A DNA stretch of 64,000 nt from the NCBI GenBank assembly GCA_965649265.1, contig CBFGKC010000001.1:190613-254612 (forward strand), in the 5' to 3' direction. Shown one piece after another: positions 1 through 64,000 of the stretch. A program made the translations under genes and the position numbers. This DNA is from a candidate division WOR-3 bacterium. GTDB lineage: Bacteria; Hydrothermota; Tepidihabitantia; B3-TA06. Positions within the stretch are counted from its first letter, which is position 1. The number at the start of each line of letters is the position of its first letter. The notes below the pieces were generated by a model, which saw only the letters and a list, made by a program, of their open reading frames with translations, was not told the origin of the DNA and did not search any database.

Positions 1-23
1 CGAAGAAAGTCGTGGTATACTAA
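1..23 (+). CDS. 3' end of an upstream CTD-bearing protein (partial)
   Basis: Reads ...KKVVVY* (aag aaa gtc gtg gta tac taa), the same terminal KKVVxx motif as the downstream paralogs; followed by a terminator. Confidence 0.6.
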
Positions 24-46
24 GCCGACTAACTAAAATTACCCCT

Positions 47-77
47 GAGGGGAGCCTTGTGGCTCCCCTCTTTTTTT
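47..77 (+). terminator. Rho-independent terminator
   Basis: GAGGGGAGCC-ttgt-GGCTCCCCTC 10-bp stem followed by T7. Confidence 0.9.
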
Positions 78-90
78 GTCGCAAATTTCA

Positions 91-130
91 GGGTCGAGGG
101 AGGCTGAGGAGGGCCGAGGAGGGCTGAGGA
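91..130. repeat. 10-bp tandem repeat x4 (GGGCTGAGGA-like)
   Basis: gggtcgaggg aggctgagga gggccgagga gggctgagga. Confidence 0.75.
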
Positions 131-257
131 GTAGGTGCTTCTCAAAAAAGAAACTTCCGAATTCAACTGTTATCTTTTTAGATAATCGTCGGGTTTATCC
201 TTAGGTAATAGCTTTAACGGGAAAGCTTGTAGCACAACGGTTCGTAAATGCATAAGG

Positions 258-274
258 TTGGCACGAAAGTTGCT
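258..274 (+). promoter_or_regulatory. sigma-54 (-24/-12) promoter
   Basis: TTGGCACG-aaag-TTGCT matches YTGGCACG-N4-TTGCW, 50 bp upstream of the GTG at 324. Confidence 0.85.
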
Positions 275-323
275 CTTAATAAACCGGTTAAGAAAATCTC
301 TAATTATTCCAAGGAGGGAAACC

Positions 324-1472
324 GTGAAGGATTTTTGTGTTAACCTGAAGAATGTGGTCCTTCTGTGGGTGTTAACGGGGCCAGCGGTCTTTGCGACGCA
401 GTTTGGTCACGATCTATGTTCGTACGAAATAGTAGAACCCTCGCCCGACTACGTTGAAGACGGCGTTACCATCACACCGACGCTCGGGATTGCAAACCTC
501 GGCGACCACGGTGAAAGCAATGTCTGGTTTAAATTCTATACGGTAGATGTCGCGTCCGGGGATACCACTTTCGAAGATAGTGCAACGCTCGGTTTTATAG
601 GCGCTTATCCCGACTACGCAATAGTCGAGTTCTCTGATTGGACGCCTGAGGGCCGGTGTGCCAAGATCGCCGGCGGGGGGCCGTTCGTCGAACTCGAACT
701 TATTGGAATTTTGTGCTTTACGTCGGACCAGGACCGATCCAACGATACCGCGAGGGCGAACGTAACCGTGCTTTTGACCCACGATGTTGGCGTGATCGAT
801 CAGATCGGTGAACCGGGTCCGGGATACCCACCGGATCGCTATAAAGTCGGAGATACCATCATCTTCACAGCAACCGTCGAGAACTTTGGCTACAATACCG
901 AGTACGATGTCCCTGTAAAACCCGAAATCGTTGATAAGACCGCCGATCCTGATACTCTCGTCTGGCAGAACATCCAGCCTATCCAAACCCTACCCTGGCG
1001 CTGTGATACGGCTGGCGAAACATACACCGCCGATGTCGTCTTCCCGCGTTTCATCGTGCCGAGCCTTAACTGGTTGTCTAATACATGCAAAACTGAACTA
1101 GTGGGTGACTTGTGTCCGGATGACGATATCGGTCCAATTCCCTATATCCCGCCGCCTCCACCGGATACTTATGCGGTGAAAGAGAAGGCTCCAGAGGCCG
1201 AAGGGTACTCGTTAGAGGCCACAGGAAGCGCCAAAGGAGGGGCAGTCGTCTCTTTTACCATTCCTCAGGGCTTTCGGGTGAGAATAGATATCTATGATGC
1301 CACGGGTAGGTATGTACGCTCCCTCCTCGATACGTCTTGTAAGGCAGGTAGCCAAAACATGCTTTGGGACGGTTGCGATTATACAGGGCTAAAATGCCCG
1401 CGTGGGGTGTACGAGATTCGTATGCAGGCGGAGGGCTTTACAACATCAAAAAAAGTCGTAGTATTCAATTAA
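324..1472 (+). CDS. Exported CARDB/Ig-like double-module protein with FlgD-Ig/T9SS-like CTD (paralog 1)
   Basis: RBS AAGGAGG then GTG 324; hydrophobic N-terminus; HDL/HDVGV, NLG/NFG, WTPEG, CPDDD motifs; poly-Pro linker; C-terminal IYDATGR...WDG...GVY...KKVVVFN. Confidence 0.85.
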   Translation: MKDFCVNLKNVVLLWVLTGPAVFATQFGHDLCSYEIVEPSPDYVEDGVTITPTLGIANLGDHGESNVWFKFYTVDVASGDTTFEDSATLGFIGAYPDYAIVEFSDWTPEGRCAKIAGGGPFVELELIGILCFTSDQDRSNDTARANVTVLLTHDVGVIDQIGEPGPGYPPDRYKVGDTIIFTATVENFGYNTEYDVPVKPEIVDKTADPDTLVWQNIQPIQTLPWRCDTAGETYTADVVFPRFIVPSLNWLSNTCKTELVGDLCPDDDIGPIPYIPPPPPDTYAVKEKAPEAEGYSLEATGSAKGGAVVSFTIPQGFRVRIDIYDATGRYVRSLLDTSCKAGSQNMLWDGCDYTGLKCPRGVYEIRMQAEGFTTSKKVVVFN

Positions 1473-1486
1473 ACAAGGAGGAGGAG

Positions 1487-4345
1487 ATGAAGATCCTTTT
1501 GAGGTCCTTGATTTTAGTCTCGATTATCCTGCCCGTACTGGTTTACGGGTACGAGGGCGGTTCCGTTGCATGGAAGCAAGCCCCGACAGAGGCGACCGGC
1601 TGGTATTGGATGTACGATGACGCGGAGGCAACCCCTCCGTTTTCGACTCCGATAATGCCGGCTCTTCCGGCATGGGACAGCAGTATTGTAACCAACGGTG
1701 CAAAGGTCCCTCCATATGGAGATCGTCCCTATGGTTACGTTCTTCCTGACTCGTTCTGGTTCTACAGTATCTGGTATACGCCGGGGAAGAAGCTTTACAT
1801 AGGTTCAGACGGCTGGCTCACCTTTGACGCGTCGGTCGAGCCCGACGGTGCGCCTACACCTCCACAGAAAACTCCTGCAATACCGCAGCCGGACGCTCCT
1901 AACGAGCTTTTCGCGGCTCTCTGGGCCGATTACAACCCATCGCTTACTCAAGAGCCTACCAGCACAAACCGCGTGTGGTATTTATATGATTCACAGACTA
2001 AGACAATCAAAGTTCAGTGGAACCAGATCAAGAGTGCCTCCGGGCCCGGCGTTTACACGTTCCAGGCATGGCTGCAGCTCGGTGGTCAGAAATACCTCGA
2101 CCAGCTTGGTTCCTGCGGCGTAATATTCAGCCGTCACTATATTCACTTTCTTTATGGCTCGGCCACTCCGGGGTGGACCGCCGACAACGGCAAGACCGGA
2201 ATCGAGAACCAGGACGGCACCAGGGGTATACTTTACGCCGGGACGCTGGCCAACGGCCGCGTGATCCGTGCCGGTTACAAGAAGGCTTTCGCGCACGACG
2301 TTGCCGCTTACGAGTTTCTTGGGCCGGGGCCTATGGTGCTCAGGTGGACTTATCACAATGTCGCCCTCGTTCTCGCCAACCTGGGAAACGACGCTGCACA
2401 ATTTACGGCCAAAGTGGACATATACAATTTAGAAAACGACTCCCTGGTATACCACCAGTCGCTTGGAACTATCTCGTTGTCACCGGGGAGAACGGACACC
2501 TTTGCAGATCTCCCGGATTGGAGGCCGGGTGAAATCGGAAGCACTTATGAAAAGAGACTTATTGTCGATCTGGCAAACGACGAGTGCCGTCAGAACGATA
2601 CTTTGAAGAAGAATTCGTTCGTTCACTGCGACGACACGCTGGGTTACGACTGGAATTTCAACGATGTAAGCCCCGGCCCCGACTTCTTTTGGTTTACAGG
2701 TTGGGGCTACCCCAATGACTTCAGTTTTGCGTTCTACGGCGTATCCGGCGGTCTTTTCACCGGCGGGCGTGTGTATCTGGAGACAAGTTACTGGGGGTAT
2801 CATTGGATTCCTTCCAAGTTCGTCCTTTCGGAACCTACGTCGGGCTGTGGAGCGACCTCAACTGCGAACATAATCGCCACCTTTCCCATTCCAGCGTGGA
2901 CATCCAACGGTCCTAACGCCGGATGGAACAACGCAACCTTCCCCGTTTCCGGCATATACGTTCGGGGCTCGAGCCCAGGCAATATATTTGCAGGCCTTAC
3001 ACCTAAGGACGGTTCCAATTATTCGACGGTAAACCTCTACGGCATGAAAACCTGGCCTGGGGCACATGCCTGTTACCTTGGCGGTGGTCCCGGCCGCGGC
3101 GCCCTTATCAACGGTTCCTTTTCCTGGGGCGGCTATGGCGAAAACGGAAATCCCGACAACTACTATACTCCGGCTTGTGAGCTTATCGGCCATCTAGTGT
3201 TCGGCGGCTACCCGCTCTCTGTAAAGCCCGGACCCCCGAGTTTCCTTGATGAACCGCACGATATAACCGCCTGTGAAATGACTAACCCAGGCTCAGAATA
3301 TCTCGAAGACGGCGTTCCTGTTACTCCCCAGATCGCGATAGCCAATATCGGCCTCGAGAAGGAACCCGAGACCGGCTTCTTTCCGGTCAAGTTCTTTGCC
3401 GTTGATGTAGCGACAGGCGAGACCACTTTTACAGATTCATCACTCGTATCGAAAATCGGCTGGCTCGGGAATCAATCCGATGATCCGGACACGCTCAACG
3501 TTTCCATGAATTCCTGGACGCCGGAGGGGAGATGCGCGAAGGTTGCCGACGGCGGCCCTTTCGTGGAGCTTGAACTCATCGGCCTCGTTCACCTCGGCGA
3601 GGTCGGGCCTGACGAATCCGACCACTGCCCGTACAACGACACCATTCGGCGTATCGTGACCGTGCTTCTTGCCCATGACGTCGGCGTGACGAACGTAACT
3701 GTTGATCCTGATCCGAATATCTATCCCTGCAAGTACTCTGTTGGCACTTCGGTGTTTGTTACAGCGACGGTCGAAAACTTTGGAATCAATCAGGAACATG
3801 ACATCCCGGTGAAGCTTGAGATCGTAGACAAAACCGCAGATCCTGACACGCTTGTCTGGCAGAACATCCAAACAATCGCTACCCTTGACTGGCGCGGCAA
3901 CGTCCTTAATAATCCCTACACTACGGAGGTGTACTTTCCAGCCTTCACGATATCTGATCTCAGCTGGCTCGCATTTACTTGCATGACCGAGCTTGAGGGT
4001 GATCTTTGTCCTGATGATGATATCTTCAGTTGGATCTGCTGGGGAGGTGTAGAGGAGAACATCGGTATCCAGGAATATTCTCTCGAGGTGCTTTCACAAT
4101 CACTTGCCGATCACGTTGCCTTAAGATTCACGGTACCCCGCTCCTCATGGGTAAAGCTCTCCATTTTCGACATAAACGGAAGGTTCGTCCGAACCATCCA
4201 GAACGATCCACTCGATCCCGGCTACTACACGCGCGCGTGGGACGCTCGCGACAACGCGGGCCGAAAGTGCCCGGCAGGAATCTACCTCGTCCGCATGGAG
4301 TCGGAGGGGTTCAGCTCGACTAAGAAAGTCGTGATATTAAATTAA
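1487..4345 (+). CDS. Large exported multidomain protein with CARDB/Ig-like modules and CTD (paralog 2)
   Basis: RBS GGAGGAG then ATG 1487; signal peptide MKILLRSLILVSIILPVLVYG; N-terminal domain shared with paralog 3; ends IFDINGR...WDARD...AGIYLVRM...KKVVILN. Confidence 0.88.
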   Translation: MKILLRSLILVSIILPVLVYGYEGGSVAWKQAPTEATGWYWMYDDAEATPPFSTPIMPALPAWDSSIVTNGAKVPPYGDRPYGYVLPDSFWFYSIWYTPGKKLYIGSDGWLTFDASVEPDGAPTPPQKTPAIPQPDAPNELFAALWADYNPSLTQEPTSTNRVWYLYDSQTKTIKVQWNQIKSASGPGVYTFQAWLQLGGQKYLDQLGSCGVIFSRHYIHFLYGSATPGWTADNGKTGIENQDGTRGILYAGTLANGRVIRAGYKKAFAHDVAAYEFLGPGPMVLRWTYHNVALVLANLGNDAAQFTAKVDIYNLENDSLVYHQSLGTISLSPGRTDTFADLPDWRPGEIGSTYEKRLIVDLANDECRQNDTLKKNSFVHCDDTLGYDWNFNDVSPGPDFFWFTGWGYPNDFSFAFYGVSGGLFTGGRVYLETSYWGYHWIPSKFVLSEPTSGCGATSTANIIATFPIPAWTSNGPNAGWNNATFPVSGIYVRGSSPGNIFAGLTPKDGSNYSTVNLYGMKTWPGAHACYLGGGPGRGALINGSFSWGGYGENGNPDNYYTPACELIGHLVFGGYPLSVKPGPPSFLDEPHDITACEMTNPGSEYLEDGVPVTPQIAIANIGLEKEPETGFFPVKFFAVDVATGETTFTDSSLVSKIGWLGNQSDDPDTLNVSMNSWTPEGRCAKVADGGPFVELELIGLVHLGEVGPDESDHCPYNDTIRRIVTVLLAHDVGVTNVTVDPDPNIYPCKYSVGTSVFVTATVENFGINQEHDIPVKLEIVDKTADPDTLVWQNIQTIATLDWRGNVLNNPYTTEVYFPAFTISDLSWLAFTCMTELEGDLCPDDDIFSWICWGGVEENIGIQEYSLEVLSQSLADHVALRFTVPRSSWVKLSIFDINGRFVRTIQNDPLDPGYYTRAWDARDNAGRKCPAGIYLVRMESEGFSSTKKVVILN

Positions 4346-4354
4346 GGAGGAAGG

Positions 4355-7174
4355 ATGAAAAAAAATCTGTACGTATTAACGCTTTTCGTGATCGCGTTTC
4401 CCGGGTTAATCCTGGGACAGCAGGGGGGAGGAGTGGTATCATGGAAGCAAAACCCCACGGAAACCACCGGCTGGTACTGGATGTACGATAATGTTGAGTT
4501 CAAACCGCCTTTCACGCTGCCTCAAATATCCCCGATATCAGAGGTCAATTTCAAAAACATCGTGGCAGGCGAAAATCAAGTGCCTCCATACAACGACAAA
4601 TGTGTTGCCTACCCACTGCAGGATTCTTTCTGGTATTTTGGGCAGTGGTACAAGCCTGGCGATTCAATTTACATTTCGCCTGACGGCTGGGTTAGCTTTG
4701 ATCCATCTGCGGCCCCCGGGGTTCCGACACCTCCTTTGATACTTGAGCCGTTTCCCACACCGGATTTGCCAAACGCTATAATTGGAGTGCTGTGGCAAGA
4801 TAATAATCCCACATACACGGTAGAGCCTCGAAATGGAGCCGATTACGTGTATCTTTTTCACGATGCAGACAGCCGAGTACTTATCGTGGAGTGGTACGAG
4901 ATGTACAGTGCTGTCACGCCTTCGAATCATTACACTTATGAACTCCAGCTTTCAATGGGCGGACAGGATAAGCTTGTAAGTCAGGGGGATTGCGGCATCG
5001 TATTCAGTTACCACTTCATCCATCTCATTTTCGCAACATCTACCAACGGTTGGAATGCGGACAACGGCAAGGCGGGTATCGAGAACCAGAGCGGTACGGC
5101 AGGTATTTGGTATTCGGGTACTATCAGCGACGACAGGGTTGTCCGGGCAGGCTACAAGAAGGTTTTCAAGCACGACGTTGCCGCATACGAATTTCTTGAG
5201 CCCGGGCCTATGGTGCTTCGATGGACTCCTCACAATGTCGCCCTTGTCCTTGCGAACATGGGGTACGAAGCTGAACAATTCACGGCAAAGGTTGACATTT
5301 ACAATGATAACGACTCACTGGTATACCATCAGTCGCTAGGTTCGTTCTCTCTGTCACCCGGCCAGATGGATACCCTGGAGAACCTGCCGGCTTGGAGACC
5401 GGATGAAATCGGAAACGGCTATGATAAGAGGCTTATCGTAAGCCTGGCGAACGACGAGTGCCGCGGGAACGATACCTTGTGCAGGTTTTCTTTAGTTCAC
5501 TGCGACGATACGCTGCGCTATCTGTGGAACTTCGGCGATGCATCGGCCGGCATCAACATTCAGGAGACGCGGCTCGGGGCATTCTACGGAGTGGATACCG
5601 GAGTCTTATTGACGGGCGGCAGGGTGTACCTGCCTGGTGCCGATCCGGCTTATGTCAAGCCTACAATAGAGGTCTGGCAGTCGCAGTCGGGCTGCAGTGA
5701 GGCATCAACCCTGGTCTCTTCGGGAACCGCCGGGACGTACGAAGCCGGCTGGAACAAGGCATCGTTCGGAAGCACAGGGGTATGGATAAATTCCTCTAAG
5801 CCGGGTGGAATATGGGCCGCAGTTACGAGTTCGTCAAACTCGTCCGCGACCCGCGTCTGGGAATACGCAATGCGGATGCCCCCCTCCCCCGTTTCCTGCT
5901 ACCAGGGCACGGGCCCCGGCCGCGGAGGTACGTGGCTCGGCACGGCAGCGTCGGGATTCCAGTGGGGCGGGCATTCGGGGTCGTTCTACACCGCGCCGGT
6001 TGAACTCTTCGCGCACCTCGGATTCGGTGCGTACCCGCTCTGCGCGAAGCCCTCGCCTCCCTGCTACTACGACGAGCCTCATGATATAACCGCCTACGAG
6101 ATAACAAGACCCGGTGAAGATTATGCCGAAGGCGGCGTCCCTATCACGCCTGAAATAGCCATTGCTAACATCGGCCGCGAGAAGGAACCCGAAACCGGTG
6201 TCTTTCCGGTCAGGTTCATTGCAAAGAGGACCTATAACGACAGCATAGTGTTTATGGATTCGAGCCTCGTCTCCTCGATAGGCTGGCTCGGCAATCCCTC
6301 TGATGATCCGGACACGCTTCACGTCTCCATGAGTCCCTGGACGCCTGAGGGCAAATGCGACAAGGACAAGGCGAGCATCGGCGCGGAATACGAACTCATC
6401 GGCCTCGTGCAACTAGGCGAGGTCGGGCCTGACGAGTCCGACCACTGCCCGTACAACGACACCATCCGGCGCACTGTGACCGTGTTTCTTGCCCATGACG
6501 TCGGCGTGGTTGATTTAACGAGAACACCGGATCCTCCAACTCCACCCGACAATTACGAGATCGGAGCCTCGATTACTTACACCGCTACGGTCGAAAATTT
6601 TGGGGTGAATCAGGAGTACGAAATTCCTGTGCATCTTGTCGTAGTCGACAAAATCGCCAATCCAGACACGGTTGTATGGCAAAACACCCAGGCTTTAACG
6701 ACGCTTGACTGGCGCGGAAACACGCTTGGGAATCCATACACCGCTGACATCAGCTTTCCGGTCTTTACCGTTCCCTCAAATAATTGGTTGACGACGACAG
6801 TCAAGACAGAGCTTGAAGGCGACATGTGCCCAGATAACGATATCGGACCGATATTAAACATCTCATGTTGCGGAGTTGAAGAAGGAAAGAATTTGCCCAA
6901 GGTCTTTTCTCTGGACGTTCTCGACGCAATGACTCAAGGGAATACGGTTCTAAGATTTGCGGTTCCCCGCTCCTCGTGGGTGAAGCTCTCCATCTACGAC
7001 ATAAACGGCAGGTTCGTCACCAATATTCAGAACGACCCACTCGATCCCGGCTACTACACGCGCGCGTGGGACGGCCGCGACAACGCCGGCCGAAAATGCC
7101 CGGCAGGCATCTACCTCGTCCGCATGGAAGCGGAGGGATTTAAGGATTCGAAGAAGGTCGTTATTCTCAGATAA
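4355..7174 (+). CDS. Large exported multidomain protein with CARDB/Ig-like modules and CTD (paralog 3)
   Basis: RBS AAGGAGG; signal peptide; collinear with paralog 2, with long near-identical blocks; ends KKVVILR. Confidence 0.9.
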   Translation: MKKNLYVLTLFVIAFPGLILGQQGGGVVSWKQNPTETTGWYWMYDNVEFKPPFTLPQISPISEVNFKNIVAGENQVPPYNDKCVAYPLQDSFWYFGQWYKPGDSIYISPDGWVSFDPSAAPGVPTPPLILEPFPTPDLPNAIIGVLWQDNNPTYTVEPRNGADYVYLFHDADSRVLIVEWYEMYSAVTPSNHYTYELQLSMGGQDKLVSQGDCGIVFSYHFIHLIFATSTNGWNADNGKAGIENQSGTAGIWYSGTISDDRVVRAGYKKVFKHDVAAYEFLEPGPMVLRWTPHNVALVLANMGYEAEQFTAKVDIYNDNDSLVYHQSLGSFSLSPGQMDTLENLPAWRPDEIGNGYDKRLIVSLANDECRGNDTLCRFSLVHCDDTLRYLWNFGDASAGINIQETRLGAFYGVDTGVLLTGGRVYLPGADPAYVKPTIEVWQSQSGCSEASTLVSSGTAGTYEAGWNKASFGSTGVWINSSKPGGIWAAVTSSSNSSATRVWEYAMRMPPSPVSCYQGTGPGRGGTWLGTAASGFQWGGHSGSFYTAPVELFAHLGFGAYPLCAKPSPPCYYDEPHDITAYEITRPGEDYAEGGVPITPEIAIANIGREKEPETGVFPVRFIAKRTYNDSIVFMDSSLVSSIGWLGNPSDDPDTLHVSMSPWTPEGKCDKDKASIGAEYELIGLVQLGEVGPDESDHCPYNDTIRRTVTVFLAHDVGVVDLTRTPDPPTPPDNYEIGASITYTATVENFGVNQEYEIPVHLVVVDKIANPDTVVWQNTQALTTLDWRGNTLGNPYTADISFPVFTVPSNNWLTTTVKTELEGDMCPDNDIGPILNISCCGVEEGKNLPKVFSLDVLDAMTQGNTVLRFAVPRSSWVKLSIYDINGRFVTNIQNDPLDPGYYTRAWDGRDNAGRKCPAGIYLVRMEAEGFKDSKKVVILR

Positions 7175-7192
7175 GTTGTCAAATTCATAAAC

Positions 7193-7227
7193 AAGCGGTG
7201 GGCTTATCTAAAAAGCCAACCGCTTTT
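7193..7227 (+). terminator. Probable Rho-independent terminator
   Basis: AAGCGGTGGGCTT...AAGCCAACCGCTT followed by Ts, just after the paralog 3 stop. Confidence 0.7.
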
Positions 7228-7312
7228 CCTTATCCTTTTGTGTTATTGGCCGAATTTCCTGCTCCCACAGCACCTGCAAAGCGTTGCAGGATAAGGCTAG
7301 TTTTAATGAGGT

Positions 7313-7329
7313 TTGGCACGTAAATTGCT
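7313..7329 (+). promoter_or_regulatory. sigma-54 (-24/-12) promoter
   Basis: TTGGCACG-taaa-TTGCT, 48 bp upstream of ATG 7377; same position relative to the start as the site at 258. Confidence 0.85.
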
Positions 7330-7376
7330 TAAAAGTCGTGTTGAGGAAGAAAAAAAACCCATTAAGGAGGGGAAGA

Positions 7377-8513
7377 ATGAAACGTTTTTGTGCTGAAATG
7401 GGCCTCTTTTGGGTCACTTTTGGGGTACTTTTGACCCATTTCACGGCTCACGCAACCGAGCATGATCTTACGTGCCATGCAATAATACAACCGTCCGGTA
7501 AATACGTACTTGCAGACTCCGCGATCACCCCGAAGCTAGGTGTGGCCAATCTGGGCACATCGCCCGAGTATAACTTTTATGTGCATCTTCTCTCTCTCGA
7601 TACCCTGTTCGGTGATACCGTTTACGCCGAGAGCGTGCTCGTAAACTCAATAAATGCGTATCCTGATTCAATCGAGGTCGAGTTGCCTGATTGGACGCCG
7701 GAGGGGCTTTGCAAGGATTCGTTCTCGAGGTATTACAATATTCAAGTATATGAAACGATAGGTGTTACTCGCATGATTACGGACGAGGACCACTCAAACG
7801 ATACTCTAAGAGATACCGTAACCTCGTTATGGATGCATAATGTGGGGGTGACGGATCTTGAAATAGATCCTGACCCTACGACCCCACCGGATCGCTATTC
7901 TGTCGGTGCTTGCATTACCTTCACTGCTACAGTTGAAAATTTTGGTTTTAGCCCTGAGCTTGATGTTCCAATAAGACTAGAGGTTTGGGACAGGACTGCT
8001 AGTCCGGATACGCTGGTCTGGCAGAACACACAGCTCATAAGTGTTCTTAACTGGTGCGGCGATACATCAGGGAATGTGTGTACAGTAGAGGTGTTTTTTC
8101 CTGTCTTCACTATACCATCGGATAATGCGTTTCTTGTTGTTAGTCAGTCCATTATGGAAGACGATCAGTGTTTAACGGATAATGAAATTGTTCGTTACAT
8201 CGGCCATGAGTGTGAGGCTTTAATAGAGGGAAAAAACATAAAACCGGCACTCGACATTTCAACAAACATCGGAAATAACGAAAATAAAATTCTCTTTGCA
8301 ATCAGCAACCCTTGCAGCGTACAGCTCGACGTTTTTGACGCCTCGGGACGCTTTGTGTGTAACCTTTACAATGACCCATGCTCCGCTGGTGCCCACTCGC
8401 TCACCTGGGATGGAAAGGACTTAAGGGGTCGTAAGGTGCCCTCCGGGGCGTACTTTGTAAGAATGAAGGCGGGTGAGTATAATAAATGCGGGAAACTTTT
8501 AATCGTCCGTTAG
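7377..8513 (+). CDS. Exported double-module protein with CTD (paralog 4)
   Basis: RBS TAAGGAGG; signal peptide ending AHA; HDL, WTPEG, HNVGV, ENFG, PDTLVWQN motifs; FlgD-like tail. Confidence 0.87.
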   Translation: MKRFCAEMGLFWVTFGVLLTHFTAHATEHDLTCHAIIQPSGKYVLADSAITPKLGVANLGTSPEYNFYVHLLSLDTLFGDTVYAESVLVNSINAYPDSIEVELPDWTPEGLCKDSFSRYYNIQVYETIGVTRMITDEDHSNDTLRDTVTSLWMHNVGVTDLEIDPDPTTPPDRYSVGACITFTATVENFGFSPELDVPIRLEVWDRTASPDTLVWQNTQLISVLNWCGDTSGNVCTVEVFFPVFTIPSDNAFLVVSQSIMEDDQCLTDNEIVRYIGHECEALIEGKNIKPALDISTNIGNNENKILFAISNPCSVQLDVFDASGRFVCNLYNDPCSAGAHSLTWDGKDLRGRKVPSGAYFVRMKAGEYNKCGKLLIVR

Positions 8514-8521
8514 GAGGAACA

Positions 8522-9316
8522 TTGAAACACACTTCGCTGGTTCTGTCGGTCGTGGTCTTTACCTTGGTCTCGTGTACGCCGCAGGATTTGATAAACGAAG
8601 AAATTCTTGTGCCTTCGATGGCCTTCGTGCTGGCCGATTCAAGCTATACGCCGCTAGTTAAAATAACTAATGAGAGCAAGGATGAGGCGAGGGACTTCTG
8701 GGTTAAGCTCACAATAGCAAATGCTTCGACAGGCGCAATAGAATATAGAGACAGTGTAAATGTAGCATTCCTGGGAAGTTCCTCCTCTTGCAACATTGAG
8801 TTCGCACAATGGACACCAGGGGAGTCGATCGAGGTCGATACAATCGGTAATAGATACAACTTATCCGTGATCTCCGATCTGACCTCGGATGTCGATACTT
8901 CTTATATGTCGGTCGCAAGCCTCTGGAAGAAGGATGCGAGGATTACGAATATCGCGTTGAGACCTTTTCACGAAGACGGTAGATATCTTGAGGGAGCGGT
9001 GGTCACGATCACTGCGACCGCCCAGAACGTGGGTTTCGGCAGGGAACAAGAAATACCTGTTGAATGCAGGTTAATCGATAAGACAGCCGATCCGGACAGC
9101 GTGGTCTGGGAAGGCACACTTTCTCTCTCTGTGCTGGACTGGATGGGTAATTCCACGGGTGCTGCGTTTACAGGCGAGGTCACATTCCCGGCATGGACCG
9201 TTCCGTCGCTCAACTGGCTTGCGATATATTGCATAACCCGGCTCGAGGGAGACTTGTGTCCTGCCAATGATACACTCGTAGTAAGCATAAACACGGGTGT
9301 TGCAGAAATACCTTAA
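8522..9316 (+). CDS. Predicted lipoprotein paralog with the double module but no CTD (paralog 5)
   Basis: RBS AGGAGG then TTG 8522; lipobox LVSC; WTPG, DKTADPDSVVW, LEGDLCPAND motifs; stops right after the GVAE linker. Confidence 0.8.
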   Translation: MKHTSLVLSVVVFTLVSCTPQDLINEEILVPSMAFVLADSSYTPLVKITNESKDEARDFWVKLTIANASTGAIEYRDSVNVAFLGSSSSCNIEFAQWTPGESIEVDTIGNRYNLSVISDLTSDVDTSYMSVASLWKKDARITNIALRPFHEDGRYLEGAVVTITATAQNVGFGREQEIPVECRLIDKTADPDSVVWEGTLSLSVLDWMGNSTGAAFTGEVTFPAWTVPSLNWLAIYCITRLEGDLCPANDTLVVSINTGVAEIP

Positions 9317-9397
9317 ACGAGAAAAAACATGGGTAAATTTAACCGGAACATCGTGAATACCTTACGGCGGTTCCGGTTGTATAATCAGGGAGGAGAA

Positions 9398-10498
9398 ATG
9401 AAACCCTTAATCGTAATAATCGGCTCAATCCTCACAGTATCTCTGGCTTATGCAGGACCCGACCTGGCCTGCGAGGCGGTACTCGAACCTCCAGGCGACT
9501 ACTGCCTTGCTGACTCTACAATCACGCCCAGGCTCAAGATATCCAACCTCGGCGACCAGGGGGCCTCGAACTTTTTTGTCAAGCTCGTAATAGTAGACCC
9601 CTGGCTGACTGGAGATACAGTGTATCTTGACAGCGTACACGTCGGATATATAGACGCATTACCAGATTATAAAGAAGTCGAGTTCCCGGAATGGACGCCT
9701 GAAGGTCATTGCGCCAAGCTTGCAGACGGCGGACCTTTCGTGGAATACGAGCTTTCGGGTATGGCATGCCTAGGCACAGACGCGGATTATTCAAACGACA
9801 CGCTCCGAAAAACATCAACTTGCTTGCTCGCTCATGATGTTGGGGTGACTGATCTCTTTTGTGACAAGGGCCCTACTCATCCCCCAGACTATTACGAACC
9901 GGGAACAGAGTTAATATTCACCGCCACGATTGAGAATTTTGGCTACGACCTTGAATATGATGTTCCTGTCAGATTGGAAATTTGGGACAAGAGCGCCGAA
10001 CCTGACACGGAAGTATACCAGAATATCCAACTCATATCAAAACTCAACTGGCGCGGAGATTCTCTAGGCGATCCATACACAGCCAATATCGTCTTTCCGG
10101 TCTTCAGGGTTCCTAGCTTCAAATGTTTTCAGATTACCTGCAAGACCGAGCTTGAAGAAGATATGTGTCCTGACGATGACATTGGTCCTCAGGGTAGGAT
10201 CAACGATCCGGGTGGTACGGAGGAAGATCTCAACAAACTTTCTTTTGCCCTTGGTTCAGTAATTCCAAATGATATTACGTTCACCCTCCCCCTCCCCATG
10301 TGGGTCCGCCTTGATGTCTACGACGCATCTGGTGGATTCATCCGCAATCTCTACAACGACCCGTGCCCGGCGGGTTCGCACTCGCTCTCATGGAACGGAA
10401 GAGACTCACGCGGGACAATGGTATCATCGGGTGCATATTTCATCAAGATGCAGGCGGGAACGTTTACCGCCTCGTCGAAACTCATTGTTATCAGATAG
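9398..10498 (+). CDS. Exported double-module protein with CTD (paralog 6)
   Basis: RBS GGAGGAG then ATG 9398; signal peptide ending AYA; same modules; FlgD-like tail WNGRD...SGAYFIKM...KLIVIR. Confidence 0.87.
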   Translation: MKPLIVIIGSILTVSLAYAGPDLACEAVLEPPGDYCLADSTITPRLKISNLGDQGASNFFVKLVIVDPWLTGDTVYLDSVHVGYIDALPDYKEVEFPEWTPEGHCAKLADGGPFVEYELSGMACLGTDADYSNDTLRKTSTCLLAHDVGVTDLFCDKGPTHPPDYYEPGTELIFTATIENFGYDLEYDVPVRLEIWDKSAEPDTEVYQNIQLISKLNWRGDSLGDPYTANIVFPVFRVPSFKCFQITCKTELEEDMCPDDDIGPQGRINDPGGTEEDLNKLSFALGSVIPNDITFTLPLPMWVRLDVYDASGGFIRNLYNDPCPAGSHSLSWNGRDSRGTMVSSGAYFIKMQAGTFTASSKLIVIR

Positions 10499-10578
10499 GG
10501 AGGAGAAATCAAAAAGGTCATATTGTTAAGACAGGATGAGTATTTCTAACGACTTCTATTATAGGGACTTATCCCGAC

Positions 10579-10606
10579 TTGACAGGAGGCTTTACGCGGT
10601 TAGAAT
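10579..10606 (+). promoter_or_regulatory. sigma-70-type promoter (N16)
   Basis: TTGACA-N16-TAGAAT. Confidence 0.75.
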
Positions 10607-10639
10607 ATCTAAAAGTGCAACCGATTTCAAGGAGGTTTC

Positions 10640-11812
10640 GTGAAGAAACTCGCGCTCCCCGTTCTGGGAGTATTGATTTTATCGTTATCAGTCTCAGCAA
10701 AAACAAACCTTTCGACGCTTGAAGAAAAAGTGGCCCGTCAGCCCAACAACGCACGCGCAGTCTATGAACTTACAAGAGAATACTGCAGGAATGACTCCGC
10801 CGTGCAGGCAATAGACAGCTGGAAACGTCTCGCCGCGCTCGACACGGTTCTCGCGGCGGATGTCTTTTTAAGAGCAAAGGTAGCAGTGTATCTGGGGCTC
10901 GAGCCCTTTTTCCCCGAGGTCATCTCGGATTCTTCTATGGAAGCCGCGCGGTTCAGCCAGGACGGAAAGAAGATTTGTTTTCAAGGTCTCTGGAACTCCC
11001 AGTTCAATGTGGGAACCATGAATACTTTTGGTGGCGGAGAGTTTCACTATATGACAAAAACGCAGGATGGATGCTACGGACCTTGTTTTGCAGGATCTTA
11101 CGATCGATTTCTCTACTTTCGCGACATACGGGGAGAAACCAGCGCCACAACCCAGCTCATTTATAACAATACCGCCGGGGCCGGCGAGGAAGTAATCTAT
11201 ACCAACCCTGTGCAAGGGCTCGAATCGCTTGACTGGATCTCCGATGACAAGCCTATTCTCTTTTCCTATATCTCAATAGATACAAAAACGTGGGAGATAG
11301 GTCTTTACGATAAAAATAAAGGCGAACTTAAAGAGCTTACGAAGAATTATTTCAGTGACAAGCACCCCAGGTACTCAAGCGACGGTAAATACATCGTGTA
11401 TATCGACGACAGGCTGATAGACTGGGAAATCCGCATAATGGACACGAAGGGAAAATTTGTCGAGAACGTGGCTCCTGGTTCGGGCAGGGATATGTTACCC
11501 GCTTTTGGTGCCAACGACAGTAAAGTAGTTTTTTGTTCGGATCGAAACGACGGGAAACAGTTCGACATTTTTGTTTATGACCGGAAGACCAAAGACGTGA
11601 TACCGGTCACGTACGATCCCGGCCAGGACGCTTTTCCCGATTTTTCAAAAGACGGCAACTGGATAGTTTTTACGTCAACCAGAGGTCAGGACGGTACGTC
11701 CAAGCCATATCTGGTTTCACTTAATCAACCCATCAGTATAGAAAGTTTATTGGGAAAGATAAACTCTAAAGAATCTCAAGAGGGAGGTTCTAATGGTACT
11801 CAATCACCGTAG
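10640..11812 (+). CDS. Exported TPR + PD40/TolB-like beta-propeller protein
   Basis: Signal peptide; helical TPR-like N-terminus (QPNNARAVYEL); repeated PxFSxDGxxIVF motifs. Confidence 0.85.
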   Translation: MKKLALPVLGVLILSLSVSAKTNLSTLEEKVARQPNNARAVYELTREYCRNDSAVQAIDSWKRLAALDTVLAADVFLRAKVAVYLGLEPFFPEVISDSSMEAARFSQDGKKICFQGLWNSQFNVGTMNTFGGGEFHYMTKTQDGCYGPCFAGSYDRFLYFRDIRGETSATTQLIYNNTAGAGEEVIYTNPVQGLESLDWISDDKPILFSYISIDTKTWEIGLYDKNKGELKELTKNYFSDKHPRYSSDGKYIVYIDDRLIDWEIRIMDTKGKFVENVAPGSGRDMLPAFGANDSKVVFCSDRNDGKQFDIFVYDRKTKDVIPVTYDPGQDAFPDFSKDGNWIVFTSTRGQDGTSKPYLVSLNQPISIESLLGKINSKESQEGGSNGTQSP

Positions 11813-14800
11813 GCGAGCCGGATTTGCGGTAATTTCTTTTCTGGCTCTTTTAGTCCCCGGGTTAGTGTTTGCTAACCAGCTTAGGTTTCAACTTGAGCTT
11901 GTACCGTCGGAAATAAATCTGAGGAGTAGTCGAGGATACACCGAGATTGGATTTGAAGGGGCGCGCTATCTTGCCGAACCGGGTTTTCCGTGGGTTCCTT
12001 TCATGACAAAGCAATATGTCTTGCCCGCAGGGACGCGCGTTAAATCAGTGAGACTTGAAGTGTTGAAGCGCAGTAATATTACTCTTACCACGCCGGTATA
12101 TCCGGCGCAGCCTTTAAGACCTATAAGCGTTTCAAAACAAGTCGAATTCGTTGACCCGGATTTAGATGTATACTCGTCTCGCGAATATCAACCCGACTTT
12201 GGAGCGGTACTTCTTTACGAGGGGGTGCTTGACGGAATCAGAATTGCAGATGTGGCAGTTCATCCAATTCGTTACGTCCCGGGCTTGAATCAATTAGAGG
12301 TTGCCGAAAAGATGCTTCTCGTTATTGACTGCGAGAACGACCCGTCATACATCCCCCGATCGTATCTGTCAAATAACCAGAGGGAAAATCTTTCTGAACG
12401 TCTTGAAAGCATCGCAGATAACCCAGAGAATATCTATGTAGGTTCGAATTACTCCGCACTCCCCAAGGAATACAGGCACGCAATACTCACAACTTCCACT
12501 CTCAAAACGGCTTTTCAACCTCTTGCGACCTGGAACACCAGGAGAGGGGTAAGAGACACAATCGTTACACTCGAGAACATGGCCTCATACCAGGGCTCGG
12601 ACATGGCGGAAAAAATCCGCAACTTCGTCATATTCGCCCACGAGAACTGGGGGCTTGAATATTTCCTTATAGGAGGTGACGCAACTCTCATTCCCACAAG
12701 GGATTGCTTCGTCACAGGGGTTGACGGCAACCACTATGACACCATTCCGACTGATATGTATTTCGGATGTCTTAACGGGGACTGGGACGCGAACAACAAC
12801 GGTGTTTACGGCGAAATGAGCGATAATGCCGATTTGTTGGCAGAGGTGGCGGTAGGACGCATCAGCGTTACAGATGTCGCCCAGGTAACGGAATTCGTGA
12901 ATAAGGTTATCAGGTACGAAACCAATCCGCCGGAAGACTATTCCCACAAACTAATGCTGCCTTCAGAAGTGTTGTGGACCGATCCATATTATCCGGGCGA
13001 TAGAACTAACGACTCAATCGCGTTTTTTGCGCCCTCAGGCACCATGGTTGAAAAGCTTTACGAGACGAGTGGAAAGCTGTCGAGTTCGATTATGAGGGAC
13101 TCCATTAACGCCGGAGTCGGCCTGGCTCATCAGATGGCTCACGGCAACATATGGGTTATTTCCGCCGCCTCGGATTACTTTACTTCGGTAATGGCCAGTG
13201 AATTAGTCAACGGCACCAAAGTCGCCGTATACAGTTCCATAGCATGTCTTGTAGGTGCGTTCGACTACAACTCCTGTCTGGTCGAGGAATTCCAGGCAGC
13301 GCCCGGAGGCGGTACCGTGGCCTGGGTGGGCAACTCGCGGTACGGGTGGGGAATGCCGCCTTATCAAGGGCCGTCTGAGGATCTCGATATTTCTTTCTTC
13401 AAGTCGATCTACGGGCAAGCGAATCCCAGCGTGGGCGATGCCCTGGTTGATGCCAAGGATGCAAACGTGGAAAACTGGGGAGGAATGGATGTGGGAGCAT
13501 GGTGTATATATGAATTGAATTTGCATGGAGATCCGGCCATGCCCGTTCACTACCGGGAGATTTCGGAATTCACAGTAGATTATCCTGACCTTGTTGTCGA
13601 AGGTTCGCAGGGGTTTCCCGTAAAAGTCACATCCCAGGCAGGATATCCTGTAAACGGGATGCTTGTTTGTGCCAGGCAGGGTAATTCAATGTATGCATGG
13701 GCCAAGACCAATTCGAGCGGCGACGCGGTTCTCAATATCAGTCCAGCGGTGGGGATAATGAGTCTTTCCGTAAGCGGATCCAATCACAAATTCTGGAGTA
13801 ATGACGGAATTGTCGTGGGCCCCAGAATTCCACAGATAGTGCTCACGCCCGATACGGTATGGATAGATACCAAAACGCAATCACTCAACTCCAGTTTTCG
13901 TATAATTAATTCGGGAACCGATACCTTGATAATAAGCAGTATTGCACCCTATAACTCGCCGTGGATAGGTTCGCTTTCCTCAACCCAGGCCAAAATTTTG
14001 CCCGACGGTTATTTAATAGTCACTTTCGCGGCGGATACTGCAGGATTGAGTGACAACATTTACTCAGGCGCGATTCAAATACTGAGCAATGACCCCTCTT
14101 CCCCTTCTAATGAACCCGTCAAGCTCATAAAGGGCGACTGGCCTGATATCGATATCAATCCGTCGGAGCTCGTGTTTGATATGCCTGCCGGCGGGGAACT
14201 TGAGGATTACTCCACTATCTATAATAAAGGCAGGGCCGAGCTCGTTGTATCCGGAGCAACCACATCCACCGCATGGATTTCAGGGTTTGAGCCGAAGGAT
14301 TTCAATCTTGCTGCCGGTGATTCAACAACCCTCGATGTGGTGATAGATACCACCGGTATGGGGTTCGGAACTTTTGACGGGAAAATCACGTTTCCGACAA
14401 ACGATCCGGATGAGAATCCGAAACAATACATGGTGCGCCTTGTCATGGGTGAACCGGACATTAAAACCTCTCCCGATACCCTTGATTTCTTTGTTTCCTA
14501 TGAAACTCCCACAAGGAACGTAACAAGCGCCAACATGACCGTAAAAAATCAGGGAAACCGGCCGCTTTTCGTATCAAACATGGTCCCATCTACTCAGTGG
14601 ATTGAGATTGCAGAGCCAAAGGCGTTTGAATTGTCACCGCAATCGTCTAAAACCGTGAAAGTTTCAGTAAACCCCCAGGATCTCAGGCAGGGTGTCTACA
14701 ACGCTTACATAACCGTTTCCTCGAACGATCTGGATGAGCCTTCAAAAAGAGTTCCGGTTCTTCTTCTTATCGAGGAGTCGCCTCCCAAGATCGCTTGCGC

Positions 14801-15386
14801 TCCTGATACAGTGATCGTCGACAGGGAAACGATGCACGGCTATTTCTGGGTACAAAATAGCGGAATGCGCGACTTGATTGTCTCCAACATTTCGTCGGAG
14901 ACCCCCTGGATATACGGGGCATGGCCGAAAGGATTTACCGTAAGGGGACAGGACAGCGCCCAGGTTACGGTCATTGGTGATCCCTCAAAAATTTCAAGCG
15001 GGCCTAAGGTTGGAGCAATAAAAATCGTATCAAACGATACTCATGATCCTCAAAAGACTCTTCCGGTCAGGATAGGGGCGTCATCCGCCGTCGCCGAGGG
15101 TGTGCCGAAGGTTTTCGAGTTGTCTCAGGTATCTCCCAATCCCGCATCGGGACGATGCCTCGTGAGCTATGCTGCCCCGCGTGAAGCAGATGTACTTCTT
15201 GCCGTGTACGATGTTTCGGGCAAGAGAGTGAAGGTTATCGAAAGAGGCAAGGTTGTGCCCGGTTATTACCATTATCTCTGGACTGGTGAAGATGATCTCG
15301 GGAGAGCTCTTCCGCAAGGCGTATACCTCATAAGAATGGAAAGTCCCGATTACAAGGCGACCCAGAGAATTATTCTTTTACGCTGA
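11793..15386 (+). CDS. Gingipain-like peptidase C25 with propeptide, Ig-like repeats and CTD
   Basis: C25 propeptide-like N-terminus (PGFPWVP), LIGGD, TDMYF, VGRI, catalytic AHG and SIAC, LHGDPA; about five NxG...SND Ig repeats; PNP...VYDVSG...GVY tail. Confidence 0.9.
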   Translation: MVLNHRRRAGFAVISFLALLVPGLVFANQLRFQLELVPSEINLRSSRGYTEIGFEGARYLAEPGFPWVPFMTKQYVLPAGTRVKSVRLEVLKRSNITLTTPVYPAQPLRPISVSKQVEFVDPDLDVYSSREYQPDFGAVLLYEGVLDGIRIADVAVHPIRYVPGLNQLEVAEKMLLVIDCENDPSYIPRSYLSNNQRENLSERLESIADNPENIYVGSNYSALPKEYRHAILTTSTLKTAFQPLATWNTRRGVRDTIVTLENMASYQGSDMAEKIRNFVIFAHENWGLEYFLIGGDATLIPTRDCFVTGVDGNHYDTIPTDMYFGCLNGDWDANNNGVYGEMSDNADLLAEVAVGRISVTDVAQVTEFVNKVIRYETNPPEDYSHKLMLPSEVLWTDPYYPGDRTNDSIAFFAPSGTMVEKLYETSGKLSSSIMRDSINAGVGLAHQMAHGNIWVISAASDYFTSVMASELVNGTKVAVYSSIACLVGAFDYNSCLVEEFQAAPGGGTVAWVGNSRYGWGMPPYQGPSEDLDISFFKSIYGQANPSVGDALVDAKDANVENWGGMDVGAWCIYELNLHGDPAMPVHYREISEFTVDYPDLVVEGSQGFPVKVTSQAGYPVNGMLVCARQGNSMYAWAKTNSSGDAVLNISPAVGIMSLSVSGSNHKFWSNDGIVVGPRIPQIVLTPDTVWIDTKTQSLNSSFRIINSGTDTLIISSIAPYNSPWIGSLSSTQAKILPDGYLIVTFAADTAGLSDNIYSGAIQILSNDPSSPSNEPVKLIKGDWPDIDINPSELVFDMPAGGELEDYSTIYNKGRAELVVSGATTSTAWISGFEPKDFNLAAGDSTTLDVVIDTTGMGFGTFDGKITFPTNDPDENPKQYMVRLVMGEPDIKTSPDTLDFFVSYETPTRNVTSANMTVKNQGNRPLFVSNMVPSTQWIEIAEPKAFELSPQSSKTVKVSVNPQDLRQGVYNAYITVSSNDLDEPSKRVPVLLLIEESPPKIACAPDTVIVDRETMHGYFWVQNSGMRDLIVSNISSETPWIYGAWPKGFTVRGQDSAQVTVIGDPSKISSGPKVGAIKIVSNDTHDPQKTLPVRIGASSAVAEGVPKVFELSQVSPNPASGRCLVSYAAPREADVLLAVYDVSGKRVKVIERGKVVPGYYHYLWTGEDDLGRALPQGVYLIRMESPDYKATQRIILLR

Positions 15387-15459
15387 GAGGTAAAAAAACC
15401 GCAAAGCCTGATCGCAAACAGATCCGGCAGCGACAATGGTTAGAGGAGAACTTGTTAGG

Positions 15460-15488
15460 TTGACACAGAGGCCGTTTCCGAGTATCCT
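15460..15488 (+). promoter_or_regulatory. sigma-70-type promoter (N17)
   Basis: TTGACA-N17-TATCCT upstream of sucC. Confidence 0.6.
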
Positions 15489-15508
15489 TAAAGCCACCAA
15501 GGATAAAA

Positions 15509-16651
15509 GTGAAATTACTGGAATATCAAGCTAAGGATTTTTTCAACAAGGCTGGGATACCAACCCCAAGAGAAAAGCTCGTGCTTACGAAAGCCGAAGC
15601 ATTGATAGCTGCAAAGGAGCTGGGCCTGCCTTGCGTGCTTAAGGCACAAGTAGGAGTCGGTGGACGTGGAAAGGCGGGAGGCGTTAAACTGGCCAAGACA
15701 AACCAAGAGGTCGAAAAGTATGCCGAAGCTATCATCGGCATGGATATTAAGGGCGAACGCGTCGAGCGTCTCCTCTGCTCCGAAGCCGTCGACTTCAAAA
15801 CCGAGTTCTATGCGAGCTTCACGACCGACCGTGCGAATCGCAAGCTTGTCATGATGGTTTCGCCAGCCGGCGGTGTAGACATCGAAGAAGTCGCGCGCAA
15901 AACGCCCGAGCGTATCCTCAAAATTCCCGTAGATCCCCTTATCGGCCTTGCATCTTATCAAACTCGCAATGCGGCTTCCTTCCTCTCAAAAGATACCGAG
16001 ATTCAAAAGCAGATCGTCACAGTTCTTACCAAGCTTTATGCGATGTATGAGAAAAACGACCTTTCGCTTGCGGAGATAAACCCGCTCGTCGTAACGTCCG
16101 ACGGTAAGGTGATCGCCCTTGACGCTAAAGTCATCATCGACGACAATGCCTTGTTCCGTCACCCGGATTTTGAGACCTACAGGATTCTTTCTCCCGACGA
16201 AGCGCTCGAGGAAGAGGCAAAGTCAAAAGGGCTGTCTTACATCAAACTGTCGGGCAGCGTGGGCTGTATCGTGAACGGCGCCGGCCTCGCCATGGCCACG
16301 ATGGACCTCATCAAACATTTCGACGGAGAACCTGCCAACTTCCTTGACGTCGGCGGGTCATCCTCTCCTCAAAAGATGCTGGCTGCAATCGATCTCGTGA
16401 CACGCGACCCGAACGTAAAAGCAGTATTCGTCAACATCTTCGGCGGAATCACACGCTGCGACGATATCGCCAGGGGCCTTCTTGAAGCGATCACCGCGAA
16501 CCCCCTCCCCCTCCCTGTTGTCGTGAGGCTCACCGGAACCAACGAACAGGAAGCCCTCAAGATGCTGGAAGGCACTTCCTTCATCCCCGCAATCGACATG
16601 GCCGACGGCGCAAAAAAAGCGATAAACTCTGCAAAGGGAAAGGGTCGCTGA
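15509..16651 (+). CDS. sucC: Succinyl-CoA synthetase beta subunit
   Basis: [44 protein letters not shown]. Confidence 0.97.
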
Positions 16652-17520
16652 TGGCTATTTTTGTAGATAAGGATACTAAAGTACTGGTTCAAGGCATCAC
16701 CGGTCGCGACGGTCTTTTTCACGCCGTCAAAATGAGGGAGTACGGCACTCAAGTAGTCGGAGGAGTCACACCCGGCAAGGGCGGGCAAACGTTCGAGGGC
16801 TTTCACGTTTTCGACTCAATGCACGAAGCAGTCGGTAAAACCGGCGCCGACACATCCATCATCTTCGTACCCGAACGGTTCGCGAGGGATGCAATAATTG
16901 AGGCCGCCGACTCAGGCATAAAACTCGTCGTCTGTATCACTGAGGGTGTACCGGTATTCGACATGCTAAAGGTCGTAAGCTATCTTTCAAAACTCGGGAC
17001 TAAACTGATCGGACCCAACTGCCCCGGAGTGATCTCCCCCGGAAAGGCAAAAGTCGGCATCCTGCCCGGTCACATCTTCAAGGAGGGAGGGGTCGGCGTC
17101 GTTTCGCGTTCAGGCACTCTCACCTACGAACTCGTGAGTCACATAACGAACGCAGGACTCGGCCAGTCCACATGCGTGGGGATAGGCGGAGATCCCGTAA
17201 TAGGCTCCAACTTCCTCGACGTGCTCAAACTCTTTCGCGATGACCCCGAGACGCAAGCTGTCGCCCTCGTCGGAGAAATAGGAGGTTCAGACGAGGAGGA
17301 GGCGGCGCGATTCATAAAGGAAGAGCTGGGGAAACCCGCCGTCGCTTTCATTGCAGGCAGAACCGCACCCAAGGGAAAGCGCATGGGTCATGCAGGTGCA
17401 ATAATCTCGGGTTCAAGCGGAACTGCCGAGGAAAAAGTTGCGGCTCTAACGGCAGCGGGGATTCCTGTTGCGGGTGAACCCCGGGAAATAGCTTCTCTTC
17501 TCAAGGAAGTAATCAAATGA
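16651..17520 (+). CDS. sucD: Succinyl-CoA synthetase alpha subunit
   Basis: [29 protein letters not shown] (phospho-His). Confidence 0.97.
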
Positions 17521-17768
17521 AACTTAATCGTAAGAATTTTGAGTCCACTGTTACAGAAGAGCCGAGAGGATCGATTAAGATCTACAAAGGCCTCTGCAAG
17601 GGCTGTGAGATATGCGTTTCACTTTGCCCGAAGGGGATTCTAGCCATCGATGACGACTTGAAGGTTCACGTGGTAAATCCCAAGGATTGCATTGTGTGCA
17701 TGATGTGCGAGTGGCACTGTCCCGACTTTGCCATCTTCATAGAGAAGAAGGAGTCTGTAAAATCATGA
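17517..17768 (+). CDS. korD: 2[4Fe-4S] ferredoxin, 2-oxoacid:ferredoxin oxidoreductase delta subunit
   Basis: [12 protein letters not shown] and [16 protein letters not shown]; first gene of the kor cluster. Confidence 0.85.
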
Positions 17769-18913
17769 GCAAGGCCAAATCCCAGAAATCCGCAGGCACC
17801 GAAACGGCTGTCCGGAGAAGGCTGGTTTCAGGTAATGAGGCGTGCGCCGAGGCCGCGATTGCGGCAGGAGTGCGGTTTTTCGCGGGTTATCCGATTACTC
17901 CCTCCACAGAGGTTGCCGAGAGAATGGCCGAAGAGTTGCCCAAGCTCGGAGGAATGTTCATCCAGATGGAGGATGAAATAGCGAGCATAATGGCCATTGT
18001 AGGCGCATCGGCCGCAGGTGTCCCCTCGATGACCGCAACGTCCGGGCCCGGCTTCTCACTCATGCAGGAGGGACTCGGTTACGCCGCGATAACGGAGGTT
18101 CCGATAGTCCTCGTGAACGTGATGCGAGGCGGACCGGCAACAGGCCTTCCCACGAAAGGCGCTCAGGGCGATTTCCAGCAGGCGCGCTGGGGTACTCACG
18201 GGGATCATCCAGTCGTAGTGCTCACTCCCAGAGGTGTCGAGGAGTGTTTCAAGCTTACGGTTAGGGCGGTAGATATTTCCGAAAGACTCAGGGTGCCCGT
18301 GATTGTGCTGACGGACGAATTCGTCGGGCACATGAGAGAGATAGTAACGCTTCCTGATAAGGTCGAGGTTTACCACAGACAGCGACCCAGAGTTACGCCT
18401 GAAGAGTATCTGCATTACTCCGACGATAACAGCTTTAACGCGCCTTATGCCAGCTTCGGCGACGGGTATTCAATACATCTTACGGGTCTTACCCACCGTC
18501 AGGACGGCTTTCCTATAAACGATGCAGCATCCATAGCGTGGAACAACGAAAGACTGCGCCGCAAGATAGAGGACAACCTTGCATTCCTTGAAGACAACTT
18601 CATTGATGACGATCCTGAAGCGGATACGTTGATTGTCGCATTCGGTTCCTCCGCACGAAGCGCTTACGAGGCAAAACTTCTATGGGATAAGCCTCTCGCG
18701 TACATTCGTCTCCTCACGGTCTGGCCGTTTCCGGATGCAACTGTAAGAAGACTTGCCCATGGCCGCAAGCGTGTTCTCGTCCCCGAAATGAACGACGGGC
18801 AGTTCTGCCGAGAGGTGGAACGCTGTATCGATTCCAGGGTCGAGCTTGTTTCAGTAAAACGCAACGACGGCTCAATGCTTACACCACAAGAAGTACTGGA
18901 GGCTTTAAGATGA
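17765..18913 (+). CDS. korA: 2-oxoacid:ferredoxin oxidoreductase alpha subunit
   Basis: GNEA, GYPITPSTE, QMEDEIAS, TATSGPGFSLM, RGGP; ATG overlaps the korD stop. Confidence 0.92.
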   Translation: MSKAKSQKSAGTETAVRRRLVSGNEACAEAAIAAGVRFFAGYPITPSTEVAERMAEELPKLGGMFIQMEDEIASIMAIVGASAAGVPSMTATSGPGFSLMQEGLGYAAITEVPIVLVNVMRGGPATGLPTKGAQGDFQQARWGTHGDHPVVVLTPRGVEECFKLTVRAVDISERLRVPVIVLTDEFVGHMREIVTLPDKVEVYHRQRPRVTPEEYLHYSDDNSFNAPYASFGDGYSIHLTGLTHRQDGFPINDAASIAWNNERLRRKIEDNLAFLEDNFIDDDPEADTLIVAFGSSARSAYEAKLLWDKPLAYIRLLTVWPFPDATVRRLAHGRKRVLVPEMNDGQFCREVERCIDSRVELVSVKRNDGSMLTPQEVLEALR

Positions 18914-19752
18914 GTTCCAGCCCTTCCTCAGCTGTACCTAAAATCCATTCCTATCTCAGGATGGACGACAGATTCCCGCATGTCTGGTGTCCCGGCTGCG
19001 GGATAGGTATCATGTTCGGCGCTCTGATCCGCGCGATAGATGATCTCAAAATTCCGCGTGAGAAAATGGTTCTTGCTTCCGGAATAGGATGCACGTCAAG
19101 AATGCCGGGTTATCTTGATTCGGATACGTTCCACGTGCTCCACGGTCGCTCTCTTGCCGCCGCCGCAGGCGTCAAGCTGGCGCGCCCCGACATGGAAGTC
19201 GTCGCCGTGGGCGGTGACGGGGATATGCTTGCAATTGGTGGGAACCACTTCATCCACGCTGCGAGACGGAATGTAGGAATCACCTGCATCGTACTCAACA
19301 ACTACACCTACGGAATGACCGGAGGTCAGCAGTCTCCTACCACACCAGAGGATATGTTTGCCTCGACCGCTCCCTACGGTGTCATCGACGAACCTGCGGA
19401 CGCGTGTTCTCTTGCCGCCGCCGCAGGGGCCGCATTCGTTGCCCGCACAACCGTTTTCAACTACGTTCAACTGGAGCGATTCATAAAAAGGGCTATCTCT
19501 CACAAGGGCTTTCGTCTTGTCGAGGTCGCGGCGCAGTGCCCCACGTTGTTCGGACGCATGAATCGCATGGGCAGCCCGAAGGACCTTCTGAATTGGATAA
19601 AGGATCGTACGGTCAGCATCGAGACGGCAGCCAAGATGAACAAGGTCGAGTTAGAGAATCGCATCGTCACCGGCGTATTCGTGGACAGGGATGTTGAGAG
19701 TTACCATGAGCGCTATCAACGTTTGATAGAGAAGGTGAAACATGCGGACTGA
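18910..19752 (+). CDS. korB: 2-oxoacid:ferredoxin oxidoreductase beta subunit (TPP-binding)
   Basis: WCPGCG, SGIGC, LHGR, GDGD...NN, YGMTGGQ. Confidence 0.92.
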   Translation: MSSSPSSAVPKIHSYLRMDDRFPHVWCPGCGIGIMFGALIRAIDDLKIPREKMVLASGIGCTSRMPGYLDSDTFHVLHGRSLAAAAGVKLARPDMEVVAVGGDGDMLAIGGNHFIHAARRNVGITCIVLNNYTYGMTGGQQSPTTPEDMFASTAPYGVIDEPADACSLAAAAGAAFVARTTVFNYVQLERFIKRAISHKGFRLVEVAAQCPTLFGRMNRMGSPKDLLNWIKDRTVSIETAAKMNKVELENRIVTGVFVDRDVESYHERYQRLIEKVKHAD

Positions 19753-20287
19753 GGTCAGACTTTCCGGCAGGGGGGGGCAGGGTCTCATCCTTTCGGGTAT
19801 TATACTCGCCGAGGCTTGCGGTGTATACGAGAACAAGGAGGTTGTCCAGACACAAAGTTACGGTCCCGAAGCGCGCGGCGGTGCGTCTCGCTCAGAGGTA
19901 GTAATTTCCGAAAACCAGATACGGTATCCATACGCATATGACCCGGACATACTGGTCGCTCTTTCCCAGCCTGCATTCGACAGATTCGCACCGTCCATGA
20001 AAAAGGATGGACTCATCTTTGCCGATTCCTTCTACGTTCATACCGACCGCAAGGACGTCGTGCTGGCGCCGTTTTCCGAAACCGCACGTGCGGAGTTGGG
20101 ACGCGAAGTCGTGGCCAACATAGTTATGTTAGGTGCTCTCTCCTCAACAACCAGGATTGTTACCCTCGATTCGTTAAAAAAGGCTATCACGCACCGCGTG
20201 CGCAGCGTCTTTCTCGAATTGAATCTCAAGGCGCTTGATGCCGGTTACAAACTTGGTGGGGAGATATGGAAAAAACGCTCCTCTTAA
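19742..20287 (+). CDS. korC: 2-oxoacid:ferredoxin oxidoreductase gamma subunit
   Basis: GRGGQG, QSYGPEARGG, NIVMLGA. Confidence 0.9.
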   Translation: MRTEVRLSGRGGQGLILSGIILAEACGVYENKEVVQTQSYGPEARGGASRSEVVISENQIRYPYAYDPDILVALSQPAFDRFAPSMKKDGLIFADSFYVHTDRKDVVLAPFSETARAELGREVVANIVMLGALSSTTRIVTLDSLKKAITHRVRSVFLELNLKALDAGYKLGGEIWKKRSS

Positions 20288-20682
20288 TAAAGCCGGACGT
20301 AGTGGCGCGGAACAAGATAGGTGAGATTCTTGCCGGGGTTGAGGCGCAGGGTTTCGTGATTCTCGGTCTCAAGCATCTCATACTCTCGCCGCAGGAAGCG
20401 GAGTTGTTCTACGAGGTTCACAAGGGAAAAGATTTTTTCGACGGACTGATCGAGTACATGACATCAGGTCCCATCATCGCCTGTTGCTTGAGCCGAGAAG
20501 ACGCTGTTCATAAACTCCGCGAAATAGTCGGCGATACCGATCCCGTAAAAGCCTTACCTGGTACGCTTCGAGCGCTTTACGGCGAAAGCATCGAGCGCAA
20601 CGGGGTACACGCCTCGAATCCAAATGAGGATCCGAGGAACGAGGTTGATTTCTTTTTTTCTACCCATGAATTGTTATCGTAA
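20266..20682 (+). CDS. ndk: Nucleoside diphosphate kinase
   Basis: TLLLIKPD, FYEVH, MTSGP, PGTLRALYG, NGVHAS. Confidence 0.95.
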   Translation: MEKTLLLIKPDVVARNKIGEILAGVEAQGFVILGLKHLILSPQEAELFYEVHKGKDFFDGLIEYMTSGPIIACCLSREDAVHKLREIVGDTDPVKALPGTLRALYGESIERNGVHASNPNEDPRNEVDFFFSTHELLS

Positions 20683-20693
20683 GGAGGAGTAAG

Positions 20694-21149
20694 ATGTCAA
20701 AAGAACAAGTACTCAGGTTTCTTAAGATCGTCTTTGTTACGGCGGCAATGCTCCTTGTCACGGTTTGCATCGGGCCGATACTTACCGACAGTTACGAGCC
20801 GAACGACTCCATAGATCAGGCGGCTTCGATATCCCTTGGATCCATTCAAGCCACCATTGAGCCGTCGGACGATGAGGATTACTACAAGGTCGTTCTATCA
20901 GGTTCCGATCAGGTGAATGTTTCCTATTCTCTCAGCGTTCCCTCAGTACTCATGCCTGAGATTACATTCTACAATTCATCCCAGACTTTCCTCGATACGA
21001 AAAGGGCAGATACATCCGGACAGTCTCTTTCGGGCACAATATCGACACCGGCTGGGGATTTCTACATAAGGGTTCGAACCTTTGATTACTCCACATCCGA
21101 CACCAGTTACACATTGACCCTTAACGAGACTTCTACTGCAAAACGTTGA
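20694..21149 (+). CDS. Small exported protein with pre-peptidase C-terminal (PPC)-like domain, possible lipoprotein
   Basis: Hydrophobic leader ending VTVC; DSYEPNDS, DEDYY, GDFYIRV, YTLT motifs. Confidence 0.75.
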   Translation: MSKEQVLRFLKIVFVTAAMLLVTVCIGPILTDSYEPNDSIDQAASISLGSIQATIEPSDDEDYYKVVLSGSDQVNVSYSLSVPSVLMPEITFYNSSQTFLDTKRADTSGQSLSGTISTPAGDFYIRVRTFDYSTSDTSYTLTLNETSTAKR

Positions 21150-21164
21150 GGTAATAAGAGTCCG

Positions 21165-22052
21165 CTAGATTAAAGAAATACTTTTGAGGGTCCTGCTTAA
21201 GGCGACGTGCGCGGTTATGGCGAGACCTGCCGCAACCCAGAGCAGGGTTTTTAGAAAAGAGCCCGGATGTTTATGTTTCACAAGATAACGATAAATGCCC
21301 TTGTAATGATGCATTTTTACATAAGTTCGGTCGATTCCCTGGATGTTTTCCCCTACGTGATGTACGGCCGACGTCACCGGAACGAACCATGTAACGTAGC
21401 CGAGTTCGGCAGATCGTTTGCATAAATCCATATCTTCTACATAGAAAAAAAATCCCTCGTCAAATCCTCCAAGCGTTTCAAACAATTCACGCTTGATCAT
21501 AAGAAACATTCCGGTGCAAACATCAACGGGTCTCGGTTTGTCAAATGAAATGTCCATATAAAGGTAGCGCTTGATCCATGGATTTCGTGGGAAGAGTCTG
21601 GTAAGAAGGCTTTTGCGACCGAAGATGAAATCGGCATAACCGGGAAAACGCCGGATGGTTTCCTGGATCCTCCCGTCAGGATACAGTATTCTTCCCGAAG
21701 CTATTCCGCGGCTTGAATCTTTCTCGAGAAAATCAAAAACCTCTAAGATAGCATTTTCTGTGATTTCTGAATCCTGGTTCAAGAAAAGAAGTGACTTACC
21801 TCTGGCAAATCTGGACGCGTAGTTGCAGGCGTAAGCGAAGCCGGTGTTTCGTCCTAGAAAAAAAAATTTCACCCAGGGGTAGTTTTTTTTCGCTTTTTCA
21901 ACCTGCCCGTCTCTCGAACCGTTGTCGACCACTATAACCTCAACATCCCGTCTGGGGATAGATGTCAGGCATTTAGAAAGCAGATTTCCGGGATTATATG
22001 CGGGGATTATTACAGATACACTTGGGCGGGAGCTCTTTTTACTTTTGAGCAT
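21165..22052 (-). CDS. GT2 family glycosyltransferase (WbbL-like)
   Basis: VSVIIPAYN, VVDNGSRD, NTGFAYACN, FLNQD, GGFDEGFFFYVEDMDLC. Confidence 0.9.
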   Translation of the reverse strand: MLKSKKSSRPSVSVIIPAYNPGNLLSKCLTSIPRRDVEVIVVDNGSRDGQVEKAKKNYPWVKFFFLGRNTGFAYACNYASRFARGKSLLFLNQDSEITENAILEVFDFLEKDSSRGIASGRILYPDGRIQETIRRFPGYADFIFGRKSLLTRLFPRNPWIKRYLYMDISFDKPRPVDVCTGMFLMIKRELFETLGGFDEGFFFYVEDMDLCKRSAELGYVTWFVPVTSAVHHVGENIQGIDRTYVKMHHYKGIYRYLVKHKHPGSFLKTLLWVAAGLAITAHVALSRTLKSISLI

Positions 22053-22088
22053 GCCCGGTTTTCCAGTTCAACCTTAAACGAATCAGGG

Positions 22089-22826
22089 CTATCTCCAGAA
22101 TCTTAAATGGGGAACAAGGAAGAGAGCCTGCCACACGATTCGACGATTGAGTTTCGAAACGCCGACGCGACGATCCTTGAAGGTAATAGGAATCTCCCGA
22201 ACCTTGAAACCGGCAAGCCATACCCTGTAGTCGATTTCGATCTGGAACCCGTAGCCGTCGGCGGAAATATTATCCAATCGTATCTGGCGGAAAATCTTCG
22301 TGTGGTAGCATTTGAATCCGGCGGTCATATCCTTTATTGGTGCCCCGGTAATGAATCTTGCGTAGATATTTGCATACTTGGAAAGGAACTTTCGTTTAGG
22401 AGGCCAATCTACCACCTCCCCCCCTGGAATGTAGCGAGAACCGATTATCAAATCCGCACCGTCATTCAGCCGCTCGACGAAGCTGGGCAGGTCACGAGGG
22501 TCATGAGAGAAATCGGCGTCCATCTCAAAAGCGTAGTCGTATCCATTTTCGAGCGCCCACTCGAACCCTCTAATATAGGCCGTTCCGAGTCCGAGTTTGC
22601 CGGGTCTTTCAATGAGAAAGAGTTTCTTATCTGTTTTCATTCTCTCTTTCACCACCTGTGCGGTACCGTCGGGCGAGCCGTCGTCAATCACAAGTATGTC
22701 TGCTTGTGGCAGATGCAGATGTACGGCGTCGAGTATTCCGTAACGAGAAGAATCACGCTCGCCGCCCGAACGCGGCATAATGTTATCTTTTTCGTTATAT
22801 GTCGGGATAATCACCACGCCTTTCAT
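22089..22826 (-). CDS. Polyprenol monophosphomannose synthase (Dpm1-like GT2)
   Basis: IIPTYNE, DDGSPDGT, GKLGLGTAY, MDADFSHDP, IGSRY, GYGFQIE. Confidence 0.92.
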   Translation of the reverse strand: MKGVVIIPTYNEKDNIMPRSGGERDSSRYGILDAVHLHLPQADILVIDDGSPDGTAQVVKERMKTDKKLFLIERPGKLGLGTAYIRGFEWALENGYDYAFEMDADFSHDPRDLPSFVERLNDGADLIIGSRYIPGGEVVDWPPKRKFLSKYANIYARFITGAPIKDMTAGFKCYHTKIFRQIRLDNISADGYGFQIEIDYRVWLAGFKVREIPITFKDRRVGVSKLNRRIVWQALFLVPHLRFWR

Positions 22827-22831
22827 TCCTT

Positions 22832-22859
22832 ATTTTATTCGAGTTATAGAATTTGTCAA
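22832..22859 (-). promoter_or_regulatory. sigma-70-type promoter (N16), near-leaderless
   Basis: Minus strand TTGACA-N16-TAAAAT, ATG 5 nt downstream. Confidence 0.7.
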
Positions 22860-22876
22860 TTGCAAAAATGCGTAGC

Positions 22877-22904
22877 TTGACATGAGACAGATTCTTGCTA
22901 TCAT
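22877..22904 (+). promoter_or_regulatory. sigma-70-type promoter (N16) of rpsP operon
   Basis: TTGACA-N16-TATCAT. Confidence 0.75.
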
Positions 22905-22947
22905 TAAGGTTATTGAAAAACGAGAACTAGACACATAAGGAGATAGA

Positions 22948-23301
22948 TTGGTCAAGATTCGTCTAAAACGAATTGGTGCGAATAAAAATCCACATTATCG
23001 GATTGTTGTAACCGACGCTCGTAAGGCACGTGATGGAGCTTATATCGAGGCGATCGGTAACTACGACCCGCGCGGTGTTCAGACGTTTGCTCTGAATGAA
23101 GCAAGGCTTGAGTACTGGCTTACAAAGGGTGCAGAAATGTCGCCTCGAGTCACGGCGCTTATGCGCCGCAGCAAAAAGGAACTCAAAACGTCTGGCGCAC
23201 TTCCCAACGCAGAGGAGGAGGCATCTAACCCTCATGCGGACACCTCCCTCGACACCGGGGAAAAACCTAAAGCTGAAATCGAATCCAGTGAAGGAGGATA
23301 A
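22948..23301 (+). CDS. rpsP: 30S ribosomal protein S16
   Basis: MVKIRLKRIG, YRIVVTDAR, RDG, IGNYDP; acidic C-terminal extension. Confidence 0.96.
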   Translation: MVKIRLKRIGANKNPHYRIVVTDARKARDGAYIEAIGNYDPRGVQTFALNEARLEYWLTKGAEMSPRVTALMRRSKKELKTSGALPNAEEEASNPHADTSLDTGEKPKAEIESSEGG

Positions 23302-23303
23302 CA

Positions 23304-23534
23304 ATGAAGGAACTATTGGAATACATGGTTAAGGCACTGGTAGACAATCCGAACAACGTTGTCATCGATGAGATAGCCGGCGAGAAAACGATCATTTACG
23401 AACTTCGGGTCGGCGAAGGCGATCTGGGCAAGGTCATAGGTAAGGAAGGCCGGATGGCAAAGGCGATCCGGACGATTCTTACCGCCGCTTCGATGAAGAA
23501 GGGCAAAAGAGCCCAGCTCGAAATAATAGAGTAA
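23304..23534 (+). CDS. khpA: KH domain RNA-binding protein
   Basis: MKELLEYMVKALVD, DLGKVIGKEGR; conserved position after rpsP. Confidence 0.92.
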   Translation: MKELLEYMVKALVDNPNNVVIDEIAGEKTIIYELRVGEGDLGKVIGKEGRMAKAIRTILTAASMKKGKRAQLEIIE

Positions 23535-23557
23535 CGTCCTCCATTCGAGGAGGTTTC

Positions 23558-24343
23558 CTGCAGATTACGATCCTTTCGTGCTTGCCCGAGTATCTGGGAA
23601 GCCCCCTTTCAGAGGGTCACGTAAGGATCGCTCAAGAGAAAGGGTTGGTGGAGGTGAAAGTAGTAAATGTGAGGGATTATGCGCAGGATTCGTATCGTAC
23701 GGTAGACGACGAACCCTACGGTGGAGGAGGAGGGATGGTTCTGAAAGTAGAGCCTGTGTGGCGGGCACTCTTCTCCCTGGGGGCCTTTAATGAGGAGGGT
23801 GAGAGGGAAAAAGACAATAAGGGTAGTCTACCGCAAGAGAAACCCTGGGTTGTGTTGCCTACACCAAAGGGTACAAGGCTGAGGCAAGATGATTTTGAAA
23901 GGCTAAGCACAAAAGGTCATCTCGTGTTTCTCTGCAGCCGGTACAAGGGGATAGATGAACGCATACGCGAGATGGTCGACGAGGAGTGTTCGCTTGGAGA
24001 TTACGTTATCGGCGGCGGCGAGGCTGCTGCGATAGTAATGATAGAAGGAATAATTCGACTCCTTCCAGGAGTAGTTGGTGCGCAAGAGTCCATAGAAACA
24101 GATTCATACACGTCTGGACTTCTTTCGGCACCGACTTATACGAGGCCTGAGGAGTTCAAAGGCAAGCGTGTTCCCGAGGTCCTGTTGTCGGGGCATCATG
24201 CCCGAATTCAAAGCTGGCGACGCAGCCAGGCTCTGGCGTTGACCTTAAGGCGCAGACCGGATTTGCTCGCGGCAGCCCAGCTTAGCGATGAAGATAAAAA
24301 ATTGCTTTCGGAGGTTATAGGTGAACAAACTCGTAGAGATTGA
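23558..24343 (+). CDS. trmD: tRNA (guanine37-N1)-methyltransferase
   Basis: VDDEPYGGGGGMV, SLGDYV, YTRP, VPEVLLSGHHA; probable CTG start at 23558 after GGAGG gives MQITILSCLPE. Confidence 0.93.
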   Translation: MQITILSCLPEYLGSPLSEGHVRIAQEKGLVEVKVVNVRDYAQDSYRTVDDEPYGGGGGMVLKVEPVWRALFSLGAFNEEGEREKDNKGSLPQEKPWVVLPTPKGTRLRQDDFERLSTKGHLVFLCSRYKGIDERIREMVDEECSLGDYVIGGGEAAAIVMIEGIIRLLPGVVGAQESIETDSYTSGLLSAPTYTRPEEFKGKRVPEVLLSGHHARIQSWRRSQALALTLRRRPDLLAAAQLSDEDKKLLSEVIGEQTRRD

Positions 24344-24791
24344 AAAAGGTCTGCTTCGCTCGGAACTGCCCTCCTTTGGTCCCGGGGATACTGTCAAGGT
24401 CTCCTTCCACGTCCACGAAGGGAAAAAAGAAAAGGTGCAGGCGTTCCAGGGTGTTTGCATAAAGATACACGGTTCGGGGCCTAACAGGTCTTTTACGCTC
24501 CGGAAGGTTTCTCAGGGTATCGGTATCGAGAGGATATTCCCTCTTCACTCACCAATGCTTGAGAAGATTGAGGTCGTGCGTTTGGGTAAGGTTCGTCGCG
24601 CCAGGCTGTACTATCTGCGTGACAAGGTAGGAAAGGGCCTGGCCATCAAGGAAAGGATCATCAAAAAAGATCCTTCGACTGCAAAGAGCAGGAGAAAAAC
24701 AGCAAAACCCGTAACACCCGTAACAGTGGATTCCCCCAAGGAGGCAGTAGATGCTCAGGAATCTGGACCTCCAGGCGTGGCGGAGGGTTAG
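24321..24791 (+). CDS. rplS: 50S ribosomal protein L19
   Basis: FGPGDTVKV, FQGVCI, GIERIFPLHSP, GKVRRARLYYLR. Confidence 0.96.
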   Translation: MNKLVEIEKGLLRSELPSFGPGDTVKVSFHVHEGKKEKVQAFQGVCIKIHGSGPNRSFTLRKVSQGIGIERIFPLHSPMLEKIEVVRLGKVRRARLYYLRDKVGKGLAIKERIIKKDPSTAKSRRKTAKPVTPVTVDSPKEAVDAQESGPPGVAEG

Positions 24792-25386
24792 CCTTCTTTG
24801 CGGGGTTGATGAAGTGGGCCGGGGGGCGCTTGCCGGGCCGGTTGTGGCCGCGGCAGTCGTACTTCCGCAAGGGTCAGAGATTCCCGATGTCCGGGATTCA
24901 AAAAAACTGACTCACCGCAAACGAGAAGAACTCTTTCAACTCATTGCCGCAAAGGCACTGGGTATTGGAGTGGGATTCATCCCACACGATGAAATAGACG
25001 AAACCGATATCCTTCGCGCCGCCCTGAGGGCGATGCGCAGGGCCTGCGAGCGTCTCGCCTTGCGCGTTGAACCCGATCTCGTTTATGTCGATGGAACCTA
25101 CGAGATACCGGACCTTCCGTGGCCGCAGGAACCATATCCTCAGGCTGACGCAAACTCGATGTCCGTTGCAGCGGCCTCAATCATTGCAAAGGTTCTAAGG
25201 GACCGGTACATGTCGCAGCTTGACTCTACATATCCCGAATACGGATTTGCAAGGCACAAGGGATACCCCACGCGTGAGCACGTCGAAGCTCTTCGCCGCA
25301 GAGGCCTTTCACCAATACACCGCCGCACGTTTCGTCCATGCGTGGAGTGCAGTGAGGTAGAGGTTCACGAAATAAAGATAGACTAG
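24751..25386 (+). CDS. rnhB: Ribonuclease HII
   Basis: GVDEVGRGALAGPV, DSKKL, VAAASIIAKV, HKGYPT, HRRTF. Confidence 0.95.
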   Translation: MLRNLDLQAWRRVSLLCGVDEVGRGALAGPVVAAAVVLPQGSEIPDVRDSKKLTHRKREELFQLIAAKALGIGVGFIPHDEIDETDILRAALRAMRRACERLALRVEPDLVYVDGTYEIPDLPWPQEPYPQADANSMSVAAASIIAKVLRDRYMSQLDSTYPEYGFARHKGYPTREHVEALRRRGLSPIHRRTFRPCVECSEVEVHEIKID

Positions 25387-25415
25387 TACCTGTACTTGTA
25401 GTTCACTAATTGCAG

Positions 25416-25511
25416 GAGGGGGGATTAGTCTTTCTGAGGGAGATAGTCTCAACCGGAGGTGCGGTTTTCAGAAAGGACTATTAATTTGCAGCCTTGATCC
25501 CTCTCTCGCCA
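25416..25511 (+). ncRNA. Candidate structured RNA or tRNA-like remnant
   Basis: GAGGGGGG can pair 8 bp with CCTCTCTC followed by G-CCA; internal stem TAGTCTTTCTGA/TCAGAAAGGACTA encloses two small hairpins; no T-arm or anticodon arm recognisable. Confidence 0.3.
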
Positions 25512-25548
25512 ATATATCCGGGTGATTTCTGAGTATTGAGACTAAACG

Positions 25549-25576
25549 TTGACATGTTTCTTTTTCCGAGTAGGCT
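25549..25576 (+). promoter_or_regulatory. sigma-70-type promoter (N16) upstream of repeat array and tRNA-Ser
   Basis: TTGACA-N16-TAGGCT. Confidence 0.65.
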
Positions 25577-25611
25577 TCGCTCTTAGAACGGAATATCGAA
25601 TAAATATGGAT

Positions 25612-26097
25612 GAAAAGCTAGCGCGAGGGTCGGCTGGCGCTGATGCGACAACGTGAGAGATTTGCGAAAGGTTAGTCTTCGCAAAGCGACCGTGACCGGA
25701 CAAGTCACTAGAAAGATCAGAACAGGCCAGCGGCTGCAATGCGTTGGTTACCGGATAAGTCATAAGAAAAAAGAAGAGGTTAGCATACAGCTTCCAGCTG
25801 GAGCTAATAAGACAATTAGGAAAAAGAAAAAAAGAAGCATATCGTTCGCAAGGCGGCGCTAACACGACAAGTTGTTTGTGATATTAACGAGAGGTTGGCG
25901 TTCACAGAGCGGCGATAATACGGCAAGCCGCATGATAGATGCGAGGTTAGCGTACGCAGAGCGACGATAACACGACAAGCCGCAGGATGTATGCGAGGTT
26001 GGCGTACGCAGAGCGACGGTAACACGACAAGTCGCAGGATGTATGCGAGGTTGGCGTACGCAGAGCGACGATAACACGACAAGCCGCTTCGCGACTT
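25612..26097 (+). repeat. Tandem array of about 9 degenerate ~52-bp units abutting tRNA-Ser(TGA)
   Basis: Exact 52-bp period for units at 25889, 25941, 25993, 26045 (GCGAGGTTRGCGTACGCAGAGCGACGRTAACACGACAAGYCGCAGGATGTAT); more diverged units at about 25833, 25774, 25721, 25666, 25612. Confidence 0.88.
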
Positions 26098-26183
26098 GGA
26101 GGGTTAGCGTAATGGCAACGCAGCAGACTTGAAATCTGCCGCCCCTTGACCGGGGCTTGGGGGTTCGAGTCCCTCACCCTCCG
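26098..26183 (+). tRNA. tRNA-Ser(TGA)
   Basis: GGAGGGT/ACCCTCC acceptor, GCAGA-CT TGA AA-TCTGC anticodon arm, long variable arm, GGGGG-TTCGAGT-CCCTC T-arm, G discriminator; CCA not encoded. Confidence 0.93.
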
Positions 26184-26187
26184 TGTG

Positions 26188-26222
26188 CCCCAAGAAGGTA
26201 CTTTGTACCTTCTTGGGGTTTG
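26188..26222 (+). terminator. Terminator after tRNA-Ser(TGA)
   Basis: CCCCAAGAAGGTAC-ttt-GTACCTTCTTGGGG followed by TTTT. Confidence 0.85.
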
Positions 26223-26231
26223 CTGCCAATA

Positions 26232-26258
26232 TTGACATTCCCGATTTCTTCATATAAT
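26232..26258 (+). promoter_or_regulatory. sigma-70-type promoter (N15)
   Basis: TTGACA-N15-TATAAT. Confidence 0.65.
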
Positions 26259-26299
26259 CAATACTAACTCATAACTAACCAACTACCAAGGAGGTATAA

Positions 26300-26686
26300 A
26301 TGGATCAAAACCCTGTGATCCCGTCCTCAACAGATCCCATGCAGAAGATACGCTACAGCATAGAAAAAACCCAGGGCTGGCTGAAATTCCTTGGGATTCT
26401 TTCCATTATCGGCGGCGCCGTTCAGGCGATAACCCTCGTTGGCATAATTATAGCATGGCTGCCCATCTGGCTCGGCATCATTATGACGCAGGCAGGATCG
26501 AAAGGCAAGGATTATGCCGAAAAAGGTACCATAGAAGATCTCGTCGAGTACAATGACAAACTCAGGAACTACTTTACCATCTACGGCATACTTGCAATAA
26601 TCGGACTCATCGCCGGTGTTCTCGGCGGCATCGTAATGATTATTCTTGCGATAACCGGGGCCTTTGCCGCATCACGTTTCTTCTGA
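26300..26686 (+). CDS. DUF5362-family membrane protein
   Basis: RBS AAGGAGG; GWLKFLGILSIIGG...IAWLPIWLG...LRNYFTIYG pattern, about 3 TM segments. Confidence 0.8.
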   Translation: MDQNPVIPSSTDPMQKIRYSIEKTQGWLKFLGILSIIGGAVQAITLVGIIIAWLPIWLGIIMTQAGSKGKDYAEKGTIEDLVEYNDKLRNYFTIYGILAIIGLIAGVLGGIVMIILAITGAFAASRFF

Positions 26687-26709
26687 CAGCCAAATCGGGA
26701 TCGAATATT

Positions 26710-26734
26710 AAGGGCGTCTTTGGACGCCCTTTTT
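26710..26734 (+). terminator. Rho-independent terminator
   Basis: AAGGGCGTC-tttg-GACGCCCTT followed by Ts. Confidence 0.85.
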
Positions 26735-26810
26735 CTTTTTGGGGAGTTGGGGTTGACAATCGACGCATAAATCAGTCTAATCCTGATCGAGCAACGAAAG
26801 GAGTAAAAGC

Positions 26811-27266
26811 ATGGATAGCGTTCATCCCGAAAATATGAAGGAGCTCTTCAGAAATACCATATACCGTTCAAAGGGCTGGATTACGGGGCTGGGTTGGCTG
26901 GCTTTGGCCTACGGTATCCTGTCTATTTTGAGAGTGGGGGTGTCAACGGCAACGATTTTTGGTTTCACGGGTGCCTCATCACTGACTTATCCTTTAATTA
27001 TCAGTGCCGGGTCCGGGTTCCTTGGTTTGGTCATCAGCTCATTGTTGATACCGATGGGAATAGTTCTCATCAATGCAGGAGGGAATCTCAGGAACTACCT
27101 CGCTGCCGAGGACTTCTCCGCGGTTATTGCCTTTCACGGGAAGATCAGAACCTCGGCGATACTTGCCGTGAGTGTGCTGGTAGTTGATGTCTTTTCAAAC
27201 ATCATAACCGCTTTTCTGTATTACGCAGTAGCGATTATGCCTGGGCTTACAGGATTTGGTGATTGA
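26811..27266 (+). CDS. DUF5362-like membrane protein (divergent paralog)
   Basis: RBS AAGGAG; KGWITGLG...LINAGGNLRNY pattern resembles the upstream gene; about 3 TM segments. Confidence 0.7.
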   Translation: MDSVHPENMKELFRNTIYRSKGWITGLGWLALAYGILSILRVGVSTATIFGFTGASSLTYPLIISAGSGFLGLVISSLLIPMGIVLINAGGNLRNYLAAEDFSAVIAFHGKIRTSAILAVSVLVVDVFSNIITAFLYYAVAIMPGLTGFGD

Positions 27267-27289
27267 CTTTTTTCGATGCTCAGTATAAT
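27263..27289 (+). promoter_or_regulatory. sigma-70-type promoter (N15) of tRNA-Ser(GCT)
   Basis: TTGACT-N15-TATAAT, 8 nt before the tRNA. Confidence 0.7.
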
Positions 27290-27297
27290 CCCTTCTG

Positions 27298-27386
27298 GGA
27301 GAGGTGGCCGAGTGGTCGAAGGCGACCGCTTGCTAAGCGGTTGTACGGGTAACACCGTACCGTGGGTTCAAATCCCACCCTCTCCG
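27298..27386 (+). tRNA. tRNA-Ser(GCT)
   Basis: GGAGAGG/CCTCTCC acceptor, AGTGG D-loop, ACCGC-TT GCT AA-GCGGT anticodon arm, long variable arm, GTGGG-TTCAAAT-CCCAC T-arm; CCA not encoded. Confidence 0.95.
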
Positions 27387-27395
27387 TATATAAAA

Positions 27396-27432
27396 TGTTC
27401 TCGGGATTTTTAAAAGGAAAATCCCGAGAACA
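27396..27432 (+). terminator. Hairpin after tRNA-Ser(GCT)
   Basis: TGTTCTCGGGATTTT-N7-AAAATCCCGAGAACA perfect 15-bp inverted repeat; no U-tract. Confidence 0.55.
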
Positions 27433-27455
27433 AATCTTAATTTCTTCGGAGTAAA

Positions 27456-28910
27456 ATGTCACAGGGAAATAACACAATGTCTGGATCGAAAAATGGTGAA
27501 ATCAGGGTTCGCATTGCCCCCTCGCCGACAGGTGCCATACACGTCGGTCTTGCGCGCTCGGCACTCTACAACTATCTTTTCGCGCGCAAGCACGAAGGAA
27601 CATTCGTCCTTCGCATTGAGGATACGGACGTTGAGCGCTCGACCCAGGAATCAGCCGACGCAATCGTCAAAGGACTTGCCTGGCTCGGTATCACATTCGA
27701 CGAGGGACCTTACTATCAATCCCAGCGGCTCGACATCTACCGCAAGTACGCAGATGAACTCATCCGCAATGGCCACGCTTACCGCTGCTACTGCAGCGCG
27801 GAGCGTCTCGAAGAGGAACGCAAAAAGGCTGAGGCCGAAAAGCGGGCGTGGAAATATGACAGACATTGCCTCAATCTCTCCGACGAAGAAAGAAAGAGCC
27901 TTGAATCCGCAGGTGTAAAGCCTGCGATCCGCCTCCTCATCCCCGAAGGCTCCACAACATTCTCCGACCTCATTCACGGTGACGTCACACGCGAGCACAA
28001 GGACGTCGAGGATTTCGTCATCCTGCGCTCCAACGGCGTGGCAATGTACAACTTTGCCGTCGTCGTAGACGACTATGAGATGAAAATCAGCCACGTTCTG
28101 CGCGCGGTCGAACACATCTCAAACACCGCCAAGCAGGTTCTTCTCTACAACGCTTTCGGCTGGCCGATTCCGGAGTTTGCCCACCTCCCCCTCATTCTCG
28201 GCGGGGATAAAAAGAAACTCTCCAAGCGCCACGGCGCCATGTCGCTCGAGGAGTTCCGTTCCCAGGGTTATCTCGCCGACGCGATGGTCAACTTCCTCGC
28301 CCTGCTCGGATGGTCTCCGGGCGAGGACCGCGAACTCATCTCCCGCGAGGAACTCGTAAATCTATTCACCATTGAGCGCATCAACACATCCAACGCGATA
28401 TTCGACATGGCCAAGCTCTCATGGATGAACGGCGAGTACCTGCGCAAGCTCGCGCCTGACAGGCTCCTTTCTGAGTTCAACGACTGGCTTTCCTCGCAGT
28501 CCATCACACTTACCGCCGATCCTTCCCTGGTCGACAAGGCCCTTCCGCTCGTCGCCGAACGCTCGCGCACGCTCGCAGAGGTCTACGACTCCCTCCTCCC
28601 TTACATATCCAACGATCTGGTTTACGATGAAGAAGGCCTGAAAAAGCATTTCCGCAAGGATCTCGCAACTGTCCACAAACGCCTCACCCTTTACCGCGAG
28701 CGTCTTGCGGCCCTGCCGGAGTTCACGAAGGAGGCCGCAGAAGAAACGCTCCGTCTCCTCGTGGAAGAACTCGGCGTCAAGCCGGGCGAACTCATCCACC
28801 CCGTTCGCCTGGCGGTCACGGGCCGCACCGTGGGGCCCCCCCTGTTCGACTGCCTCGACCTCCTGGGCCGCGAGCGCGTGCTCGCGCGCCTGGCGAAACT
28901 GCCGGAGTAA
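27456..28910 (+). CDS. gltX: Glutamate--tRNA ligase
   Basis: RIAPSPTGAIHVG (HIGH), LRIEDTD, KKLSKRHG (KMSKS), CYC zinc site, anticodon-binding domain; start could be 27477. Confidence 0.96.
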   Translation: MSQGNNTMSGSKNGEIRVRIAPSPTGAIHVGLARSALYNYLFARKHEGTFVLRIEDTDVERSTQESADAIVKGLAWLGITFDEGPYYQSQRLDIYRKYADELIRNGHAYRCYCSAERLEEERKKAEAEKRAWKYDRHCLNLSDEERKSLESAGVKPAIRLLIPEGSTTFSDLIHGDVTREHKDVEDFVILRSNGVAMYNFAVVVDDYEMKISHVLRAVEHISNTAKQVLLYNAFGWPIPEFAHLPLILGGDKKKLSKRHGAMSLEEFRSQGYLADAMVNFLALLGWSPGEDRELISREELVNLFTIERINTSNAIFDMAKLSWMNGEYLRKLAPDRLLSEFNDWLSSQSITLTADPSLVDKALPLVAERSRTLAEVYDSLLPYISNDLVYDEEGLKKHFRKDLATVHKRLTLYRERLAALPEFTKEAAEETLRLLVEELGVKPGELIHPVRLAVTGRTVGPPLFDCLDLLGRERVLARLAKLPE

Positions 28911-28972
28911 CATCCTCGATTTCCTCCTCTCTGCGGTCGAAAAATAAATCCTCATAAGCCCAAGGACAAAGA

Positions 28973-29000
28973 TTGACTTCCCCCTCCATCTCGATATTCT
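28973..29000 (+). promoter_or_regulatory. sigma-70-type promoter (N16), leaderless
   Basis: TTGACT-N16-TATTCT, ATG 6 nt downstream, no SD. Confidence 0.7.
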
Positions 29001-29006
29001 TAAAAT

Positions 29007-29726
29007 ATGATTCCTGAAAAGCCCGTGGGTGCAAAAGCCTTCCGCTACTACGACCTCATCATGGCGGCGTTCGTGACCGTGCTGCTAGTTTCCAACATCG
29101 TATCGACCAAGATAACGCATCTTGGTCCGTTCTCGTTCGACGCGGGGACCCTTCTCTTCCCTCTCGCCTACATATTCGGCGACGTCCTCACCGAGGTCTA
29201 CGGCTACGCGCGTTCGCGCCGCGTGATATGGGTGGGGTTCGCGGCGAACCTCCTCATGTCTGCCATAATCATGCTGGTTGGTGCGCTTCCTGCTGCGGAA
29301 GGCTGGCCGTTCCAGGAGTCGTACATGAACGTTCTCGGGCTCACGCCCCGCATCGTAATAGCGAGCCTGGTTGCCTACTGGGCGGGTGAGTTTTCCAACT
29401 CCTTCGTGCTCGCGAAGATGAAGCTCGCAACCAAAGGTCGCTTCCTCTGGACGCGCACGATAGGCTCCACAATCGTCGGCGAGGCGGTCGACACGGCAAT
29501 ATTCGCGACGGTCGCGTTCCTGGGCGTGCTCCCCTCCTCCCTGCTAGTTACCGTAATCATCTCCAACTACGTCTTCAAGGTTGGTGTTGAGATCGTGTTC
29601 ACGCCGCTGACCTACCTCATCGTGGGCGGTCTCAAGCGCGCGGAAGGAGTCGACTACTACGACCGCAAAACCAACTTCAACCCGTTCCTGCTCTCAACAA
29701 AGAAAATCTCCGAGCCCGAAGGCTGA
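29007..29726 (+). CDS. yhhQ: Queuosine precursor transporter (YhhQ/DUF165)
   Basis: LLVSNI, FPLAYIFGDVLTEVYG, PRIVIASLVAY, RTIGSTIVGEAVDT. Confidence 0.92.
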   Translation: MIPEKPVGAKAFRYYDLIMAAFVTVLLVSNIVSTKITHLGPFSFDAGTLLFPLAYIFGDVLTEVYGYARSRRVIWVGFAANLLMSAIIMLVGALPAAEGWPFQESYMNVLGLTPRIVIASLVAYWAGEFSNSFVLAKMKLATKGRFLWTRTIGSTIVGEAVDTAIFATVAFLGVLPSSLLVTVIISNYVFKVGVEIVFTPLTYLIVGGLKRAEGVDYYDRKTNFNPFLLSTKKISEPEG

Positions 29727-29851
29727 AGGCTTATCTTGAGGAGGCACGAATCTTCAGGACAGGAAGTCAGCGTTTTGTTTTAAGCAAAATCGTTAAATAC
29801 GAAAAAAATGATTGATGCATGAAAAAATCTTAAGTGAAAGAGGAGCAAGCT

Positions 29852-30196
29852 ATGGCCGAATTTCCCCTGTTCATGCGTAATCCCGTGAACGCAATCGTTC
29901 CTCAAATGCAATCGCCAGGTGTCGAAGGTTTCGTCTATGACGGCGTGGACGGCTCGCAGATGGCGTTCTGGACGGCCGCCAGGTCAGGCAAATCGTCCGA
30001 ACACACCCACCCGTTCGACGAGTATTTCGTCGTCATCGAAGGGGAGTGCATCTTATATATGCAGGGGGAGGGGCTGGTGCTCCGCCGCGGCGATGAGTGT
30101 TTTATCCCGGGTGGTACCCCGCATTCCACGGAGAACGCGGCAGGTACACGGACCATCCACGCGTTCGCAGGAAAGAGGGCGGAAAGAAGAAAGTGA
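29852..30196 (+). CDS. Cupin domain protein
   Basis: RBS GAGGAG; HTHPFDEYFVVIEG and FIPGGTPH cupin motifs. Confidence 0.88.
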   Translation: MAEFPLFMRNPVNAIVPQMQSPGVEGFVYDGVDGSQMAFWTAARSGKSSEHTHPFDEYFVVIEGECILYMQGEGLVLRRGDECFIPGGTPHSTENAAGTRTIHAFAGKRAERRK

Positions 30197-30397
30197 ATAC
30201 TTTCTCCTGCCTTCCCACGGCTTTCTCACGATCACGAGTTTTAAGAGGAACTAAAAAAAGAAACTTGCAGTCGTTGATGCGCGCGACAGCCCGAATTAGG
30301 AGATTAAACAAGGCTTGATACTGTGTAAACAGGCAACCCTGTGTTGCTTTCCTGCGTCATAAACCTATAATTGATCTTTCAAAAGTCGGAGGTCCAG

Positions 30398-32602
30398 GTG
30401 CAAATAATCTTTGTCTTATCCCTTTTTCAAGCAAGAACCATCGAGGCGGTACGCGTAGATACTCCGCCTGTAATAGACGGCAAACTCGATGAAGCATGCT
30501 GGGTAGAGAATCCGGGTTTCAGCGATTTTATGGAAAACTGGCCCGTTCTTTGCGATCCCGCGTCGGAGTCTACTCGCGTGGTGGTTCTTTACGACGAAGA
30601 CAATCTCTACATGGGTTGCTTCTGTCCTTATATAGACTCAAATCAGGTGGTTGCGTGGCTTGTGCCGCGTGGTTCAATTGGTGATGGGGATGACATCACT
30701 ATTACTATCGATACCTACAATGATGATCGCAACGCTTTCAGGTTCGCCTTCAATCCCCTTGGCAACCAGCGCGATGCCTATCTTTCAGAGGGTGGACGCA
30801 GGATTGACGAGTCGTGGGACGGCGTCTGGTATGTAAAAACGTCAATCGATAAATATGGGTGGTATGCGGAGTTATCCGTACCTTTCAAAACCTTGCGCTT
30901 TAAGCCACAAGATGAGCAGGAATGGGGCTTATGCGTTTCACGCTGGCTGGATAACAGGGCCGAACGAGTGCTGTGGTCCGACTATTCCCCTGAGGACTTT
31001 GGACGCGGTACCATGATCGAACGGTTCGGAACCATTACGGGCATTCGCGGCATAAAACCCGGGCTTCACATGGAATTCCTTCCACATCTCACGCAGACAC
31101 TGCATATGGGCAACACCAGTCCGGATAGCACAGGTTTTGAAGATATCTCACTCGTGCCTATCCAGAACGGAGTAGTCGGTCTTGACTACAAATGGGCCGT
31201 TGCTTCGAATCTCACAATGGACATAACGACGTTTCCCGATTACGGGCAAGTAGAGGCCGACCCCGAAGAAATAAACCTTTCACAATACGAGACTTACTTT
31301 TCAGAACGAAGGCCGTTCTTTACGGAAGGTGCGAGCATATTCGAATTTCCCTATCTCGATCTGGTATACACGAGACGCATCGGCAAGAGACTGCCCGACG
31401 GCACAGAGGTTCCCATATACGGAGGAGGAAAGTTTACGGGCAAGGTGGGGGGGACGGAAATGGGATTTCTCGAAGCCTTGACCGGTTCAACGGAATACAC
31501 TGACTGGTACGGCAATCAACAAAAAGAACCTCTCTACCTTTACTCGGTCGGTCGGGTCACGCAGGATATTTTCGGACGATCCAAGGTTGGACTCATAGCA
31601 ACTTCCAGAGACAGGCTGGATGCCCCTTACAAGGGTGATCACGTTGTGGGTGCAGATACCAGATTGAGATTTACCGATGACTGGGACCTGGTTGCCGTAG
31701 GTGCGCGTACGCTCTATTCCGATACCGCGGGTACGCCTGACTCGCTCACGCGCAGCGGAGGCAACATATTAGGTTTGGGTGTAACTCATGCAGGGCTTTT
31801 CACATACGGAGCGGATTTATTCTACACGGATTCCACCGCCAACATCAACGCCATTGGTTATATAGGCCGCCCGGGGAGGTTAAGCGGAAGCGTGGATTTT
31901 ACTTATCAAAATTCCTGGAATGACAAGTGGATACGCTTCTTAAGCACCGGCGTGTACCCCAATATCGGCAAGTCTCTAAGCGACAGCCTGTGGTCCTACG
32001 GCGCATCCACGAGTACGTCAGCAACGCTCTCCAACAATTGGGCGGTATGGGTGAGCGGGTCTCTCGAAAACTCCTATTTTTATGAAGATAACACCCAGCG
32101 TTTGACCCAAAACGCCGGAACAGGGTTTTCATCCAACTCGGCCAAGATTTTCTACGGCGGGATAAGCATAAACGAATGGGATCAATACATTTATCAGAAT
32201 GGTCCTCTTTACTTCGGGCATGTGGTCGCATTCAGTCCCAACTTCGGACTTCGTATTGCCAGGAACTGCTTTGTTTCGGGTTATGCGACACTCGATAGAA
32301 CGTTCTACGGCGACTGGACTGCCGACTCGCTCTACTATCCACAATGGATGTGGACCGCGGGCGAGGGCATTCGCTACACTGCGACTAATAAACTCAGTTT
32401 CAGGTTGAACATGCAGCAGAACACGGACGCCGAGCGCTATAACCAGCAGCTTCTGGCAACCTGGGAGATAGCGCCTCTGAGCTACCTTTACCTTGCTTCA
32501 ACCATGAATCTTGAAGGCGATCCTCTGACTGCGACTCCATTCGATGTCCACGTAAGCGAGATGGCGTTTTACGCCAAGGTGGTTTATCTCTTCAGGATAT
32601 AA
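30398..32602 (+). CDS. CBM9-like + DUF5916 outer-membrane protein
   Basis: PVIDGKLDE, YDEDNLY, WYAELSVPFKTLRF, PDYGQVEAD, ERRPFFTEG; C-terminal beta-strand KVVYLFRI. Confidence 0.85.
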   Translation: MQIIFVLSLFQARTIEAVRVDTPPVIDGKLDEACWVENPGFSDFMENWPVLCDPASESTRVVVLYDEDNLYMGCFCPYIDSNQVVAWLVPRGSIGDGDDITITIDTYNDDRNAFRFAFNPLGNQRDAYLSEGGRRIDESWDGVWYVKTSIDKYGWYAELSVPFKTLRFKPQDEQEWGLCVSRWLDNRAERVLWSDYSPEDFGRGTMIERFGTITGIRGIKPGLHMEFLPHLTQTLHMGNTSPDSTGFEDISLVPIQNGVVGLDYKWAVASNLTMDITTFPDYGQVEADPEEINLSQYETYFSERRPFFTEGASIFEFPYLDLVYTRRIGKRLPDGTEVPIYGGGKFTGKVGGTEMGFLEALTGSTEYTDWYGNQQKEPLYLYSVGRVTQDIFGRSKVGLIATSRDRLDAPYKGDHVVGADTRLRFTDDWDLVAVGARTLYSDTAGTPDSLTRSGGNILGLGVTHAGLFTYGADLFYTDSTANINAIGYIGRPGRLSGSVDFTYQNSWNDKWIRFLSTGVYPNIGKSLSDSLWSYGASTSTSATLSNNWAVWVSGSLENSYFYEDNTQRLTQNAGTGFSSNSAKIFYGGISINEWDQYIYQNGPLYFGHVVAFSPNFGLRIARNCFVSGYATLDRTFYGDWTADSLYYPQWMWTAGEGIRYTATNKLSFRLNMQQNTDAERYNQQLLATWEIAPLSYLYLASTMNLEGDPLTATPFDVHVSEMAFYAKVVYLFRI

Positions 32603-32620
32603 GAACCAACCCCGTGGAAG

Positions 32621-33175
32621 TTACCGACTCTTCCAGAGTTCGTATTTAATTAAGCTATGCAGAGCCTCATCGTTGGAAAAAATAATCGCACCAATCATGA
32701 AGTCCTCACCTGTCCTCATGAATGAGATTGTGTTTTTACCTTTATTCAAGACGTTTTCCTGAATCGCTGCTATACATGGGATAAACCCGGAGCTATCAAT
32801 TAGTTCCCTTAAAAAGTTCACGTGGGCGGTATCCGCCTCAAGTTCAAGCCAGCAAGACAAAAAGGGCTCCTTAAGGGAATCGGAGTAAGGATCGTTTTCA
32901 TCCGAGTGGAGGGTAGCCGTATCTTCGTTAGTATTAACAAGAAAGTTCCCACCGCGGTATAAAAACCCCAGGGTGAAACCGGAATCTTCGGGATCGCTTA
33001 AGTCAAAGGAATAACCGAGGCTGTCTTTCTCAGGTAATGGTATATACCAGGAAGAAATGGTATCTTGTCCTACATGATGAACTTCTCTGTCGAGCACAAT
33101 CGTCTGGGGGTTGTTCGTCGAACATTCCAAAAGGGCAAAGAATGTAAGGATTAAACCAATCCGACCTTTCGACAT
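32621..33175 (-). CDS. Hypothetical lipoprotein
   Basis: RBS AGGAGG; leader ending LLEC; own promoter. Confidence 0.7.
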   Translation of the reverse strand: MSKGRIGLILTFFALLECSTNNPQTIVLDREVHHVGQDTISSWYIPLPEKDSLGYSFDLSDPEDSGFTLGFLYRGGNFLVNTNEDTATLHSDENDPYSDSLKEPFLSCWLELEADTAHVNFLRELIDSSGFIPCIAAIQENVLNKGKNTISFMRTGEDFMIGAIIFSNDEALHSLIKYELWKSR

Positions 33176-33202
33176 GTGTTCCTCCTTTCAAAACCTGTAT
33201 AA

Positions 33203-33272
33203 AGTTTAGCAAGATTTTCTTTTGAGTCAAGATATTTTTATCACTTGACTTGATTCCTGTTCCGGTTAAACT
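33203..33272. promoter_or_regulatory. Back-to-back divergent sigma-70-type promoters (both N16)
   Basis: Minus TTGACT(33230)-N16-TAAACT; plus TTGACT(33245)-N16-TAAACT. Confidence 0.7.
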
Positions 33273-33288
33273 AAACGTGGAGGCAGCG

Positions 33289-34101
33289 ATGCTGGACGTA
33301 GAAAAGGCACTCGAATACATAGAGTTCGAAGGAACCGATCTTGACCGCTATCGCTGTCGTTTTCTTTTCAGGGGCGAGCGTGACGACACCATGGCTACCT
33401 GGCTTTTCGGATCCTACCAGAATTCAGACGGCGGCTATCCTCTTCACCTTATCTACGGCGAGCAATCCAATGTCTCCGAGACGGCAAAAATGCTCGCTTA
33501 CTCGAGCGAACTCGGCATAGCTAACTCTCCCGTATCCCACAGGGCTCTAGAGTTTCTTAAAACTCGCCAGCATGTGCTCGGCTTCTGGCAGGAAAGCTCG
33601 TCTCAACTTGAACTGGGTGAGGACATGGGTGGTGAATGGGGCAGGCTCTGGCTTTCCGCGTATGTAGGCAGAGCGCTTTGCATGGCAGGGCAGCGAGAAC
33701 TCGTTGAAACAAAAAGAGTGCGCAACTACTTTCTTGCATTAAGGGTTAACGGCCATCAGTTTACGACATCGCCTGCAATTCATTGTCTGGCGCTCGGATT
33801 CTTTGCCTTGCTTGAAGGCGCTAACTGCGGAATCGTAAGGGAGGCCCTGCCCTTCGCGATTGCTAATTTCACGAAGGCCAAAGAACCGAGGCTCATCAAT
33901 ATTCAGGTGCAGTGCCTTCTCGATGCGGGTGTGCAGCCTGAGCACGAGGTGCTTAAGGAGGCAAGAAGACGTCTTGTAAGACTCGAGGAGCGCGACGGAG
34001 GCTGGGGCGAAGACTATGAAGGGCTTCGCACAAGAACCACTATTGACGTGCTTTTACTTCTCTTGAAACTCGGGGCCTGGAGACTGGTGGAGGAGAACTA
34101 G
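33289..34101 (+). CDS. Prenyltransferase/squalene-cyclase-repeat-like helical protein
   Basis: QNSDGGY, QHVLGFW, EERDGGW QW-like repeats; RBS GGAGG. Confidence 0.65.
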   Translation: MLDVEKALEYIEFEGTDLDRYRCRFLFRGERDDTMATWLFGSYQNSDGGYPLHLIYGEQSNVSETAKMLAYSSELGIANSPVSHRALEFLKTRQHVLGFWQESSSQLELGEDMGGEWGRLWLSAYVGRALCMAGQRELVETKRVRNYFLALRVNGHQFTTSPAIHCLALGFFALLEGANCGIVREALPFAIANFTKAKEPRLINIQVQCLLDAGVQPEHEVLKEARRRLVRLEERDGGWGEDYEGLRTRTTIDVLLLLLKLGAWRLVEEN

Positions 34102-34113
34102 AAAGGAGTTTTT

Positions 34114-35058
34114 ATGACAGCTGATACATCAAGCACTGTTCGTTTCAAGCTCAACCTGGACAGGGCGTTTCGCGACGTCTGGCAGGTTTTCAAGAAAGGC
34201 TGGCTCAGCCTGGCGGGGTTGCAGGTTATCTCCGCGGCATCCGTGGCGCTGTTTTATGTGTTCGCGCTGATTGTTGCAAAAAATCTGGCCTCTGATTTCA
34301 GCGAGCTTGAAAAAAACAACGCCCTTTACCCCCTCATCGCCGTAGGCATCGCTCTGGTCGCGGCCCTCTTCTTTTTCACGAACTGGGTTTCGGCTTCAAG
34401 CGCTCTTGTCGCTCACCGCTCGATGACCGGTGAGGAAAGAAAAGCAGGTCGCGCGCTGGTGGATTCCTGGCCGCAAACAGGTCGTCTTCTTTTGTTTAAC
34501 CTGATGATGACCGGCCTCGTTCTTGCGGTATACGCCGCTCTTGCCGTTCCCGTTGCCTTGCTGATCTCTGCATCGTCTGGAAGCGAGACTAAACTTGGCT
34601 GGGCCATAGGGCTTTCATTAGTCTTGATCTTCGTTTTCATCATGGGTCTTGCGGTGCTTGGTTCCTGGCTTTACATCAAGCTCGGGTTCGTCTCCTTCGC
34701 CATAGTCGTCGAAAAAAAGGGGATCGGGGATGCGATCCGCAGGAGTTTTTCCTTGACCCTGAAAAACTTCTGGGCGTCACTCGGGGTTATTTTTCTCGGG
34801 AGCATGATTGTGAGCGTCGCGGTCAGCGTTCTTATGTACATTATCTCGATTCCACTGATGATCACCTGGGTCGTATCCCTGGCGGCCTACTCCAAGGATA
34901 ACGTGCTGCCCTTGGGCGTCATTATCGGATTTGCCGCGGCCCAATTTCTCGCTCAGATCATCATGGGTATGGGTATTTGGTCGCTTTGGGGAGGACTCTA
35001 CTCCCAGCTGAAGGACAACGCCCCCTCCTCGCTCTCCTCACCCTCCCAGACCTCCTAA
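34114..35058 (+). CDS. Multi-pass membrane protein (GDPD membrane-domain-like)
   Basis: About 6 TM segments; AIVVEKKGIGDAIRRSFSLTLKNFW motif typical of this family. Confidence 0.7.
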   Translation: MTADTSSTVRFKLNLDRAFRDVWQVFKKGWLSLAGLQVISAASVALFYVFALIVAKNLASDFSELEKNNALYPLIAVGIALVAALFFFTNWVSASSALVAHRSMTGEERKAGRALVDSWPQTGRLLLFNLMMTGLVLAVYAALAVPVALLISASSGSETKLGWAIGLSLVLIFVFIMGLAVLGSWLYIKLGFVSFAIVVEKKGIGDAIRRSFSLTLKNFWASLGVIFLGSMIVSVAVSVLMYIISIPLMITWVVSLAAYSKDNVLPLGVIIGFAAAQFLAQIIMGMGIWSLWGGLYSQLKDNAPSSLSSPSQTS

Positions 35059-35115
35059 CCATCCTCTCCCCCCCAGCCCTACCTTTTCCTGAGGGTGAGA
35101 GATATCTTTAAACGC

Positions 35116-35628
35116 TCAGATCCACTTCTCGTAAGAGACTATCTCTTCGACCTCCTTGCGGTTCTTGAAGCGGGCCTGGTCGCGCGCATAGCCGAGCGTC
35201 AGAAGCGCTGCGACCTTGAATTCTTTCGGTATGCCAAGGAGTTTCTTGACGTCCTCCTGATAGAATGCGCCCAGCCAGCATGAGCCCAATCCCTGTTCCA
35301 CCGCCGCAAGCGTCATGTGATCCACGGCAATCGCAAGATCAACGGCGTATGACGGAACGCCGCAGGTCATTACCCTTTCCGGTTCCAGGGCAACGGCCGC
35401 AATAATCACCGGCGCCTCGGCCACGAACTGCTGTTCTTTTGCCGCTTTTGCCAGCGCCTTGCGCATGGCCGCATCACGGACAATCACGAACTTCCACGGC
35501 TGCTTGTTGTTTGCAGACGGAGCAAGCCTTGCCGCCTCGAGCACTTTCAAGAGAACATCCTGGGCTATTTCCCTCTTGTCGTAAGCGCGCACACTCCTGC
35601 GATCGCGAATAGCTTTTGAAACGTCCAT
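35116..35628 (-). CDS. Nitroreductase family protein
   Basis: RRSVRAY, APSANNKQPW, GLGSCW; RBS AAGGAG; promoter TTGACA(35678)-N16-TAGACT. Confidence 0.93.
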   Translation of the reverse strand: MDVSKAIRDRRSVRAYDKREIAQDVLLKVLEAARLAPSANNKQPWKFVIVRDAAMRKALAKAAKEQQFVAEAPVIIAAVALEPERVMTCGVPSYAVDLAIAVDHMTLAAVEQGLGSCWLGAFYQEDVKKLLGIPKEFKVAALLTLGYARDQARFKNRKEVEEIVSYEKWI

Positions 35629-35686
35629 TAGAACTCCTTGGTTTGAAAAAAGTCTATCAACAATCCACTTGTTGTCAATAAACGGG

Positions 35687-37417
35687 TCACGTAAATCGAT
35701 TAGTACCCATTCTTTCTTGCCTGAGCGCGTCCGTAAGAACCCTCGAGATATCATCCCGTGATTCGGCCTTGAGAACTGCGAGTCTCACTTTCTCGGCTTC
35801 CATCGTTCTTGCGATTGCGGCGAGGATCTTTACTTGAAAATCTTCCTTGTCATCCTGCGGGGTTAAAAGCAGGAAAACGAAATTCACGGGCAAACCATCT
35901 GAAGTGTTCCATTCAATGCCCTTATAAGATCTTCCAAGCGTGAAAACAGGTTCCCTGATGCCTTCTATCCTTGCGTGAGGTATAGCTATTCCTTTTTCCA
36001 TGCCCGTTCCCAGTATGCTTTCGCGCATGTTTACCGCTGCGCTCGAAACGGGCTCTTCAGGGGCGTTCTCCTTTCTCGAAACGGCTTCGCACAGTTCCGC
36101 AATGACCTCGGTTGGAGTACTGCCATTAAGATTTTCAATGATTCCGTCGGCAAAGAAATACTTCAATGCATCGAACTTGCCCTTTAGCTTCAAGGTTGCC
36201 GAAAGTAAAGGGCCTACGACTATCGAGGATACGACGGCCGCAATGACGATGGATTCGAAAACCGCAAGACTGATAATCCCGTACTCCAATGCCAGGCCCG
36301 AGATGATGATCTCCATTGCTCCGCCGGGGATGAGAGCAATTCCTGCGGCCACAACGTCCTCGGAAGGCATTCTTGCAAGCTTGGCGCCGAGTATCGCTCC
36401 CAGGAACTTTCCGCCCATATCTATAAGCAGAACAATCAATACAATCAGAAGATCAAAATTGGCGAGAAAGTCCACACGGAGTCCTATGGTGACGAAGAAG
36501 ACGGGTACAAAAAAGGAGTTCACCACCTGGGTTATTGTTTCGCGGGTTTTTTCCTGAATCTGACTCGCTTCCCCTGCCATTATCCCTGCAACAAGAAACC
36601 CGAACGCCGCATGTATGCCGATTAACTGGCTTAGAGCCCCGCAAACGCCTCCCAAAATTACAATAAAACTAAGAATGATTCCCGGTTTCGGCAGCGGGCT
36701 TTTATTGAACCAACCGGCGAGGCGGTCTACTGCGACCCGGCCAAGTGTAAAACTCACGACAAGGAAAAGAAAGGTCCCTCCGACTACCTTGAGCATGGAG
36801 AGCCAGGCGAACTTACTCTCGAAAACAAGACCAAGAACGAGGGTGAAGAGAACCCATGCCAGGATGTCTTTGAGGGTGGACGACGCGAGTATATTCAGGC
36901 CAAAATCACTCTTTAAGATGTCGAAATCCTGAAGGACTTTCGCTATTACTGGTACGGCTGAGATGCCGACAATCGTTGCGAAAAGTAATGCAAACGGCAA
37001 CCTTGCTCCGGCGCTGCCGATGAAGCGCTCGGGCACAATGAGTGCTGCCGCGAATCCCAATACTGCCGGAACCAGCATTCCTGTAAGGCCCAGTGAGATG
37101 GAAGTCCTGCGGTGTCGCCAGATAACGGAGGAGTCGACCTCGAAACCCGTCACGAGAAGCAGAAAAAAAACCCCAAGCCATGATACGGTATCCAGCATGC
37201 TTTTCTGCGTCGCATCCTGGGGGAAGAGGAAGGATTCGATTCCGGGAAAGAACCTTCCGAGGACCGTTGGTCCCAAGATTACACCGACGAGGATTTCCCC
37301 AACCAGAGCGGGCTGCTTGAGCCTGCGAAACAATTCGCCTGCTGCTTTTGCCGTAAATAAAATAATTACTAATTGTATAAGGAATATGAGTATGTTATGC
37401 TCGTTTATAAACTGCAC
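35687..37417 (-). CDS. Cation:proton antiporter (CPA2) fused to PTS EIIA domain
   Basis: QPALVGEILVGVILGP and many TM segments; C-terminal RES..TGM..GIAIPHAR EIIA(Fru/Ntr) motif. Confidence 0.9.
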   Translation of the reverse strand: MQFINEHNILIFLIQLVIILFTAKAAGELFRRLKQPALVGEILVGVILGPTVLGRFFPGIESFLFPQDATQKSMLDTVSWLGVFFLLLVTGFEVDSSVIWRHRRTSISLGLTGMLVPAVLGFAAALIVPERFIGSAGARLPFALLFATIVGISAVPVIAKVLQDFDILKSDFGLNILASSTLKDILAWVLFTLVLGLVFESKFAWLSMLKVVGGTFLFLVVSFTLGRVAVDRLAGWFNKSPLPKPGIILSFIVILGGVCGALSQLIGIHAAFGFLVAGIMAGEASQIQEKTRETITQVVNSFFVPVFFVTIGLRVDFLANFDLLIVLIVLLIDMGGKFLGAILGAKLARMPSEDVVAAGIALIPGGAMEIIISGLALEYGIISLAVFESIVIAAVVSSIVVGPLLSATLKLKGKFDALKYFFADGIIENLNGSTPTEVIAELCEAVSRKENAPEEPVSSAAVNMRESILGTGMEKGIAIPHARIEGIREPVFTLGRSYKGIEWNTSDGLPVNFVFLLLTPQDDKEDFQVKILAAIARTMEAEKVRLAVLKAESRDDISRVLTDALRQERMGTNRFT

Positions 37418-37422
37418 GCTGC

Positions 37423-37450
37423 ACTATACACGCGTCATTATGCTTGTCAA
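37423..37450 (-). promoter_or_regulatory. sigma-70-type promoter (N16), leaderless
   Basis: Minus TTGACA-N16-TATAGT, GTG 5 nt downstream. Confidence 0.7.
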
Positions 37451-37478
37451 GACGGGATATCTTCTCAAATCACAAAAT

Positions 37479-37507
37479 GCCTGGACCGGGGGGGGGCCGG
37501 TCCAGGC
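37479..37507 (-). terminator. Hairpin after argF
   Basis: GCCTGGACCGG-G7-CCGGTCCAGGC 11-bp stem; ATTTT follows on the minus strand. Confidence 0.7.
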
Positions 37508-37539
37508 GCGCTAAATTCTGGTCTTAATTAATACAGGTG

Positions 37540-38475
37540 TCAGCTTCCGCCAAGCAACTTGTAAAGTATGGCCTTTTGAATGTGAAGCCTGTTTTCCGCT
37601 TCGTCGAGCACGACGGAGTGGGGCCCGTCGAGCACCTCGTCCGTTATCTCCTCGCCGCGGTGGGCGGGCAGGCAGTGTTCAACCAGGGCATCTGCTTTGG
37701 CGTGGCTTACGAGTTCTGCATTCACCTGGAAGGGGGCAAAGGTTTTCTTTCTTTCCTGAGCCTCTGCCTCTTGACCCATTGAGGCCCACACGTCCGTGTA
37801 GAGCACATCCGCGTCGGCCGCCGCTTCCTTCGGGTCATTGGTAATCAAAACCTCGGCACCCGTCTTTTTGGCGTCTTCACGGGTTTTCTCGATGAAGTCC
37901 TTCCCGGGTTCATAACCCTTGGGACATCCTATGGCCACGCTTGCGCCCAGTTTTGCCGCCGTAAGCATAAGGGAGTGAGCCACGTTGTTGCCGTCACCAA
38001 TGTACGCAAGCTTGATAGAGGTCCAGTCGAACGCGTCTTCATTGCCCGCCTTGCCTTTATGATCAAGCACCGTCAGAAAGTCCGCAAGCGCCTGGCAGGG
38101 GTGCTCGGCGTCGGAGAGTGCGTTGACCACCGGCACGGTTGCATACTCTGCAAGCTCTTCCACGGTCTTGTGCGCGAAGGTTCTTGCGCTTATCGCGTTC
38201 ACCCACCGGGAGAGATTGGCCGCGACGTCTGGCACCGATTCCCTTTTCCCGAGGCCTATATCCGTCGGCGCGAGGTATAGCACCTGCCCGCCGAGTTGAA
38301 AGAACGCGACGGAGAACGTCACCCGGGTCCGCAGCGACGGTTTCTCGAACACGAGCACCATGGTTTTGCCTTTTGCAATATCCATCTGCTTGAGTTTTAT
38401 CTCGTGTGCCGTCTTGAAAAGCTCCTTGATCTCAGCTCCGGTGAGATCGGAAATGGATACTAGATCCTTCTTCAA
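37540..38475 (-). CDS. argF: Ornithine carbamoyltransferase
   Basis: FEKPSLRTR, HPCQ, GDGNNV, TDVWASMG, HCLP, EAENR. Confidence 0.95.
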   Translation of the reverse strand: MKKDLVSISDLTGAEIKELFKTAHEIKLKQMDIAKGKTMVLVFEKPSLRTRVTFSVAFFQLGGQVLYLAPTDIGLGKRESVPDVAANLSRWVNAISARTFAHKTVEELAEYATVPVVNALSDAEHPCQALADFLTVLDHKGKAGNEDAFDWTSIKLAYIGDGNNVAHSLMLTAAKLGASVAIGCPKGYEPGKDFIEKTREDAKKTGAEVLITNDPKEAAADADVLYTDVWASMGQEAEAQERKKTFAPFQVNAELVSHAKADALVEHCLPAHRGEEITDEVLDGPHSVVLDEAENRLHIQKAILYKLLGGS

Positions 38476-38515
38476 CTATCCTCCTTCGAGATCATTCTTG
38501 GTCCTTATTTCAGGA

Positions 38516-40801
38516 TTAATTAACGATGATTACTTTCTTGTTTGTCTCCCCGGTACTTGACGTTGTGCGAATGAAGTAGACTCCGGCGGTAATCGTGACA
38601 TCAGATTCGCTCAGATCCCACGTCAGCGGAGCCAATCCTTGAGTCTGTGTTACCTTCCTTCCTGATGCATCAAAGAGTACCGCTTTCAGCGCCGTGCCTT
38701 TAGGTCCTTCAAAGTGAAGGACACCCTTTGATATCGTCTCAAGAAGAGCCACGGGAGCCGGCCTGATCTCCGCAAGCTCGTGAACTCCGGTGGATACTTT
38801 GCCTTTGAAGGAAGTCAAAGCGATATCGTCTACGTACCAGCCGTCGGCTTCTACGCCGCTGTCGGCGCTCAAGATGAACCTTATCTGAAAGTCTTTTGAA
38901 CCGACGAAGTCCGAGAGATCAAAACTCTCCTTTTTCCACGTATTGTCGACTCCGGACCAGTGCTTTAAGGTAACCCAATCCGCAAGTTGTGAGCTCTTGA
39001 TCTGCAGCGCGGCCCAATCGAAGCCTTTTTCCAGCTCAAAGTGATGCCAGAAGCTCAACTCGGGTGCCACCCTGTTCTCAAGATTCAACTTGGGACTCTC
39101 GAGATAGTAGAATGAGGGTGAACCGTAATTACCTGTCGGGGAATCGGTAATCGAGTACTTTCCCGAGTGCTTCGATGTGGTCGTCAGAGACCAGTTCGAG
39201 TTCCATCCGGGATACTGCATGTCATCGAAATTCTCGGTGATGAGCGAGTCACACTTGCCGACAGGGATTTCAAGATTATGTATAAATTCATGCCCGGCCG
39301 CAGTTATCGTTAATGTCACAGGTATAGCCGAATCGGGTTTCGCCGAAGCCGATACCGTGAGTTCAAACGGGTCAGAGGAGTTTGAACCCTCGCTGCGCAT
39401 GGAAAGTGAAGCGATGCTGGCGTCAGGCTTGTCTATTGTAACCCGTGAGTCCTGTGATTCGAGTTTGAGGGAAATGGTTTTGGAGGAGTCCTTCACGCTC
39501 AGATTCTTGATTCCGACGGTAAGCTCGATCGATTCTCCCGGTGAGATGACGGCGTCCCCTCCGTCGGACCAAGAAACCGACATCAGCTCCGGATATACGG
39601 ACGCCGCTTTTGCCGTTGCCAGCAGAAACGGGTGAGTTTCAGCCAGTTGTTCATCTATGGCGTATTCCTGCCAGAAATCTTCTCCTATTTCGGGAGTCAC
39701 GGAGAGTATCCGGTTCTTTGCCTCCGTCTCTCCGTACATCCAGTCGTCGGAGTCCCCGTTTGTGTTATAAAGCAGGTATCCCGTGATTACACTATAGTAC
39801 TTTGCCCGCGATTCGATCTCACTCCAGGAACCCGTGCGCGTCGCTTCCTCACCCCAGTCGAAATACGGGAAAGAATCGGCACAGCTTAAATCGATATAAC
39901 CCCATGGGTACAGAAACAGATTGGAATAGCTGTGGAAGTTGAGGCCGAGAACGAAATTGTGAGCCTTGCAGAGGTTCATAATCGACTGTGTTTCAGGTTC
40001 TGAGCCGGGATTCGGACCCCGATAGGAATCCGAGCGAGTATTCGGCGACGATCCTTCGTCATCGTAACCCCACTGGTACGTGTAATTACGGTTGATATCC
40101 ACCCCTGGATTCATGGCGCTTCCGGGGCGGCCATTCTTGCGGAACATACCTCCTCCCCCCGGGTCGTTTGCCTCGTTGATCAGATACCCGTCGGGATTGA
40201 CCATGGGAACTATCCAGATTTGTCTGTTATCGACGAAATACGTCGCCAAAGGATCCTTCCCGTAGTTTTCACAAAGCCACCTTGCCCATTCGACACAAAT
40301 CTGCACGGAGATCGGTTCCCTTGCGTGGTGCAAGCCGGTATAGAGAACCTCAGGTTCGTCCTCCTCCGTCTCCACGTTATCCGATATCTTGACCGCCCAG
40401 ACAGAGTTAGAATCCCACGTCATATCGTTCGTGTCGTTAGGGAGAGCCATCCTGGCCGTCATTATATCGGGGAACCGCTCGTGCAGCGAATCGAGAATAG
40501 CCACAGCCTCATGGTAGCAATAGTAATTGCCGAAAGGGCCATCTCCGGCCATCTTCGATGCATAATACGACTCCAGATCGGGCACAAGGACCCTGTATCC
40601 GATTCCGGCGTTGTCGAGTAGGGACAGTTCTTGTCCGGTAACTATGACATCGGCCCAGAATCCGGGTTTCACATTGACCACATCGAGTTCTGCCATCACT
40701 TGTGGAGGCGGAGGGGAGGACAAATCTACACGCACTTTCGACCATGTTTCGCCCGAAAGTGCGGAGCCCAAAATCAGAATGAAAAAGGCTGCATTTTTCA
40801 T
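38516..40801 (-). CDS. M14 zinc carboxypeptidase (carboxypeptidase T-like) with Ig/MAM-like domains and CTD
   Basis: HHARE, NPDG, RKN, GVDINRN, SEPET, FHSYS, TPE; tail FDASGR...AGVYF...KKVIIVN. Confidence 0.92.
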   Translation of the reverse strand: MKNAAFFILILGSALSGETWSKVRVDLSSPPPPQVMAELDVVNVKPGFWADVIVTGQELSLLDNAGIGYRVLVPDLESYYASKMAGDGPFGNYYCYHEAVAILDSLHERFPDIMTARMALPNDTNDMTWDSNSVWAVKISDNVETEEDEPEVLYTGLHHAREPISVQICVEWARWLCENYGKDPLATYFVDNRQIWIVPMVNPDGYLINEANDPGGGGMFRKNGRPGSAMNPGVDINRNYTYQWGYDDEGSSPNTRSDSYRGPNPGSEPETQSIMNLCKAHNFVLGLNFHSYSNLFLYPWGYIDLSCADSFPYFDWGEEATRTGSWSEIESRAKYYSVITGYLLYNTNGDSDDWMYGETEAKNRILSVTPEIGEDFWQEYAIDEQLAETHPFLLATAKAASVYPELMSVSWSDGGDAVISPGESIELTVGIKNLSVKDSSKTISLKLESQDSRVTIDKPDASIASLSMRSEGSNSSDPFELTVSASAKPDSAIPVTLTITAAGHEFIHNLEIPVGKCDSLITENFDDMQYPGWNSNWSLTTTSKHSGKYSITDSPTGNYGSPSFYYLESPKLNLENRVAPELSFWHHFELEKGFDWAALQIKSSQLADWVTLKHWSGVDNTWKKESFDLSDFVGSKDFQIRFILSADSGVEADGWYVDDIALTSFKGKVSTGVHELAEIRPAPVALLETISKGVLHFEGPKGTALKAVLFDASGRKVTQTQGLAPLTWDLSESDVTITAGVYFIRTTSSTGETNKKVIIVN

Positions 40802-40802
40802 G

Positions 40803-41438
40803 CTAGCTCCTTTCAAGTCGCCTAGTTACGATAGTAAGCCATGCCTTTAAGAGTTTCCCCTCAGGCGATGCCCACACAACCAGGAGCGGCTCATGTTCAA
40901 GGTTTCCTTTACTGTCAACCCAGCCTGCCATACTGTATATCGCCACTTTCTTATCTGAATCATAACCCTCAAGTCTCAGATAGCCGTCCGTCTCCCAGCC
41001 GTCTAACCCTTTATTCCTGATTAGACGAGAGATGCGCTTTCCTTGTTTGCGGAGCAAAGTGTTAACCTGGTTACGCACCGCTTGTCTCGAAAGCGGGGTT
41101 TCACCGTAATCCAGGAGTCGGGCCTTGACCACATAGCCCCATGCTTCTTTCCCGCACGGTGTTACGTGCACGTTCAGCGCGCCACCGTTGTAAGGTTCAA
41201 TGATGGTATCTAACATCAGTCGAGCCACACGAAAGGCCGTATCGTTCTCTATTCTGGTGACATCCAGAACCTGGAGTTTATCGGAGAGCATCGTAAGGGT
41301 TGCCGTGAGGGTCGTGTCATTTGAGCCGAACTCGAGCGAGTACGAAGGAACCACGGGCGGCCTTTCGTCATACATGGCAATCCTCAGGGTGCAGCCTGAA
41401 ATCAGGAAAGAAACGAGAGCGGCGGAAAGAAAACGCAT
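40803..41438 (-). CDS. Hypothetical lipoprotein
   Basis: MRFLSAALVSFLISGC lipobox; promoter TTGACT(41471)-N16-TATACT ends 5 nt before ATG. Confidence 0.7.
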   Translation of the reverse strand: MRFLSAALVSFLISGCTLRIAMYDERPPVVPSYSLEFGSNDTTLTATLTMLSDKLQVLDVTRIENDTAFRVARLMLDTIIEPYNGGALNVHVTPCGKEAWGYVVKARLLDYGETPLSRQAVRNQVNTLLRKQGKRISRLIRNKGLDGWETDGYLRLEGYDSDKKVAIYSMAGWVDSKGNLEHEPLLVVWASPEGKLLKAWLTIVTRRLERS

Positions 41439-41578
41439 CAAAGAGTATAATATAGCCTGAATTTGAGTCAACCCGGTTGTTTTTGTCATAAAACAGGCAC
41501 CTCGAAAAAAAGAGCAGGCAAGAAGGCATACAGATCGAAGACCCGTAAATGGGGTCAGGGGAGAGCGTGCCGAGGAGT

Positions 41579-42451
41579 TTATATCTTTACGGCGGTTCGT
41601 TTTCGCTGGCGCAATACCTGGACCGAATCAAACCCCGCTTCCCGGAGAAGCTGCCGCCCCCTTCGTTCAGCGTAACCTATCTCGTAATACTTATGCGCGT
41701 CCGAACCGTACGTTACCATTCCGCCGGCGGATGCCAGGAGGCGCAGAATATCTTTGCCTGGGAAGGGCTCATCCGTGGCTTGTCTCCAGCCCGAGGTGTT
41801 CAACTCGACCACCAGACCATTGCTTGCGGCGGTGGAGATGATTCTTCCAACCAATTCGGAGTAATCGCCCCTTAAGTAGTTCTGCGGCGCGTACATGTAT
41901 TTACGCACGTAATCAAGGTGGCCGAGTATCTGGAACAGGCCGCTCGAGGCCGCTCCAAGCAGGGACTCGAAGTACGGGGTAAAGGAGAGCCCCTTGTCTT
42001 CGGTCTCCCTCACCCATTTTGAAACGAGTGTACCCTGCACGTAATGCACCGACCCTATGGCATAGTCGAAGGGTTGTGAGGCCAGGAAATCCTTGATTTC
42101 CCTTTCCATCCCCGGGATGAATCCTGCCTCCACCCCGTAAAGTATCTCGAGCCTTCCCTCGTAAACGGTGCGCAGACGCTTTATCTCTTCAAGAATCGCG
42201 CTCCCCGCGTATCTTTCGGACACATAAGCCTCGTCCTCATGAACGAATTCGGCGTGGTCGCTGAAGCCTATGACCTTCAGACCCCTTGCGACAGCGGCCC
42301 GGCAGGCTCTTTCAGGTGGTATCTGCGAATCTGGAGAGAATGTCGTGTGCACGTGAAGGTCAATGCCGGGGCCGGCTCCTTCAGGTCGTGCGCTATAAGA
42401 ATTTTCCCGCTCTCCCTTTCCCGCCGCCGATCTCGTAGATGCGTTTTTCAT
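41579..42451 (-). CDS. PHP-family histidinol-phosphatase-like protein (HisJ family)
   Basis: DLHVHT, FSDH, GVE, IGSVH, GHLD, ELNTSG, GSDAH. Confidence 0.88.
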   Translation of the reverse strand: MKNASTRSAAGKGERENSYSARPEGAGPGIDLHVHTTFSPDSQIPPERACRAAVARGLKVIGFSDHAEFVHEDEAYVSERYAGSAILEEIKRLRTVYEGRLEILYGVEAGFIPGMEREIKDFLASQPFDYAIGSVHYVQGTLVSKWVRETEDKGLSFTPYFESLLGAASSGLFQILGHLDYVRKYMYAPQNYLRGDYSELVGRIISTAASNGLVVELNTSGWRQATDEPFPGKDILRLLASAGGMVTYGSDAHKYYEIGYAERRGRQLLREAGFDSVQVLRQRKRTAVKI

Positions 42452-42476
42452 TGTAATTCCTTGCTTTGAGATGACG

Positions 42477-43451
42477 TCAGGTCTTTCGATGCATCCACAC
42501 GTCGCGGTTGAGGATGTTTGAGGGTATCTGGCCGGCGAAGACCTTGAGCACCGCGTATGCACAGAGTTCCGACATCGCCGAACGCGTTTCGTAAGTTGCC
42601 GAGCCTACATGCGGAGCCAGGACGACGTTCTCCAACCTCAAAAGCTCCGGTGAAATGTCCGGTTCCCATTCGTAAACGTCAAGGCCGGCCGCCGCAAGGG
42701 TGCCTGCTTTAAGAGCCGCGACCAGCGACTTCTCGTCGATTATCGCTCCGCGCGCGGTATTTACAAGAACCGCGGTCGGCTTCATCCTGAACAACTGGTG
42801 GGCGTCAATCAGGTGTTTGGTATACTTTGTCAGCGGAAGATGTATCGAGATGAAATCGGATGTGTGCATGAGGTACGAGATATCCACCTTCTTCGCGCCC
42901 AGCTCGGTCTCCAGTGCCTCGTTGGGCTTCTCGTCGTAGTACAACACGTTCATCTCGAATCCTCGTGAGGCGAGAGCGAATCGGGTTCCTATCCTGCCTG
43001 TGCCCACGACTCCCAGAGTCTTCCCGCGGATGCCCTGTCCCATGAGGAGCATGGGTCCCCAGCCGTTAAAGCGGCCTTCGCGGGTAAAACGCTCGCCCTC
43101 GCCTATCCTTCGCGCGGCCGCGAAGAGCAGCGCCCACGCGAGTTCGGCGGTGGCGTCCGTGAGCACGTCAGGGGTGTTTGTGACCACTATCCCTTTTTTG
43201 GTCGCGGCATCAACGTCAATGTTGTCGTAGCCCACGGCGAAATTCGCGATGACCTTCAGACGGGGAGCCTGGTCCATAAGCTCGGCGTCCACCCTGTCCG
43301 AGAGCAGCGGTATCAATGCGTCCGCGGTCCTTATCTTTTCCGCGAGAATTGCGCGCGGAACGGGCATGGGCTGCTCATAGACCTCTACCTCGTGGTCCGA
43401 CAGCGCTTCGAGCCCCGAGGGGGGGATGCGCCTGGTAACGTATATCTTCAT
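42477..43451 (-). CDS. D-glycerate dehydrogenase / glyoxylate reductase
   Basis: [49 protein letters not shown]. Confidence 0.92.
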
Positions 43452-44521
43452 ATACCGAGTTCTCCTGTCTTGCTCTTTGTCCTCCTGCGTTTCTGGCTCG
43501 GGTACTCGCCGAGATGTTGGCAAGCAATATCCGTAACTACCCTTCCCGACGGCGTTCTCGTGATGAAACCTATCTTCAAAAGGAAGGGCTCGACCATGTC
43601 CACGATGGTGTCCTGCTCCTGCTGCAGGGTGGCGGCAATCGCTTCCAGGCCCACAGGACCTCCGCCGTAGAACCTGATAATCGAGCAAAGCAGCGTTCTG
43701 TCCAGGTCCGTAAGGCCTATCTCGTCCACCCCCTCGAGCGCGAGCGCGTCCGATGCTATCTTCTTCGTGATGTGCCCGTCGGCCCGGACCTGGGCATAGT
43801 CGCGCACACGTTTCAGAAGCGTGTTGGCTATTCGCGGCGTTCCCCTTGCCCGTCTCGCGATCTCGAGCGACCCCTCCCCGTCCACCTGAACCTCGAGTAT
43901 CCCCGCCGAGCGTTTGATCACCTTGGCAAGCTCCTCCTCCCCATAGAACTCCACCGACCTTGCGATGCCGAAGCGCTCACGCATCGGTGCAGAGAGCAGC
44001 CCTGGTCTTGTGGTCGCGCCGACCAGAGTGAAGCGCTCCAGTCTGAACCTGTGCGAGCGGGCGTGTGCGCCCTTGTCGAAAATGAAGTCGACGGCGAAGT
44101 CTTCCATGGCCGGATAAAGGAACTCCTCCACGAGCTTCGGGAGCCGGTGAATCTCGTCAATAAAAAGAACCGAGCCTCGTTCCAGGCCGGTAAGATAGGC
44201 AATCAAATCTCCCGCTCTCTCCAGCGCCGGGCCCGACGTCGTCACGATGGACGCATCCATCTCCCTTGCTATCACGTTGGCGAAGGTCGTCTTTCCGAGT
44301 CCGGGCGGTCCGTGCAGCAGAACGTGATCCATGGGTTCGCCCCTTTTCTTTGCCGCCTCGATGGCTATCGAAAGAGTCTCCACGAGCCTTGGCTGTCCTA
44401 TGCATTCCGAAAGCCTCTTCGGCCTCAGATCCCACGTCGCGTTCTCCGGCTCTTTGCCCCCCTCCATCAGTATGTCCTGCCTCGGTTCTCTCTCGTTATC
44501 TTCTTGCCTTGTATACTGCAT
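43448..44521 (-). CDS. ruvB: Holliday junction helicase RuvB
   Basis: [37 protein letters not shown]; start could be 44467. Confidence 0.96.
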
Positions 44522-45131
44522 CGAACAGCTCCTCGGGGGTTTCGATTGCCGGGTTTTCCTTGAGCGATTCGTCGACCATCAATACGGCCTCGGCCCGCTT
44601 GTACCCCAGCTGGGATACGAGGACCTCTATAACCTGCAGCCTGAGTTCATCGCTGGTCAAGGGCTCCACGACCTCCTCCTCCTCGATTCTCATGAGCGCG
44701 AACTTTGCCATCTTGCCCGAAAGCGTTGCCGCTATCTTTTCGGCCTTCGACTTCCCGATCCCAGCAAGCTTCGTCAGCACGCCCACGTCCTTGGCCTCAA
44801 TGGCCCTGGCGATGGTCCTTATCGGCATGCTGAGCGCCTTTGCGGCGGCAGTGGGGCCGATGTCCTGTACCGTTATCAGTTTCGTGAAGAACTCGCGCTC
44901 CACCTCGTCCCTGAAGCCTATTAAAAGCGGCTTTGGAGTGCGCTCGGTCTGGTGAAGGTAGATGAAGAGCGAGAGCGCGGGCCGCTCCTCGAGTGACATC
45001 CTTTGAATCCCCAACTCCTTCCATACGATGTGCGGCAGCCTGACTTCGTACCCGATGCTTCCTGAAAGAAGCGTTATCTGTTCCTGCTCCTCGTCGCGGG
45101 CAATCACGCGTCCTTCAAGATAACCTATCAT
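44496..45131 (-). CDS. ruvA: Holliday junction DNA-binding protein RuvA
   Basis: MIGYLEG, GYEV, IGPTAA and [10 protein letters not shown] HhH motifs, LGY C-terminal domain. Confidence 0.92.
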
Positions 45132-45628
45132 CGTTTGTAAAGTGTAGTCTTGTTGACCGCCCTAGTCAAGGCCGCAGCGGTCAGCGCGACTGCTGCGGCA
45201 TCCGCCGCGTGGGAGGGCTTCAGGGTTTCCTTAAGTCTCAGCCATTTCGAAACCGCTCTTTCGATCTGCATCTTGCCGGCGTTGCCGTTACCGGTAAGTG
45301 TTTCCTTGATCTCGCGCGGCGTAATCTCGGCTATGTCCAGCCTCCTTTTGTGGGCCATGAGCAGAATCACTCCGAGAACCTTCCCTAAAGACAGTGCCGA
45401 TCCCGGCGTGTCGCGGCGGACGAAAGCGGTCTCGACGGCGAGAATGCGCGGCTTGTATTGAGCCTCGATCTCCTCCAGCCTGTCTGAAATAATTGCGAGG
45501 CGAGCCGGCGTCGCCTGGCTCGCCTCTGTTCGTATCACACTCGAATGTAGAAGCTCGAGATCTTTTGCTCCGTCGATTATCGCGACACCTGTCGAAGCAA
45601 GACCCGGGTCAATACCCATTATTCGCAT
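45128..45628 (-). CDS. ruvC: Crossover junction endodeoxyribonuclease RuvC
   Basis: MGIDPGLASTG, AVE, TGNGNAGK, HAADAAAVA. Confidence 0.94.
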   Translation of the reverse strand: MRIMGIDPGLASTGVAIIDGAKDLELLHSSVIRTEASQATPARLAIISDRLEEIEAQYKPRILAVETAFVRRDTPGSALSLGKVLGVILLMAHKRRLDIAEITPREIKETLTGNGNAGKMQIERAVSKWLRLKETLKPSHAADAAAVALTAAALTRAVNKTTLYKR

Positions 45629-45672
45629 ATTCAACCCGTAAACCCCTTCCTTTGCCGGGAAAAGGGACGCGG

Positions 45673-46431
45673 CTACTCCTCTGCCGCGGCGAGCTTCTCC
45701 ATGATCGCCTCAGGGATGTCGAAGTTCGCATAGACGTTCTGCACGTCGTCATGATCCTCGAGTGCGTCAATCAGCTTAAGGACCTTGTGTGCATCCTTCT
45801 CGTCAAGCGTCACCGTGTTCTGAGGTATCTGGGTAAGCTCCGCGTGAAGTATCTCGACGTTCTTTTTCCCTAAAGCGTCTCTTACAGCCGCAAAAGCCGT
45901 AGGTTCCGTGCGGATTTCGTATATTTCACCGTCCTTGCGAAAGTCTTGCGCCCCGGCCTCAAGTGCTATATCGAGCGCCTGATCTTCCGGGTACTTGTCG
46001 GCAGGCAGGTGAATTATTCCGCAGGCTTTAAACTGCCAGGCCACGCTTCCGGCGCCGCCCATGTTGCCGCCGTTACGTGAAAGGATGTGGCGAATCTCGC
46101 TCAACGTCCGGTTCTTATTATCGGTAAGAACCTGTATCACCACTGCCACTCCTGCGGGTCCGTAAACCTCATAGGTTACTTCCTCGTACGAAACGCCGGG
46201 TAGTTCACCTGTTCCTTTCTTTATGGCCCTGTCGATGTTGTCCATGGGCATGTTTGCGGCGCGGGCCGTGTCCACGGCCGTTCGCAGACGGGGATTGGCG
46301 TCCGGGTCGCCTCCGCCTGTCTTTGCGGCGGTCGTAATCTCGCGGATGATCTTCGAAAAGAGTTTTCCGCGTTTCGCGTCAAGCGCGGACTTCTTGTGTT
46401 TTATCGTCGCCCACTTGGAATGGCCTGACAT
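45673..46431 (-). CDS. yebC: YebC/PmpR family protein
   Basis: MSGHSKWATIKHKK, NPRLR, TDNKNRT, DDVQNVYAN. Confidence 0.96.
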   Translation of the reverse strand: MSGHSKWATIKHKKSALDAKRGKLFSKIIREITTAAKTGGGDPDANPRLRTAVDTARAANMPMDNIDRAIKKGTGELPGVSYEEVTYEVYGPAGVAVVIQVLTDNKNRTLSEIRHILSRNGGNMGGAGSVAWQFKACGIIHLPADKYPEDQALDIALEAGAQDFRKDGEIYEIRTEPTAFAAVRDALGKKNVEILHAELTQIPQNTVTLDEKDAHKVLKLIDALEDHDDVQNVYANFDIPEAIMEKLAAAEE

Positions 46432-46457
46432 TTGCCTTTACTCCTGGATTTTGAACT

Positions 46458-46940
46458 TTATTTGTTGGTCTCGGTGCCGTACATGAGCGCTATTACGGTC
46501 TTGCCGTCTTCTTCGGAGACGGTAATGACTGCGCTGAAGTTACCCTTCTTAAGGGTTATGATGAAGCTCTCGCCTTCTTCGCCCGAGCCTGTAAGTCCAC
46601 CTTCGTTGGACCAGCCCTTGCTCGTAAGGCCTTCGTAGTATTTGCTTACGGTCGAAACCGAGGCCTTGGTCTCAAGAGAGGCTATTCCGCCTGTGGCGCC
46701 TTCGTCGCCCATTCCCGAGAACGATCCGATTACTTTAGCGCCGGGGTAAATAAGCTCCTTGGGCAGATCCTTGGGGGCTTTGCCGGTAATATTAATATCA
46801 ACGTCGCCGCCGCCTTCTTTCTCAAGACCTTTCTCGATCATCCGTTCGGTCATTTTCTCCGGCGAGCACGGCGCGCAGCAGTTCAGCGTAAAAACGGCGG
46901 TCAGCGAAAGGACCGCGAGAATAATGAACGTTTTCTTCAT
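46458..46940 (-). CDS. Hypothetical lipoprotein
   Basis: RBS GGAGGAG; leader ending LNCC; PKDLP...YPGAKV...YY...GW pattern. Confidence 0.75.
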   Translation of the reverse strand: MKKTFIILAVLSLTAVFTLNCCAPCSPEKMTERMIEKGLEKEGGGDVDINITGKAPKDLPKELIYPGAKVIGSFSGMGDEGATGGIASLETKASVSTVSKYYEGLTSKGWSNEGGLTGSGEEGESFIITLKKGNFSAVITVSEEDGKTVIALMYGTETNK

Positions 46941-47014
46941 TGTTCTCCTCCAATGGTTTGTCTTAGTGTTTATATTAAAGCTCCAATACCCTGAAGCATC
47001 CTTAAAACAGGCCT

Positions 47015-47593
47015 TTAACCCTTGTTCAGCACAGACCCCAGGCGCATGTAGGCCTTAGGGCCTTCAACGTAAAGATCGCCGCCGTATACGTCGTTGGTCA
47101 CTATGGCGGGAAAGTCCTTAACCTCAAGACGCCTTATTGCCTCGGCACCCAGCTCGGGATAAGCAATCACTTCTGCAGTCTTGATCGAACGCGCAATGAG
47201 AGCGGCCGCCCCGCCTACCGCCGTAAAATAAACCGCGCCGAACTTCTTCATAGCCTCGAGCACGGGAGCGGAACGCTGGCCTTTTCCTATCATACCCCTC
47301 AGCCCGTGCTCGATAAGCAAGGGAGCGTAAGCATCCATGCGGCCGGATGTCGTTGGTCCTGCCGAGCCTATGGGATAACCGGGAGGAGCGGGGGAGGGCC
47401 CTACGTAGTAGATAATTTGACCCGCCAGATCGAACGGAAGATCCTTACCCTCCTTGATGAGTTCCACGAGACGCTTGTGCGCCGCGTCCCTTGCCGTGTA
47501 TATGACGCCCGAAATCAACACGCCGTCGCCCGAGCGCAACTCGGCTATTCTTTCAGGGGTTAAAGGCGTTGTCACAATCTTTCGTTCAGACAT
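47015..47593 (-). CDS. Class I fumarate hydratase (Fe-S hydro-lyase) beta subunit
   Basis: YTARDAAHKR, GPTTSGRMD, MIGKG, GGAAAL, ELGAEA; promoter TTGACA(47637)-N16-TATAGT. Confidence 0.93.
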   Translation of the reverse strand: MSERKIVTTPLTPERIAELRSGDGVLISGVIYTARDAAHKRLVELIKEGKDLPFDLAGQIIYYVGPSPAPPGYPIGSAGPTTSGRMDAYAPLLIEHGLRGMIGKGQRSAPVLEAMKKFGAVYFTAVGGAAALIARSIKTAEVIAYPELGAEAIRRLEVKDFPAIVTNDVYGGDLYVEGPKAYMRLGSVLNKG

Positions 47594-47655
47594 AAAATTC
47601 CTTACGAGGACTATATCCATAAGTCAGCAGTTGTCAATATATTTACAGACCCAAA

Positions 47656-47800
47656 ACCCTTACCCCTGCGGGGCATCCTTATATGCAGCTTCAGTCCAAG
47701 GAAATAACACCCGTACCCCTTCGGGTTCTCCTTATCAAGGGGGGGAGGAGACCGAGTAATCTCCCTCCCCTTGTGGGTGGGAATAGAAGGGAGGGGGGAT
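47656..47800. repeat. REP-like palindromic repeat cluster
   Basis: ACCC(T/G)TACCCCT(G/T)CGGG twice, flanking CATCCTTATATGCAGCTTCAG..AAGGAAATAA; then CTCCTT..GGAGGAG and CTCCCTCCCC..GGGAGGGGGG hairpins. Confidence 0.7.
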
Positions 47801-47824
47801 TCTCGTATCCCCTCGCACTCACCA

Positions 47825-47969
47825 CGTCATTCTGAGGACTGCAGACCAAAGGATGCAGGACGAAAGAATCTCATAGTTTTCAAGAAAAACCGCGTGTTGC
47901 TGAGACTGTGGTTTCCCTGTGAGACCCTCACGTCGTTTCGGCCTCCGGCCTTCACTTCTCAGGGTGACG
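47825..47969. repeat. REP-like inverted-repeat element (GTCATTCTGAG...CTCAGGGTGAC type)
   Basis: CGTCATTCTGAG...CGAAAGAATCTC / GAGACCCTCACG...CTCAGGGTGACG imperfect terminal inverted repeats. Confidence 0.65.
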
Positions 47970-47985
47970 GCTGTGAGTGACGCTT

Positions 47986-48633
47986 CTACGAAGCGTCGGA
48001 TGAGGGAGGTTTTTCTTGCACCTTCTGCTCCCCAGACTTATCTTTTTTCATTGATGCCCAGTACTCTGTCAGTTCTCGAGCGAGTTTAGAGGCATTTGGC
48101 TCTTCGAGCATGAATGTGATTGCTAATATTGTTAAGCAAAGTGAAGCGATTGCAAGGATAGTTTCAATAACCATCGCCGTCCACAAAAAAGAGTCCGATG
48201 GAAGAACGGCTCCAATAAGCAAGAAAATAATGGCCACAGTAACGGTAACAGAAGATATTACTATCGGTGGAGAAATTATCTTTTTGACCTTAGAATAATA
48301 AACACCTAATATACCCCATTCTGTCATTTTCAAATTGATATCACGATGTATCGAATTTTTTTTCTTAATCAATTCTATCATTAATTCCTTAACCAACTCT
48401 TCATCTGAAAAGCTGTTAACTAATACTTGCGCGGCATTTAACAATTCTGAGTTCCCCTTCGCCTTTTCAAAACAGTACAAACTCCTTATCTTTTCAGCTG
48501 TTGATTTTCTTTCAGCAACAAGGTTACCTATCCTATAAATATAAAACATCGCGGTCAGCGCAATCAGCGCAGCAAACGCCTGGGCGATTGAGGACGAAAG
48601 GTAATTGTAGGCTGTGAAAAGTTGATCTCCCAT
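47986..48633 (-). CDS. Hypothetical AT-rich membrane protein (about 3 TM)
   Basis: Open frame, visibly AT-richer than neighbours; promoter TTGACT(48667)-N16-TATCCT ends 6 nt before ATG. Confidence 0.7.
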   Translation of the reverse strand: MGDQLFTAYNYLSSSIAQAFAALIALTAMFYIYRIGNLVAERKSTAEKIRSLYCFEKAKGNSELLNAAQVLVNSFSDEELVKELMIELIKKKNSIHRDINLKMTEWGILGVYYSKVKKIISPPIVISSVTVTVAIIFLLIGAVLPSDSFLWTAMVIETILAIASLCLTILAITFMLEEPNASKLARELTEYWASMKKDKSGEQKVQEKPPSSDAS

Positions 48634-48705
48634 GAGCAAAGGATAGGCTGAGTAAAAGGGAAGTCAACCCGCCCCGAATGTCTGCTTCGCATACATTCGG
48701 GGAAC

Positions 48706-49012
48706 CCCTAGTCACCCCCACCCACCTCCCCCATCAAAGGGGGAGGGCTAGCGTCTGGAAGACGCATTGGCGGAAGTTCCTTCGCAACTCCATAATAAAG
48801 AGCGGCTTTCCCCCGCACGACGCTCTTCCAAAACCTCCCTCCCCTGGTGGGAGGGATAGAGGGAGGGGGGAATCCCTCACCCGGCGCTATGCGCCACCCT
48901 CTCCCGAGGAGAGAGGGCAGGGATTCTCCTCTCCCTATGGGAGAGGAGTCAGAGGTGAGGGTGTCCTATCGTTGAGAGCAACAGTACCTCCCCCTTGACG
49001 GGGGTGAGGGTA
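48706..49012. repeat. Cluster of C-rich/G-rich REP-like palindromes
   Basis: CCTCCCC-atcaaa-GGGGGAGG; CCCTCCC-ctggt-GGGAGGG; CCCTCACCCGGCGC..CCCTCTCCC..GAGAGGG; CTCCTCTCCC-tat-GGGAGAGGAG; CCCC-ttgac-GGGG. Confidence 0.75.
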
Positions 49013-49100
49013 ACGCCCCCAAAAGAACGCTTTATTGTGCCAAGTGCCGGGGAAAACCTTCATTTTGAAACGGAAGTTTGACTTCCCAAAGTAAGCCGAG

Positions 49101-49251
49101 AGTCCAACTTCTAACGCTCCTTCGGAGCGTACGCCCCATCCCAGGGGCGGTCTTTGTCCCACTTTTGACCAGCTTTTTTTCTCCAAAATCCTCCGATTTT
49201 GCCCGAAATGTCCCACTTCTGACCAACTTTTGTCCCACTTAGTTATCCACA
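49101..49251 (+). repeat. Phased direct repeats (TGTCCCACTT-like) plus one DnaA box
   Basis: Copies at 49101, 49155, 49166, 49209, 49220, 49231; TTATCCACA at 49243. Confidence 0.7.
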
Positions 49252-49385
49252 TTTTTGACGCGGTTCGTTAAACCTGGCCTCCCTTCACCCCACAAAATCG
49301 TGAACGATTTTGCGGGGACCCCGACTCCGCTTTTTCAGTCGGCAAACTTCCCTTGGTTTCTTGAGAGTCGCGGGGTGTGTGTTTC

Positions 49386-49413
49386 TTGACATTTTCGTGA
49401 CTCGGCGTAGTAT
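49386..49413 (+). promoter_or_regulatory. sigma-70-type promoter (N16)
   Basis: TTGACA-N16-TAGTAT upstream of fumarase alpha. Confidence 0.65.
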
Positions 49414-49454
49414 TGCATGATGTTAAATTTTCCGCGACATTCCAAGGAGGCCGC

Positions 49455-50300
49455 ATGCGCGAGTTTAACGTAAGCGACGTAATTGAACCGGTTAGAAATC
49501 TCTGCATCGAGGCCAACACCGTTCTGCCCGATGATGTGAAACGATCGTTACTCGATGCGGCAAAGACGGAGGAGTCTCCTGTCGGCAGGGAGATACTCGC
49601 GCAAATCACGGAAAATATTGACATAGCTTGCAAGGAAAAGCTGCCCATCTGCCAGGATACCGGGTTCGCAGTACTTTTCGTAGAGGTGGGACAGGACGTT
49701 CACCTTGCGGGAGGGAGTCTGAGGGATGCGATAAACGAAGGAGTCAGAAGAGGTTATACAGACGGATATCTGAGAAAGTCCATCGTCGAGGACCCGGCGG
49801 GCGCAAGGGTGAACACGAAAGACAACACGCCGGCGATTATACATTGGGATATCGTTCCGGGCGATAAGGTGAAGATAACGATAGCGCCCAAGGGCGGCGG
49901 CAGCGAGAACATGAGCACGGTGAAGATGATGAAGCCCGCGGACGGTTTGGTTGGTGTGGAAAAGTTTGTCGTGGATTGGGTTCGCCAGGCCGGCGGCAAC
50001 CCCTGCCCCCCCGTAATTGTGGGCGTGGGAATCGGGGGGAACTTCGAATACGTTGCCTATCTTGCTAAAAAAGCGCTGCTTAGGGATATCGGCTCACACA
50101 ATCCGAATCAGAAGTATGCGGAGGCGGAAAAGGCGATTCTTGAGGGAATAAATGACACCGGAGTCGGCCCTATGGGTCTTGGAGGCCGGATTACAGCGCT
50201 TGCCGTGATGATTGAAACCCACCCCTGTCACATAGCCTCAATGCCCGTGGCCGTCAACATAAATTGCCATGCTGCAAGACATAAATCGGTCGTTCTCTAG
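49455..50300 (+). CDS. Class I fumarate hydratase (Fe-S hydro-lyase) alpha subunit
   Basis: RBS AAGGAGG; PICQDTG, YLRKS, KGGGSEN, GNPCPP, GPMGLGG, HIAS, CHAAR. Confidence 0.94.
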   Translation: MREFNVSDVIEPVRNLCIEANTVLPDDVKRSLLDAAKTEESPVGREILAQITENIDIACKEKLPICQDTGFAVLFVEVGQDVHLAGGSLRDAINEGVRRGYTDGYLRKSIVEDPAGARVNTKDNTPAIIHWDIVPGDKVKITIAPKGGGSENMSTVKMMKPADGLVGVEKFVVDWVRQAGGNPCPPVIVGVGIGGNFEYVAYLAKKALLRDIGSHNPNQKYAEAEKAILEGINDTGVGPMGLGGRITALAVMIETHPCHIASMPVAVNINCHAARHKSVVL

Positions 50301-50415
50301 TTTTCTAGGGCTGTGCAGCGGGGAGGTAAAGAATTTTGCGATCTTTTCGGGAAAGAGGGCCCCAAGACCCGAGCTGAGAAATGGGTCTAAAAACCCCAAG
50401 GAGGAATAAAACAAA

Positions 50416-51723
50416 ATGAGAATCTTAGTTCTCAACTGCGGCTCATCTTCCGTAAAATATATGCTTTATAAGTGGGGCGAGCGCCGGCCGCTCGCGTCCG
50501 GTCTCGTCGAGCGCGTGGGACTTGCCGGCTCCTTCATCAAGCACCAGGTCCCGGGCAGGGAAACCTACGAGGAATCTCGCGTGTGCCCCACACATAAAGA
50601 AGCAATAGGTTTAGTAATAGAGACACTTACGCACGCCGAGGCAGGCGTGATTCGGTCCCTTGAGGAAATACAGGCTTGTGGTCACCGCGTTGTTCACGGC
50701 GGCGAGCGATTTGCCTCATCGGTCCGAATTACACCTGAGGTGCTTGCAACTTTCAGGGAGCTTTCCGACCTTGCTCCTCTTCATAACCCGCCCAATATAC
50801 TGGGTATAGAGGCGGCAATGCACCATTTGCCGGGTATCCCCCACATCGCGGTAATGGATACGAGCTTTCACCAGGCTATGCCTGCGGAATCCTACATCTA
50901 TGCCGTTCCCTACGCATGGTATCGCAACTACAAGATTCGCCGCTACGGTTTTCACGGAACCTCGCACCTGTATGTTTCAAAAAGAGCGGCAGTTATGCTT
51001 GGGAAAAAACCGGACGAGGTAAACCTCATCACCTGTCATATCGGCAACGGTGTAAGCTTTACGGCGATTAAGAACGGCAAAAGCTTCGATCATTCGATGG
51101 GTTTCACGCCGCTGGAGGGGCTCGTGATGGGCACGCGTTCAGGAGATCTGGACCCGGCCATAATCGGATATATCTCTCAGAAAGAAGGACTTACCGCGCA
51201 GCAAGTGATCGATATCCTCAACAAGAAATCGGGAATCCTCGGCATCAGCGAGAAGTACGTTGACCGCCGTGACATCCACACGGCAATGGAGCAGGGTGAA
51301 AAGCAGGCCGAGCTGGCGTTTAACATCGAGTGTTACCGCGCAAAGAAATATATCGGCTCCTATCTTGCCGCACTTGGCCATACGGACGCAATCGTCTTCA
51401 CCGCGGGCGTCGGCGAACGCGGCTGGGAGATGCGCGAGGAAGTATGTCGCGGACTTGAAGAGCTTGGTGTCAAGCTCGATTTGAAGCGCAACCGCGAAGC
51501 GGTGAGTCGTAACCACGAGTTCGTCATCTCGACCGATGATTCCAAGGTAAAGATATTCGTGATTCCGACTGACGAGGAACTCGTCTTTGTTGAAGACGTT
51601 GTCGGTATCCTTGAGGGTACTTACGGAACAAAGGATTTCCGATACTCGTTCGAGGGCCATGATTACCATAACCCCCTTCGAGACGAGGCTTACGAAAAAG
51701 AACTGAAGAAGAATAACAACTAA
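50416..51723 (+). CDS. ackA: Acetate kinase
   Basis: LNCGSSSVK, GHRVVHGG, APLHN, RRYGFHGTSH, GFTPLEG, FTAGVGE, PTDEE. Confidence 0.96.
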   Translation: MRILVLNCGSSSVKYMLYKWGERRPLASGLVERVGLAGSFIKHQVPGRETYEESRVCPTHKEAIGLVIETLTHAEAGVIRSLEEIQACGHRVVHGGERFASSVRITPEVLATFRELSDLAPLHNPPNILGIEAAMHHLPGIPHIAVMDTSFHQAMPAESYIYAVPYAWYRNYKIRRYGFHGTSHLYVSKRAAVMLGKKPDEVNLITCHIGNGVSFTAIKNGKSFDHSMGFTPLEGLVMGTRSGDLDPAIIGYISQKEGLTAQQVIDILNKKSGILGISEKYVDRRDIHTAMEQGEKQAELAFNIECYRAKKYIGSYLAALGHTDAIVFTAGVGERGWEMREEVCRGLEELGVKLDLKRNREAVSRNHEFVISTDDSKVKIFVIPTDEELVFVEDVVGILEGTYGTKDFRYSFEGHDYHNPLRDEAYEKELKKNNN

Positions 51724-51915
51724 CCTCAAGAATCGCAAGCGGTCTTTTACCTGTTTTTTCTGCTCGTGAAGAGTTTACTATCTCTGTCGTACATAAGGAT
51801 ATTCTTGTGGAAAAGCTGATCGTTAAAGAGATTCGGTAAAACCTTGTGGAGAAAAATGGTTACATGAAGCAGTCTTTATCTACTGCTTTAAGTTTGTTTA
51901 CGACAGAAAGTGTGG

Positions 51916-52347
51916 TCAGGCCAGCCTTTTCTTTACTGCAAAAAGCGAGCTTTCAGGTTCTTCAAGCATCTGGCAGGCAAGCTGCTCGGATTCCTCCCAT
52001 CCCTTTGCAGCATCTATTCGGGCAAGCGTTTCCTTGGTGAGAGAAATTTCGATTGATCTGGAGCAATCTTTCAATTCGAATCTCACGCGCGCCTCGCATT
52101 CACCGGATACGCTGATATTCCCCTTGCCTAACGTGCAGCAGGAACCTAGCTGTACGCCATCTGTAAAACACGAGATGGGTGGTTTGAACCCGGTCATTGT
52201 ATGTGCGCGCTTTCCGAAAGGGTCATCGCTCAGCTCGCGGTTGGCGATCTGGCCGGCGCGGAACCCCAGAACCACATAGGGGCCGAGGTGTCCGTGAAAA
52301 CGTTTTATGCAGTCAATTATCTCGTTACTGGAAAGTTCCTTATGCAT
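51916..52347 (-). CDS. FmdE-family protein
   Basis: FHGHLGPYVVLG, SCFTDGVQ, CTLGKGN; promoter TTGACA(52380)-N16-TAGAAT ends 5 nt before ATG. Confidence 0.88.
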   Translation of the reverse strand: MHKELSSNEIIDCIKRFHGHLGPYVVLGFRAGQIANRELSDDPFGKRAHTMTGFKPPISCFTDGVQLGSCCTLGKGNISVSGECEARVRFELKDCSRSIEISLTKETLARIDAAKGWEESEQLACQMLEEPESSLFAVKKRLA

Positions 52348-52809
52348 AACTTATTCTACTAGAGATATGTTTATTGTCAAGTTTTTATTTTAAGAAAAGA
52401 AATTGATTTTTAAAGTCTGCCATCTATTAAGGGGACTGTAGTCTTGACAATCTTTTACGACGCATATCCTTTCTTCATGTGAGATAACTTCTTTGTAACC
52501 TGTAACTACCTTTCTTTCACCATCGCAAAGGCCTTCGCGGTAATCGAGCCGGTTTATAATGAAAATGGAAACCAACGAATGCGAACGTGCTTGGGGGAAA
52601 ATGGCGTCTTCAAGACACATTGAAAGAACAAGATCAACTGATTCACAAAGTAGAGCGAGTAGCAATTATACCGATCGCCCTCTCCGCTATCGTTGGACGG
52701 TAAAATGTGAGCGGCGGAAAACGGTTCCGCGCATGCTACTTCCAGTCGCTACAGTAAATCCTGAGGCAACCTGCTGGACGAAGTTCGGCCCATGCGCATT
52801 CCAGGCGTT

Positions 52810-53068
52810 CCCTCAACCGGCTTCGCCGACCTCTTCCGAAGGGCGAGGTAAATCTCACCCTCCCCCTAGCGCTTCGAAGAAACGCACCCCTCCCGTAGAG
52901 AGAGGGATACGTTGATTTGATAAGACCTTATCGCACCACCCCCGTCGAGTTTGGAGGGAAGGGAGGGGGTGTTTTATTTCCTTAGCCTGAAGCTGCATAT
53001 GAGGATGACCTATGAAATATAAGCTTATTTCAAGGGTCAGACCCAGCCCCGAAGGGGTACGGGTGTTA
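52810..53068. repeat. REP-like palindromes, with inverted copies of the 47.7-kb repeat modules
   Basis: CCCTCAACCGGCTTCGCCGACCTC..GAGGT; 53048-53068 is the exact reverse complement of 47705-47725; 52974-53007 is the reverse complement of 47674-47707 with 3 mismatches. Confidence 0.75.
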
Positions 53069-53072
53069 CGGG

Positions 53073-54335
53073 TCAGTAGTATTTCACCACGTTGCAGTCG
53101 GGCAGGGTTTTTTTGAAAGAGCTGATTGCCTCGTCCGTAACCTGGGTACCCGAAACGTCAAGGTATCGCAGATTTTTCATTTCCTTGAGTTCCAGAAGCC
53201 CCTTGTCCGTTATCGCAGTCGAAACGAGCACCAGGTTTTTAAGCGAAGGCAAGGTCTTAAGAACCTCAACGTCATCGTCCGTCAGACCGGTCGAAGCCAG
53301 GTCCAGACGCCTAAGATTCGAGAGCCCCGACAGGTGTTTGAGCCCGTTGCCCGATAAGACCGATTCACCCCCTCCCCCTATGCTGAGCGAATAGAGGTGC
53401 TTGAGATCACTGAGGCATTTCAACTCATCGTCCGTGACGCCGGTGCCGGTTAGATCGAGCCTCTCCAGATTGGTCATCCGTGCAATCCGGGGCAGATCGT
53501 CCTCGTAAACGCCGGAGTAAGGAAGTGATAATGATTTGAGCGTGTTCGTGCGCGCAAGATACTCCAGCACCTCGTCGGCAATCTCGGCCTGGATAATCGT
53601 CAGCTCCTGGAGGGCGGGCAGGGTGGGTAGGAAACTCACCCATCCCGTGTCCGCTACTTCCCAGTATCTCGTCAATGCGCGAAGGTTCTTGTGTCCCCTG
53701 AGCGCAAAAAGCTCCTCGTCGGGCGTGGAAGCGAGTGTCAGTTCGCGTAGATTCGCAAGTCCGGCAATCACTCCCACCGAACCTTCGGGCAGGAGGGTAA
53801 CCTCGAAGTCGAGCGTCACCAATCCCTTGCATGCGGCAAGGTCTCGAATCATGCTTTCTGAAAGCTCCCCTGCGGTGAAGTACAACCCGGAGAGGTTCTT
53901 TAATCCGGTGACGACACTCGAGTACTCGACGGAGTCCTCGATGGAGCCAACAAAGAAAAGCGAGCGAAGGTTCTCGTACTCTGCCGCTCTCGCCAGGTCA
54001 TAACCAGGCACTATCCCTGTGATAATCTGTTCGGGATCATCGACGACTATCGAATCCGGCGTGGTCAGATCGACCCCGACCACCCTGCCGTTGACCTGGA
54101 GGGTGTTTGCTTGCGGCTTGTAGTCAATCTCTGTTTCGCCCTGCCACGGGTAGTAATATTCGAAGTCGGGGTTTGCGGCTAGATTAAGGAAGTGCTCGCC
54201 CGGCTTCCAATCCGTCGTGTTGACCTCCTCCTCGTATGCCCCCTCCCTTGTTATCACCAAATCACCTTCCGCCGGGGTCACCAGAACAACCGTGAGCGCC
54301 AGCCCCCATCCGAGGGCTTTACTTGCATATTTCAT
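53073..54335 (-). CDS. Exported leucine-rich repeat protein
   Basis: Signal peptide; LxxLxxLxLxxTxVTD repeats; RBS AAGGAGG; promoter TTGACA(54384)-N16-TAGGAT. Confidence 0.9.
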   Translation of the reverse strand: MKYASKALGWGLALTVVLVTPAEGDLVITREGAYEEEVNTTDWKPGEHFLNLAANPDFEYYYPWQGETEIDYKPQANTLQVNGRVVGVDLTTPDSIVVDDPEQIITGIVPGYDLARAAEYENLRSLFFVGSIEDSVEYSSVVTGLKNLSGLYFTAGELSESMIRDLAACKGLVTLDFEVTLLPEGSVGVIAGLANLRELTLASTPDEELFALRGHKNLRALTRYWEVADTGWVSFLPTLPALQELTIIQAEIADEVLEYLARTNTLKSLSLPYSGVYEDDLPRIARMTNLERLDLTGTGVTDDELKCLSDLKHLYSLSIGGGGESVLSGNGLKHLSGLSNLRRLDLASTGLTDDDVEVLKTLPSLKNLVLVSTAITDKGLLELKEMKNLRYLDVSGTQVTDEAISSFKKTLPDCNVVKYY

Positions 54336-54563
54336 ACTTCCTCCTTATGGCGAGATATCCTATCTCCGTAAAAAAAGTTGTCAACGGTCCGCGGCGCCCG
54401 CCGGAGAAAAGTTGATCGCGGCCTGGGGCGTTGGTAATCGTGTTATTGAATAATCGGTAGTACCCGGGATACATCAAAATACCTATTGACGCGGGCCGTC
54501 ACGTTCACATAATCATTAAGTTAAATGTTTCTGAGAACGGATTTAAGCAAATCAGGAGGAAGA

Positions 54564-54713
54564 ATGCTTAAACGCGACGGGCTGGGAATTTATAAAGAGG
54601 TGCTTACCGCGGACCGCAGGCCTTGCGCCTTCAAATCCCTTCTTTCGTCATGTTTTTCTCCAATTTCAGTGGTGCGTGATTCGTTATCCCCTCCGGGAGA
54701 GCGCTATGTCTGA
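54564..54713 (+). CDS. Possible small protein (49 aa)
   Basis: Promoter TTGACG(54486)-N16-CATAAT, strong RBS AGGAGG; stop overlaps the start of the next gene. Confidence 0.3.
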   Translation: MLKRDGLGIYKEVLTADRRPCAFKSLLSSCFSPISVVRDSLSPPGERYV

Positions 54714-55515
54714 TCGGATTCGAATACTTCTGGTGGACGACGAGACGGATTTTCTGACCGCCACCGCGCGGATAATCTCTTCTCTCGGTTACGAAGTCGA
54801 GTGCGCGGTCTCCGGCGACGAAGCGCTGGTAATGTACAAGGATTCAAGCTGCGACCTTTTGATAACCGATTTGAAGATGCCGGTAATGGACGGATTCGAG
54901 CTCATACACAAGATAAGAGCTATCAACTCGACCCAGAGGATCATAGTTTCCACCGCGATGCATTCACAGGTCGTGCCGTGGAACAAGCGCTTTGCGCGTT
55001 CGGACACGCCGGGCGAGGGAGTCGAGATGAGCACCATCAATTTCCTTCTCAAGCCTTTCTCGAAAAAGACCCTCGCGACCGCGATCGAGAAGACGCTTAT
55101 GGGTGAGATGTTCTGGCCCGGATGCGAGGTCTTTACAAACAAGGCCGGACGTAAAATGCCCGCAACGCCGGCAGGCGATGAGGACTATCACGAGCCTCTC
55201 GACTGCTTCTATTTCATCGATCTCTATCACATATGGCGAAACAGCGTCAGTCTCAATGTTACAAAAGATGACCTCGCGGGCACTATCTACATTAAGGAGG
55301 GTGAGGTAATCCACGCCGAGACGGATGCCCTTACCGGTGAGGAGGCGCTCGAGGAGATACTTTCGTGGAAGGAGCCTTTAATAAAACTTAGCCCGTATCC
55401 TCCGGGAGTAGAGCGAACCATCAATGCATTCTCGTCACCCTCACCACTCACGAGAGAAGGAAAGCCTCCTCGAGCCGGTGAAGCAAACGATGACGCGTGC
55501 GGCAGTCAGCAATAA
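54706..55515 (+). CDS. Response regulator receiver + DUF4388 (PatA-N) domain protein
   Basis: ILLVDDE, LITDLKMPVMDG, STA, LKPF; C-terminal GTIYIKEGEVIHA..GEEALEEILSW. Confidence 0.85.
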   Translation: MSDRIRILLVDDETDFLTATARIISSLGYEVECAVSGDEALVMYKDSSCDLLITDLKMPVMDGFELIHKIRAINSTQRIIVSTAMHSQVVPWNKRFARSDTPGEGVEMSTINFLLKPFSKKTLATAIEKTLMGEMFWPGCEVFTNKAGRKMPATPAGDEDYHEPLDCFYFIDLYHIWRNSVSLNVTKDDLAGTIYIKEGEVIHAETDALTGEEALEEILSWKEPLIKLSPYPPGVERTINAFSSPSPLTREGKPPRAGEANDDACGSQQ

Positions 55516-55691
55516 ACAAGTATCTGCATCAAGCCCGGGGGTCGTTAGGGAATAAACTAGCGTGTGTCCGAGTATCTATCGCCACACACGCTTAGCAAAA
55601 ACATGAGAGCGTCGCGAGATATCAACGCCGCGGCGTGCCGCACATTCGATTCGGGTAATAAACGCCCAAAGCGCCGCTTCGCGCTCGCGAG

Positions 55692-57173
55692 TTACTTTGA
55701 ATTCAGTGTTTCCCTGGATACGAGCGCGAGAGAATCCCCTGCAAATCTGAAATAATAAAGTGAGGAACCGCTCTCCGCATACTTTTCTCGAACGGCTGCA
55801 AGGTCCCTCGGCGTCCCTCTATAGGCGTCGTTGGATGCAAGCACGACCAGATCCTTGCCGGTCATCCAGTCCACGGGTTCGTGAAGATGTACGTGGCTGG
55901 GCAGACCGTCCAGGAATATCACGTCACGCTCGGCAAAGTCCGCCGTCCCCACGACCTCTCTGGCAAGCCTTTGAGTCAGGCCGCTCGTTTTCACGAACTC
56001 CCGCTCGATCAACAGCGTTCCCGCAACGTTAGCAGAAAGGTAGAGTCCTGAGCAAATACCCGTGATCCAGAGCAGGGCCGTCCTTCCTTTTTGCCTGAAA
56101 TATTCCCAGATACTTGAAAAGATTAATCCGGCAAAACCGGCGAGGAATATCGAAGGCAGGTATGCATAGCGCGCGCTTATCTTGATGGAAAAGGGAAGAA
56201 ATACGAGAAGCGAAATAATCGTCGCGAGGAAACTCCAGAGCTGCGCTCTCGATAATTTCTTGAGTGACGCGAGTACCACGGTCAAAGGCAGCGTCAGTGC
56301 TGTAGCGCCCGCGAGAAGCCAGTACAGAATCAACAGCGGGCGCGGCAGAATCTCAAGAACGCCTGCAACATAGGGATGCCGGGGGTTCGGCATGATGAGC
56401 CACACCCAGTAGTCAAACACATTCGTAAATATGTGCCATCCCGGGCGGTAAGGCGAATCGCCGCCCACGTATTTCATCGCCCAGCCGGTCTGAACCAGAA
56501 GGTAGAGTGCGAAGAGGAGTCCGAATGCCAGGTAGGGCCAGAAGAACCCTTTCCCCCTCTCATCCCTCTTGACCATCACAAGATCGTAAGAGAGTATGAG
56601 GAAAGGAAGAGCAGCCGAAGTTTCCTTGGTCATGAAGGCAAGAACCATACTCGCAAGCGAGAGTGCCAGCCACCCCTTTCCCTTCTCCTGCCTGAACCTT
56701 ATGTGGCCGTAAAGTGAAAGCAGTATGAACAGGACGGCGAAGAGTTCCACGCTCGAGGATATCCATGTTATACCCTCGTAGTGCGAGAACGAGACGAGAA
56801 AGAGAAGTGCTGCCGCCGCCGGGGCCGTTAAACTCCTCGCGACCCTTCTGACCGTGAAGAATACGAGCGTCGTGATGACGAGATGCAGGAAGAGGTTCGC
56901 GATCACGTAGGGAAGGGGGGTCCCTCCGAAGAGCGCGCCTCTGGCCATGATGAGCGTCATGTTCAGAGGCCTGAAGAAATCGTTGCCTCCGTGGAGCACC
57001 GTTTCCAGGAACGGCCTTGCCTTGTATGCTTCATAAATCGAAAGCGCGGTGTAGTCGTCCCCAATAAATCCGTTCTTCAAAAGCGGCATGAAGATGATGA
57101 TACCTGCAAGCCACAAGGCCGCGAGTATCCACCATTGACGGGTGCTTGCTTTCGCTTCATCCATGATCGTCAA
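55692..57173 (-). CDS. GT-C-fold membrane glycosyltransferase-like protein
   Basis: GFIGDDY, FFRPL, EGITWIS, LAFMTKET, RYAYLPS; many TM segments. Confidence 0.75.
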   Translation of the reverse strand: MTIMDEAKASTRQWWILAALWLAGIIIFMPLLKNGFIGDDYTALSIYEAYKARPFLETVLHGGNDFFRPLNMTLIMARGALFGGTPLPYVIANLFLHLVITTLVFFTVRRVARSLTAPAAAALLFLVSFSHYEGITWISSSVELFAVLFILLSLYGHIRFRQEKGKGWLALSLASMVLAFMTKETSAALPFLILSYDLVMVKRDERGKGFFWPYLAFGLLFALYLLVQTGWAMKYVGGDSPYRPGWHIFTNVFDYWVWLIMPNPRHPYVAGVLEILPRPLLILYWLLAGATALTLPLTVVLASLKKLSRAQLWSFLATIISLLVFLPFSIKISARYAYLPSIFLAGFAGLIFSSIWEYFRQKGRTALLWITGICSGLYLSANVAGTLLIEREFVKTSGLTQRLAREVVGTADFAERDVIFLDGLPSHVHLHEPVDWMTGKDLVVLASNDAYRGTPRDLAAVREKYAESGSSLYYFRFAGDSLALVSRETLNSK

Positions 57174-57294
57174 TCATCCTCTCATAAATCCTCGGAGCAA
57201 GAAATCGTCCCGCAGCATCGAGGTTGTATGACTCTCGAGTCGTACGGCAGGTCATATGGTTCAATCCGGTCGGCGCCCGGGATTCAAGACGGGC

Positions 57295-58839
57295 TCAGTT
57301 CTCCACTTGGTCGGTGGAGTGATCCACCTCGCGGGAGCAGATAACGTCGTTGGTGTCCGCGAGTATTACCGTATACTCTCCGGCTGCGGCGTAGATGTCC
57401 GCCTTCACTTCAATGGCTATGCCGTAGGTGTTTGCCCAGTCGGCAAGTTCTTCGAAGCGCTGAACCGCAAGAAAGTCCGCTATCCTGGGTTCCGCCTTCA
57501 CGAGCACGGTGCGTCCCTCGAGTCTTTTGGAGTACTGCGCAAGGGTGCGCTCTATCTCTGAAAGCAAATAATCTCTAGACGGTATCCTTCCGAGCCCCCG
57601 GCAGACTGCGCATTCCTCTGTCAGGTGTACAAAGAGCCCGGGACGCTTGCGCTCGCGCGTTATCTCGATAAGCCCGAAGCGGCTGAAGCCGGAGAAATCG
57701 GTATGCGCCCTGTCCTCGTGGAGATACCTCTTGAGTTCCTTGAGAACCGTGGCCATATTGTCCTTGGAGCGCATGTCTATGAAGTCTATGATCAGGAGAC
57801 CCGAGAGGTCGCGAAGCATTATCTGTCTTGCAATCTCCGATGCCGCCTCCATGTTGGTCTGGAAGATGAGCTTCTCGGGCTGTTCCTCGCCGGAGAACCG
57901 CCCCGTGTTGACGTCGATGGCAACTAGGGCTTCGGTATGATCAATCGTGATAAAACCACCGCTCTTTAGCCAGATCTTGCGTTCAAAAACCTTCTTGATC
58001 TCGTGCTCGACGCCGAAGCGTTCGAAGATGGGCAAGTTGTCCGTGTAGAGGCGGACCCTTGAGCGGAGTTTAGGCGCGTTGCGTCTGAGGTAGCGCAGGA
58101 TGTTTTCGTATTCCACGCGCGAATCCACAAGAACGTTCGCGATTCCTTTGGTAAACTGGTCCCTTATCAACTTCAAAGAGACGAGCGGTTCCTCGTAAAG
58201 AAGAGCAGGGGCCTTTTCCCTCGTCGCGCTTTCCGCAATGGTAGACCACATCTCGTTGAGATTGTCGAAGTCGAGTTTGAGATCGGCGTCGGAGGCCTTT
58301 TCAGTCGCGGTTCTCACAATCAAACCGACCTTGCCCTGCTTCAGCTTGGAGGCTATCGCGCGCAGCCTTGAACGTTCGGCGCGATCCTTTATCCTTCTCG
58401 AGACGCCGATGTGATTGATGGATGGAGTGAGAACAAGGTAACGGCCCGGGAGGAATATGAAAGAAGAAAGGCGCGCACCTTTCTTCCCGAGCGGTTCCTT
58501 GACCACCTGAACAAGTATCTCCTGGCCGGTCTTGAGATCGAGTTTGAATTCCTTTTCGATCTTTTGGCTCTCCTCATCCTCCATCTCGGTGCCGTACTCT
58601 TCCGACAACGCCTTGTCGGGTATGTCGGAAAGAGGCAGGAAGCCGTTTTTTGAAAGCCCGATGTTAACAAAGGCTCCTGCAAGTCCATGAACGATGTTTT
58701 CGACCTTTCCTTTGTAGATCCTGCCGACCAGGTTTTTCTTCTCGAGCCTTTCTGAATAAAACTCTATAAGCTTACCCTCGTCCAGTACCGCCGTGCGAAT
58801 CTCGAAACGCCCTACGTTGATCAATATCTCTTTTTTCAT
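57295..58839 (-). CDS. rng: Ribonuclease E/G family (Rng-sized)
   Basis: GRIYKGKV S1 domain, AFVNIG, KEPLGKKGA, EALVAIDVNTG, IIDFIDM, CAVCRG. Confidence 0.92.
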   Translation of the reverse strand: MKKEILINVGRFEIRTAVLDEGKLIEFYSERLEKKNLVGRIYKGKVENIVHGLAGAFVNIGLSKNGFLPLSDIPDKALSEEYGTEMEDEESQKIEKEFKLDLKTGQEILVQVVKEPLGKKGARLSSFIFLPGRYLVLTPSINHIGVSRRIKDRAERSRLRAIASKLKQGKVGLIVRTATEKASDADLKLDFDNLNEMWSTIAESATREKAPALLYEEPLVSLKLIRDQFTKGIANVLVDSRVEYENILRYLRRNAPKLRSRVRLYTDNLPIFERFGVEHEIKKVFERKIWLKSGGFITIDHTEALVAIDVNTGRFSGEEQPEKLIFQTNMEAASEIARQIMLRDLSGLLIIDFIDMRSKDNMATVLKELKRYLHEDRAHTDFSGFSRFGLIEITRERKRPGLFVHLTEECAVCRGLGRIPSRDYLLSEIERTLAQYSKRLEGRTVLVKAEPRIADFLAVQRFEELADWANTYGIAIEVKADIYAAAGEYTVILADTNDVICSREVDHSTDQVEN

Positions 58840-61263
58840 CTAGGAACTCTCCTCGAAAAGTGTTGAAAGGCCCTGTCCTCGCTTGACATAAGCATCCACG
58901 CGCTCCGCGCGGAGCAGGCGGGCCTCGGGTGTAGTAATGTTGTAGATTTTAGCGAGCGAATCCCAGAGCTTGACGCGGTTGGCCTGACCCAGGAATAACG
59001 TCAAATGGCCGTCTTGCATATCGGCGTGAACTAAATACTCATCACCGGCAATGCGCTGCTTCAGTGTTCCTTCGTCGACCGGAGGCGCAGGCCGGATTTC
59101 GTAATGCAGAATGTCGGCCGTTTTCGTTATCGCCTGAGCGCCTGGAGGAAGAATCCTTGACGCGAGAATTCCCAACCCACGCGGCATGTGGGGTGCAAGA
59201 ATCTCCTCGACTGGTTTTGCCGGACGCTCGGCGAGGAAGAAGTCCAGATATTCTCCGCGGCTTGTGACGCCCACGGGCTTGGGAAAACCGAAACTTGCCC
59301 TGGGGTGTGGTGAAAAACCCTCGGAGTAAGAGAGCACGAGACCAGAGCGCCTTAGCAGACGGTACATCGCGCGAACAAGATCGAGGTGACTTGCATATCT
59401 GAAGGGTTCACCAACCTCGAGCTTGATTCTTACCCTGAACTCGTGTGACGTGCCTGCGACAGTCGTGCGCATTCTCTTCGAGGGCTTCTCGTTAGCGATG
59501 CCGGGTGTTTGCGCGGTTGCTACGGTCGCCGTGTTTGTGCAGTCGGCGCCGCAGCCGTTGCACGGGCCGGTGAGACAGTCGGCAAGGACGATTCCTTCGA
59601 GCGCCCTTTTGTATTCCTTAAGGAGAAAATCCCTTGATACCCCGGTCGATATGAACTCCCAGGGAAGGCCGTGACCGGTATCCAGCGCCTTGGTGTAATC
59701 GCCCGGATCAATCGATTCCTGTTCAAGGACCTCAAGCCAGCGTTCAAGCTTGAATTGCTCGCTCCATTCCTGGAAGTAACCTCCCCGCTGGAGGACTCCT
59801 TCCAGTACTTCCGCCATTCGTTCGTCTCCTCTCGCAAGAAGCGCCTCTACAAAGCTTGCCTGAGGCCTTGCCCACTTTGTTTTCACCCTCTTTGAGCCTA
59901 TCTCTTCCTTCATGCGGAATATCCTTTCCTCTAGTACCGGGATATCGGTGAAGGGCGCCCATTGAAAGGGTGTGTGTGGTTTGGGGACAAACGAGGCTAT
60001 GTGAATGTTAACGGCCAGACCTTTGACCGCACGCAAGATCTCTCTGACAAAGTCTATGCTCGCGTCGACGTCTTCCGGAGTTTCGCCGGGCAGGCCGACC
60101 ATGAAGTAAAGCTTCACGTGCCGCCAGCCCAGGCGCGCGGCGGTTCTGGCCGTTTCGATGATTTCTTCGTTTGTGACGTTCTTGTTTATTACCCTTCGCA
60201 GCCTCGGAGAGGCGGTTTCGGGCGCAAAGGTGAGGCCTGTTTTCTTTATCTCCCTGAGCCTCTGGCCCAGACGCTCCGAGAAGGTTTCGCCCCGAAAGCT
60301 CGGAAGCGAGATGGAAGTGCGTGTCGCCGAAAGTTTCTCGTTCAATCTTGCCAGCAGCTGGTCGAGACAAGGATAATCGGAGACCGCGAAAGAGAGAAGA
60401 GAGACCTCATCCCAGCCGGTCGCCGCGAGTCCTTCTTCGGCCAGTGCCAGAATCTCATCGGCGGGGCGCTGCCTCATGGGACGATTGGTGAAGCCCGCCT
60501 GGCAGAAGCGGCATCCGCGAAGGCATCCGCGCCCTATCTCGACCACTAGCCGGTCGTGCTCAATCTCGCCTATGGGAACCACCTGACGTGTGGGAGCGTC
60601 CTCGATATTGAGTTGTTTGGCAAACCTGCGGTTGATCCTCTTCGAGCGTCCGTGAACGGAAGGCACCCATATTCCCTCGATCTCTGCGAGGCCGGCTAGG
60701 CGTTCCGCCTTATTCCCGGTTCCAAGAAGAACGGCGACCATTTCCCCGACGGCGTCCTCCGCGTCGCCGACGAGAAAGGCGTCAAAAAAGGGTTCGAGGG
60801 GGAGGGGGTTAACGGTGCAGGGACCTCCCCCGACGATCAAGGGGTCTTGCGCTCCGCGGTTCGCCGATCTCAAGGCGACTCCCGAAAGCTCGAGCGCTGC
60901 GAGCGCGTTGGTGTAACCCAGTTCACTCTGAAGGCTTATCCCGAGCATGTCGAATTCCCTGAGGGGAGTGCGTGTTTCCAGGCTCGCAAGCGGTACGCCC
61001 TCGCACTTCATCTTGTCGAGCATATCCGTCCAGGGGATGAACGCGCGCTCGGCCCTCGCGTCCGGTATCCGGTTTATCACGTGATACAGCACTCGCAGCC
61101 CGTAGTTGGACATTCCTATCTCGTACACGTCCGGAAAGACCAGTGCGATTCTTGCCTTTGCATCCCTTGCCATCTCGGCGAAGAGCTCGGAGCCGGTGTA
61201 GCGGATAGGATGTTCAACCTGGGGCAAAAGGTGTTCGAACGTCTCCTGCCACGAAGTCATCAT
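58840..61263 (-). CDS. TIGR03960-type radical SAM protein fused to TIGR03936/DUF2344 domain
   Basis: FPDVYEIGMS, GCLRGCRFCQAG, TFAPE, FVPKPHTPFQW, CxxxxCxxCG; then SHLD...SEGFSPHP; promoter TTGACT(61297)-N16-TAACAT. Confidence 0.9.
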   Translation of the reverse strand: MMTSWQETFEHLLPQVEHPIRYTGSELFAEMARDAKARIALVFPDVYEIGMSNYGLRVLYHVINRIPDARAERAFIPWTDMLDKMKCEGVPLASLETRTPLREFDMLGISLQSELGYTNALAALELSGVALRSANRGAQDPLIVGGGPCTVNPLPLEPFFDAFLVGDAEDAVGEMVAVLLGTGNKAERLAGLAEIEGIWVPSVHGRSKRINRRFAKQLNIEDAPTRQVVPIGEIEHDRLVVEIGRGCLRGCRFCQAGFTNRPMRQRPADEILALAEEGLAATGWDEVSLLSFAVSDYPCLDQLLARLNEKLSATRTSISLPSFRGETFSERLGQRLREIKKTGLTFAPETASPRLRRVINKNVTNEEIIETARTAARLGWRHVKLYFMVGLPGETPEDVDASIDFVREILRAVKGLAVNIHIASFVPKPHTPFQWAPFTDIPVLEERIFRMKEEIGSKRVKTKWARPQASFVEALLARGDERMAEVLEGVLQRGGYFQEWSEQFKLERWLEVLEQESIDPGDYTKALDTGHGLPWEFISTGVSRDFLLKEYKRALEGIVLADCLTGPCNGCGADCTNTATVATAQTPGIANEKPSKRMRTTVAGTSHEFRVRIKLEVGEPFRYASHLDLVRAMYRLLRRSGLVLSYSEGFSPHPRASFGFPKPVGVTSRGEYLDFFLAERPAKPVEEILAPHMPRGLGILASRILPPGAQAITKTADILHYEIRPAPPVDEGTLKQRIAGDEYLVHADMQDGHLTLFLGQANRVKLWDSLAKIYNITTPEARLLRAERVDAYVKRGQGLSTLFEESS

Positions 61264-61439
61264 TACGCAATGTTATCTTAAAGAGGCCTCAAGTCAACTA
61301 CGCGCGGGCTGTGAATCATAAGAGACTGCTTCTTAACCGTCACAGACGACCGCCGGAATATATTCACGAAGTTTCCAGAAAACAGCGTCGTTATCCCTGC
61401 AAGTGCTGAACTCACCAATGTGGATCAGGGGGGAGGGGG

Positions 61440-63536
61440 CTAGATTTGGTGCTCGAACTGAAGCTTGTAGAGGCCGTAGTAAACGCCTTTGCGATTCATA
61501 AGCTCATCATGGTTGCCTTCCTCCACAATCTTGCCGTGGTCGAGCACGATGATCCTGTCCGCGTCCCGGACCGTGGAAAGTCTGTGCGCAATAATCATAG
61601 CCGTACGGCCTTCCAGAAGTTTGTGAATCGCGTCTTGAATGAGCGCCTCGGTCTTTGTGTCGACCGATGACGTCGCCTCGTCCAACACCAGAATCGATGG
61701 GTCGAATGCGAGCGCGCGAGCGAACGAGATGAGCTGGCGCTCGCCGACCGAAAGGTTCACGCCCCTTTCCTGAACATCGGCATTGTATCCTTCGGGAAGC
61801 CTCGAGATGAAAACGTCCGCGTTAGTCGTGCGCGCCGCGGCCGCTATTCTTTCATGCGGGAGATCGCTGCGAAGCCGTATGTTCGTCTCGATATCACCGA
61901 TGAACAGGAAGACGTCCTGCATCACTATCCCTACCTTTGAGCGCAGATCATTTTTGTCGATCTCGCGCGTGTTCCGGCCGTCCACCAGAATCTGGCCCTT
62001 CTGTATTTCGTAGAATCGCGATAGAACATTGATAACAGAAGTCTTCCCCGCCCCGGTAGCCCCTACGAATGCGACGCGCTCGCCGGGCTTTATCTTGAAC
62101 GAGACGTCTCTTAAAACCCATTCCTCGTCGTTGTAAGCGAACCATACGTTTTTGAATTCTATCTCGCCCTTGATGGATGAAGGCAGAGCCTTTCCTTGAT
62201 ACTCCTCCTCCTTCTCGTCCATGAGCATGAATATGCGCTCGCCCGATGCCATCGCCTGCTGAAGAAGGTTGAACTTATCCGTCAAATCCCTTATCGGCGT
62301 GAAGAAAATGTCTATATACCTCAGGAAAGCGACGAGGAAACCCAGCTCGAAGAAGTTGTGCAGCCCTACCCAGCGCGAACCGAACCAGATTATGGCGGCA
62401 AGCGCGATTACCGCGAAGAAATCCACAATCGGCCTGAACGTCGCGAAGACCATCATTTGCCCGAAGCGCGCCTCGAAGAAGCTTTCGTTGAGCTTGTGAA
62501 ACTCCCGAAGTCTCTTTAGCTCCTGCCTGAATACCTGCACAACCTTGATGCCGGAAAGGTTCTCGTTCAGGAACGCGTTAATCCTCGCAATTCTTACCCT
62601 GACCTTGCGGAAAGCGTCGCGAAGCCGCGTGCGGAAGATAACGGTCGCGACCAGCATAGGCGGCACTATCGCGAAGAGAACAAGGGCAAGCCGCCAGTTA
62701 TAGATAGGAAGGTAGATGAGAAGCCCGACTATGACGAAGCCGTCATACAAAAAGCTCGTGACGACGTCGGAAAAGAACTGGCTAAGGGTTTCCACGTCGT
62801 TCGTCACCCTAGTGACCATGCGTCCCACGGGGTTTCGGTCAAAAAAGCGAACGGGCAGGCGTTCGAGGTGTTCGAATATCTTGCTCCTCAGGCGGTGCAT
62901 GGAGCGCTGACCCGCAACGGTCGTGAGAACCGTCTGCCCGAAGCTTGAAAGAAATTGAAGAATCCCTATCCCAAGGAAAAACAGAGCGAGCTTTATTACA
63001 CCCTGCCAGTCGGAATCCCTTATCGCGATCAGCGCTTTTAGCGGGAAGCGGACGCGGTCGGGCAGATCTGAATACGGCACAAGCAGCCTGTCGTTCCCGG
63101 CTTTCATGTACGACGAAATGACTTCGGGAGCAAGCTTTCCTTTGGCCTTTCTCGTTTCCATGAGATAATATTCGCGGCTGTCGGCCTCCTGTCCGGTGCG
63201 CGGTTTTATCTCCTTCACATACTGCTGGGGTACCGCGTAAAGCACCTCGCCCGGCTTGTGCACGGAGTACAGCCTGTCCTCCACCTTGTATACATTATCT
63301 TTGAAATCCTTGATCTGGGAAGGCTCAAGGTACACAAGAGTGGCCACCCTGTATATCTGGTTGTCAATCGCGCGCTGGAAGAGCACGGGCTGGATGATTT
63401 GGGCAAACGCGATCAAAATTCCAAGAAGTGCCGCAAGCCCTATCATCCACTTGTCGCGCTCGAGGTACGTGATCAGCCTTGCGGTTATCTTGGAATCGTA
63501 GAGTTTACCGAGCTTTTCTTCTTCCTGTACGAACAT
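61440..63536 (-). CDS. ABC exporter permease/ATP-binding subunit
   Basis: TMD with FFDRNPVG..RVTND; Walker A GATGAGKTS; LSVGERQ; LVLDEATS; IAHR. Confidence 0.95.
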   Translation of the reverse strand: MFVQEEEKLGKLYDSKITARLITYLERDKWMIGLAALLGILIAFAQIIQPVLFQRAIDNQIYRVATLVYLEPSQIKDFKDNVYKVEDRLYSVHKPGEVLYAVPQQYVKEIKPRTGQEADSREYYLMETRKAKGKLAPEVISSYMKAGNDRLLVPYSDLPDRVRFPLKALIAIRDSDWQGVIKLALFFLGIGILQFLSSFGQTVLTTVAGQRSMHRLRSKIFEHLERLPVRFFDRNPVGRMVTRVTNDVETLSQFFSDVVTSFLYDGFVIVGLLIYLPIYNWRLALVLFAIVPPMLVATVIFRTRLRDAFRKVRVRIARINAFLNENLSGIKVVQVFRQELKRLREFHKLNESFFEARFGQMMVFATFRPIVDFFAVIALAAIIWFGSRWVGLHNFFELGFLVAFLRYIDIFFTPIRDLTDKFNLLQQAMASGERIFMLMDEKEEEYQGKALPSSIKGEIEFKNVWFAYNDEEWVLRDVSFKIKPGERVAFVGATGAGKTSVINVLSRFYEIQKGQILVDGRNTREIDKNDLRSKVGIVMQDVFLFIGDIETNIRLRSDLPHERIAAAARTTNADVFISRLPEGYNADVQERGVNLSVGERQLISFARALAFDPSILVLDEATSSVDTKTEALIQDAIHKLLEGRTAMIIAHRLSTVRDADRIIVLDHGKIVEEGNHDELMNRKGVYYGLYKLQFEHQI

Positions 63537-64000
63537 TACTTTATCCCCTGAAGTTTCGCGAACAGGGCGTAGAGCCCTTCGTGTTTCATGAGCTCGGCGT
63601 GCGTGCCGCGCTCAACAATTTTTCCCGCATCCAGCACAAGTATCTCGTCGGCGAAGGCGAGACTGCGCGGCCTTGCCGAGACAATTATCACCGCGCGCTC
63701 GCGCATTATGCCCTTCAGAGCCGTCAATATCTCGATCTCGGTGTCGGCATCAACCGCCGACAGCGCGTCGTCGAGAATAAGAATCCTGGGGTCGGTGAGA
63801 ACGGCGCGTGCGATGGTCAAACGCTGTTTCTGTCCGCCGGAAACGGTCACGCCTCTTTCCCCAAGCAGCGTATCGTAACCCTGGGGGAATTCGAGAATCT
63901 CGTCGTGGATGCCTGCGATCTTCGCCGCCCTCTCCACCTCGTCCTGGCTCACTTCCCTGTCAATACCGAAGCCTATGTTCTCCTTCACCGTTTCCGAAAA
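63536..64000 (-). CDS. ABC exporter ATP-binding subunit, C-terminal part (partial)
   Basis: LGERGVTVSGGQKQR, LILDDALSAVD; frame runs off the window edge. Confidence 0.92.
   Translation of the reverse strand, partial: FSETVKENIGFGIDREVSQDEVERAAKIAGIHDEILEFPQGYDTLLGERGVTVSGGQKQRLTIARAVLTDPRILILDDALSAVDADTEIEILTALKGIMRERAVIIVSARPRSLAFADEILVLDAGKIVERGTHAELMKHEGLYALFAKLQGIK

Follow-up and report, generated by a model that had tools for sequence, protein, structure and literature searches.

A tandem array of paralogous CARDB-pair proteins with T9SS-type tails beside a gingipain-like peptidase gene in a WOR-3/TA06-like bacterium

Introduction

The 64,000-nucleotide stretch of DNA analysed here (the window) opens with a run of mutually similar genes followed by a beta-propeller gene and a gene for a C25-family cysteine peptidase, which raises the question of what the repeated proteins are, how they would leave the cell, and whether the neighbouring peptidase acts on them. 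An earlier note, made from the sequence letters, had proposed that these proteins may serve as adhesins, an S-layer or fibres, exported through a T9SS-like route and possibly matured by the C25 enzyme. The reading that we favour is that the array probably encodes surface binding proteins specific to this lineage, which would leave a WOR-3/TA06-like cell as cargo of an export route of T9SS type (SprA/PorV/PorU). Such a surface-protein family would be nothing out of the ordinary; what is unusual is the host, from a little-studied lineage.

Eight paralogous genes in tandem

When one core was searched with phmmer against all ORFs of at least 80 aa in the genome, exactly the eight array members were retrieved (E 9e-36 to 3e-185), apart from a weak extra match outside the array (E 1e-11). 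All eight genes are co-directional (Table 1). The six that the earlier note had placed within the window, in short and long versions, are borne out by the ORF listing, and the seventh that it had suspected is real, its translated frame ending in KKVVVY and a stop at about window base 23; the eighth lies further upstream. The translated stretch PEGSLVAPLFF recurs, near-identical, 3' of both upstream long genes, including the first long gene of the array. Matches to a sigma-70-like promoter were overall not above those in shuffled sequence (21 versus 15.0 ± 4.3), and the region's best is listed in Table 1. The family would have grown through tandem duplication.

Table 1. Features of the array and its neighbours. 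Positions are those of the window unless a contig coordinate (C1) is given; gene starts of the window proteins follow the gene calls of the database.
Feature	Position	Strand	Details
Eighth paralog, long	C1:184151-187009	+	further upstream, outside the window
Upstream long paralog, 3' end	1..23	+	start at G000:C1:187767; N gap just before window base 1; core E 1.2e-69
Terminator-like hairpin, intrinsic type	47..70	+	10-bp stem with 8 GC pairs, then T run; 3' of the upstream long gene
g1, short paralog	324..1472	+	382 aa; signal peptide, CARDB pair core (405-1127), T9SS type-A/FlgD_ig tail; FlgD_ig 36.9 bits
g2, long paralog	1487..4345	+	952 aa; signal peptide, NIDO-like, CARDB, jelly roll, CARDB pair core (3254-4021), tail; FlgD_ig 40.2 bits; TIGR04183 27.4 bits (cut-off 23)
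g3, long paralog	4355..7174	+	939 aa; the one modelled (AlphaFold models and fold matches); NIDO-like 4427-5170, CARDB 5171-5509, lectin-like jelly roll 5540-6040, CARDB pair core 6077-6841, CTD about 6902-7171
g4, short paralog	7377..8513	+	378 aa; core 7458-8183, then tail; FlgD_ig 38.7 bits; CARDB sub-threshold, 16.3 bits
g5, paralog without tail	8522..9316	+	264 aa; lipobox (…FTLVSC); core 8579-9271, E 8.9e-36
g6, short paralog	9329..10498	+	389 aa, or 366 aa with start at ATG 9398; core 9455-10180, then tail; FlgD_ig 36.6 bits; CARDB sub-threshold, 18.3 bits
Sigma-70-like promoter match, region's best	10579..10606	+	gap before the PD40 gene; 11/12 hexamer positions
PD40 (TolB-like) beta-propeller protein	10640..11812	+	signal peptide, helical N-terminal segment, no sorting tail; PD40 80.7 bits
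Gingipain-like C25 cysteine peptidase	11793..15386	+	1197 aa; probable propeptide, catalytic domain, Ig-like domains (DUF1573 / choice-of-anchor D), T9SS tail

The common core is a divergent CARDB pair

All eight paralogs have in common a core of 240 residues. An alignment of the eight cores spans 258 columns, of which 33 are invariant, and identity to the first sequence is 35-56%. This likeness is far above chance, and the motifs WTP, NDT, TATVENFG, DKTADPDT, and GDxCPxDD, picked out in the earlier note, are among the invariant columns. That note recognised no named family for the core, and here it has to be corrected: the core is not a new fold but two divergent CARDB modules in tandem. For two of the CARDB modules the top structural match is 3idu_A (Z 12.6, rmsd 1.9, 101 residues aligned; Z 11.9, 106 residues aligned, 23% identity). 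Among the distant matches of the core profile, nine of 17 repeat proteins exceed the Pfam CARDB cut-off, and hhalign aligned the core profile (A1) to one Pfam-CARDB repeat protein, P0049, with a probability of 92% (E 6.4e-7) over residues 240-438, a range that covers P0049's Pfam CARDB stretch (352-430). Searched directly with Pfam CARDB (PF07705), the window proteins stay below its cut-off of 22.7 bits, g6 and g4 scoring best (Table 1). An acidic Asn/Asp-rich motif closes each CARDB module of the array proteins, and the short forms consist of the CARDB pair alone between the signal peptide and the tail.

Additional domains of the long forms

In the long forms this pair is preceded by three more domains, one NIDO-like at the N-terminus, then a third CARDB module, then a jelly roll of lectin-like type, as seen in AlphaFold models of g3 (pLDDT 85.1 and 81.6) and in profile comparisons. 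A profile of the N-domain (A5) aligned in hhalign with residues 21-205 of the bacterial protein P0178 (probability 99.3%), which carries a Pfam NIDO domain at residues 78-134 (37.5 bits, cut-off 25), and 16 of the 30 Atlas matches of the N-domain belong to clusters that contain NIDO (best score 0.92). Pfam NIDO (PF06119) itself matched nothing on the window proteins and nothing in their own genome at E <= 1; it matched weakly in two of 27 family members (best E 0.043). The structural hit lists of the 400-residue model that includes the N-domain were filled by the CARDB domain. For the middle domain, a jelly roll, matches included the lectin-like domain of Cwp84 (Z 10.7) and capsid jelly rolls (Z about 11), and the Atlas lead is Lectin_like (0.90). 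Judging by these folds, the extra domains are most likely distal ligand-binding heads on a common stalk, and what they would bind is probably glycans or other polymers.

Sorting tails and the route of export

Read by eye, every N-terminus is basic and then hydrophobic, as in a Sec signal peptide, e.g., MKKNLYVLTLFVIAFPGLILGQ. At the other end, seven of the eight paralogs carry a C-terminal sorting domain of FlgD_ig / T9SS type-A kind. The Pfam cut-off of FlgD_ig (27 bits) is exceeded by each of the five tailed array genes of the window (36.6-43.9 bits), by the C25 gene (31.9 bits), and by the upstream array gene (55.4 bits), so that every tailed member with a complete tail exceeds it. TIGR04183 (cut-off 23) is exceeded by g2 (Table 1), g3 (23.9), and the C25 gene (27.3); g1 (16.6), g4 (18.5), and g6 (15.8) fall below. 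The modelled tail matches the CTDs of PorU (6za2_B, Z 10.6, 90 residues aligned) and PorZ (5m11, Z 8.8). The sorting tail that the earlier note described as shared is present in five window array genes and the C25 gene but absent from g5 and the PD40 protein.

The tail-less g5 is the lipoprotein member that had been pointed out earlier, with an L-V-S-C lipobox that we read by eye. It has merely 14 residues past its core and matched nothing in Pfam or NCBIfam, and its branch length is 1.9 against a median of 0.21. The fetched loci contain 34 ORFs with a core; in 31 of them the core is followed by 102-117 residues, room enough for a tail and its linker, another two are interrupted by a gap or contig end, and only g5 has no tail. 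We take g5 to be a derived, fast-evolving, tail-less lipoprotein copy specific to this genome. One could also see in a lipobox-bearing member next to a C25 protease the sign of a type V pilus-like fibre, whose lipoprotein subunits are activated by a gingipain-type protease. We find this scarcely credible, as g5 stands alone among the 34 ORFs and occurs in this genome only, the other array members carry T9SS tails, and the folds are CARDB-like with no pilin in the fold lists; type V pilins are not known to have T9SS tails.

The export machinery that such tails call for is encoded in part. SprA is present (333.9 bits, cut-off 200), as is PorU on contig 10, away from the array (434.4 bits against a cut-off of 420 for NF033707), and a barrel of the PorV/PorQ family (179.9 bits, cut-off 90; 94.1 against 250 for the PorV equivalog); FlgD_ig has 76 matches genome-wide. 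PorK/L/M/N (GldK/L/M/N) gave no match in this 96% complete genome with TIGR03525, TIGR03513, TIGR03517, TIGR03523, and PF12081, three of which five models were also silent in control genomes, and divergent homologs could still exist. The proposed T9SS-like route is supported as far as SprA, PorU, the PorV/PorQ family, and type-A-like CTDs are concerned, but not for PorK/L/M/N; should the genome really lack these, it would have something other than a canonical T9SS.

On the reading that we favour, the array proteins would be exported by Sec to the periplasm, where their C-terminal domains would be recognised, and would pass through SprA with a PorV-family shuttle. The tail would then be cut off by the genome's true PorU, and the proteins attached to the surface or released.

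The neighbouring PD40 and C25 genes

The PD40 gene and the C25 gene are closely coupled, the start of the latter overlapping the stop of the former by 20 nt. The PD40 protein had been described as a TPR/TolB-like propeller. The propeller is confirmed by PD40 (Table 1), but TPR models gave no match at E <= 0.1 in the helical N-terminal part, and the TolB equivalog (TIGR02800) scores 70.7 bits, far below its cut-off of 343.15. Against PorE (NF052230) the PD40 gene scores 12 bits (E 0.046), and it is not among the genome's matches at E <= 0.1; the gene most like PorE lies on contig 12 (246 bits, cut-off 600).

The C25 protein matches Peptidase_C25 (PF01364) with 201.6 bits (cut-off 23) and DUF1573 with 56.1 bits, and a profile of its orthologs matches RgpB (E 2.2e-21). 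Counted from the alignment, H450 and C485 fall on His211 and Cys244 of RgpB (1cvr), which we take to be the catalytic residues, and both are invariant in five orthologs. Propeptide_C25 reaches 20.5 bits (cut-off 22), and a match to the Kgp prodomain (5mun, E 1.3e-6) was obtained with the profile of the orthologs. With its probable propeptide, aligned His/Cys dyad, and own sorting tail, the protein classes by sequence as a gingipain-like cargo protease, and it is probably active, judging by this propeptide and the dyad.

The earlier note had pointed out that the sortase PorU is itself a C25-family protein. The neighbouring enzyme was rejected as a candidate for it: against the PorU model the C25 protein scores 53.9 bits, far under the cut-off of 420, and since the genome has a true PorU elsewhere, on another contig, the neighbouring C25 is not the sortase. 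That it might instead be a second, dedicated PorU-type sortase for the array tails is very improbable, even granting the weak matches to PorU and PorU2 (50.5 bits, cut-off 450), given its probable gingipain-type propeptide. The C25 enzyme would rather be a co-exported protease that may process the array proteins or act beside them.

Distribution, synteny, and two other readings of the locus

Homologs of the array family (E <= 1e-30) were found in 14 of the 272 genomes of the phylum. As the earlier note had expected, the family is restricted by lineage, 13 of these 14 genomes belonging to one order: the present genome, nine of the ten genomes of family f1, the single genome of f2, and both of f3. 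Within it, paralogs cluster by lineage. The relatives are labelled WOR-3 or TA06 in the sources.

The linkage of the array to the PD40 and C25 genes, which had been named as one of two points on which the earlier reading could fail, holds in relatives, the three adjoining in six genomes of the family (G000, the present one, G001, G002, G007, G008, and G010). One may ask whether the array and C25 form a gingipain-adhesin-type proteolytic surface complex, in which the protease cleaves the CARDB proteins and stays bound while they capture protein or polymer food substrates. Beyond this adjacency and the probable activity of the enzyme, in genome G018, from another family of the class, two long NIDO/core-like proteins are encoded directly upstream of a C25 homolog (602 bits) that is the closest one outside family f1, and the protein P0180 is a C25 peptidase that also has MAM-like domains and a region to which the profile of the N-domain matches (E about 1e-7). 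Nevertheless, 38 of the 41 genomes of the class have gingipain-like C25 genes, with up to 11 matches each and mostly without the array, and adjacency alone is therefore no proof of a dedicated maturation role. Moreover, in G006 the array and the PD40-C25 pair lie on different contigs, with no core gene in the 1.7 kb upstream of the pair, and in family f3 no C25 follows the array. All told, we consider such a complex quite unlikely.

On the other side of the array, the first long gene is adjoined by a divergent GT2-GT4-LPG_synthase_TM (flippase-like)-YfhO cluster, both in the present genome and in all seven relatives for which this flank is available. This, too, allows another reading, namely that long and short forms co-assemble via their common CARDB pair into an S-layer-like glycoprotein coat, comparable to the TfsA/TfsB pair of Tannerella forsythia, that is glycosylated by the GT2/flippase-like/YfhO cluster. 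Tandem long-short gene pairs are present in most relatives, each of the two upstream long genes is followed by a strong terminator, a frequent feature of abundant structural genes, and the GT2 is similar along its entire length to polyprenyl-phosphate glycosyltransferases (ArnC 84.6, AglJ 84.3, PgfS 71.6 bits, all below cut-off). The conserved neighbourhood, however, is that of one family and extends to the unrelated sucCD, and may be inherited gene order only. The sequon D[ST][AILVMT], which we take over from Bacteroidota and which may not hold for this lineage, is more frequent than in composition shuffles (e.g., 7 versus 1.7 ± 1.2), but the enrichment stems from conserved paralogous positions. 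Foldseek lists the archaeal S-layer protein 7ptp, yet as one of hundreds of generic multi-Ig matches. A coat of this kind is thus unlikely in our judgement, and surface binding proteins remain our preferred account of the array.

Comparison with known systems

The array pair resembles CARDB (PF07705; 3idu, PF1109 of Pyrococcus furiosus) in fold and through its profile links to Pfam-CARDB repeat proteins. Unlike CARDB in general, it is a fixed, conserved two-module unit with motifs of its own, found in essentially one order. The N-domain is likewise akin to NIDO (nidogen-like, PF06119) by profile alignment and Atlas neighbours, but differs in that the window proteins have no Pfam match.

With type-A cargo of the Bacteroidota T9SS (TIGR04183 / PF18962 Por_Secre_tail; FlgD_ig-like CTDs), the array proteins have in common the signal peptide and, at the C-terminus, a beta-sandwich some 80 residues long. 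In contrast to that system, the host is WOR-3/TA06-like, going by the source names of its relatives, and PorK/L/M/N were not detected with the five models used.

The S-layer glycoproteins TfsA and TfsB are encoded by adjacent genes and are glycosylated. By description the array is like them, as large multi-Ig T9SS cargo from adjacent genes with glycosylation genes nearby. TfsA and TfsB of Tannerella forsythia are named as T9SS cargo in a passage of PMC8869499.

The closest parallel for the neighbouring enzyme is with the gingipains RgpB and Kgp of Porphyromonas gingivalis, with which it shares a C25 catalytic domain, an aligned His/Cys dyad, a probable propeptide, and a T9SS tail, and the locus as a whole is like the gingipain-adhesin setting in that a C25 peptidase is encoded beside non-catalytic surface proteins. 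It differs from the gingipains in having Ig-like DUF1573 / choice-of-anchor D domains instead of haemagglutinin/adhesin domains, and in the PD40 propeller gene immediately 5' of the peptidase gene.

Gene content and extent of the array

The window (G000:C1:190613-254612) opens with a 15.4-kb region of eight co-directional genes on the plus strand: six paralogs (g1 to g6), a gene encoding a PD40-repeat protein, and a gene encoding a C25 peptidase. Their positions, with starts taken from the gene calls of the database itself, are listed below together with a gene cluster found just 5' of the window.

Positions of the array genes, the adjoining genes and the upstream cluster (window coordinates unless a fetched locus, L001, or contig of the source genome, G000, is named)
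Feature	Position	Strand	Description
g1	324-1472	+	382 aa, array paralog
g2	1487-4345	+	952 aa, array paralog
g3	4355-7174	+	939 aa, array paralog
g4	7377-8513	+	378 aa, array paralog
g5	8522-9316	+	264 aa, array paralog
g6	9329-10498	+	389 aa, array paralog
PD40 gene	10640-11812	+	3' of array
C25 peptidase gene	11793-15386	+	start overlaps PD40 stop by 20 nt
GT2, GT4, LPG_synthase_TM, YfhO cluster	L001:5997-11634 (= G000:C1:177996-183633)	-	just 5' of window

An earlier note on this DNA, made from the sequence alone, had proposed six paralogs and a probable seventh ending at position 23. The array is real and larger than that, with eight members including two long genes upstream of the window. 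The nearer of these, a long paralog running from C1:187767, contains an N gap immediately ahead of the window and ends in ...KKVVVY* at about window base 23, where the note had placed the end of its seventh gene; the other lies at C1:184151-187009. When a single core (the two-module stretch shared by the paralogs) was searched with phmmer against all ORFs of at least 80 aa in the source genome, the eight array members were retrieved (E 9e-36 to 3e-185), along with a lone weak outsider on contig 12 (E 1e-11). The eight aligned cores are 35-56% identical to the first sequence and share 33 invariant columns, among which fall the motifs by which the note had recognized the paralogy. Short members consist of a signal peptide, a CARDB pair and a C-terminal tail, and long members of a signal peptide, a NIDO-like domain, a CARDB domain, a lectin-like jelly roll, the CARDB pair and the tail.

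Identity of the core and of the long-form domains

The long paralog g3 was modelled as two segments, an alignment of relatives being supplied for each (residues 1-400, pLDDT 85.1, pTM 0.81; residues 395-939, pLDDT 81.6, pTM 0.48). In an all-against-all structural search, the best match for the module at residues 271-382 was 3idu, the CARDB domain of Pyrococcus PF1109 (Z 12.6, rmsd 1.9, 101 aligned); it also ranked first with the opening module of the core (Z 11.9, 106 aligned, 23% identity), whose set of Ig-like matches is shared by the second core module. The window's own proteins score only 16.3-18.3 bits against Pfam CARDB (cut-off 22.7). A profile of the eight cores searched against 1.84 billion representatives gave 313 matches at E <= 0.001, and complete or nearly complete two-module matches were found essentially only in the 40 best rows, the window's own proteins among them. 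The weaker matches are multi-repeat proteins, 9 of the 17 scanned having CARDB above cut-off, and an hhalign comparison of the core with one such CARDB repeat protein gave a probability of 92% over a range covering its Pfam CARDB repeat. Because of the structural matches, the CARDB-bearing repeat proteins and the hhalign result, we conclude that the core consists of two divergent CARDB modules in a fixed pair. The earlier note had recognized no named family for it, a statement that no longer holds.

No Pfam model matches the N-terminal domain of g3 (residues 25-272) itself, and Pfam NIDO matches weakly in only 2 of 27 family members. A profile of this domain reaches protein P0178, which has a Pfam NIDO match of 37.5 bits, and hhalign pairs the two with a probability of 99.3% across the Pfam NIDO stretch. 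A language-model Atlas search with the domain placed 16 of 30 matches in NIDO-bearing clusters (best score 0.92). These profile and embedding matches suggest that the N-terminal domain of the long form is NIDO-like. The match lists for the 1-400 model say nothing on its fold, because they were filled by the CARDB domain. Sequence searches of solved structures with g3 and with a profile of its N-terminal part returned only FlgD, the PorU tail and chance matches, with none for the N-terminal domain. The middle domain (residues 396-562) is a jelly roll that matches capsid jelly rolls at Z about 11 and, with a Z of 10.7 over 139 aligned residues, the lectin-like domain of Cwp84; its Atlas lead is Lectin_like (0.90). 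Foldseek with both g3 models gave generic matches to strings of Ig-like domains (integrin, GH2, alpha-2-macroglobulin, transglutaminase). A pilus assembled from these proteins is an unlikely reading of the locus.

Sorting tails and predicted export

The earlier note had described a tail shared across the region. This stood for g1, g2, g3, g4 and g6, which pass Pfam FlgD_ig (cut-off 27 bits) at 36.6-43.9, and for the C25 protein (31.9), the upstream long gene also scoring 55.4; it did not stand for g5 or the PD40 protein. The NCBIfam model for T9SS type-A tails, TIGR04183 (cut-off 23), is passed by g2, g3 and the C25 protein, while g1, g4 and g6 fall below it. The final 90 residues of the C-terminal g3 model match the PorU CTD (6za2_B, Z 10.6, 90 aligned, 21% identity), as well as the PorZ CTD (5m11, Z 8.8) and FlgD (3osv, Z 8.6).

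The reading frame of g5 ends 14 residues past the core, and its N-terminus (...FTLVSC) contains a lipobox, judged by eye, in agreement with the lipoprotein member that the note had listed. We considered g5 as a conserved anchor subunit and rejected this, as a tail-less copy occurs only in the source genome among 34 core-bearing ORFs. A Gln often lies at or beside the likely signal-peptidase site, again by eye, in g1, g3, the C25 protein and many relatives (P0009-P0028), for instance …LILGQQGG, …VFATQFGH, …VFANQLRF and …GFAQTHDL. A Gln near this site recalls what is reportedly called the "Bacteroidetes Q-rule".

The source genome (2.74 Mb, 27 contigs, 96% complete) has 76 FlgD_ig matches. It encodes a SprA homolog (333.9 bits, cut-off 200), a true PorU on contig 10 that bears its own tail (434.4, cut-off 420), a PorV/PorQ-family barrel (179.9, cut-off 90; PorV equivalog just 94.1 against 250) and a PorE-like OmpA protein (246, cut-off 600). 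GldK, GldL, GldM and GldN were not detected in this genome; three of these models were silent in control genomes too, and the proteins are therefore described as not detected rather than absent. The best PorE-like gene lies on contig 12, followed by a gene for a beta-propeller protein and a third gene encoding the 1176-aa tailed protein that is the weak outside match to the core (region L027:1814-9018 = G000:C12:27813-35017). Two ORFs, at L001:2-1714 (= G000:C1:171941-173713, minus strand) and in a 626-aa frame at G000:C18:13058-14731, combine a PorV/PorQ-like barrel (83.4, cut-off 90), CarboxypepD_reg and a PorE-like OmpA C-terminal domain; the PorV and PorE models both match in two frames, an unusual joining of a T9SS shuttle-like barrel to a peptidoglycan anchor.

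A literature search found no paper joining WOR-3 and type IX secretion, and the best 15 of 328 matches to a wider search comprised only P. gingivalis and T9SS work without WOR-3, TA06 or CARDB. According to the introduction of PMC11285876, several other FCB phyla may possess a T9SS; WOR-3 is not listed there.

The C25 and PD40 genes

The C25 protein contains Peptidase_C25 (201.6 bits), DUF1573/choice-of-anchor D Ig-like domains and the tail. A profile of five orthologs matches gingipain R (1cvr) at E 2.2e-21 and the Kgp prodomain (5mun) at E 1.3e-6. H450 and C485 align to the catalytic residues His211 and Cys244 of RgpB and are invariant in all five orthologs. Another possibility is that this gene encodes the sortase. 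Its product reaches only 53.9 bits with the PorU model against a cut-off of 420, and this low score, along with the gingipain and prodomain matches, makes a sortase unlikely; we therefore regard the C25 protein as a gingipain-like cargo protease.

The neighbouring protein, which the note had called a TPR/TolB-like propeller, has PD40 repeats (80.7 bits), which bears out the propeller; its helical N-terminus has no TPR match, and it fails both the TolB and PorE models. The idea that it is half of a split PorE, the other half being the upstream OmpA-domain ORF, was rejected because a better PorE-like gene exists on contig 12 and the PD40 protein is not among the PorE matches. Complex prediction for C25 (30-620) and PD40 (22-380) with ortholog alignments scored 0.00, which counts neither way on binding.

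Elsewhere in the window, the minus-strand gene at 38516-40816 combines an M14 zinc carboxypeptidase with an InhA-like MAM domain and probably encodes a further secreted protease. Two genes on opposite strands, 1.8 kb apart, each encode one half of class I fumarate hydratase (Fumerase_C at 47015-47620, minus; Fumerase at 49413-50300, plus). Rfam across the whole window found only two tRNAs, both outside the array region.

Distribution and gene order

Of the 272 genomes available for the phylum, 14 contain the core at E <= 1e-30: the source genome, 9 of 10 in family f1, the single genome of f2, both of f3, and G117, which has 8% contamination. The relatives' proteins carry the source names "candidate division WOR-3 bacterium" and "candidate division TA06 bacterium". 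A search of genome contigs with the core alignment gave 36 pattern matches, none from a relative.

The array is followed by the PD40 and C25 genes in the source genome and in relatives G001, G002, G007, G008 and G010, so the linkage that the note had anticipated does recur. All of these except G002 have sucC next; in the window, sucC, sucD and three 2-oxoacid:ferredoxin oxidoreductase subunits occupy 15509-20287 (plus strand). In G005 the PD40 gene follows the array and the contig then ends, and contig ends also interrupt the region in G003 and G009. In G006 the array and the PD40-C25 pair are on separate contigs, the 1.7 kb 5' of the pair holding no core gene, and G013 (f3) has PD40 without C25. 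G018 belongs to another family; there, two long NIDO/core-like proteins are encoded immediately 5' of the C25 homolog that is closest outside f1 (602 bits), and no PD40 gene intervenes.

A gingipain-adhesin-type complex of array proteins and peptidase is live but unproven. This adjacency is consistent with it; of 41 related genomes, 38 have gingipain-like C25 genes (up to 11 matches each), mostly without the array, which counts against a dedicated pairing. Among the class relatives G014-G040, many have 3-11 C25 matches, and the array-bearing family has one or two.

The upstream cluster (GT2, GT4, flippase-like LPG_synthase_TM and the GT-C enzyme YfhO), adjacent to and divergent from the first long gene, is present in the source genome and in 7 of 7 relatives with the flank available (identity about 70% for GT2, 54-74% for YfhO). 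Its GT2 resembles the polyprenyl-phosphate glycosyltransferases ArnC, AglJ and PgfS at 72-85 bits, all below cut-offs. The cluster may glycosylate surface proteins or glycolipids, and an S-layer-like glycoprotein coat is likewise a live but unproven reading of the array. The unrelated sucCD genes are also syntenic, and part of the conservation may therefore be inherited gene order. The Bacteroidota O-glycosylation sequon is D[ST][AILVMT]. Such motifs exceed composition shuffles in array proteins encoded at, e.g., 324-10498 (for example 6 against 1.5 +/- 1.2 and 9 against 3.0 +/- 1.7), and fall at conserved module ends (NDT[LIA], PDT[LV]), the paralogs not being independent counts.

Evolution and transcription

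A tree of 34 cores groups this genus's short forms in one clade (support 98/99) and places those of another genus as the sister group of the long forms from that other genus, a pattern which fits lineage-wise duplication or concerted evolution. The g5 branch length is 1.9 (median 0.21), and DNA identity among the paralogs is patchy, from 60 to 92%. A strong terminator-like hairpin occupies window 47-70, 3' of the nearer upstream long gene, and the same translated stretch recurs 3' of the farther one. The best promoter-like site is directly 5' of the PD40 gene (10579-10606), promoter-like sites overall not being above shuffles. Given the hairpin and this site, the array is probably several transcription units. 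A search of sequencing runs returned no RNA run, only DNA runs of one study (shares 0.12, 0.06 and 0.04).

Interpretation

The best-supported reading is an array of lineage-specific surface binding proteins with predicted T9SS-type export, in which the CARDB pair would serve as a common stalk and the long forms would carry NIDO-like and lectin-like heads. We also considered a putative self-contained WOR-3-type coat system comprising the GT2/GT4/flippase-like/YfhO cluster, the CARDB proteins, PD40 and C25. Here long and short forms would co-assemble through the CARDB pair into a glycosylated S-layer-like coat, be exported by a minimal T9SS (SprA, PorV, PorU) lacking PorKLMN, and be trimmed by the dedicated C25 protease; we regard this full scheme as improbable.

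The array family is probably a major surface component in one order of uncultured WOR-3/TA06-like bacteria, and it therefore bears on cell attachment, feeding and phage recognition. The source genome combines many T9SS-type tails with SprA, PorU and a PorV-family protein, yet PorK/L/M/N were not detected; if truly motor-less, it would bear on whether tail-dependent export is possible in the absence of the known motor. On current evidence the array is worth annotating but not surprising. All of its domain types and its export logic are already known, and the novelty lies in the family and in the lineage that hosts it.

Follow-up and report, generated by a model that had tools for sequence, protein, structure and literature searches.

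Why should a series of short tandem repeats, each of which begins like a tRNA, stand between a bacterial tRNA gene and its promoter? The question is raised by a locus in a 64,000-nucleotide stretch of DNA (the window) from a candidate division WOR-3 bacterium, where all the features described below lie on the plus strand. The gene, tRNA-Ser(UGA) (26098..26184; ARAGORN, and the Rfam tRNA model with 60.1 bits at 26098-26183), is the sole gene for its anticodon among the 43 tRNAs of the genome, and CCA is not encoded. It is followed by a terminator-like hairpin (26188..26221), an inverted repeat with a perfect 14-bp stem, a 3-nt loop and then TTTG, which was not called by the terminator scan because the T run is too short. 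Upstream, a predicted promoter (25549..25576) is composed of a -35 box TTGACA (25549-25554), a 16-nt spacer and a -10 box TAGGCT (25571-25576); with transcription starting at about 25583, the leader would be some 515 nt long. The original prediction had pointed to this promoter. A simple consensus scan called no site in 25200-26400, the one at 25549 included, and the support comes from relatives, where TTGACA-N16-TAG[G/A]CT stands upstream of the array or leader in L003, L005, L007, L009, L010, L011 and L092; in L008 the -35 box and spacing are the same and the -10 box is TAAACT.

The array has trmD, rnhB, DUF5362 and gltX as its neighbours, rnhB preceding it and DUF5362 membrane proteins following the tRNA (Pfam), and as predicted there is no integrase among them. 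The two longest open reading frames within the array had no Pfam match. When 24500-28000 was searched by cmscan with all 4227 Rfam families, only two tRNAs scored above the gathering threshold.

The array had been described as about nine units of 52 bp. Tandem Repeats Finder (TRF) detects a 52-bp unit repeated 3.8 times at 25891-26087, with 90% matches, and a repeat search with unit 2 as the reference copy gave seven in-register copies of a 36-nt core (25669, 25724, 25836, 25892, 25944, 25996 and 26048; 64-75% to the reference), plus a 13-nt match at 25776. In addition, we searched the whole 64 kb on both strands, with filters off, using a covariance model (R2) trained on 18 units that all came from relatives and none from the window. 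Seven matches were obtained at E<=10 and 7/7 lie inside the array and in register: 25937 (unit 7, 48.4 bits), 25989 (unit 8, 44.2), 26041 (unit 9, 41.1), 25885 (unit 6, 20.7, E=0.005), 25770 (unit 4, 19.2, E=0.014), 25662 (unit 2, 16.2, E=0.097) and 25830 (unit 5, 10.9, E=3.1). Units 1 (25607) and 3 (25717) were missed in this 64-kb search. Judged from these comparisons, the array is real and consists of four clear units (25885-26093) and three recognised through the relatives' model (25662, 25770 and 25830), while the two that would complete the predicted nine (25607 and 25717) are doubtful.

The units differ greatly in their state of preservation. Unit 9 (26041..26097) ends in a terminal hairpin made of CAAGCCGC (26080-26087), UUC and GCGACUUG (26091-26098), whose final G is nucleotide 1 of the tRNA. 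Units 7 (25937-25988) and 8 (25989-26040) are young; they fall in the TRF array, are 90% identical to each other and form local hairpins both in the minimum-energy fold of the leader and in single-unit folds. Unit 6 (25885..25936) also lies within the TRF array. The old unit 5 (25829..25884) is without the outer stem and folds no better than shuffles, although it is a copy in the repeat search (67%). Unit 4 (25770..25828), likewise old, retains the outer stem GGUUAGC/GCUAAU, its inner stem is different (CAGCU/AGCUG), and its folding is significant (z=-2.9; 0/200 shuffles fold as well). The doubtful and degenerate unit 3 (25717..25769) is the repeat-search copy at 25724 (64%); it is 60% identical to unit 2, with which it has CCGGAUAAG in common, and RNAfold still gives it a hairpin, GGCCAGCG/GCGUUGGUU. 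The old unit 2 (25662..25716) retains the hairpin GGUUA.../...UGACC. Unit 1 (25607..25661), doubtful and degenerate, was recognised only by model R1 (33.3 bits), which had unit 1 in its training set.

Units 7-8 are the closest to unit 9, with identities of 0.83-0.85; unit 6 follows with 0.74, and units 1-5 have 0.42-0.56. Compared with shuffled sequences, units 6-8 clearly exceed (0/500) and unit 2 is marginal (18/500), whereas units 1, 3, 4 and 5 are not above shuffles in this pairwise measure (unit 1: 259/500). Similarity thus falls toward the promoter as predicted, in a step rather than as a smooth ladder. The pair that had been quoted as an example, 25666 versus 25941, agrees at 30/43 positions. 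The anchor GGTT[A/G]GCGTA is spaced by 52, 52 and 53 nt with its final occurrence within the tRNA, so the tRNA does begin where a tenth unit would, and the array closes with an incomplete copy formed by the first ~15 nt of the tRNA.

It could be argued that the near-identical proximal copies are an artefact of assembly. In a public contig, from a strain with 95-99% similarity, 25949 runs directly into 26054 and 104 bp, that is two units, are skipped, which could reflect either a real shorter allele or repeat collapse; none of the contigs from four runs of one study crosses the array unbroken, and short-read assemblies of several genomes break at such arrays. Nevertheless, the three proximal units have at least five pairwise differences, the older units are unique sequence, and other assemblies made independently, metagenome contigs of 34 kb and 244 kb among them, also have arrays of like units. 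We therefore regard an artefact as very improbable. It is the exact number of the near-identical proximal units that the shorter contig calls into question.

Each unit is a stem-loop of 49-59 nt in which a copy of tRNA nucleotides ~3-15 (GGUUAGCGUA) faces a downstream antisense arm (ACGRUAAC), with a small variable inner hairpin between the two (inner loops AGA, GAA, GCAA, CUCAA and GUAA). The 5' arm matches the tRNA from -2 to +15, for example ATGAGAGGTTAGCGTAC versus TTGGAGGGTTAGCGTAA, and two inverted repeats were found that link the 3' half of a unit with the tRNA start. Past nucleotide 15 the similarity is absent in 38/39 units; the exception is one L092 unit that aligns to tRNA nucleotides 17-38 (17/21, p=0.001). 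RNAalifold returned no structure on the first MAFFT alignment of the Ser units, so the helix was written by hand from single-unit folds; counted on this helix, which biases the counts in its own favour, 83.9% of 466 cells pair across 13 loci with 44 units, 41 of them distinct, and sliding the partners lowers this to 25.6-35.3%. Changes on both sides are seen in 5/12 helix pairs (22 cells; shuffled mean 10.9; 0/500 shuffles reach 22), these counts coming from related sequences, and template switching at quasi-palindromes in the DNA can produce what looks like compensatory change. The G-U cells of the Ser units outnumber the A-C cells (37 vs 24), which weakly favours the sense strand.

A second case exists at tRNA-Leu(CAG). 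Here the leader units open with a copy of the first 13 nt of the tRNA, exact or with at most two mismatches, both in the window's own genome and in 7/8 informative family genomes; the 5' copy was found in 0/2 outgroup loci. RNAalifold, unaided, pairs nucleotides 6-11 of the Leu copy with an antisense arm around two hairpins, in a structure of 24 pairs of which six are compensatory and two are invariant G-U. The Ser and Leu units are unrelated in sequence and share the same copy-plus-antisense design throughout the family.

These structures bear on the possibility that the array acts as DNA, each unit contributing either a dyad to which a protein binds or a weak promoter, TAATAT in the linker resembling a -10 box, and in this way multiplying tRNA transcription. 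One genus does have linkers reading GTAGTAATATGAAAGG, a good -10 hexamer placed as in a second promoter before the first unit, and duplicated promoter motifs occur in plastid trnF arrays (PMC3786074). On the other hand, a TAnnnT box is absent from the linkers of the window (CAGGATGTATGCGAGG) and of L092, no more than 1-2 of 6 nucleotides agree with TTGACA at the -35 positions, and the promoter scan called nothing across the array. RNA is indicated instead by the inner stems, which vary in length and have compensatory changes, and by the invariant G-U pairs of the Leu units. A role at the DNA level thus seems to us hardly credible.

To learn how far the design extends, relatives were examined. 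In its own genome, 9/9 matches of R1 fall at the tRNA-Ser locus. Among the family genomes, 8/11 have 1-9 units, in each case directly upstream of tRNA-Ser(UGA), and in a ninth the contig ends within a unit. Units were also found in 5/44 metagenome stretches, all at tRNA-Ser(UGA), with no R1 match in the other 39, and in 0/121 other genomes of the class and 0/147 phylum-sample genomes outside the family. The public records that carry like arrays are titled Candidatus Stahlbacteria (WOR-3). A pattern scan gave 13 genome stretches, nine of them without an adjacent tRNA-Ser(UGA), and these nine had no R1 match; among the unrelated matches of the scans, the two that were inspected, L052 and L098, are 21-22-bp satellites that happen to contain GGTTAGCRTAC. 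The similar arrays for which the original prediction had proposed a search, at other tRNAs and in relatives, thus exist, and the match to the tRNA start, on whose conservation it had staked itself, is kept in relatives.

The number of units is variable. The same-genus relative G001 has no units at tRNA-Ser and G008 has one, so copy number, and even presence, is dispensable; among loci whose flanking rnhB genes are 98-99% identical, copy numbers are 1, 2, 2, 3 and 3. Homogeneous proximal and decayed distal units are seen again in L092, in L009 and in the Leu arrays.

The units also follow their tRNA. At two loci the D-stem of the tRNA is GCAT/ATGC (versus GCGT/ACGC), and the same A is carried by 8/9 of the unit arms there and by only 4/31 at other loci; one of the arms following this G12A change is compensated inside its own hairpin. 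These comparisons support a repeat that is fixed to the tRNA at its 5' boundary and trades sequence with it, in agreement with the predicted duplication at that boundary. At this locus, a functional RNA gene and the repeats beside it can be seen to evolve in concert.

Constraint was estimated between two clades. Third codon positions of rnhB are 75.7% identical and the spacer between rnhB and the promoter 70-74%, whereas the best-matching units are 89-100% identical (two of them over 57 and 61 nt without a difference) and the region from the promoter to the first unit 91-100%. By this sequence measure the units do not behave as unconstrained decaying pseudogenes. Not every unit is maintained, since decay has brought those at the distal end of the window's array close to random sequence. 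The prediction that the array is a record of the age of neutral duplications alone does not hold, in view of the compensatory changes in the hairpins and of conservation far above that of neutral sites.

The same figures weigh on the view that the array is a non-functional by-product of slipped-strand or unequal exchange, seeded by 10-16 nt of identity between leader and tRNA, with hairpins that persist only by constructive-neutral or 'addictive' maintenance, because a free antisense arm would harm the tRNA, or that are made by template switching, and a leader that is simply discarded. Such an origin would fit copy numbers that range from 0 to 9 and vary among near-identical backgrounds, the decay of distal units and the breaking of contigs at arrays. 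The genome also has other tandem arrays of 40-65 bp away from tRNAs (among 21 TRF rows with period >=20 and >=2.5 copies), and the plastid trnF arrays have been interpreted as pseudogenes (PMC3786074). It does not easily explain why units, promoter and 5' leader are conserved between clades far above synonymous and spacer positions, why both Ser and Leu units have compensatory changes, why one design recurs family-wide at two tRNA genes with unrelated unit sequences, or why a useless antisense arm has not been lost through mutation. A mere by-product is in our estimation rather unlikely.

Another feature that may suggest a role for the leader is its 3' end. In 15/15 family loci a hairpin has its 3' strand ending next to the RNase P cleavage site, at -1/+1 (up to +5), with six different stem sequences, folding energies of -6.0 to -21.7 kcal/mol and z of -1.4 to -6.9, while at four outgroup loci junction folding was no better than in shuffles. 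In the window the junction fold has -8.3 kcal/mol, the hairpin being third in stability among the 43 tRNA leaders of the genome. The genome encodes a type-A RNase P RNA, and bacterial RNase P is affected by leader structure (PMC9433436, PMC7897497).

We also folded leaders of different lengths. When they were cut to 30-48 nt, so that the antisense arm was retained and the tRNA copy deleted, the predicted acceptor-stem probability was 0.00-0.40 in 7/13 unit-bearing loci, and after lengthening to 60-80 nt it was again at least 0.83 in 6/7, an effect partly built in by the self-complementarity of the units. It is predicted to be strong in L091, L004 and L009. In the window genome and in L003, L005, L085 and L092, cut-leader folds leave the tRNA intact (acceptor probability at least 0.88), so that in the window genome the switch would be energetically weak. 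Folds of leaders of 230 nt or more, and the Leu folds, are noisy.

The explanation that we prefer, giving it a little less than an even chance, is that the array is a selected, structured pre-tRNA leader, built by 5'-anchored unequal exchange and acting in cis on folding or 5' processing. As the comparisons suggest, unequal exchange or slippage would take place between the units and the tRNA 5' end, and we propose that proximal units stay homogeneous while distal ones decay because the tRNA 5' end is held constant by selection. In the transcript, the antisense arm could capture tRNA nucleotides 5-13 and so block the cloverleaf, and the upstream tRNA copy, being transcribed first, would capture the arm instead. 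A unit would then be a self-neutralised 'anti-tRNA' module, since the first-transcribed copy takes up the antisense arm, and would work as a three-strand alternative-pairing device like the expression platform of a riboswitch. Modules and terminal hairpin together would set how and when the precursor folds and the type-A RNase P cuts, and the whole leader would afterwards be removed by RNase P. The tRNA decoys of the original prediction survive here in another shape, the tRNA copy being the pairing partner of the arm antisense to the tRNA. An extended form of this proposal, which we put forward as a tentative and by no means probable one, sees a natural riboregulator in which tRNA-mimic/anti-tRNA modules gate the folding and RNase P cutting of the nascent class II tRNAs Ser-UGA and Leu-CAG, their number being an evolvable tuning knob and the tRNA gene a renewing template; the released leader may persist as a stable RNA.

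Alternatively, the leader may itself be the product, a multi-hairpin RNA released by RNase P and protected by its 3' hairpin, which would act in trans by titrating, as a sponge or decoy, some RNA or protein that binds the 5' part of these class II tRNAs, or as a small RNA whose dose is set by copy number. Functional RNAs from tRNA spacers are known, 3'ETS-leuZ for example, and the 3' strand of the hairpin that is found at -1/+1 in all 15 family loci would be the 3' end of the leader after cleavage. Modular repeats of variable number recall sponge RNAs. The conservation of promoter, 5' leader and units (against 76% at synonymous positions) would be expected of such an RNA too, and a specific partner fits it better, because pairing alone would not need loops and tails conserved to 93-100%. 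But no partner was found, and an extended antisense target is absent from the genome: only two 15-mers, both A/G-rich and of low complexity, are common to the units and the rest of the genome on either strand, and for 14-mers there are 15, about as many as the ~10 estimated for chance. Moreover, just two linkers, both in the window, contain the CsrA-type motif CAGGAUG, which is missing from the units of relatives, inner loops vary freely, and there is no match to an Rfam family. On balance we think a trans-acting product improbable, though it deserves to be kept in mind.

The preferred reading, a cis-acting leader, can be set against several known systems. The original prediction knew of no equivalent on the 5' side of a tRNA; the closest known case is that of the plastid trnF pseudogene arrays. 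In Brassicaceae, Solanaceae, Asteraceae and others, plastid trnF(GAA) has 1-7 tandem copies of 32-73 bp with partial tRNA gene sequence, close 5' of the functional gene and downstream of sigma-70-type promoter motifs, the copy number depending on the taxon (PMC3786074). Tandem units homologous to the tRNA, a promoter upstream, an intact gene directly downstream and a variable copy number are thus common to both, and slipped-strand or unequal exchange may be inferred as the origin of both. In the plastid copies the anticodon domain is best kept, acceptor-stem residues are rare, and the copies are treated as pseudogenes (PMC3786074). In contrast, the bacterial arrays copy only nucleotides ~3-15 (Ser) or 1-13 (Leu), join the copy to an antisense arm in a conserved hairpin, have units conserved above synonymous positions and occur in a bacterial host at two tRNA genes.

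Riboswitch expression platforms resemble the proposed logic, in which a single strand, here the antisense arm, would pair with an upstream competitor, the tRNA copy, or else with the functional element, the 5' strand of the tRNA or the leader. In a synthetic RNase P riboswitch, the cleavage-site region is sequestered and RNase P thereby controlled (PMC7897497). An aptamer, by contrast, is not evident here, the Ser units being plain hairpins with variable loops; the published RNase P example is man-made, and repetition up to nine times has no known parallel. Among other systems, direct repeats of a partial tRNA gene beside the intact gene occur as att sites, where they flank kilobase-sized elements that bear an integrase (PMC9897764). 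At our locus the copies are 49-59 nt apart, with 40-90-nt structured segments between the 5' copies, the neighbours are housekeeping genes and a mobile element is absent, so we rejected an att-site fragment. The tRNA fragments at att sites are reportedly 3' parts as a rule (Williams is said to have noted this in 2002).

In the tyrT/rtT repeats of E. coli, units of ~178 bp that contain the tRNA 3' end lie on the 3' side of the gene, are co-transcribed with it and are released by processing. Membership in this family (Rfam RF00391) was rejected: the cmscan of 24500-28000 gave no match to it at E<=10, and the array lies 5' of the tRNA. Tandem, near-identical structured modules in variable number are also known from the sponge RNAs CsrB/RsmZ and from type III ToxI; the units described here differ in being derived from a tRNA and in register with it. 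A CsrA sponge was dismissed, as GGA is not conserved, CAGGAUG is confined as stated above and Rfam gave no match; so was a ToxIN-like type III toxin-antitoxin locus, no endoribonuclease toxin being adjacent (tRNA and DUF5362 follow and rnhB precedes, by Pfam only). Similarly, a T-box leader has no Rfam match, and only a part of the units show UCN in their inner loop (CUCAA, CUCGU), and a CRISPR array does not agree with contiguous units that are homologous over their full length and have no unrelated spacers.

The 5' leaders of bacterial tRNAs are usually regarded as short, disposable sequence, and the known examples of regulation through precursor folding or cleavage by RNase P are mostly engineered constructs. 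In the present case an uncultured family keeps long modular leaders at two single-copy tRNA genes, and a design held across the family at both of them suggests that tRNA precursors may be shaped or controlled in a manner not described before. There is also a practical warning, namely that such arrays break short-read assemblies beside tRNA genes. If the modules gate folding or processing, they would add a new layer to the control of tRNA supply, and if they are released, they would be a new source of structured small RNAs. Should the riboregulator reading be true, the synthetic RNase P riboswitch would have, in the leaders of this family, its first counterpart in nature, and cis-regulatory RNAs would gain a new class.

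The stretch between a promoter-like site, read from the sequence as TTGACA (25549-25554), 16 nt and TAGGCT (25571-25576), and tRNA-Ser(UGA) (26098-26184) is filled by a head-to-tail repeat. Tandem Repeats Finder reported only its last 3.8 copies (25891-26087, period 52, 90% matches), and a repeat search recovered seven in-register copies of a 36-nt core, with an eighth through a 13-nt match. The anchor GGTT[A/G]GCGTA is spaced by 52, 52 and 53 nt and its final occurrence is nucleotides 5-14 of the tRNA; the tRNA gene therefore occupies the exact start position of the next unit, as originally proposed. To avoid circularity, a covariance model was trained on 18 units from other genomes (3 of the 21 available, variant tRNA-proximal units, were omitted) and was run over the whole 64-kb window with filters off. 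It gave just seven matches at E ≤ 10, all within the array and in register, three of them strong (41-48 bits) and four weak (10.9-20.7 bits); in this search units 1 and 3 of the manual parse, numbered from the promoter to the tRNA, were missed. Plain identity to unit 9 was above that of shuffles for units 6-8 only. Thus the array and its register stand, but the predicted nine or so units comprise four clear, three supported and two doubtful ones, and instead of the smooth gradient toward the promoter that had been described there is a step between young proximal and old distal copies. In one public contig, from a similar strain, 104 bp (two units) are absent, perhaps because its allele is shorter or because the repeat has collapsed, and the precise count of near-identical proximal copies rests on the assembly of the window. 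The locus is flanked by translation and housekeeping genes (23582-25386 and 27456-28910), namely trmD (tRNA m1G37 methyltransferase), RNase HII and, after tRNA-Ser(GCU), glutamyl-tRNA synthetase.

Folded singly, units form one hairpin: a small inner stem-loop is enclosed by the pairing of GGUUAGCGU, the 5' arm, with ACGRUAAC(C), the 3' arm, and the hairpin is followed by an unpaired tail (CGACAAG or similar) and a linker. RNAalifold returned no structure from the first alignment of Ser units, so the helix used for pairing counts was written by hand. In this helix 82-84% of cells were paired, against 26-36% with the partners slid, and 5 of 12 pairs had changes on both sides; the covariation was matched by no shuffle, and the tool warns that kinship among sequences can yield such values without structure. 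The hairpin is retained with different sequences in old units, for example unit 4 of the window and unit 1 of L007, a family locus. The 5' arm reproduces the tRNA sequence between positions -2 and +15 or so, and likeness past nucleotide 15 was absent from 38 of 39 units. Since this arm both copies the tRNA and pairs with the 3' arm, the latter is antisense to tRNA nucleotides 5-13, a relation also visible as inverted repeats I2 and I6. One unit of a metagenome array (L092, 3371-3424) additionally resembles nucleotides 17-38 (GGTAACGCGGC-GAATTGAAA against GGCAACGCAGCAGACTTGAAA, p=0.001 against shuffles), which hints that units may be re-templated from, or derived from, a longer tRNA 5' half.

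We found one to nine Ser units in 8 of the 11 species genomes of the family, invariably directly upstream of tRNA-Ser(UGA): nine in the window's own genome (G000), six in G010, three each in G002, G005, G006 and G007 (the last with one more at a contig start), two in G003 and one in G008. The contig of G009 terminates within a unit, the tRNA-Ser leader of G001, from the same genus, lacks units, and in G004 the tRNA-Ser(UGA) region was not matched. A pattern scan added five arrays at the same tRNA from metagenome contigs (5 of 44 stretches), one of them with 49-50-nt units, homogeneous proximally and degenerate distally as in the window. The scan also returned the anchor GGTTAGCRTAC in unrelated 21-22-bp satellites with no tRNA near (L052, 2440-2700; L098, 8520-9000); the sources were records with the title Moorena and a metagenome contig, and these matches were rejected as false positives. 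Public records holding the arrays bear the title Candidatus Stahlbacteria. Neither 121 further genomes of the class nor 147 genomes from a phylum sample outside the family yielded a Ser unit. Within the own genome, a profile search gave nine matches, all at the array. The array as a whole is a real, conserved feature, partly as first described, and it is very improbable that its near-identical proximal copies are an assembly artefact. Six other tandem arrays of the own genome (44-65 bp, 3-4 copies; C2:191403-191550, C5:130989-131164, C8:53926-54100, C3:162514, C6:166928, C7:135299), three of which have in common the core GGGGTCCCC...ACGTTTGGGGT, do not adjoin any gene on the genome's tRNA list. 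A further family trait is the presence of one to three paralogous genes for DUF5362 small membrane proteins between tRNA-Ser(UGA) and tRNA-Ser(GCU) (window 26300-27266; L104 7788-9239; L009 836-1225); in the remaining families of this class both tRNA genes are adjacent, 0-130 nt apart.

Constraint was examined by comparing two clades inside one genus. The rnhB gene just upstream is 87-91% identical between them (75.7% at third codon positions) and the rnhB-promoter spacer 70-74%, the promoter-to-array stretch 91-100% and the tRNA 95-97%. For the best-matching units identity is 89-100%, and two are wholly identical across 57 and 61 nt, values somewhat inflated by the choice of best matches and possibly by inter-clade recombination; despite this, the contrast is large. 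Loci with 98-99% identical flanks carry 1, 2, 2, 3 and 3 units, and the distal units of the window are decayed, both of which are against uniform constraint on the array. That the array is a non-functional slippage product, retained by 'addiction', we consider unlikely. In the loci L009 and L091 the tRNA D-stem is GCAU/AUGC, elsewhere GCGU/ACGC, and the A is carried by 8 of 9 unit arms there versus 4 of 31 across the eleven remaining loci; L091 also has a unit whose hairpin partner has changed along with the arm. The evolution of the units is thus concerted with that of the tRNA, as would be expected if unequal exchange or conversion acted through 10-16 nt of identity. The tRNA end, unable to decay, would keep renewing the proximal units, and because of this renewal the polarity of the array would need no special mechanism.

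At the tRNA junction, a hairpin with its 3' strand ending at -1/+1 was present in 15 of 15 family loci, including unit-free G001, with six different stem sequences (-6.0 to -21.7 kcal/mol); in four outgroup loci the junction folded no better than shuffles. In the own genome the hairpin ranks no higher than third for stability across 43 tRNA leaders. In L004, L007 and L009 the stem has 12 bp and extends through tRNA nucleotide 5. A variant unit (…GGUGCGAAGCACC GAUGCGRCCUCC…) is tRNA-proximal in these three loci and promoter-proximal in L010 and L011; at the junction its CCUCC forms the 12-bp hairpin with leader -7..-1 and tRNA nucleotides 1-5, which covaries among genomes, and in one clade the variant unit lies at the far array end without the 5' arm.

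The anatomy, distribution, conservation and concerted change of the leader array are direct observations, and we prefer to read it as a leader that would act in cis on its own precursor. Transcription would start at the conserved promoter and cross the array into the tRNA, and the leader would be removed by RNase P, whose type-A RNA is present in the own genome. The antisense arm could capture tRNA nucleotides 5-13, and the upstream tRNA copy, transcribed first, would capture that arm in place of the tRNA. In folds of truncated precursors, whose outcome follows partly by construction from unit self-complementarity, removing the copy and keeping the arm lowered the acceptor-stem probability to 0.00-0.40 in 7 of 13 loci, and restoring the copy gave at least 0.83 in 6 of those 7; no acceptor-stem effect was seen in the window's genome and four other loci. 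Leader pairing near the cleavage site is described as altering bacterial RNase P kinetics (PMC9433436) and as usable as a switch (PMC7897497). A stable multi-hairpin RNA, released to act in trans, would fit both the conservation of the loops and the hairpin at the 3' end, but a shared-word search of the rest of the genome found no partner or target, and we regard this alternative as doubtful.

It had been stated that no 5'-side equivalent was known. This needs correction, since plastid trnF pseudogene arrays, described as runs of 1-7 partial copies in tandem, each 32-73 bp long, after sigma-70-like promoter motifs, lie 5' of the functional gene (PMC3786074) and are, from that description, the nearest precedent. 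The array described here differs in its bacterial host, in which part of the tRNA is copied, in the obligatory antisense partner, in the structural and sequence constraint on its units and in the occurrence of the design at two genes. In the part of a paper on prokaryotic tRNA gene fragments consulted, mobile-element integration and CRISPR are the only sources named (PMC9897764), and our literature search, which covered journals outside subscription, found no description of bacterial tRNA leader arrays of this kind.

The second gene emerged when the 500 nt upstream of each of the 43 own-genome tRNAs were searched for exact copies of that tRNA's first 26 nt. The longest copy was 13 nt for tRNA-Leu(CAG), 10 nt for tRNA-Ser(UGA) and at most 9 nt for the other 41, and downstream control regions held no copy of 8 nt or more. 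The own-genome Leu leader (G000:C15:64188-64357, - strand, and G000:C22:1-260; loci L110, L111 and L122) is split over two contigs with a 47-nt overlap inside a unit. It has at least two units of ~73 nt, in which a copy of the first 13 nt of the tRNA (exact in one unit, with a single mismatch in another) is followed by the hairpin GUGC-GAA-GCAC and then by an antisense arm. Across the family, Leu units measure 58-109 nt, and first-13-nt copies with up to two mismatches number three in G003 and G006, two in G001, G002 and G005 and one in G004. The leader of G007 keeps the hairpins and lacks the copy, the G008 contig begins 12 nt upstream of the gene, and two outgroup genomes have no such copies. 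For 7 of 10 units (one identical and two degenerate were omitted), RNAalifold paired nucleotides 6-11 of the copy with the antisense arm GCCAUC, enclosing two hairpins; 6 of the 24 predicted pairs showed compensatory changes. Two G-U pairs are invariant in 7 of 7 units, which argues for an RNA of the tRNA's strand. That the units of the Ser array multiply promoters at the DNA level is hardly credible. A genus-specific difference at tRNA-Leu nucleotide 5 is also present in the leader copies. Ser and Leu unit sequences are unrelated to each other; the two leaders are alike in layout across the family, and the tandem in-register design of tRNA 5' copy, inner hairpin(s) and antisense arm is therefore a family trait, found at two class II tRNA genes.
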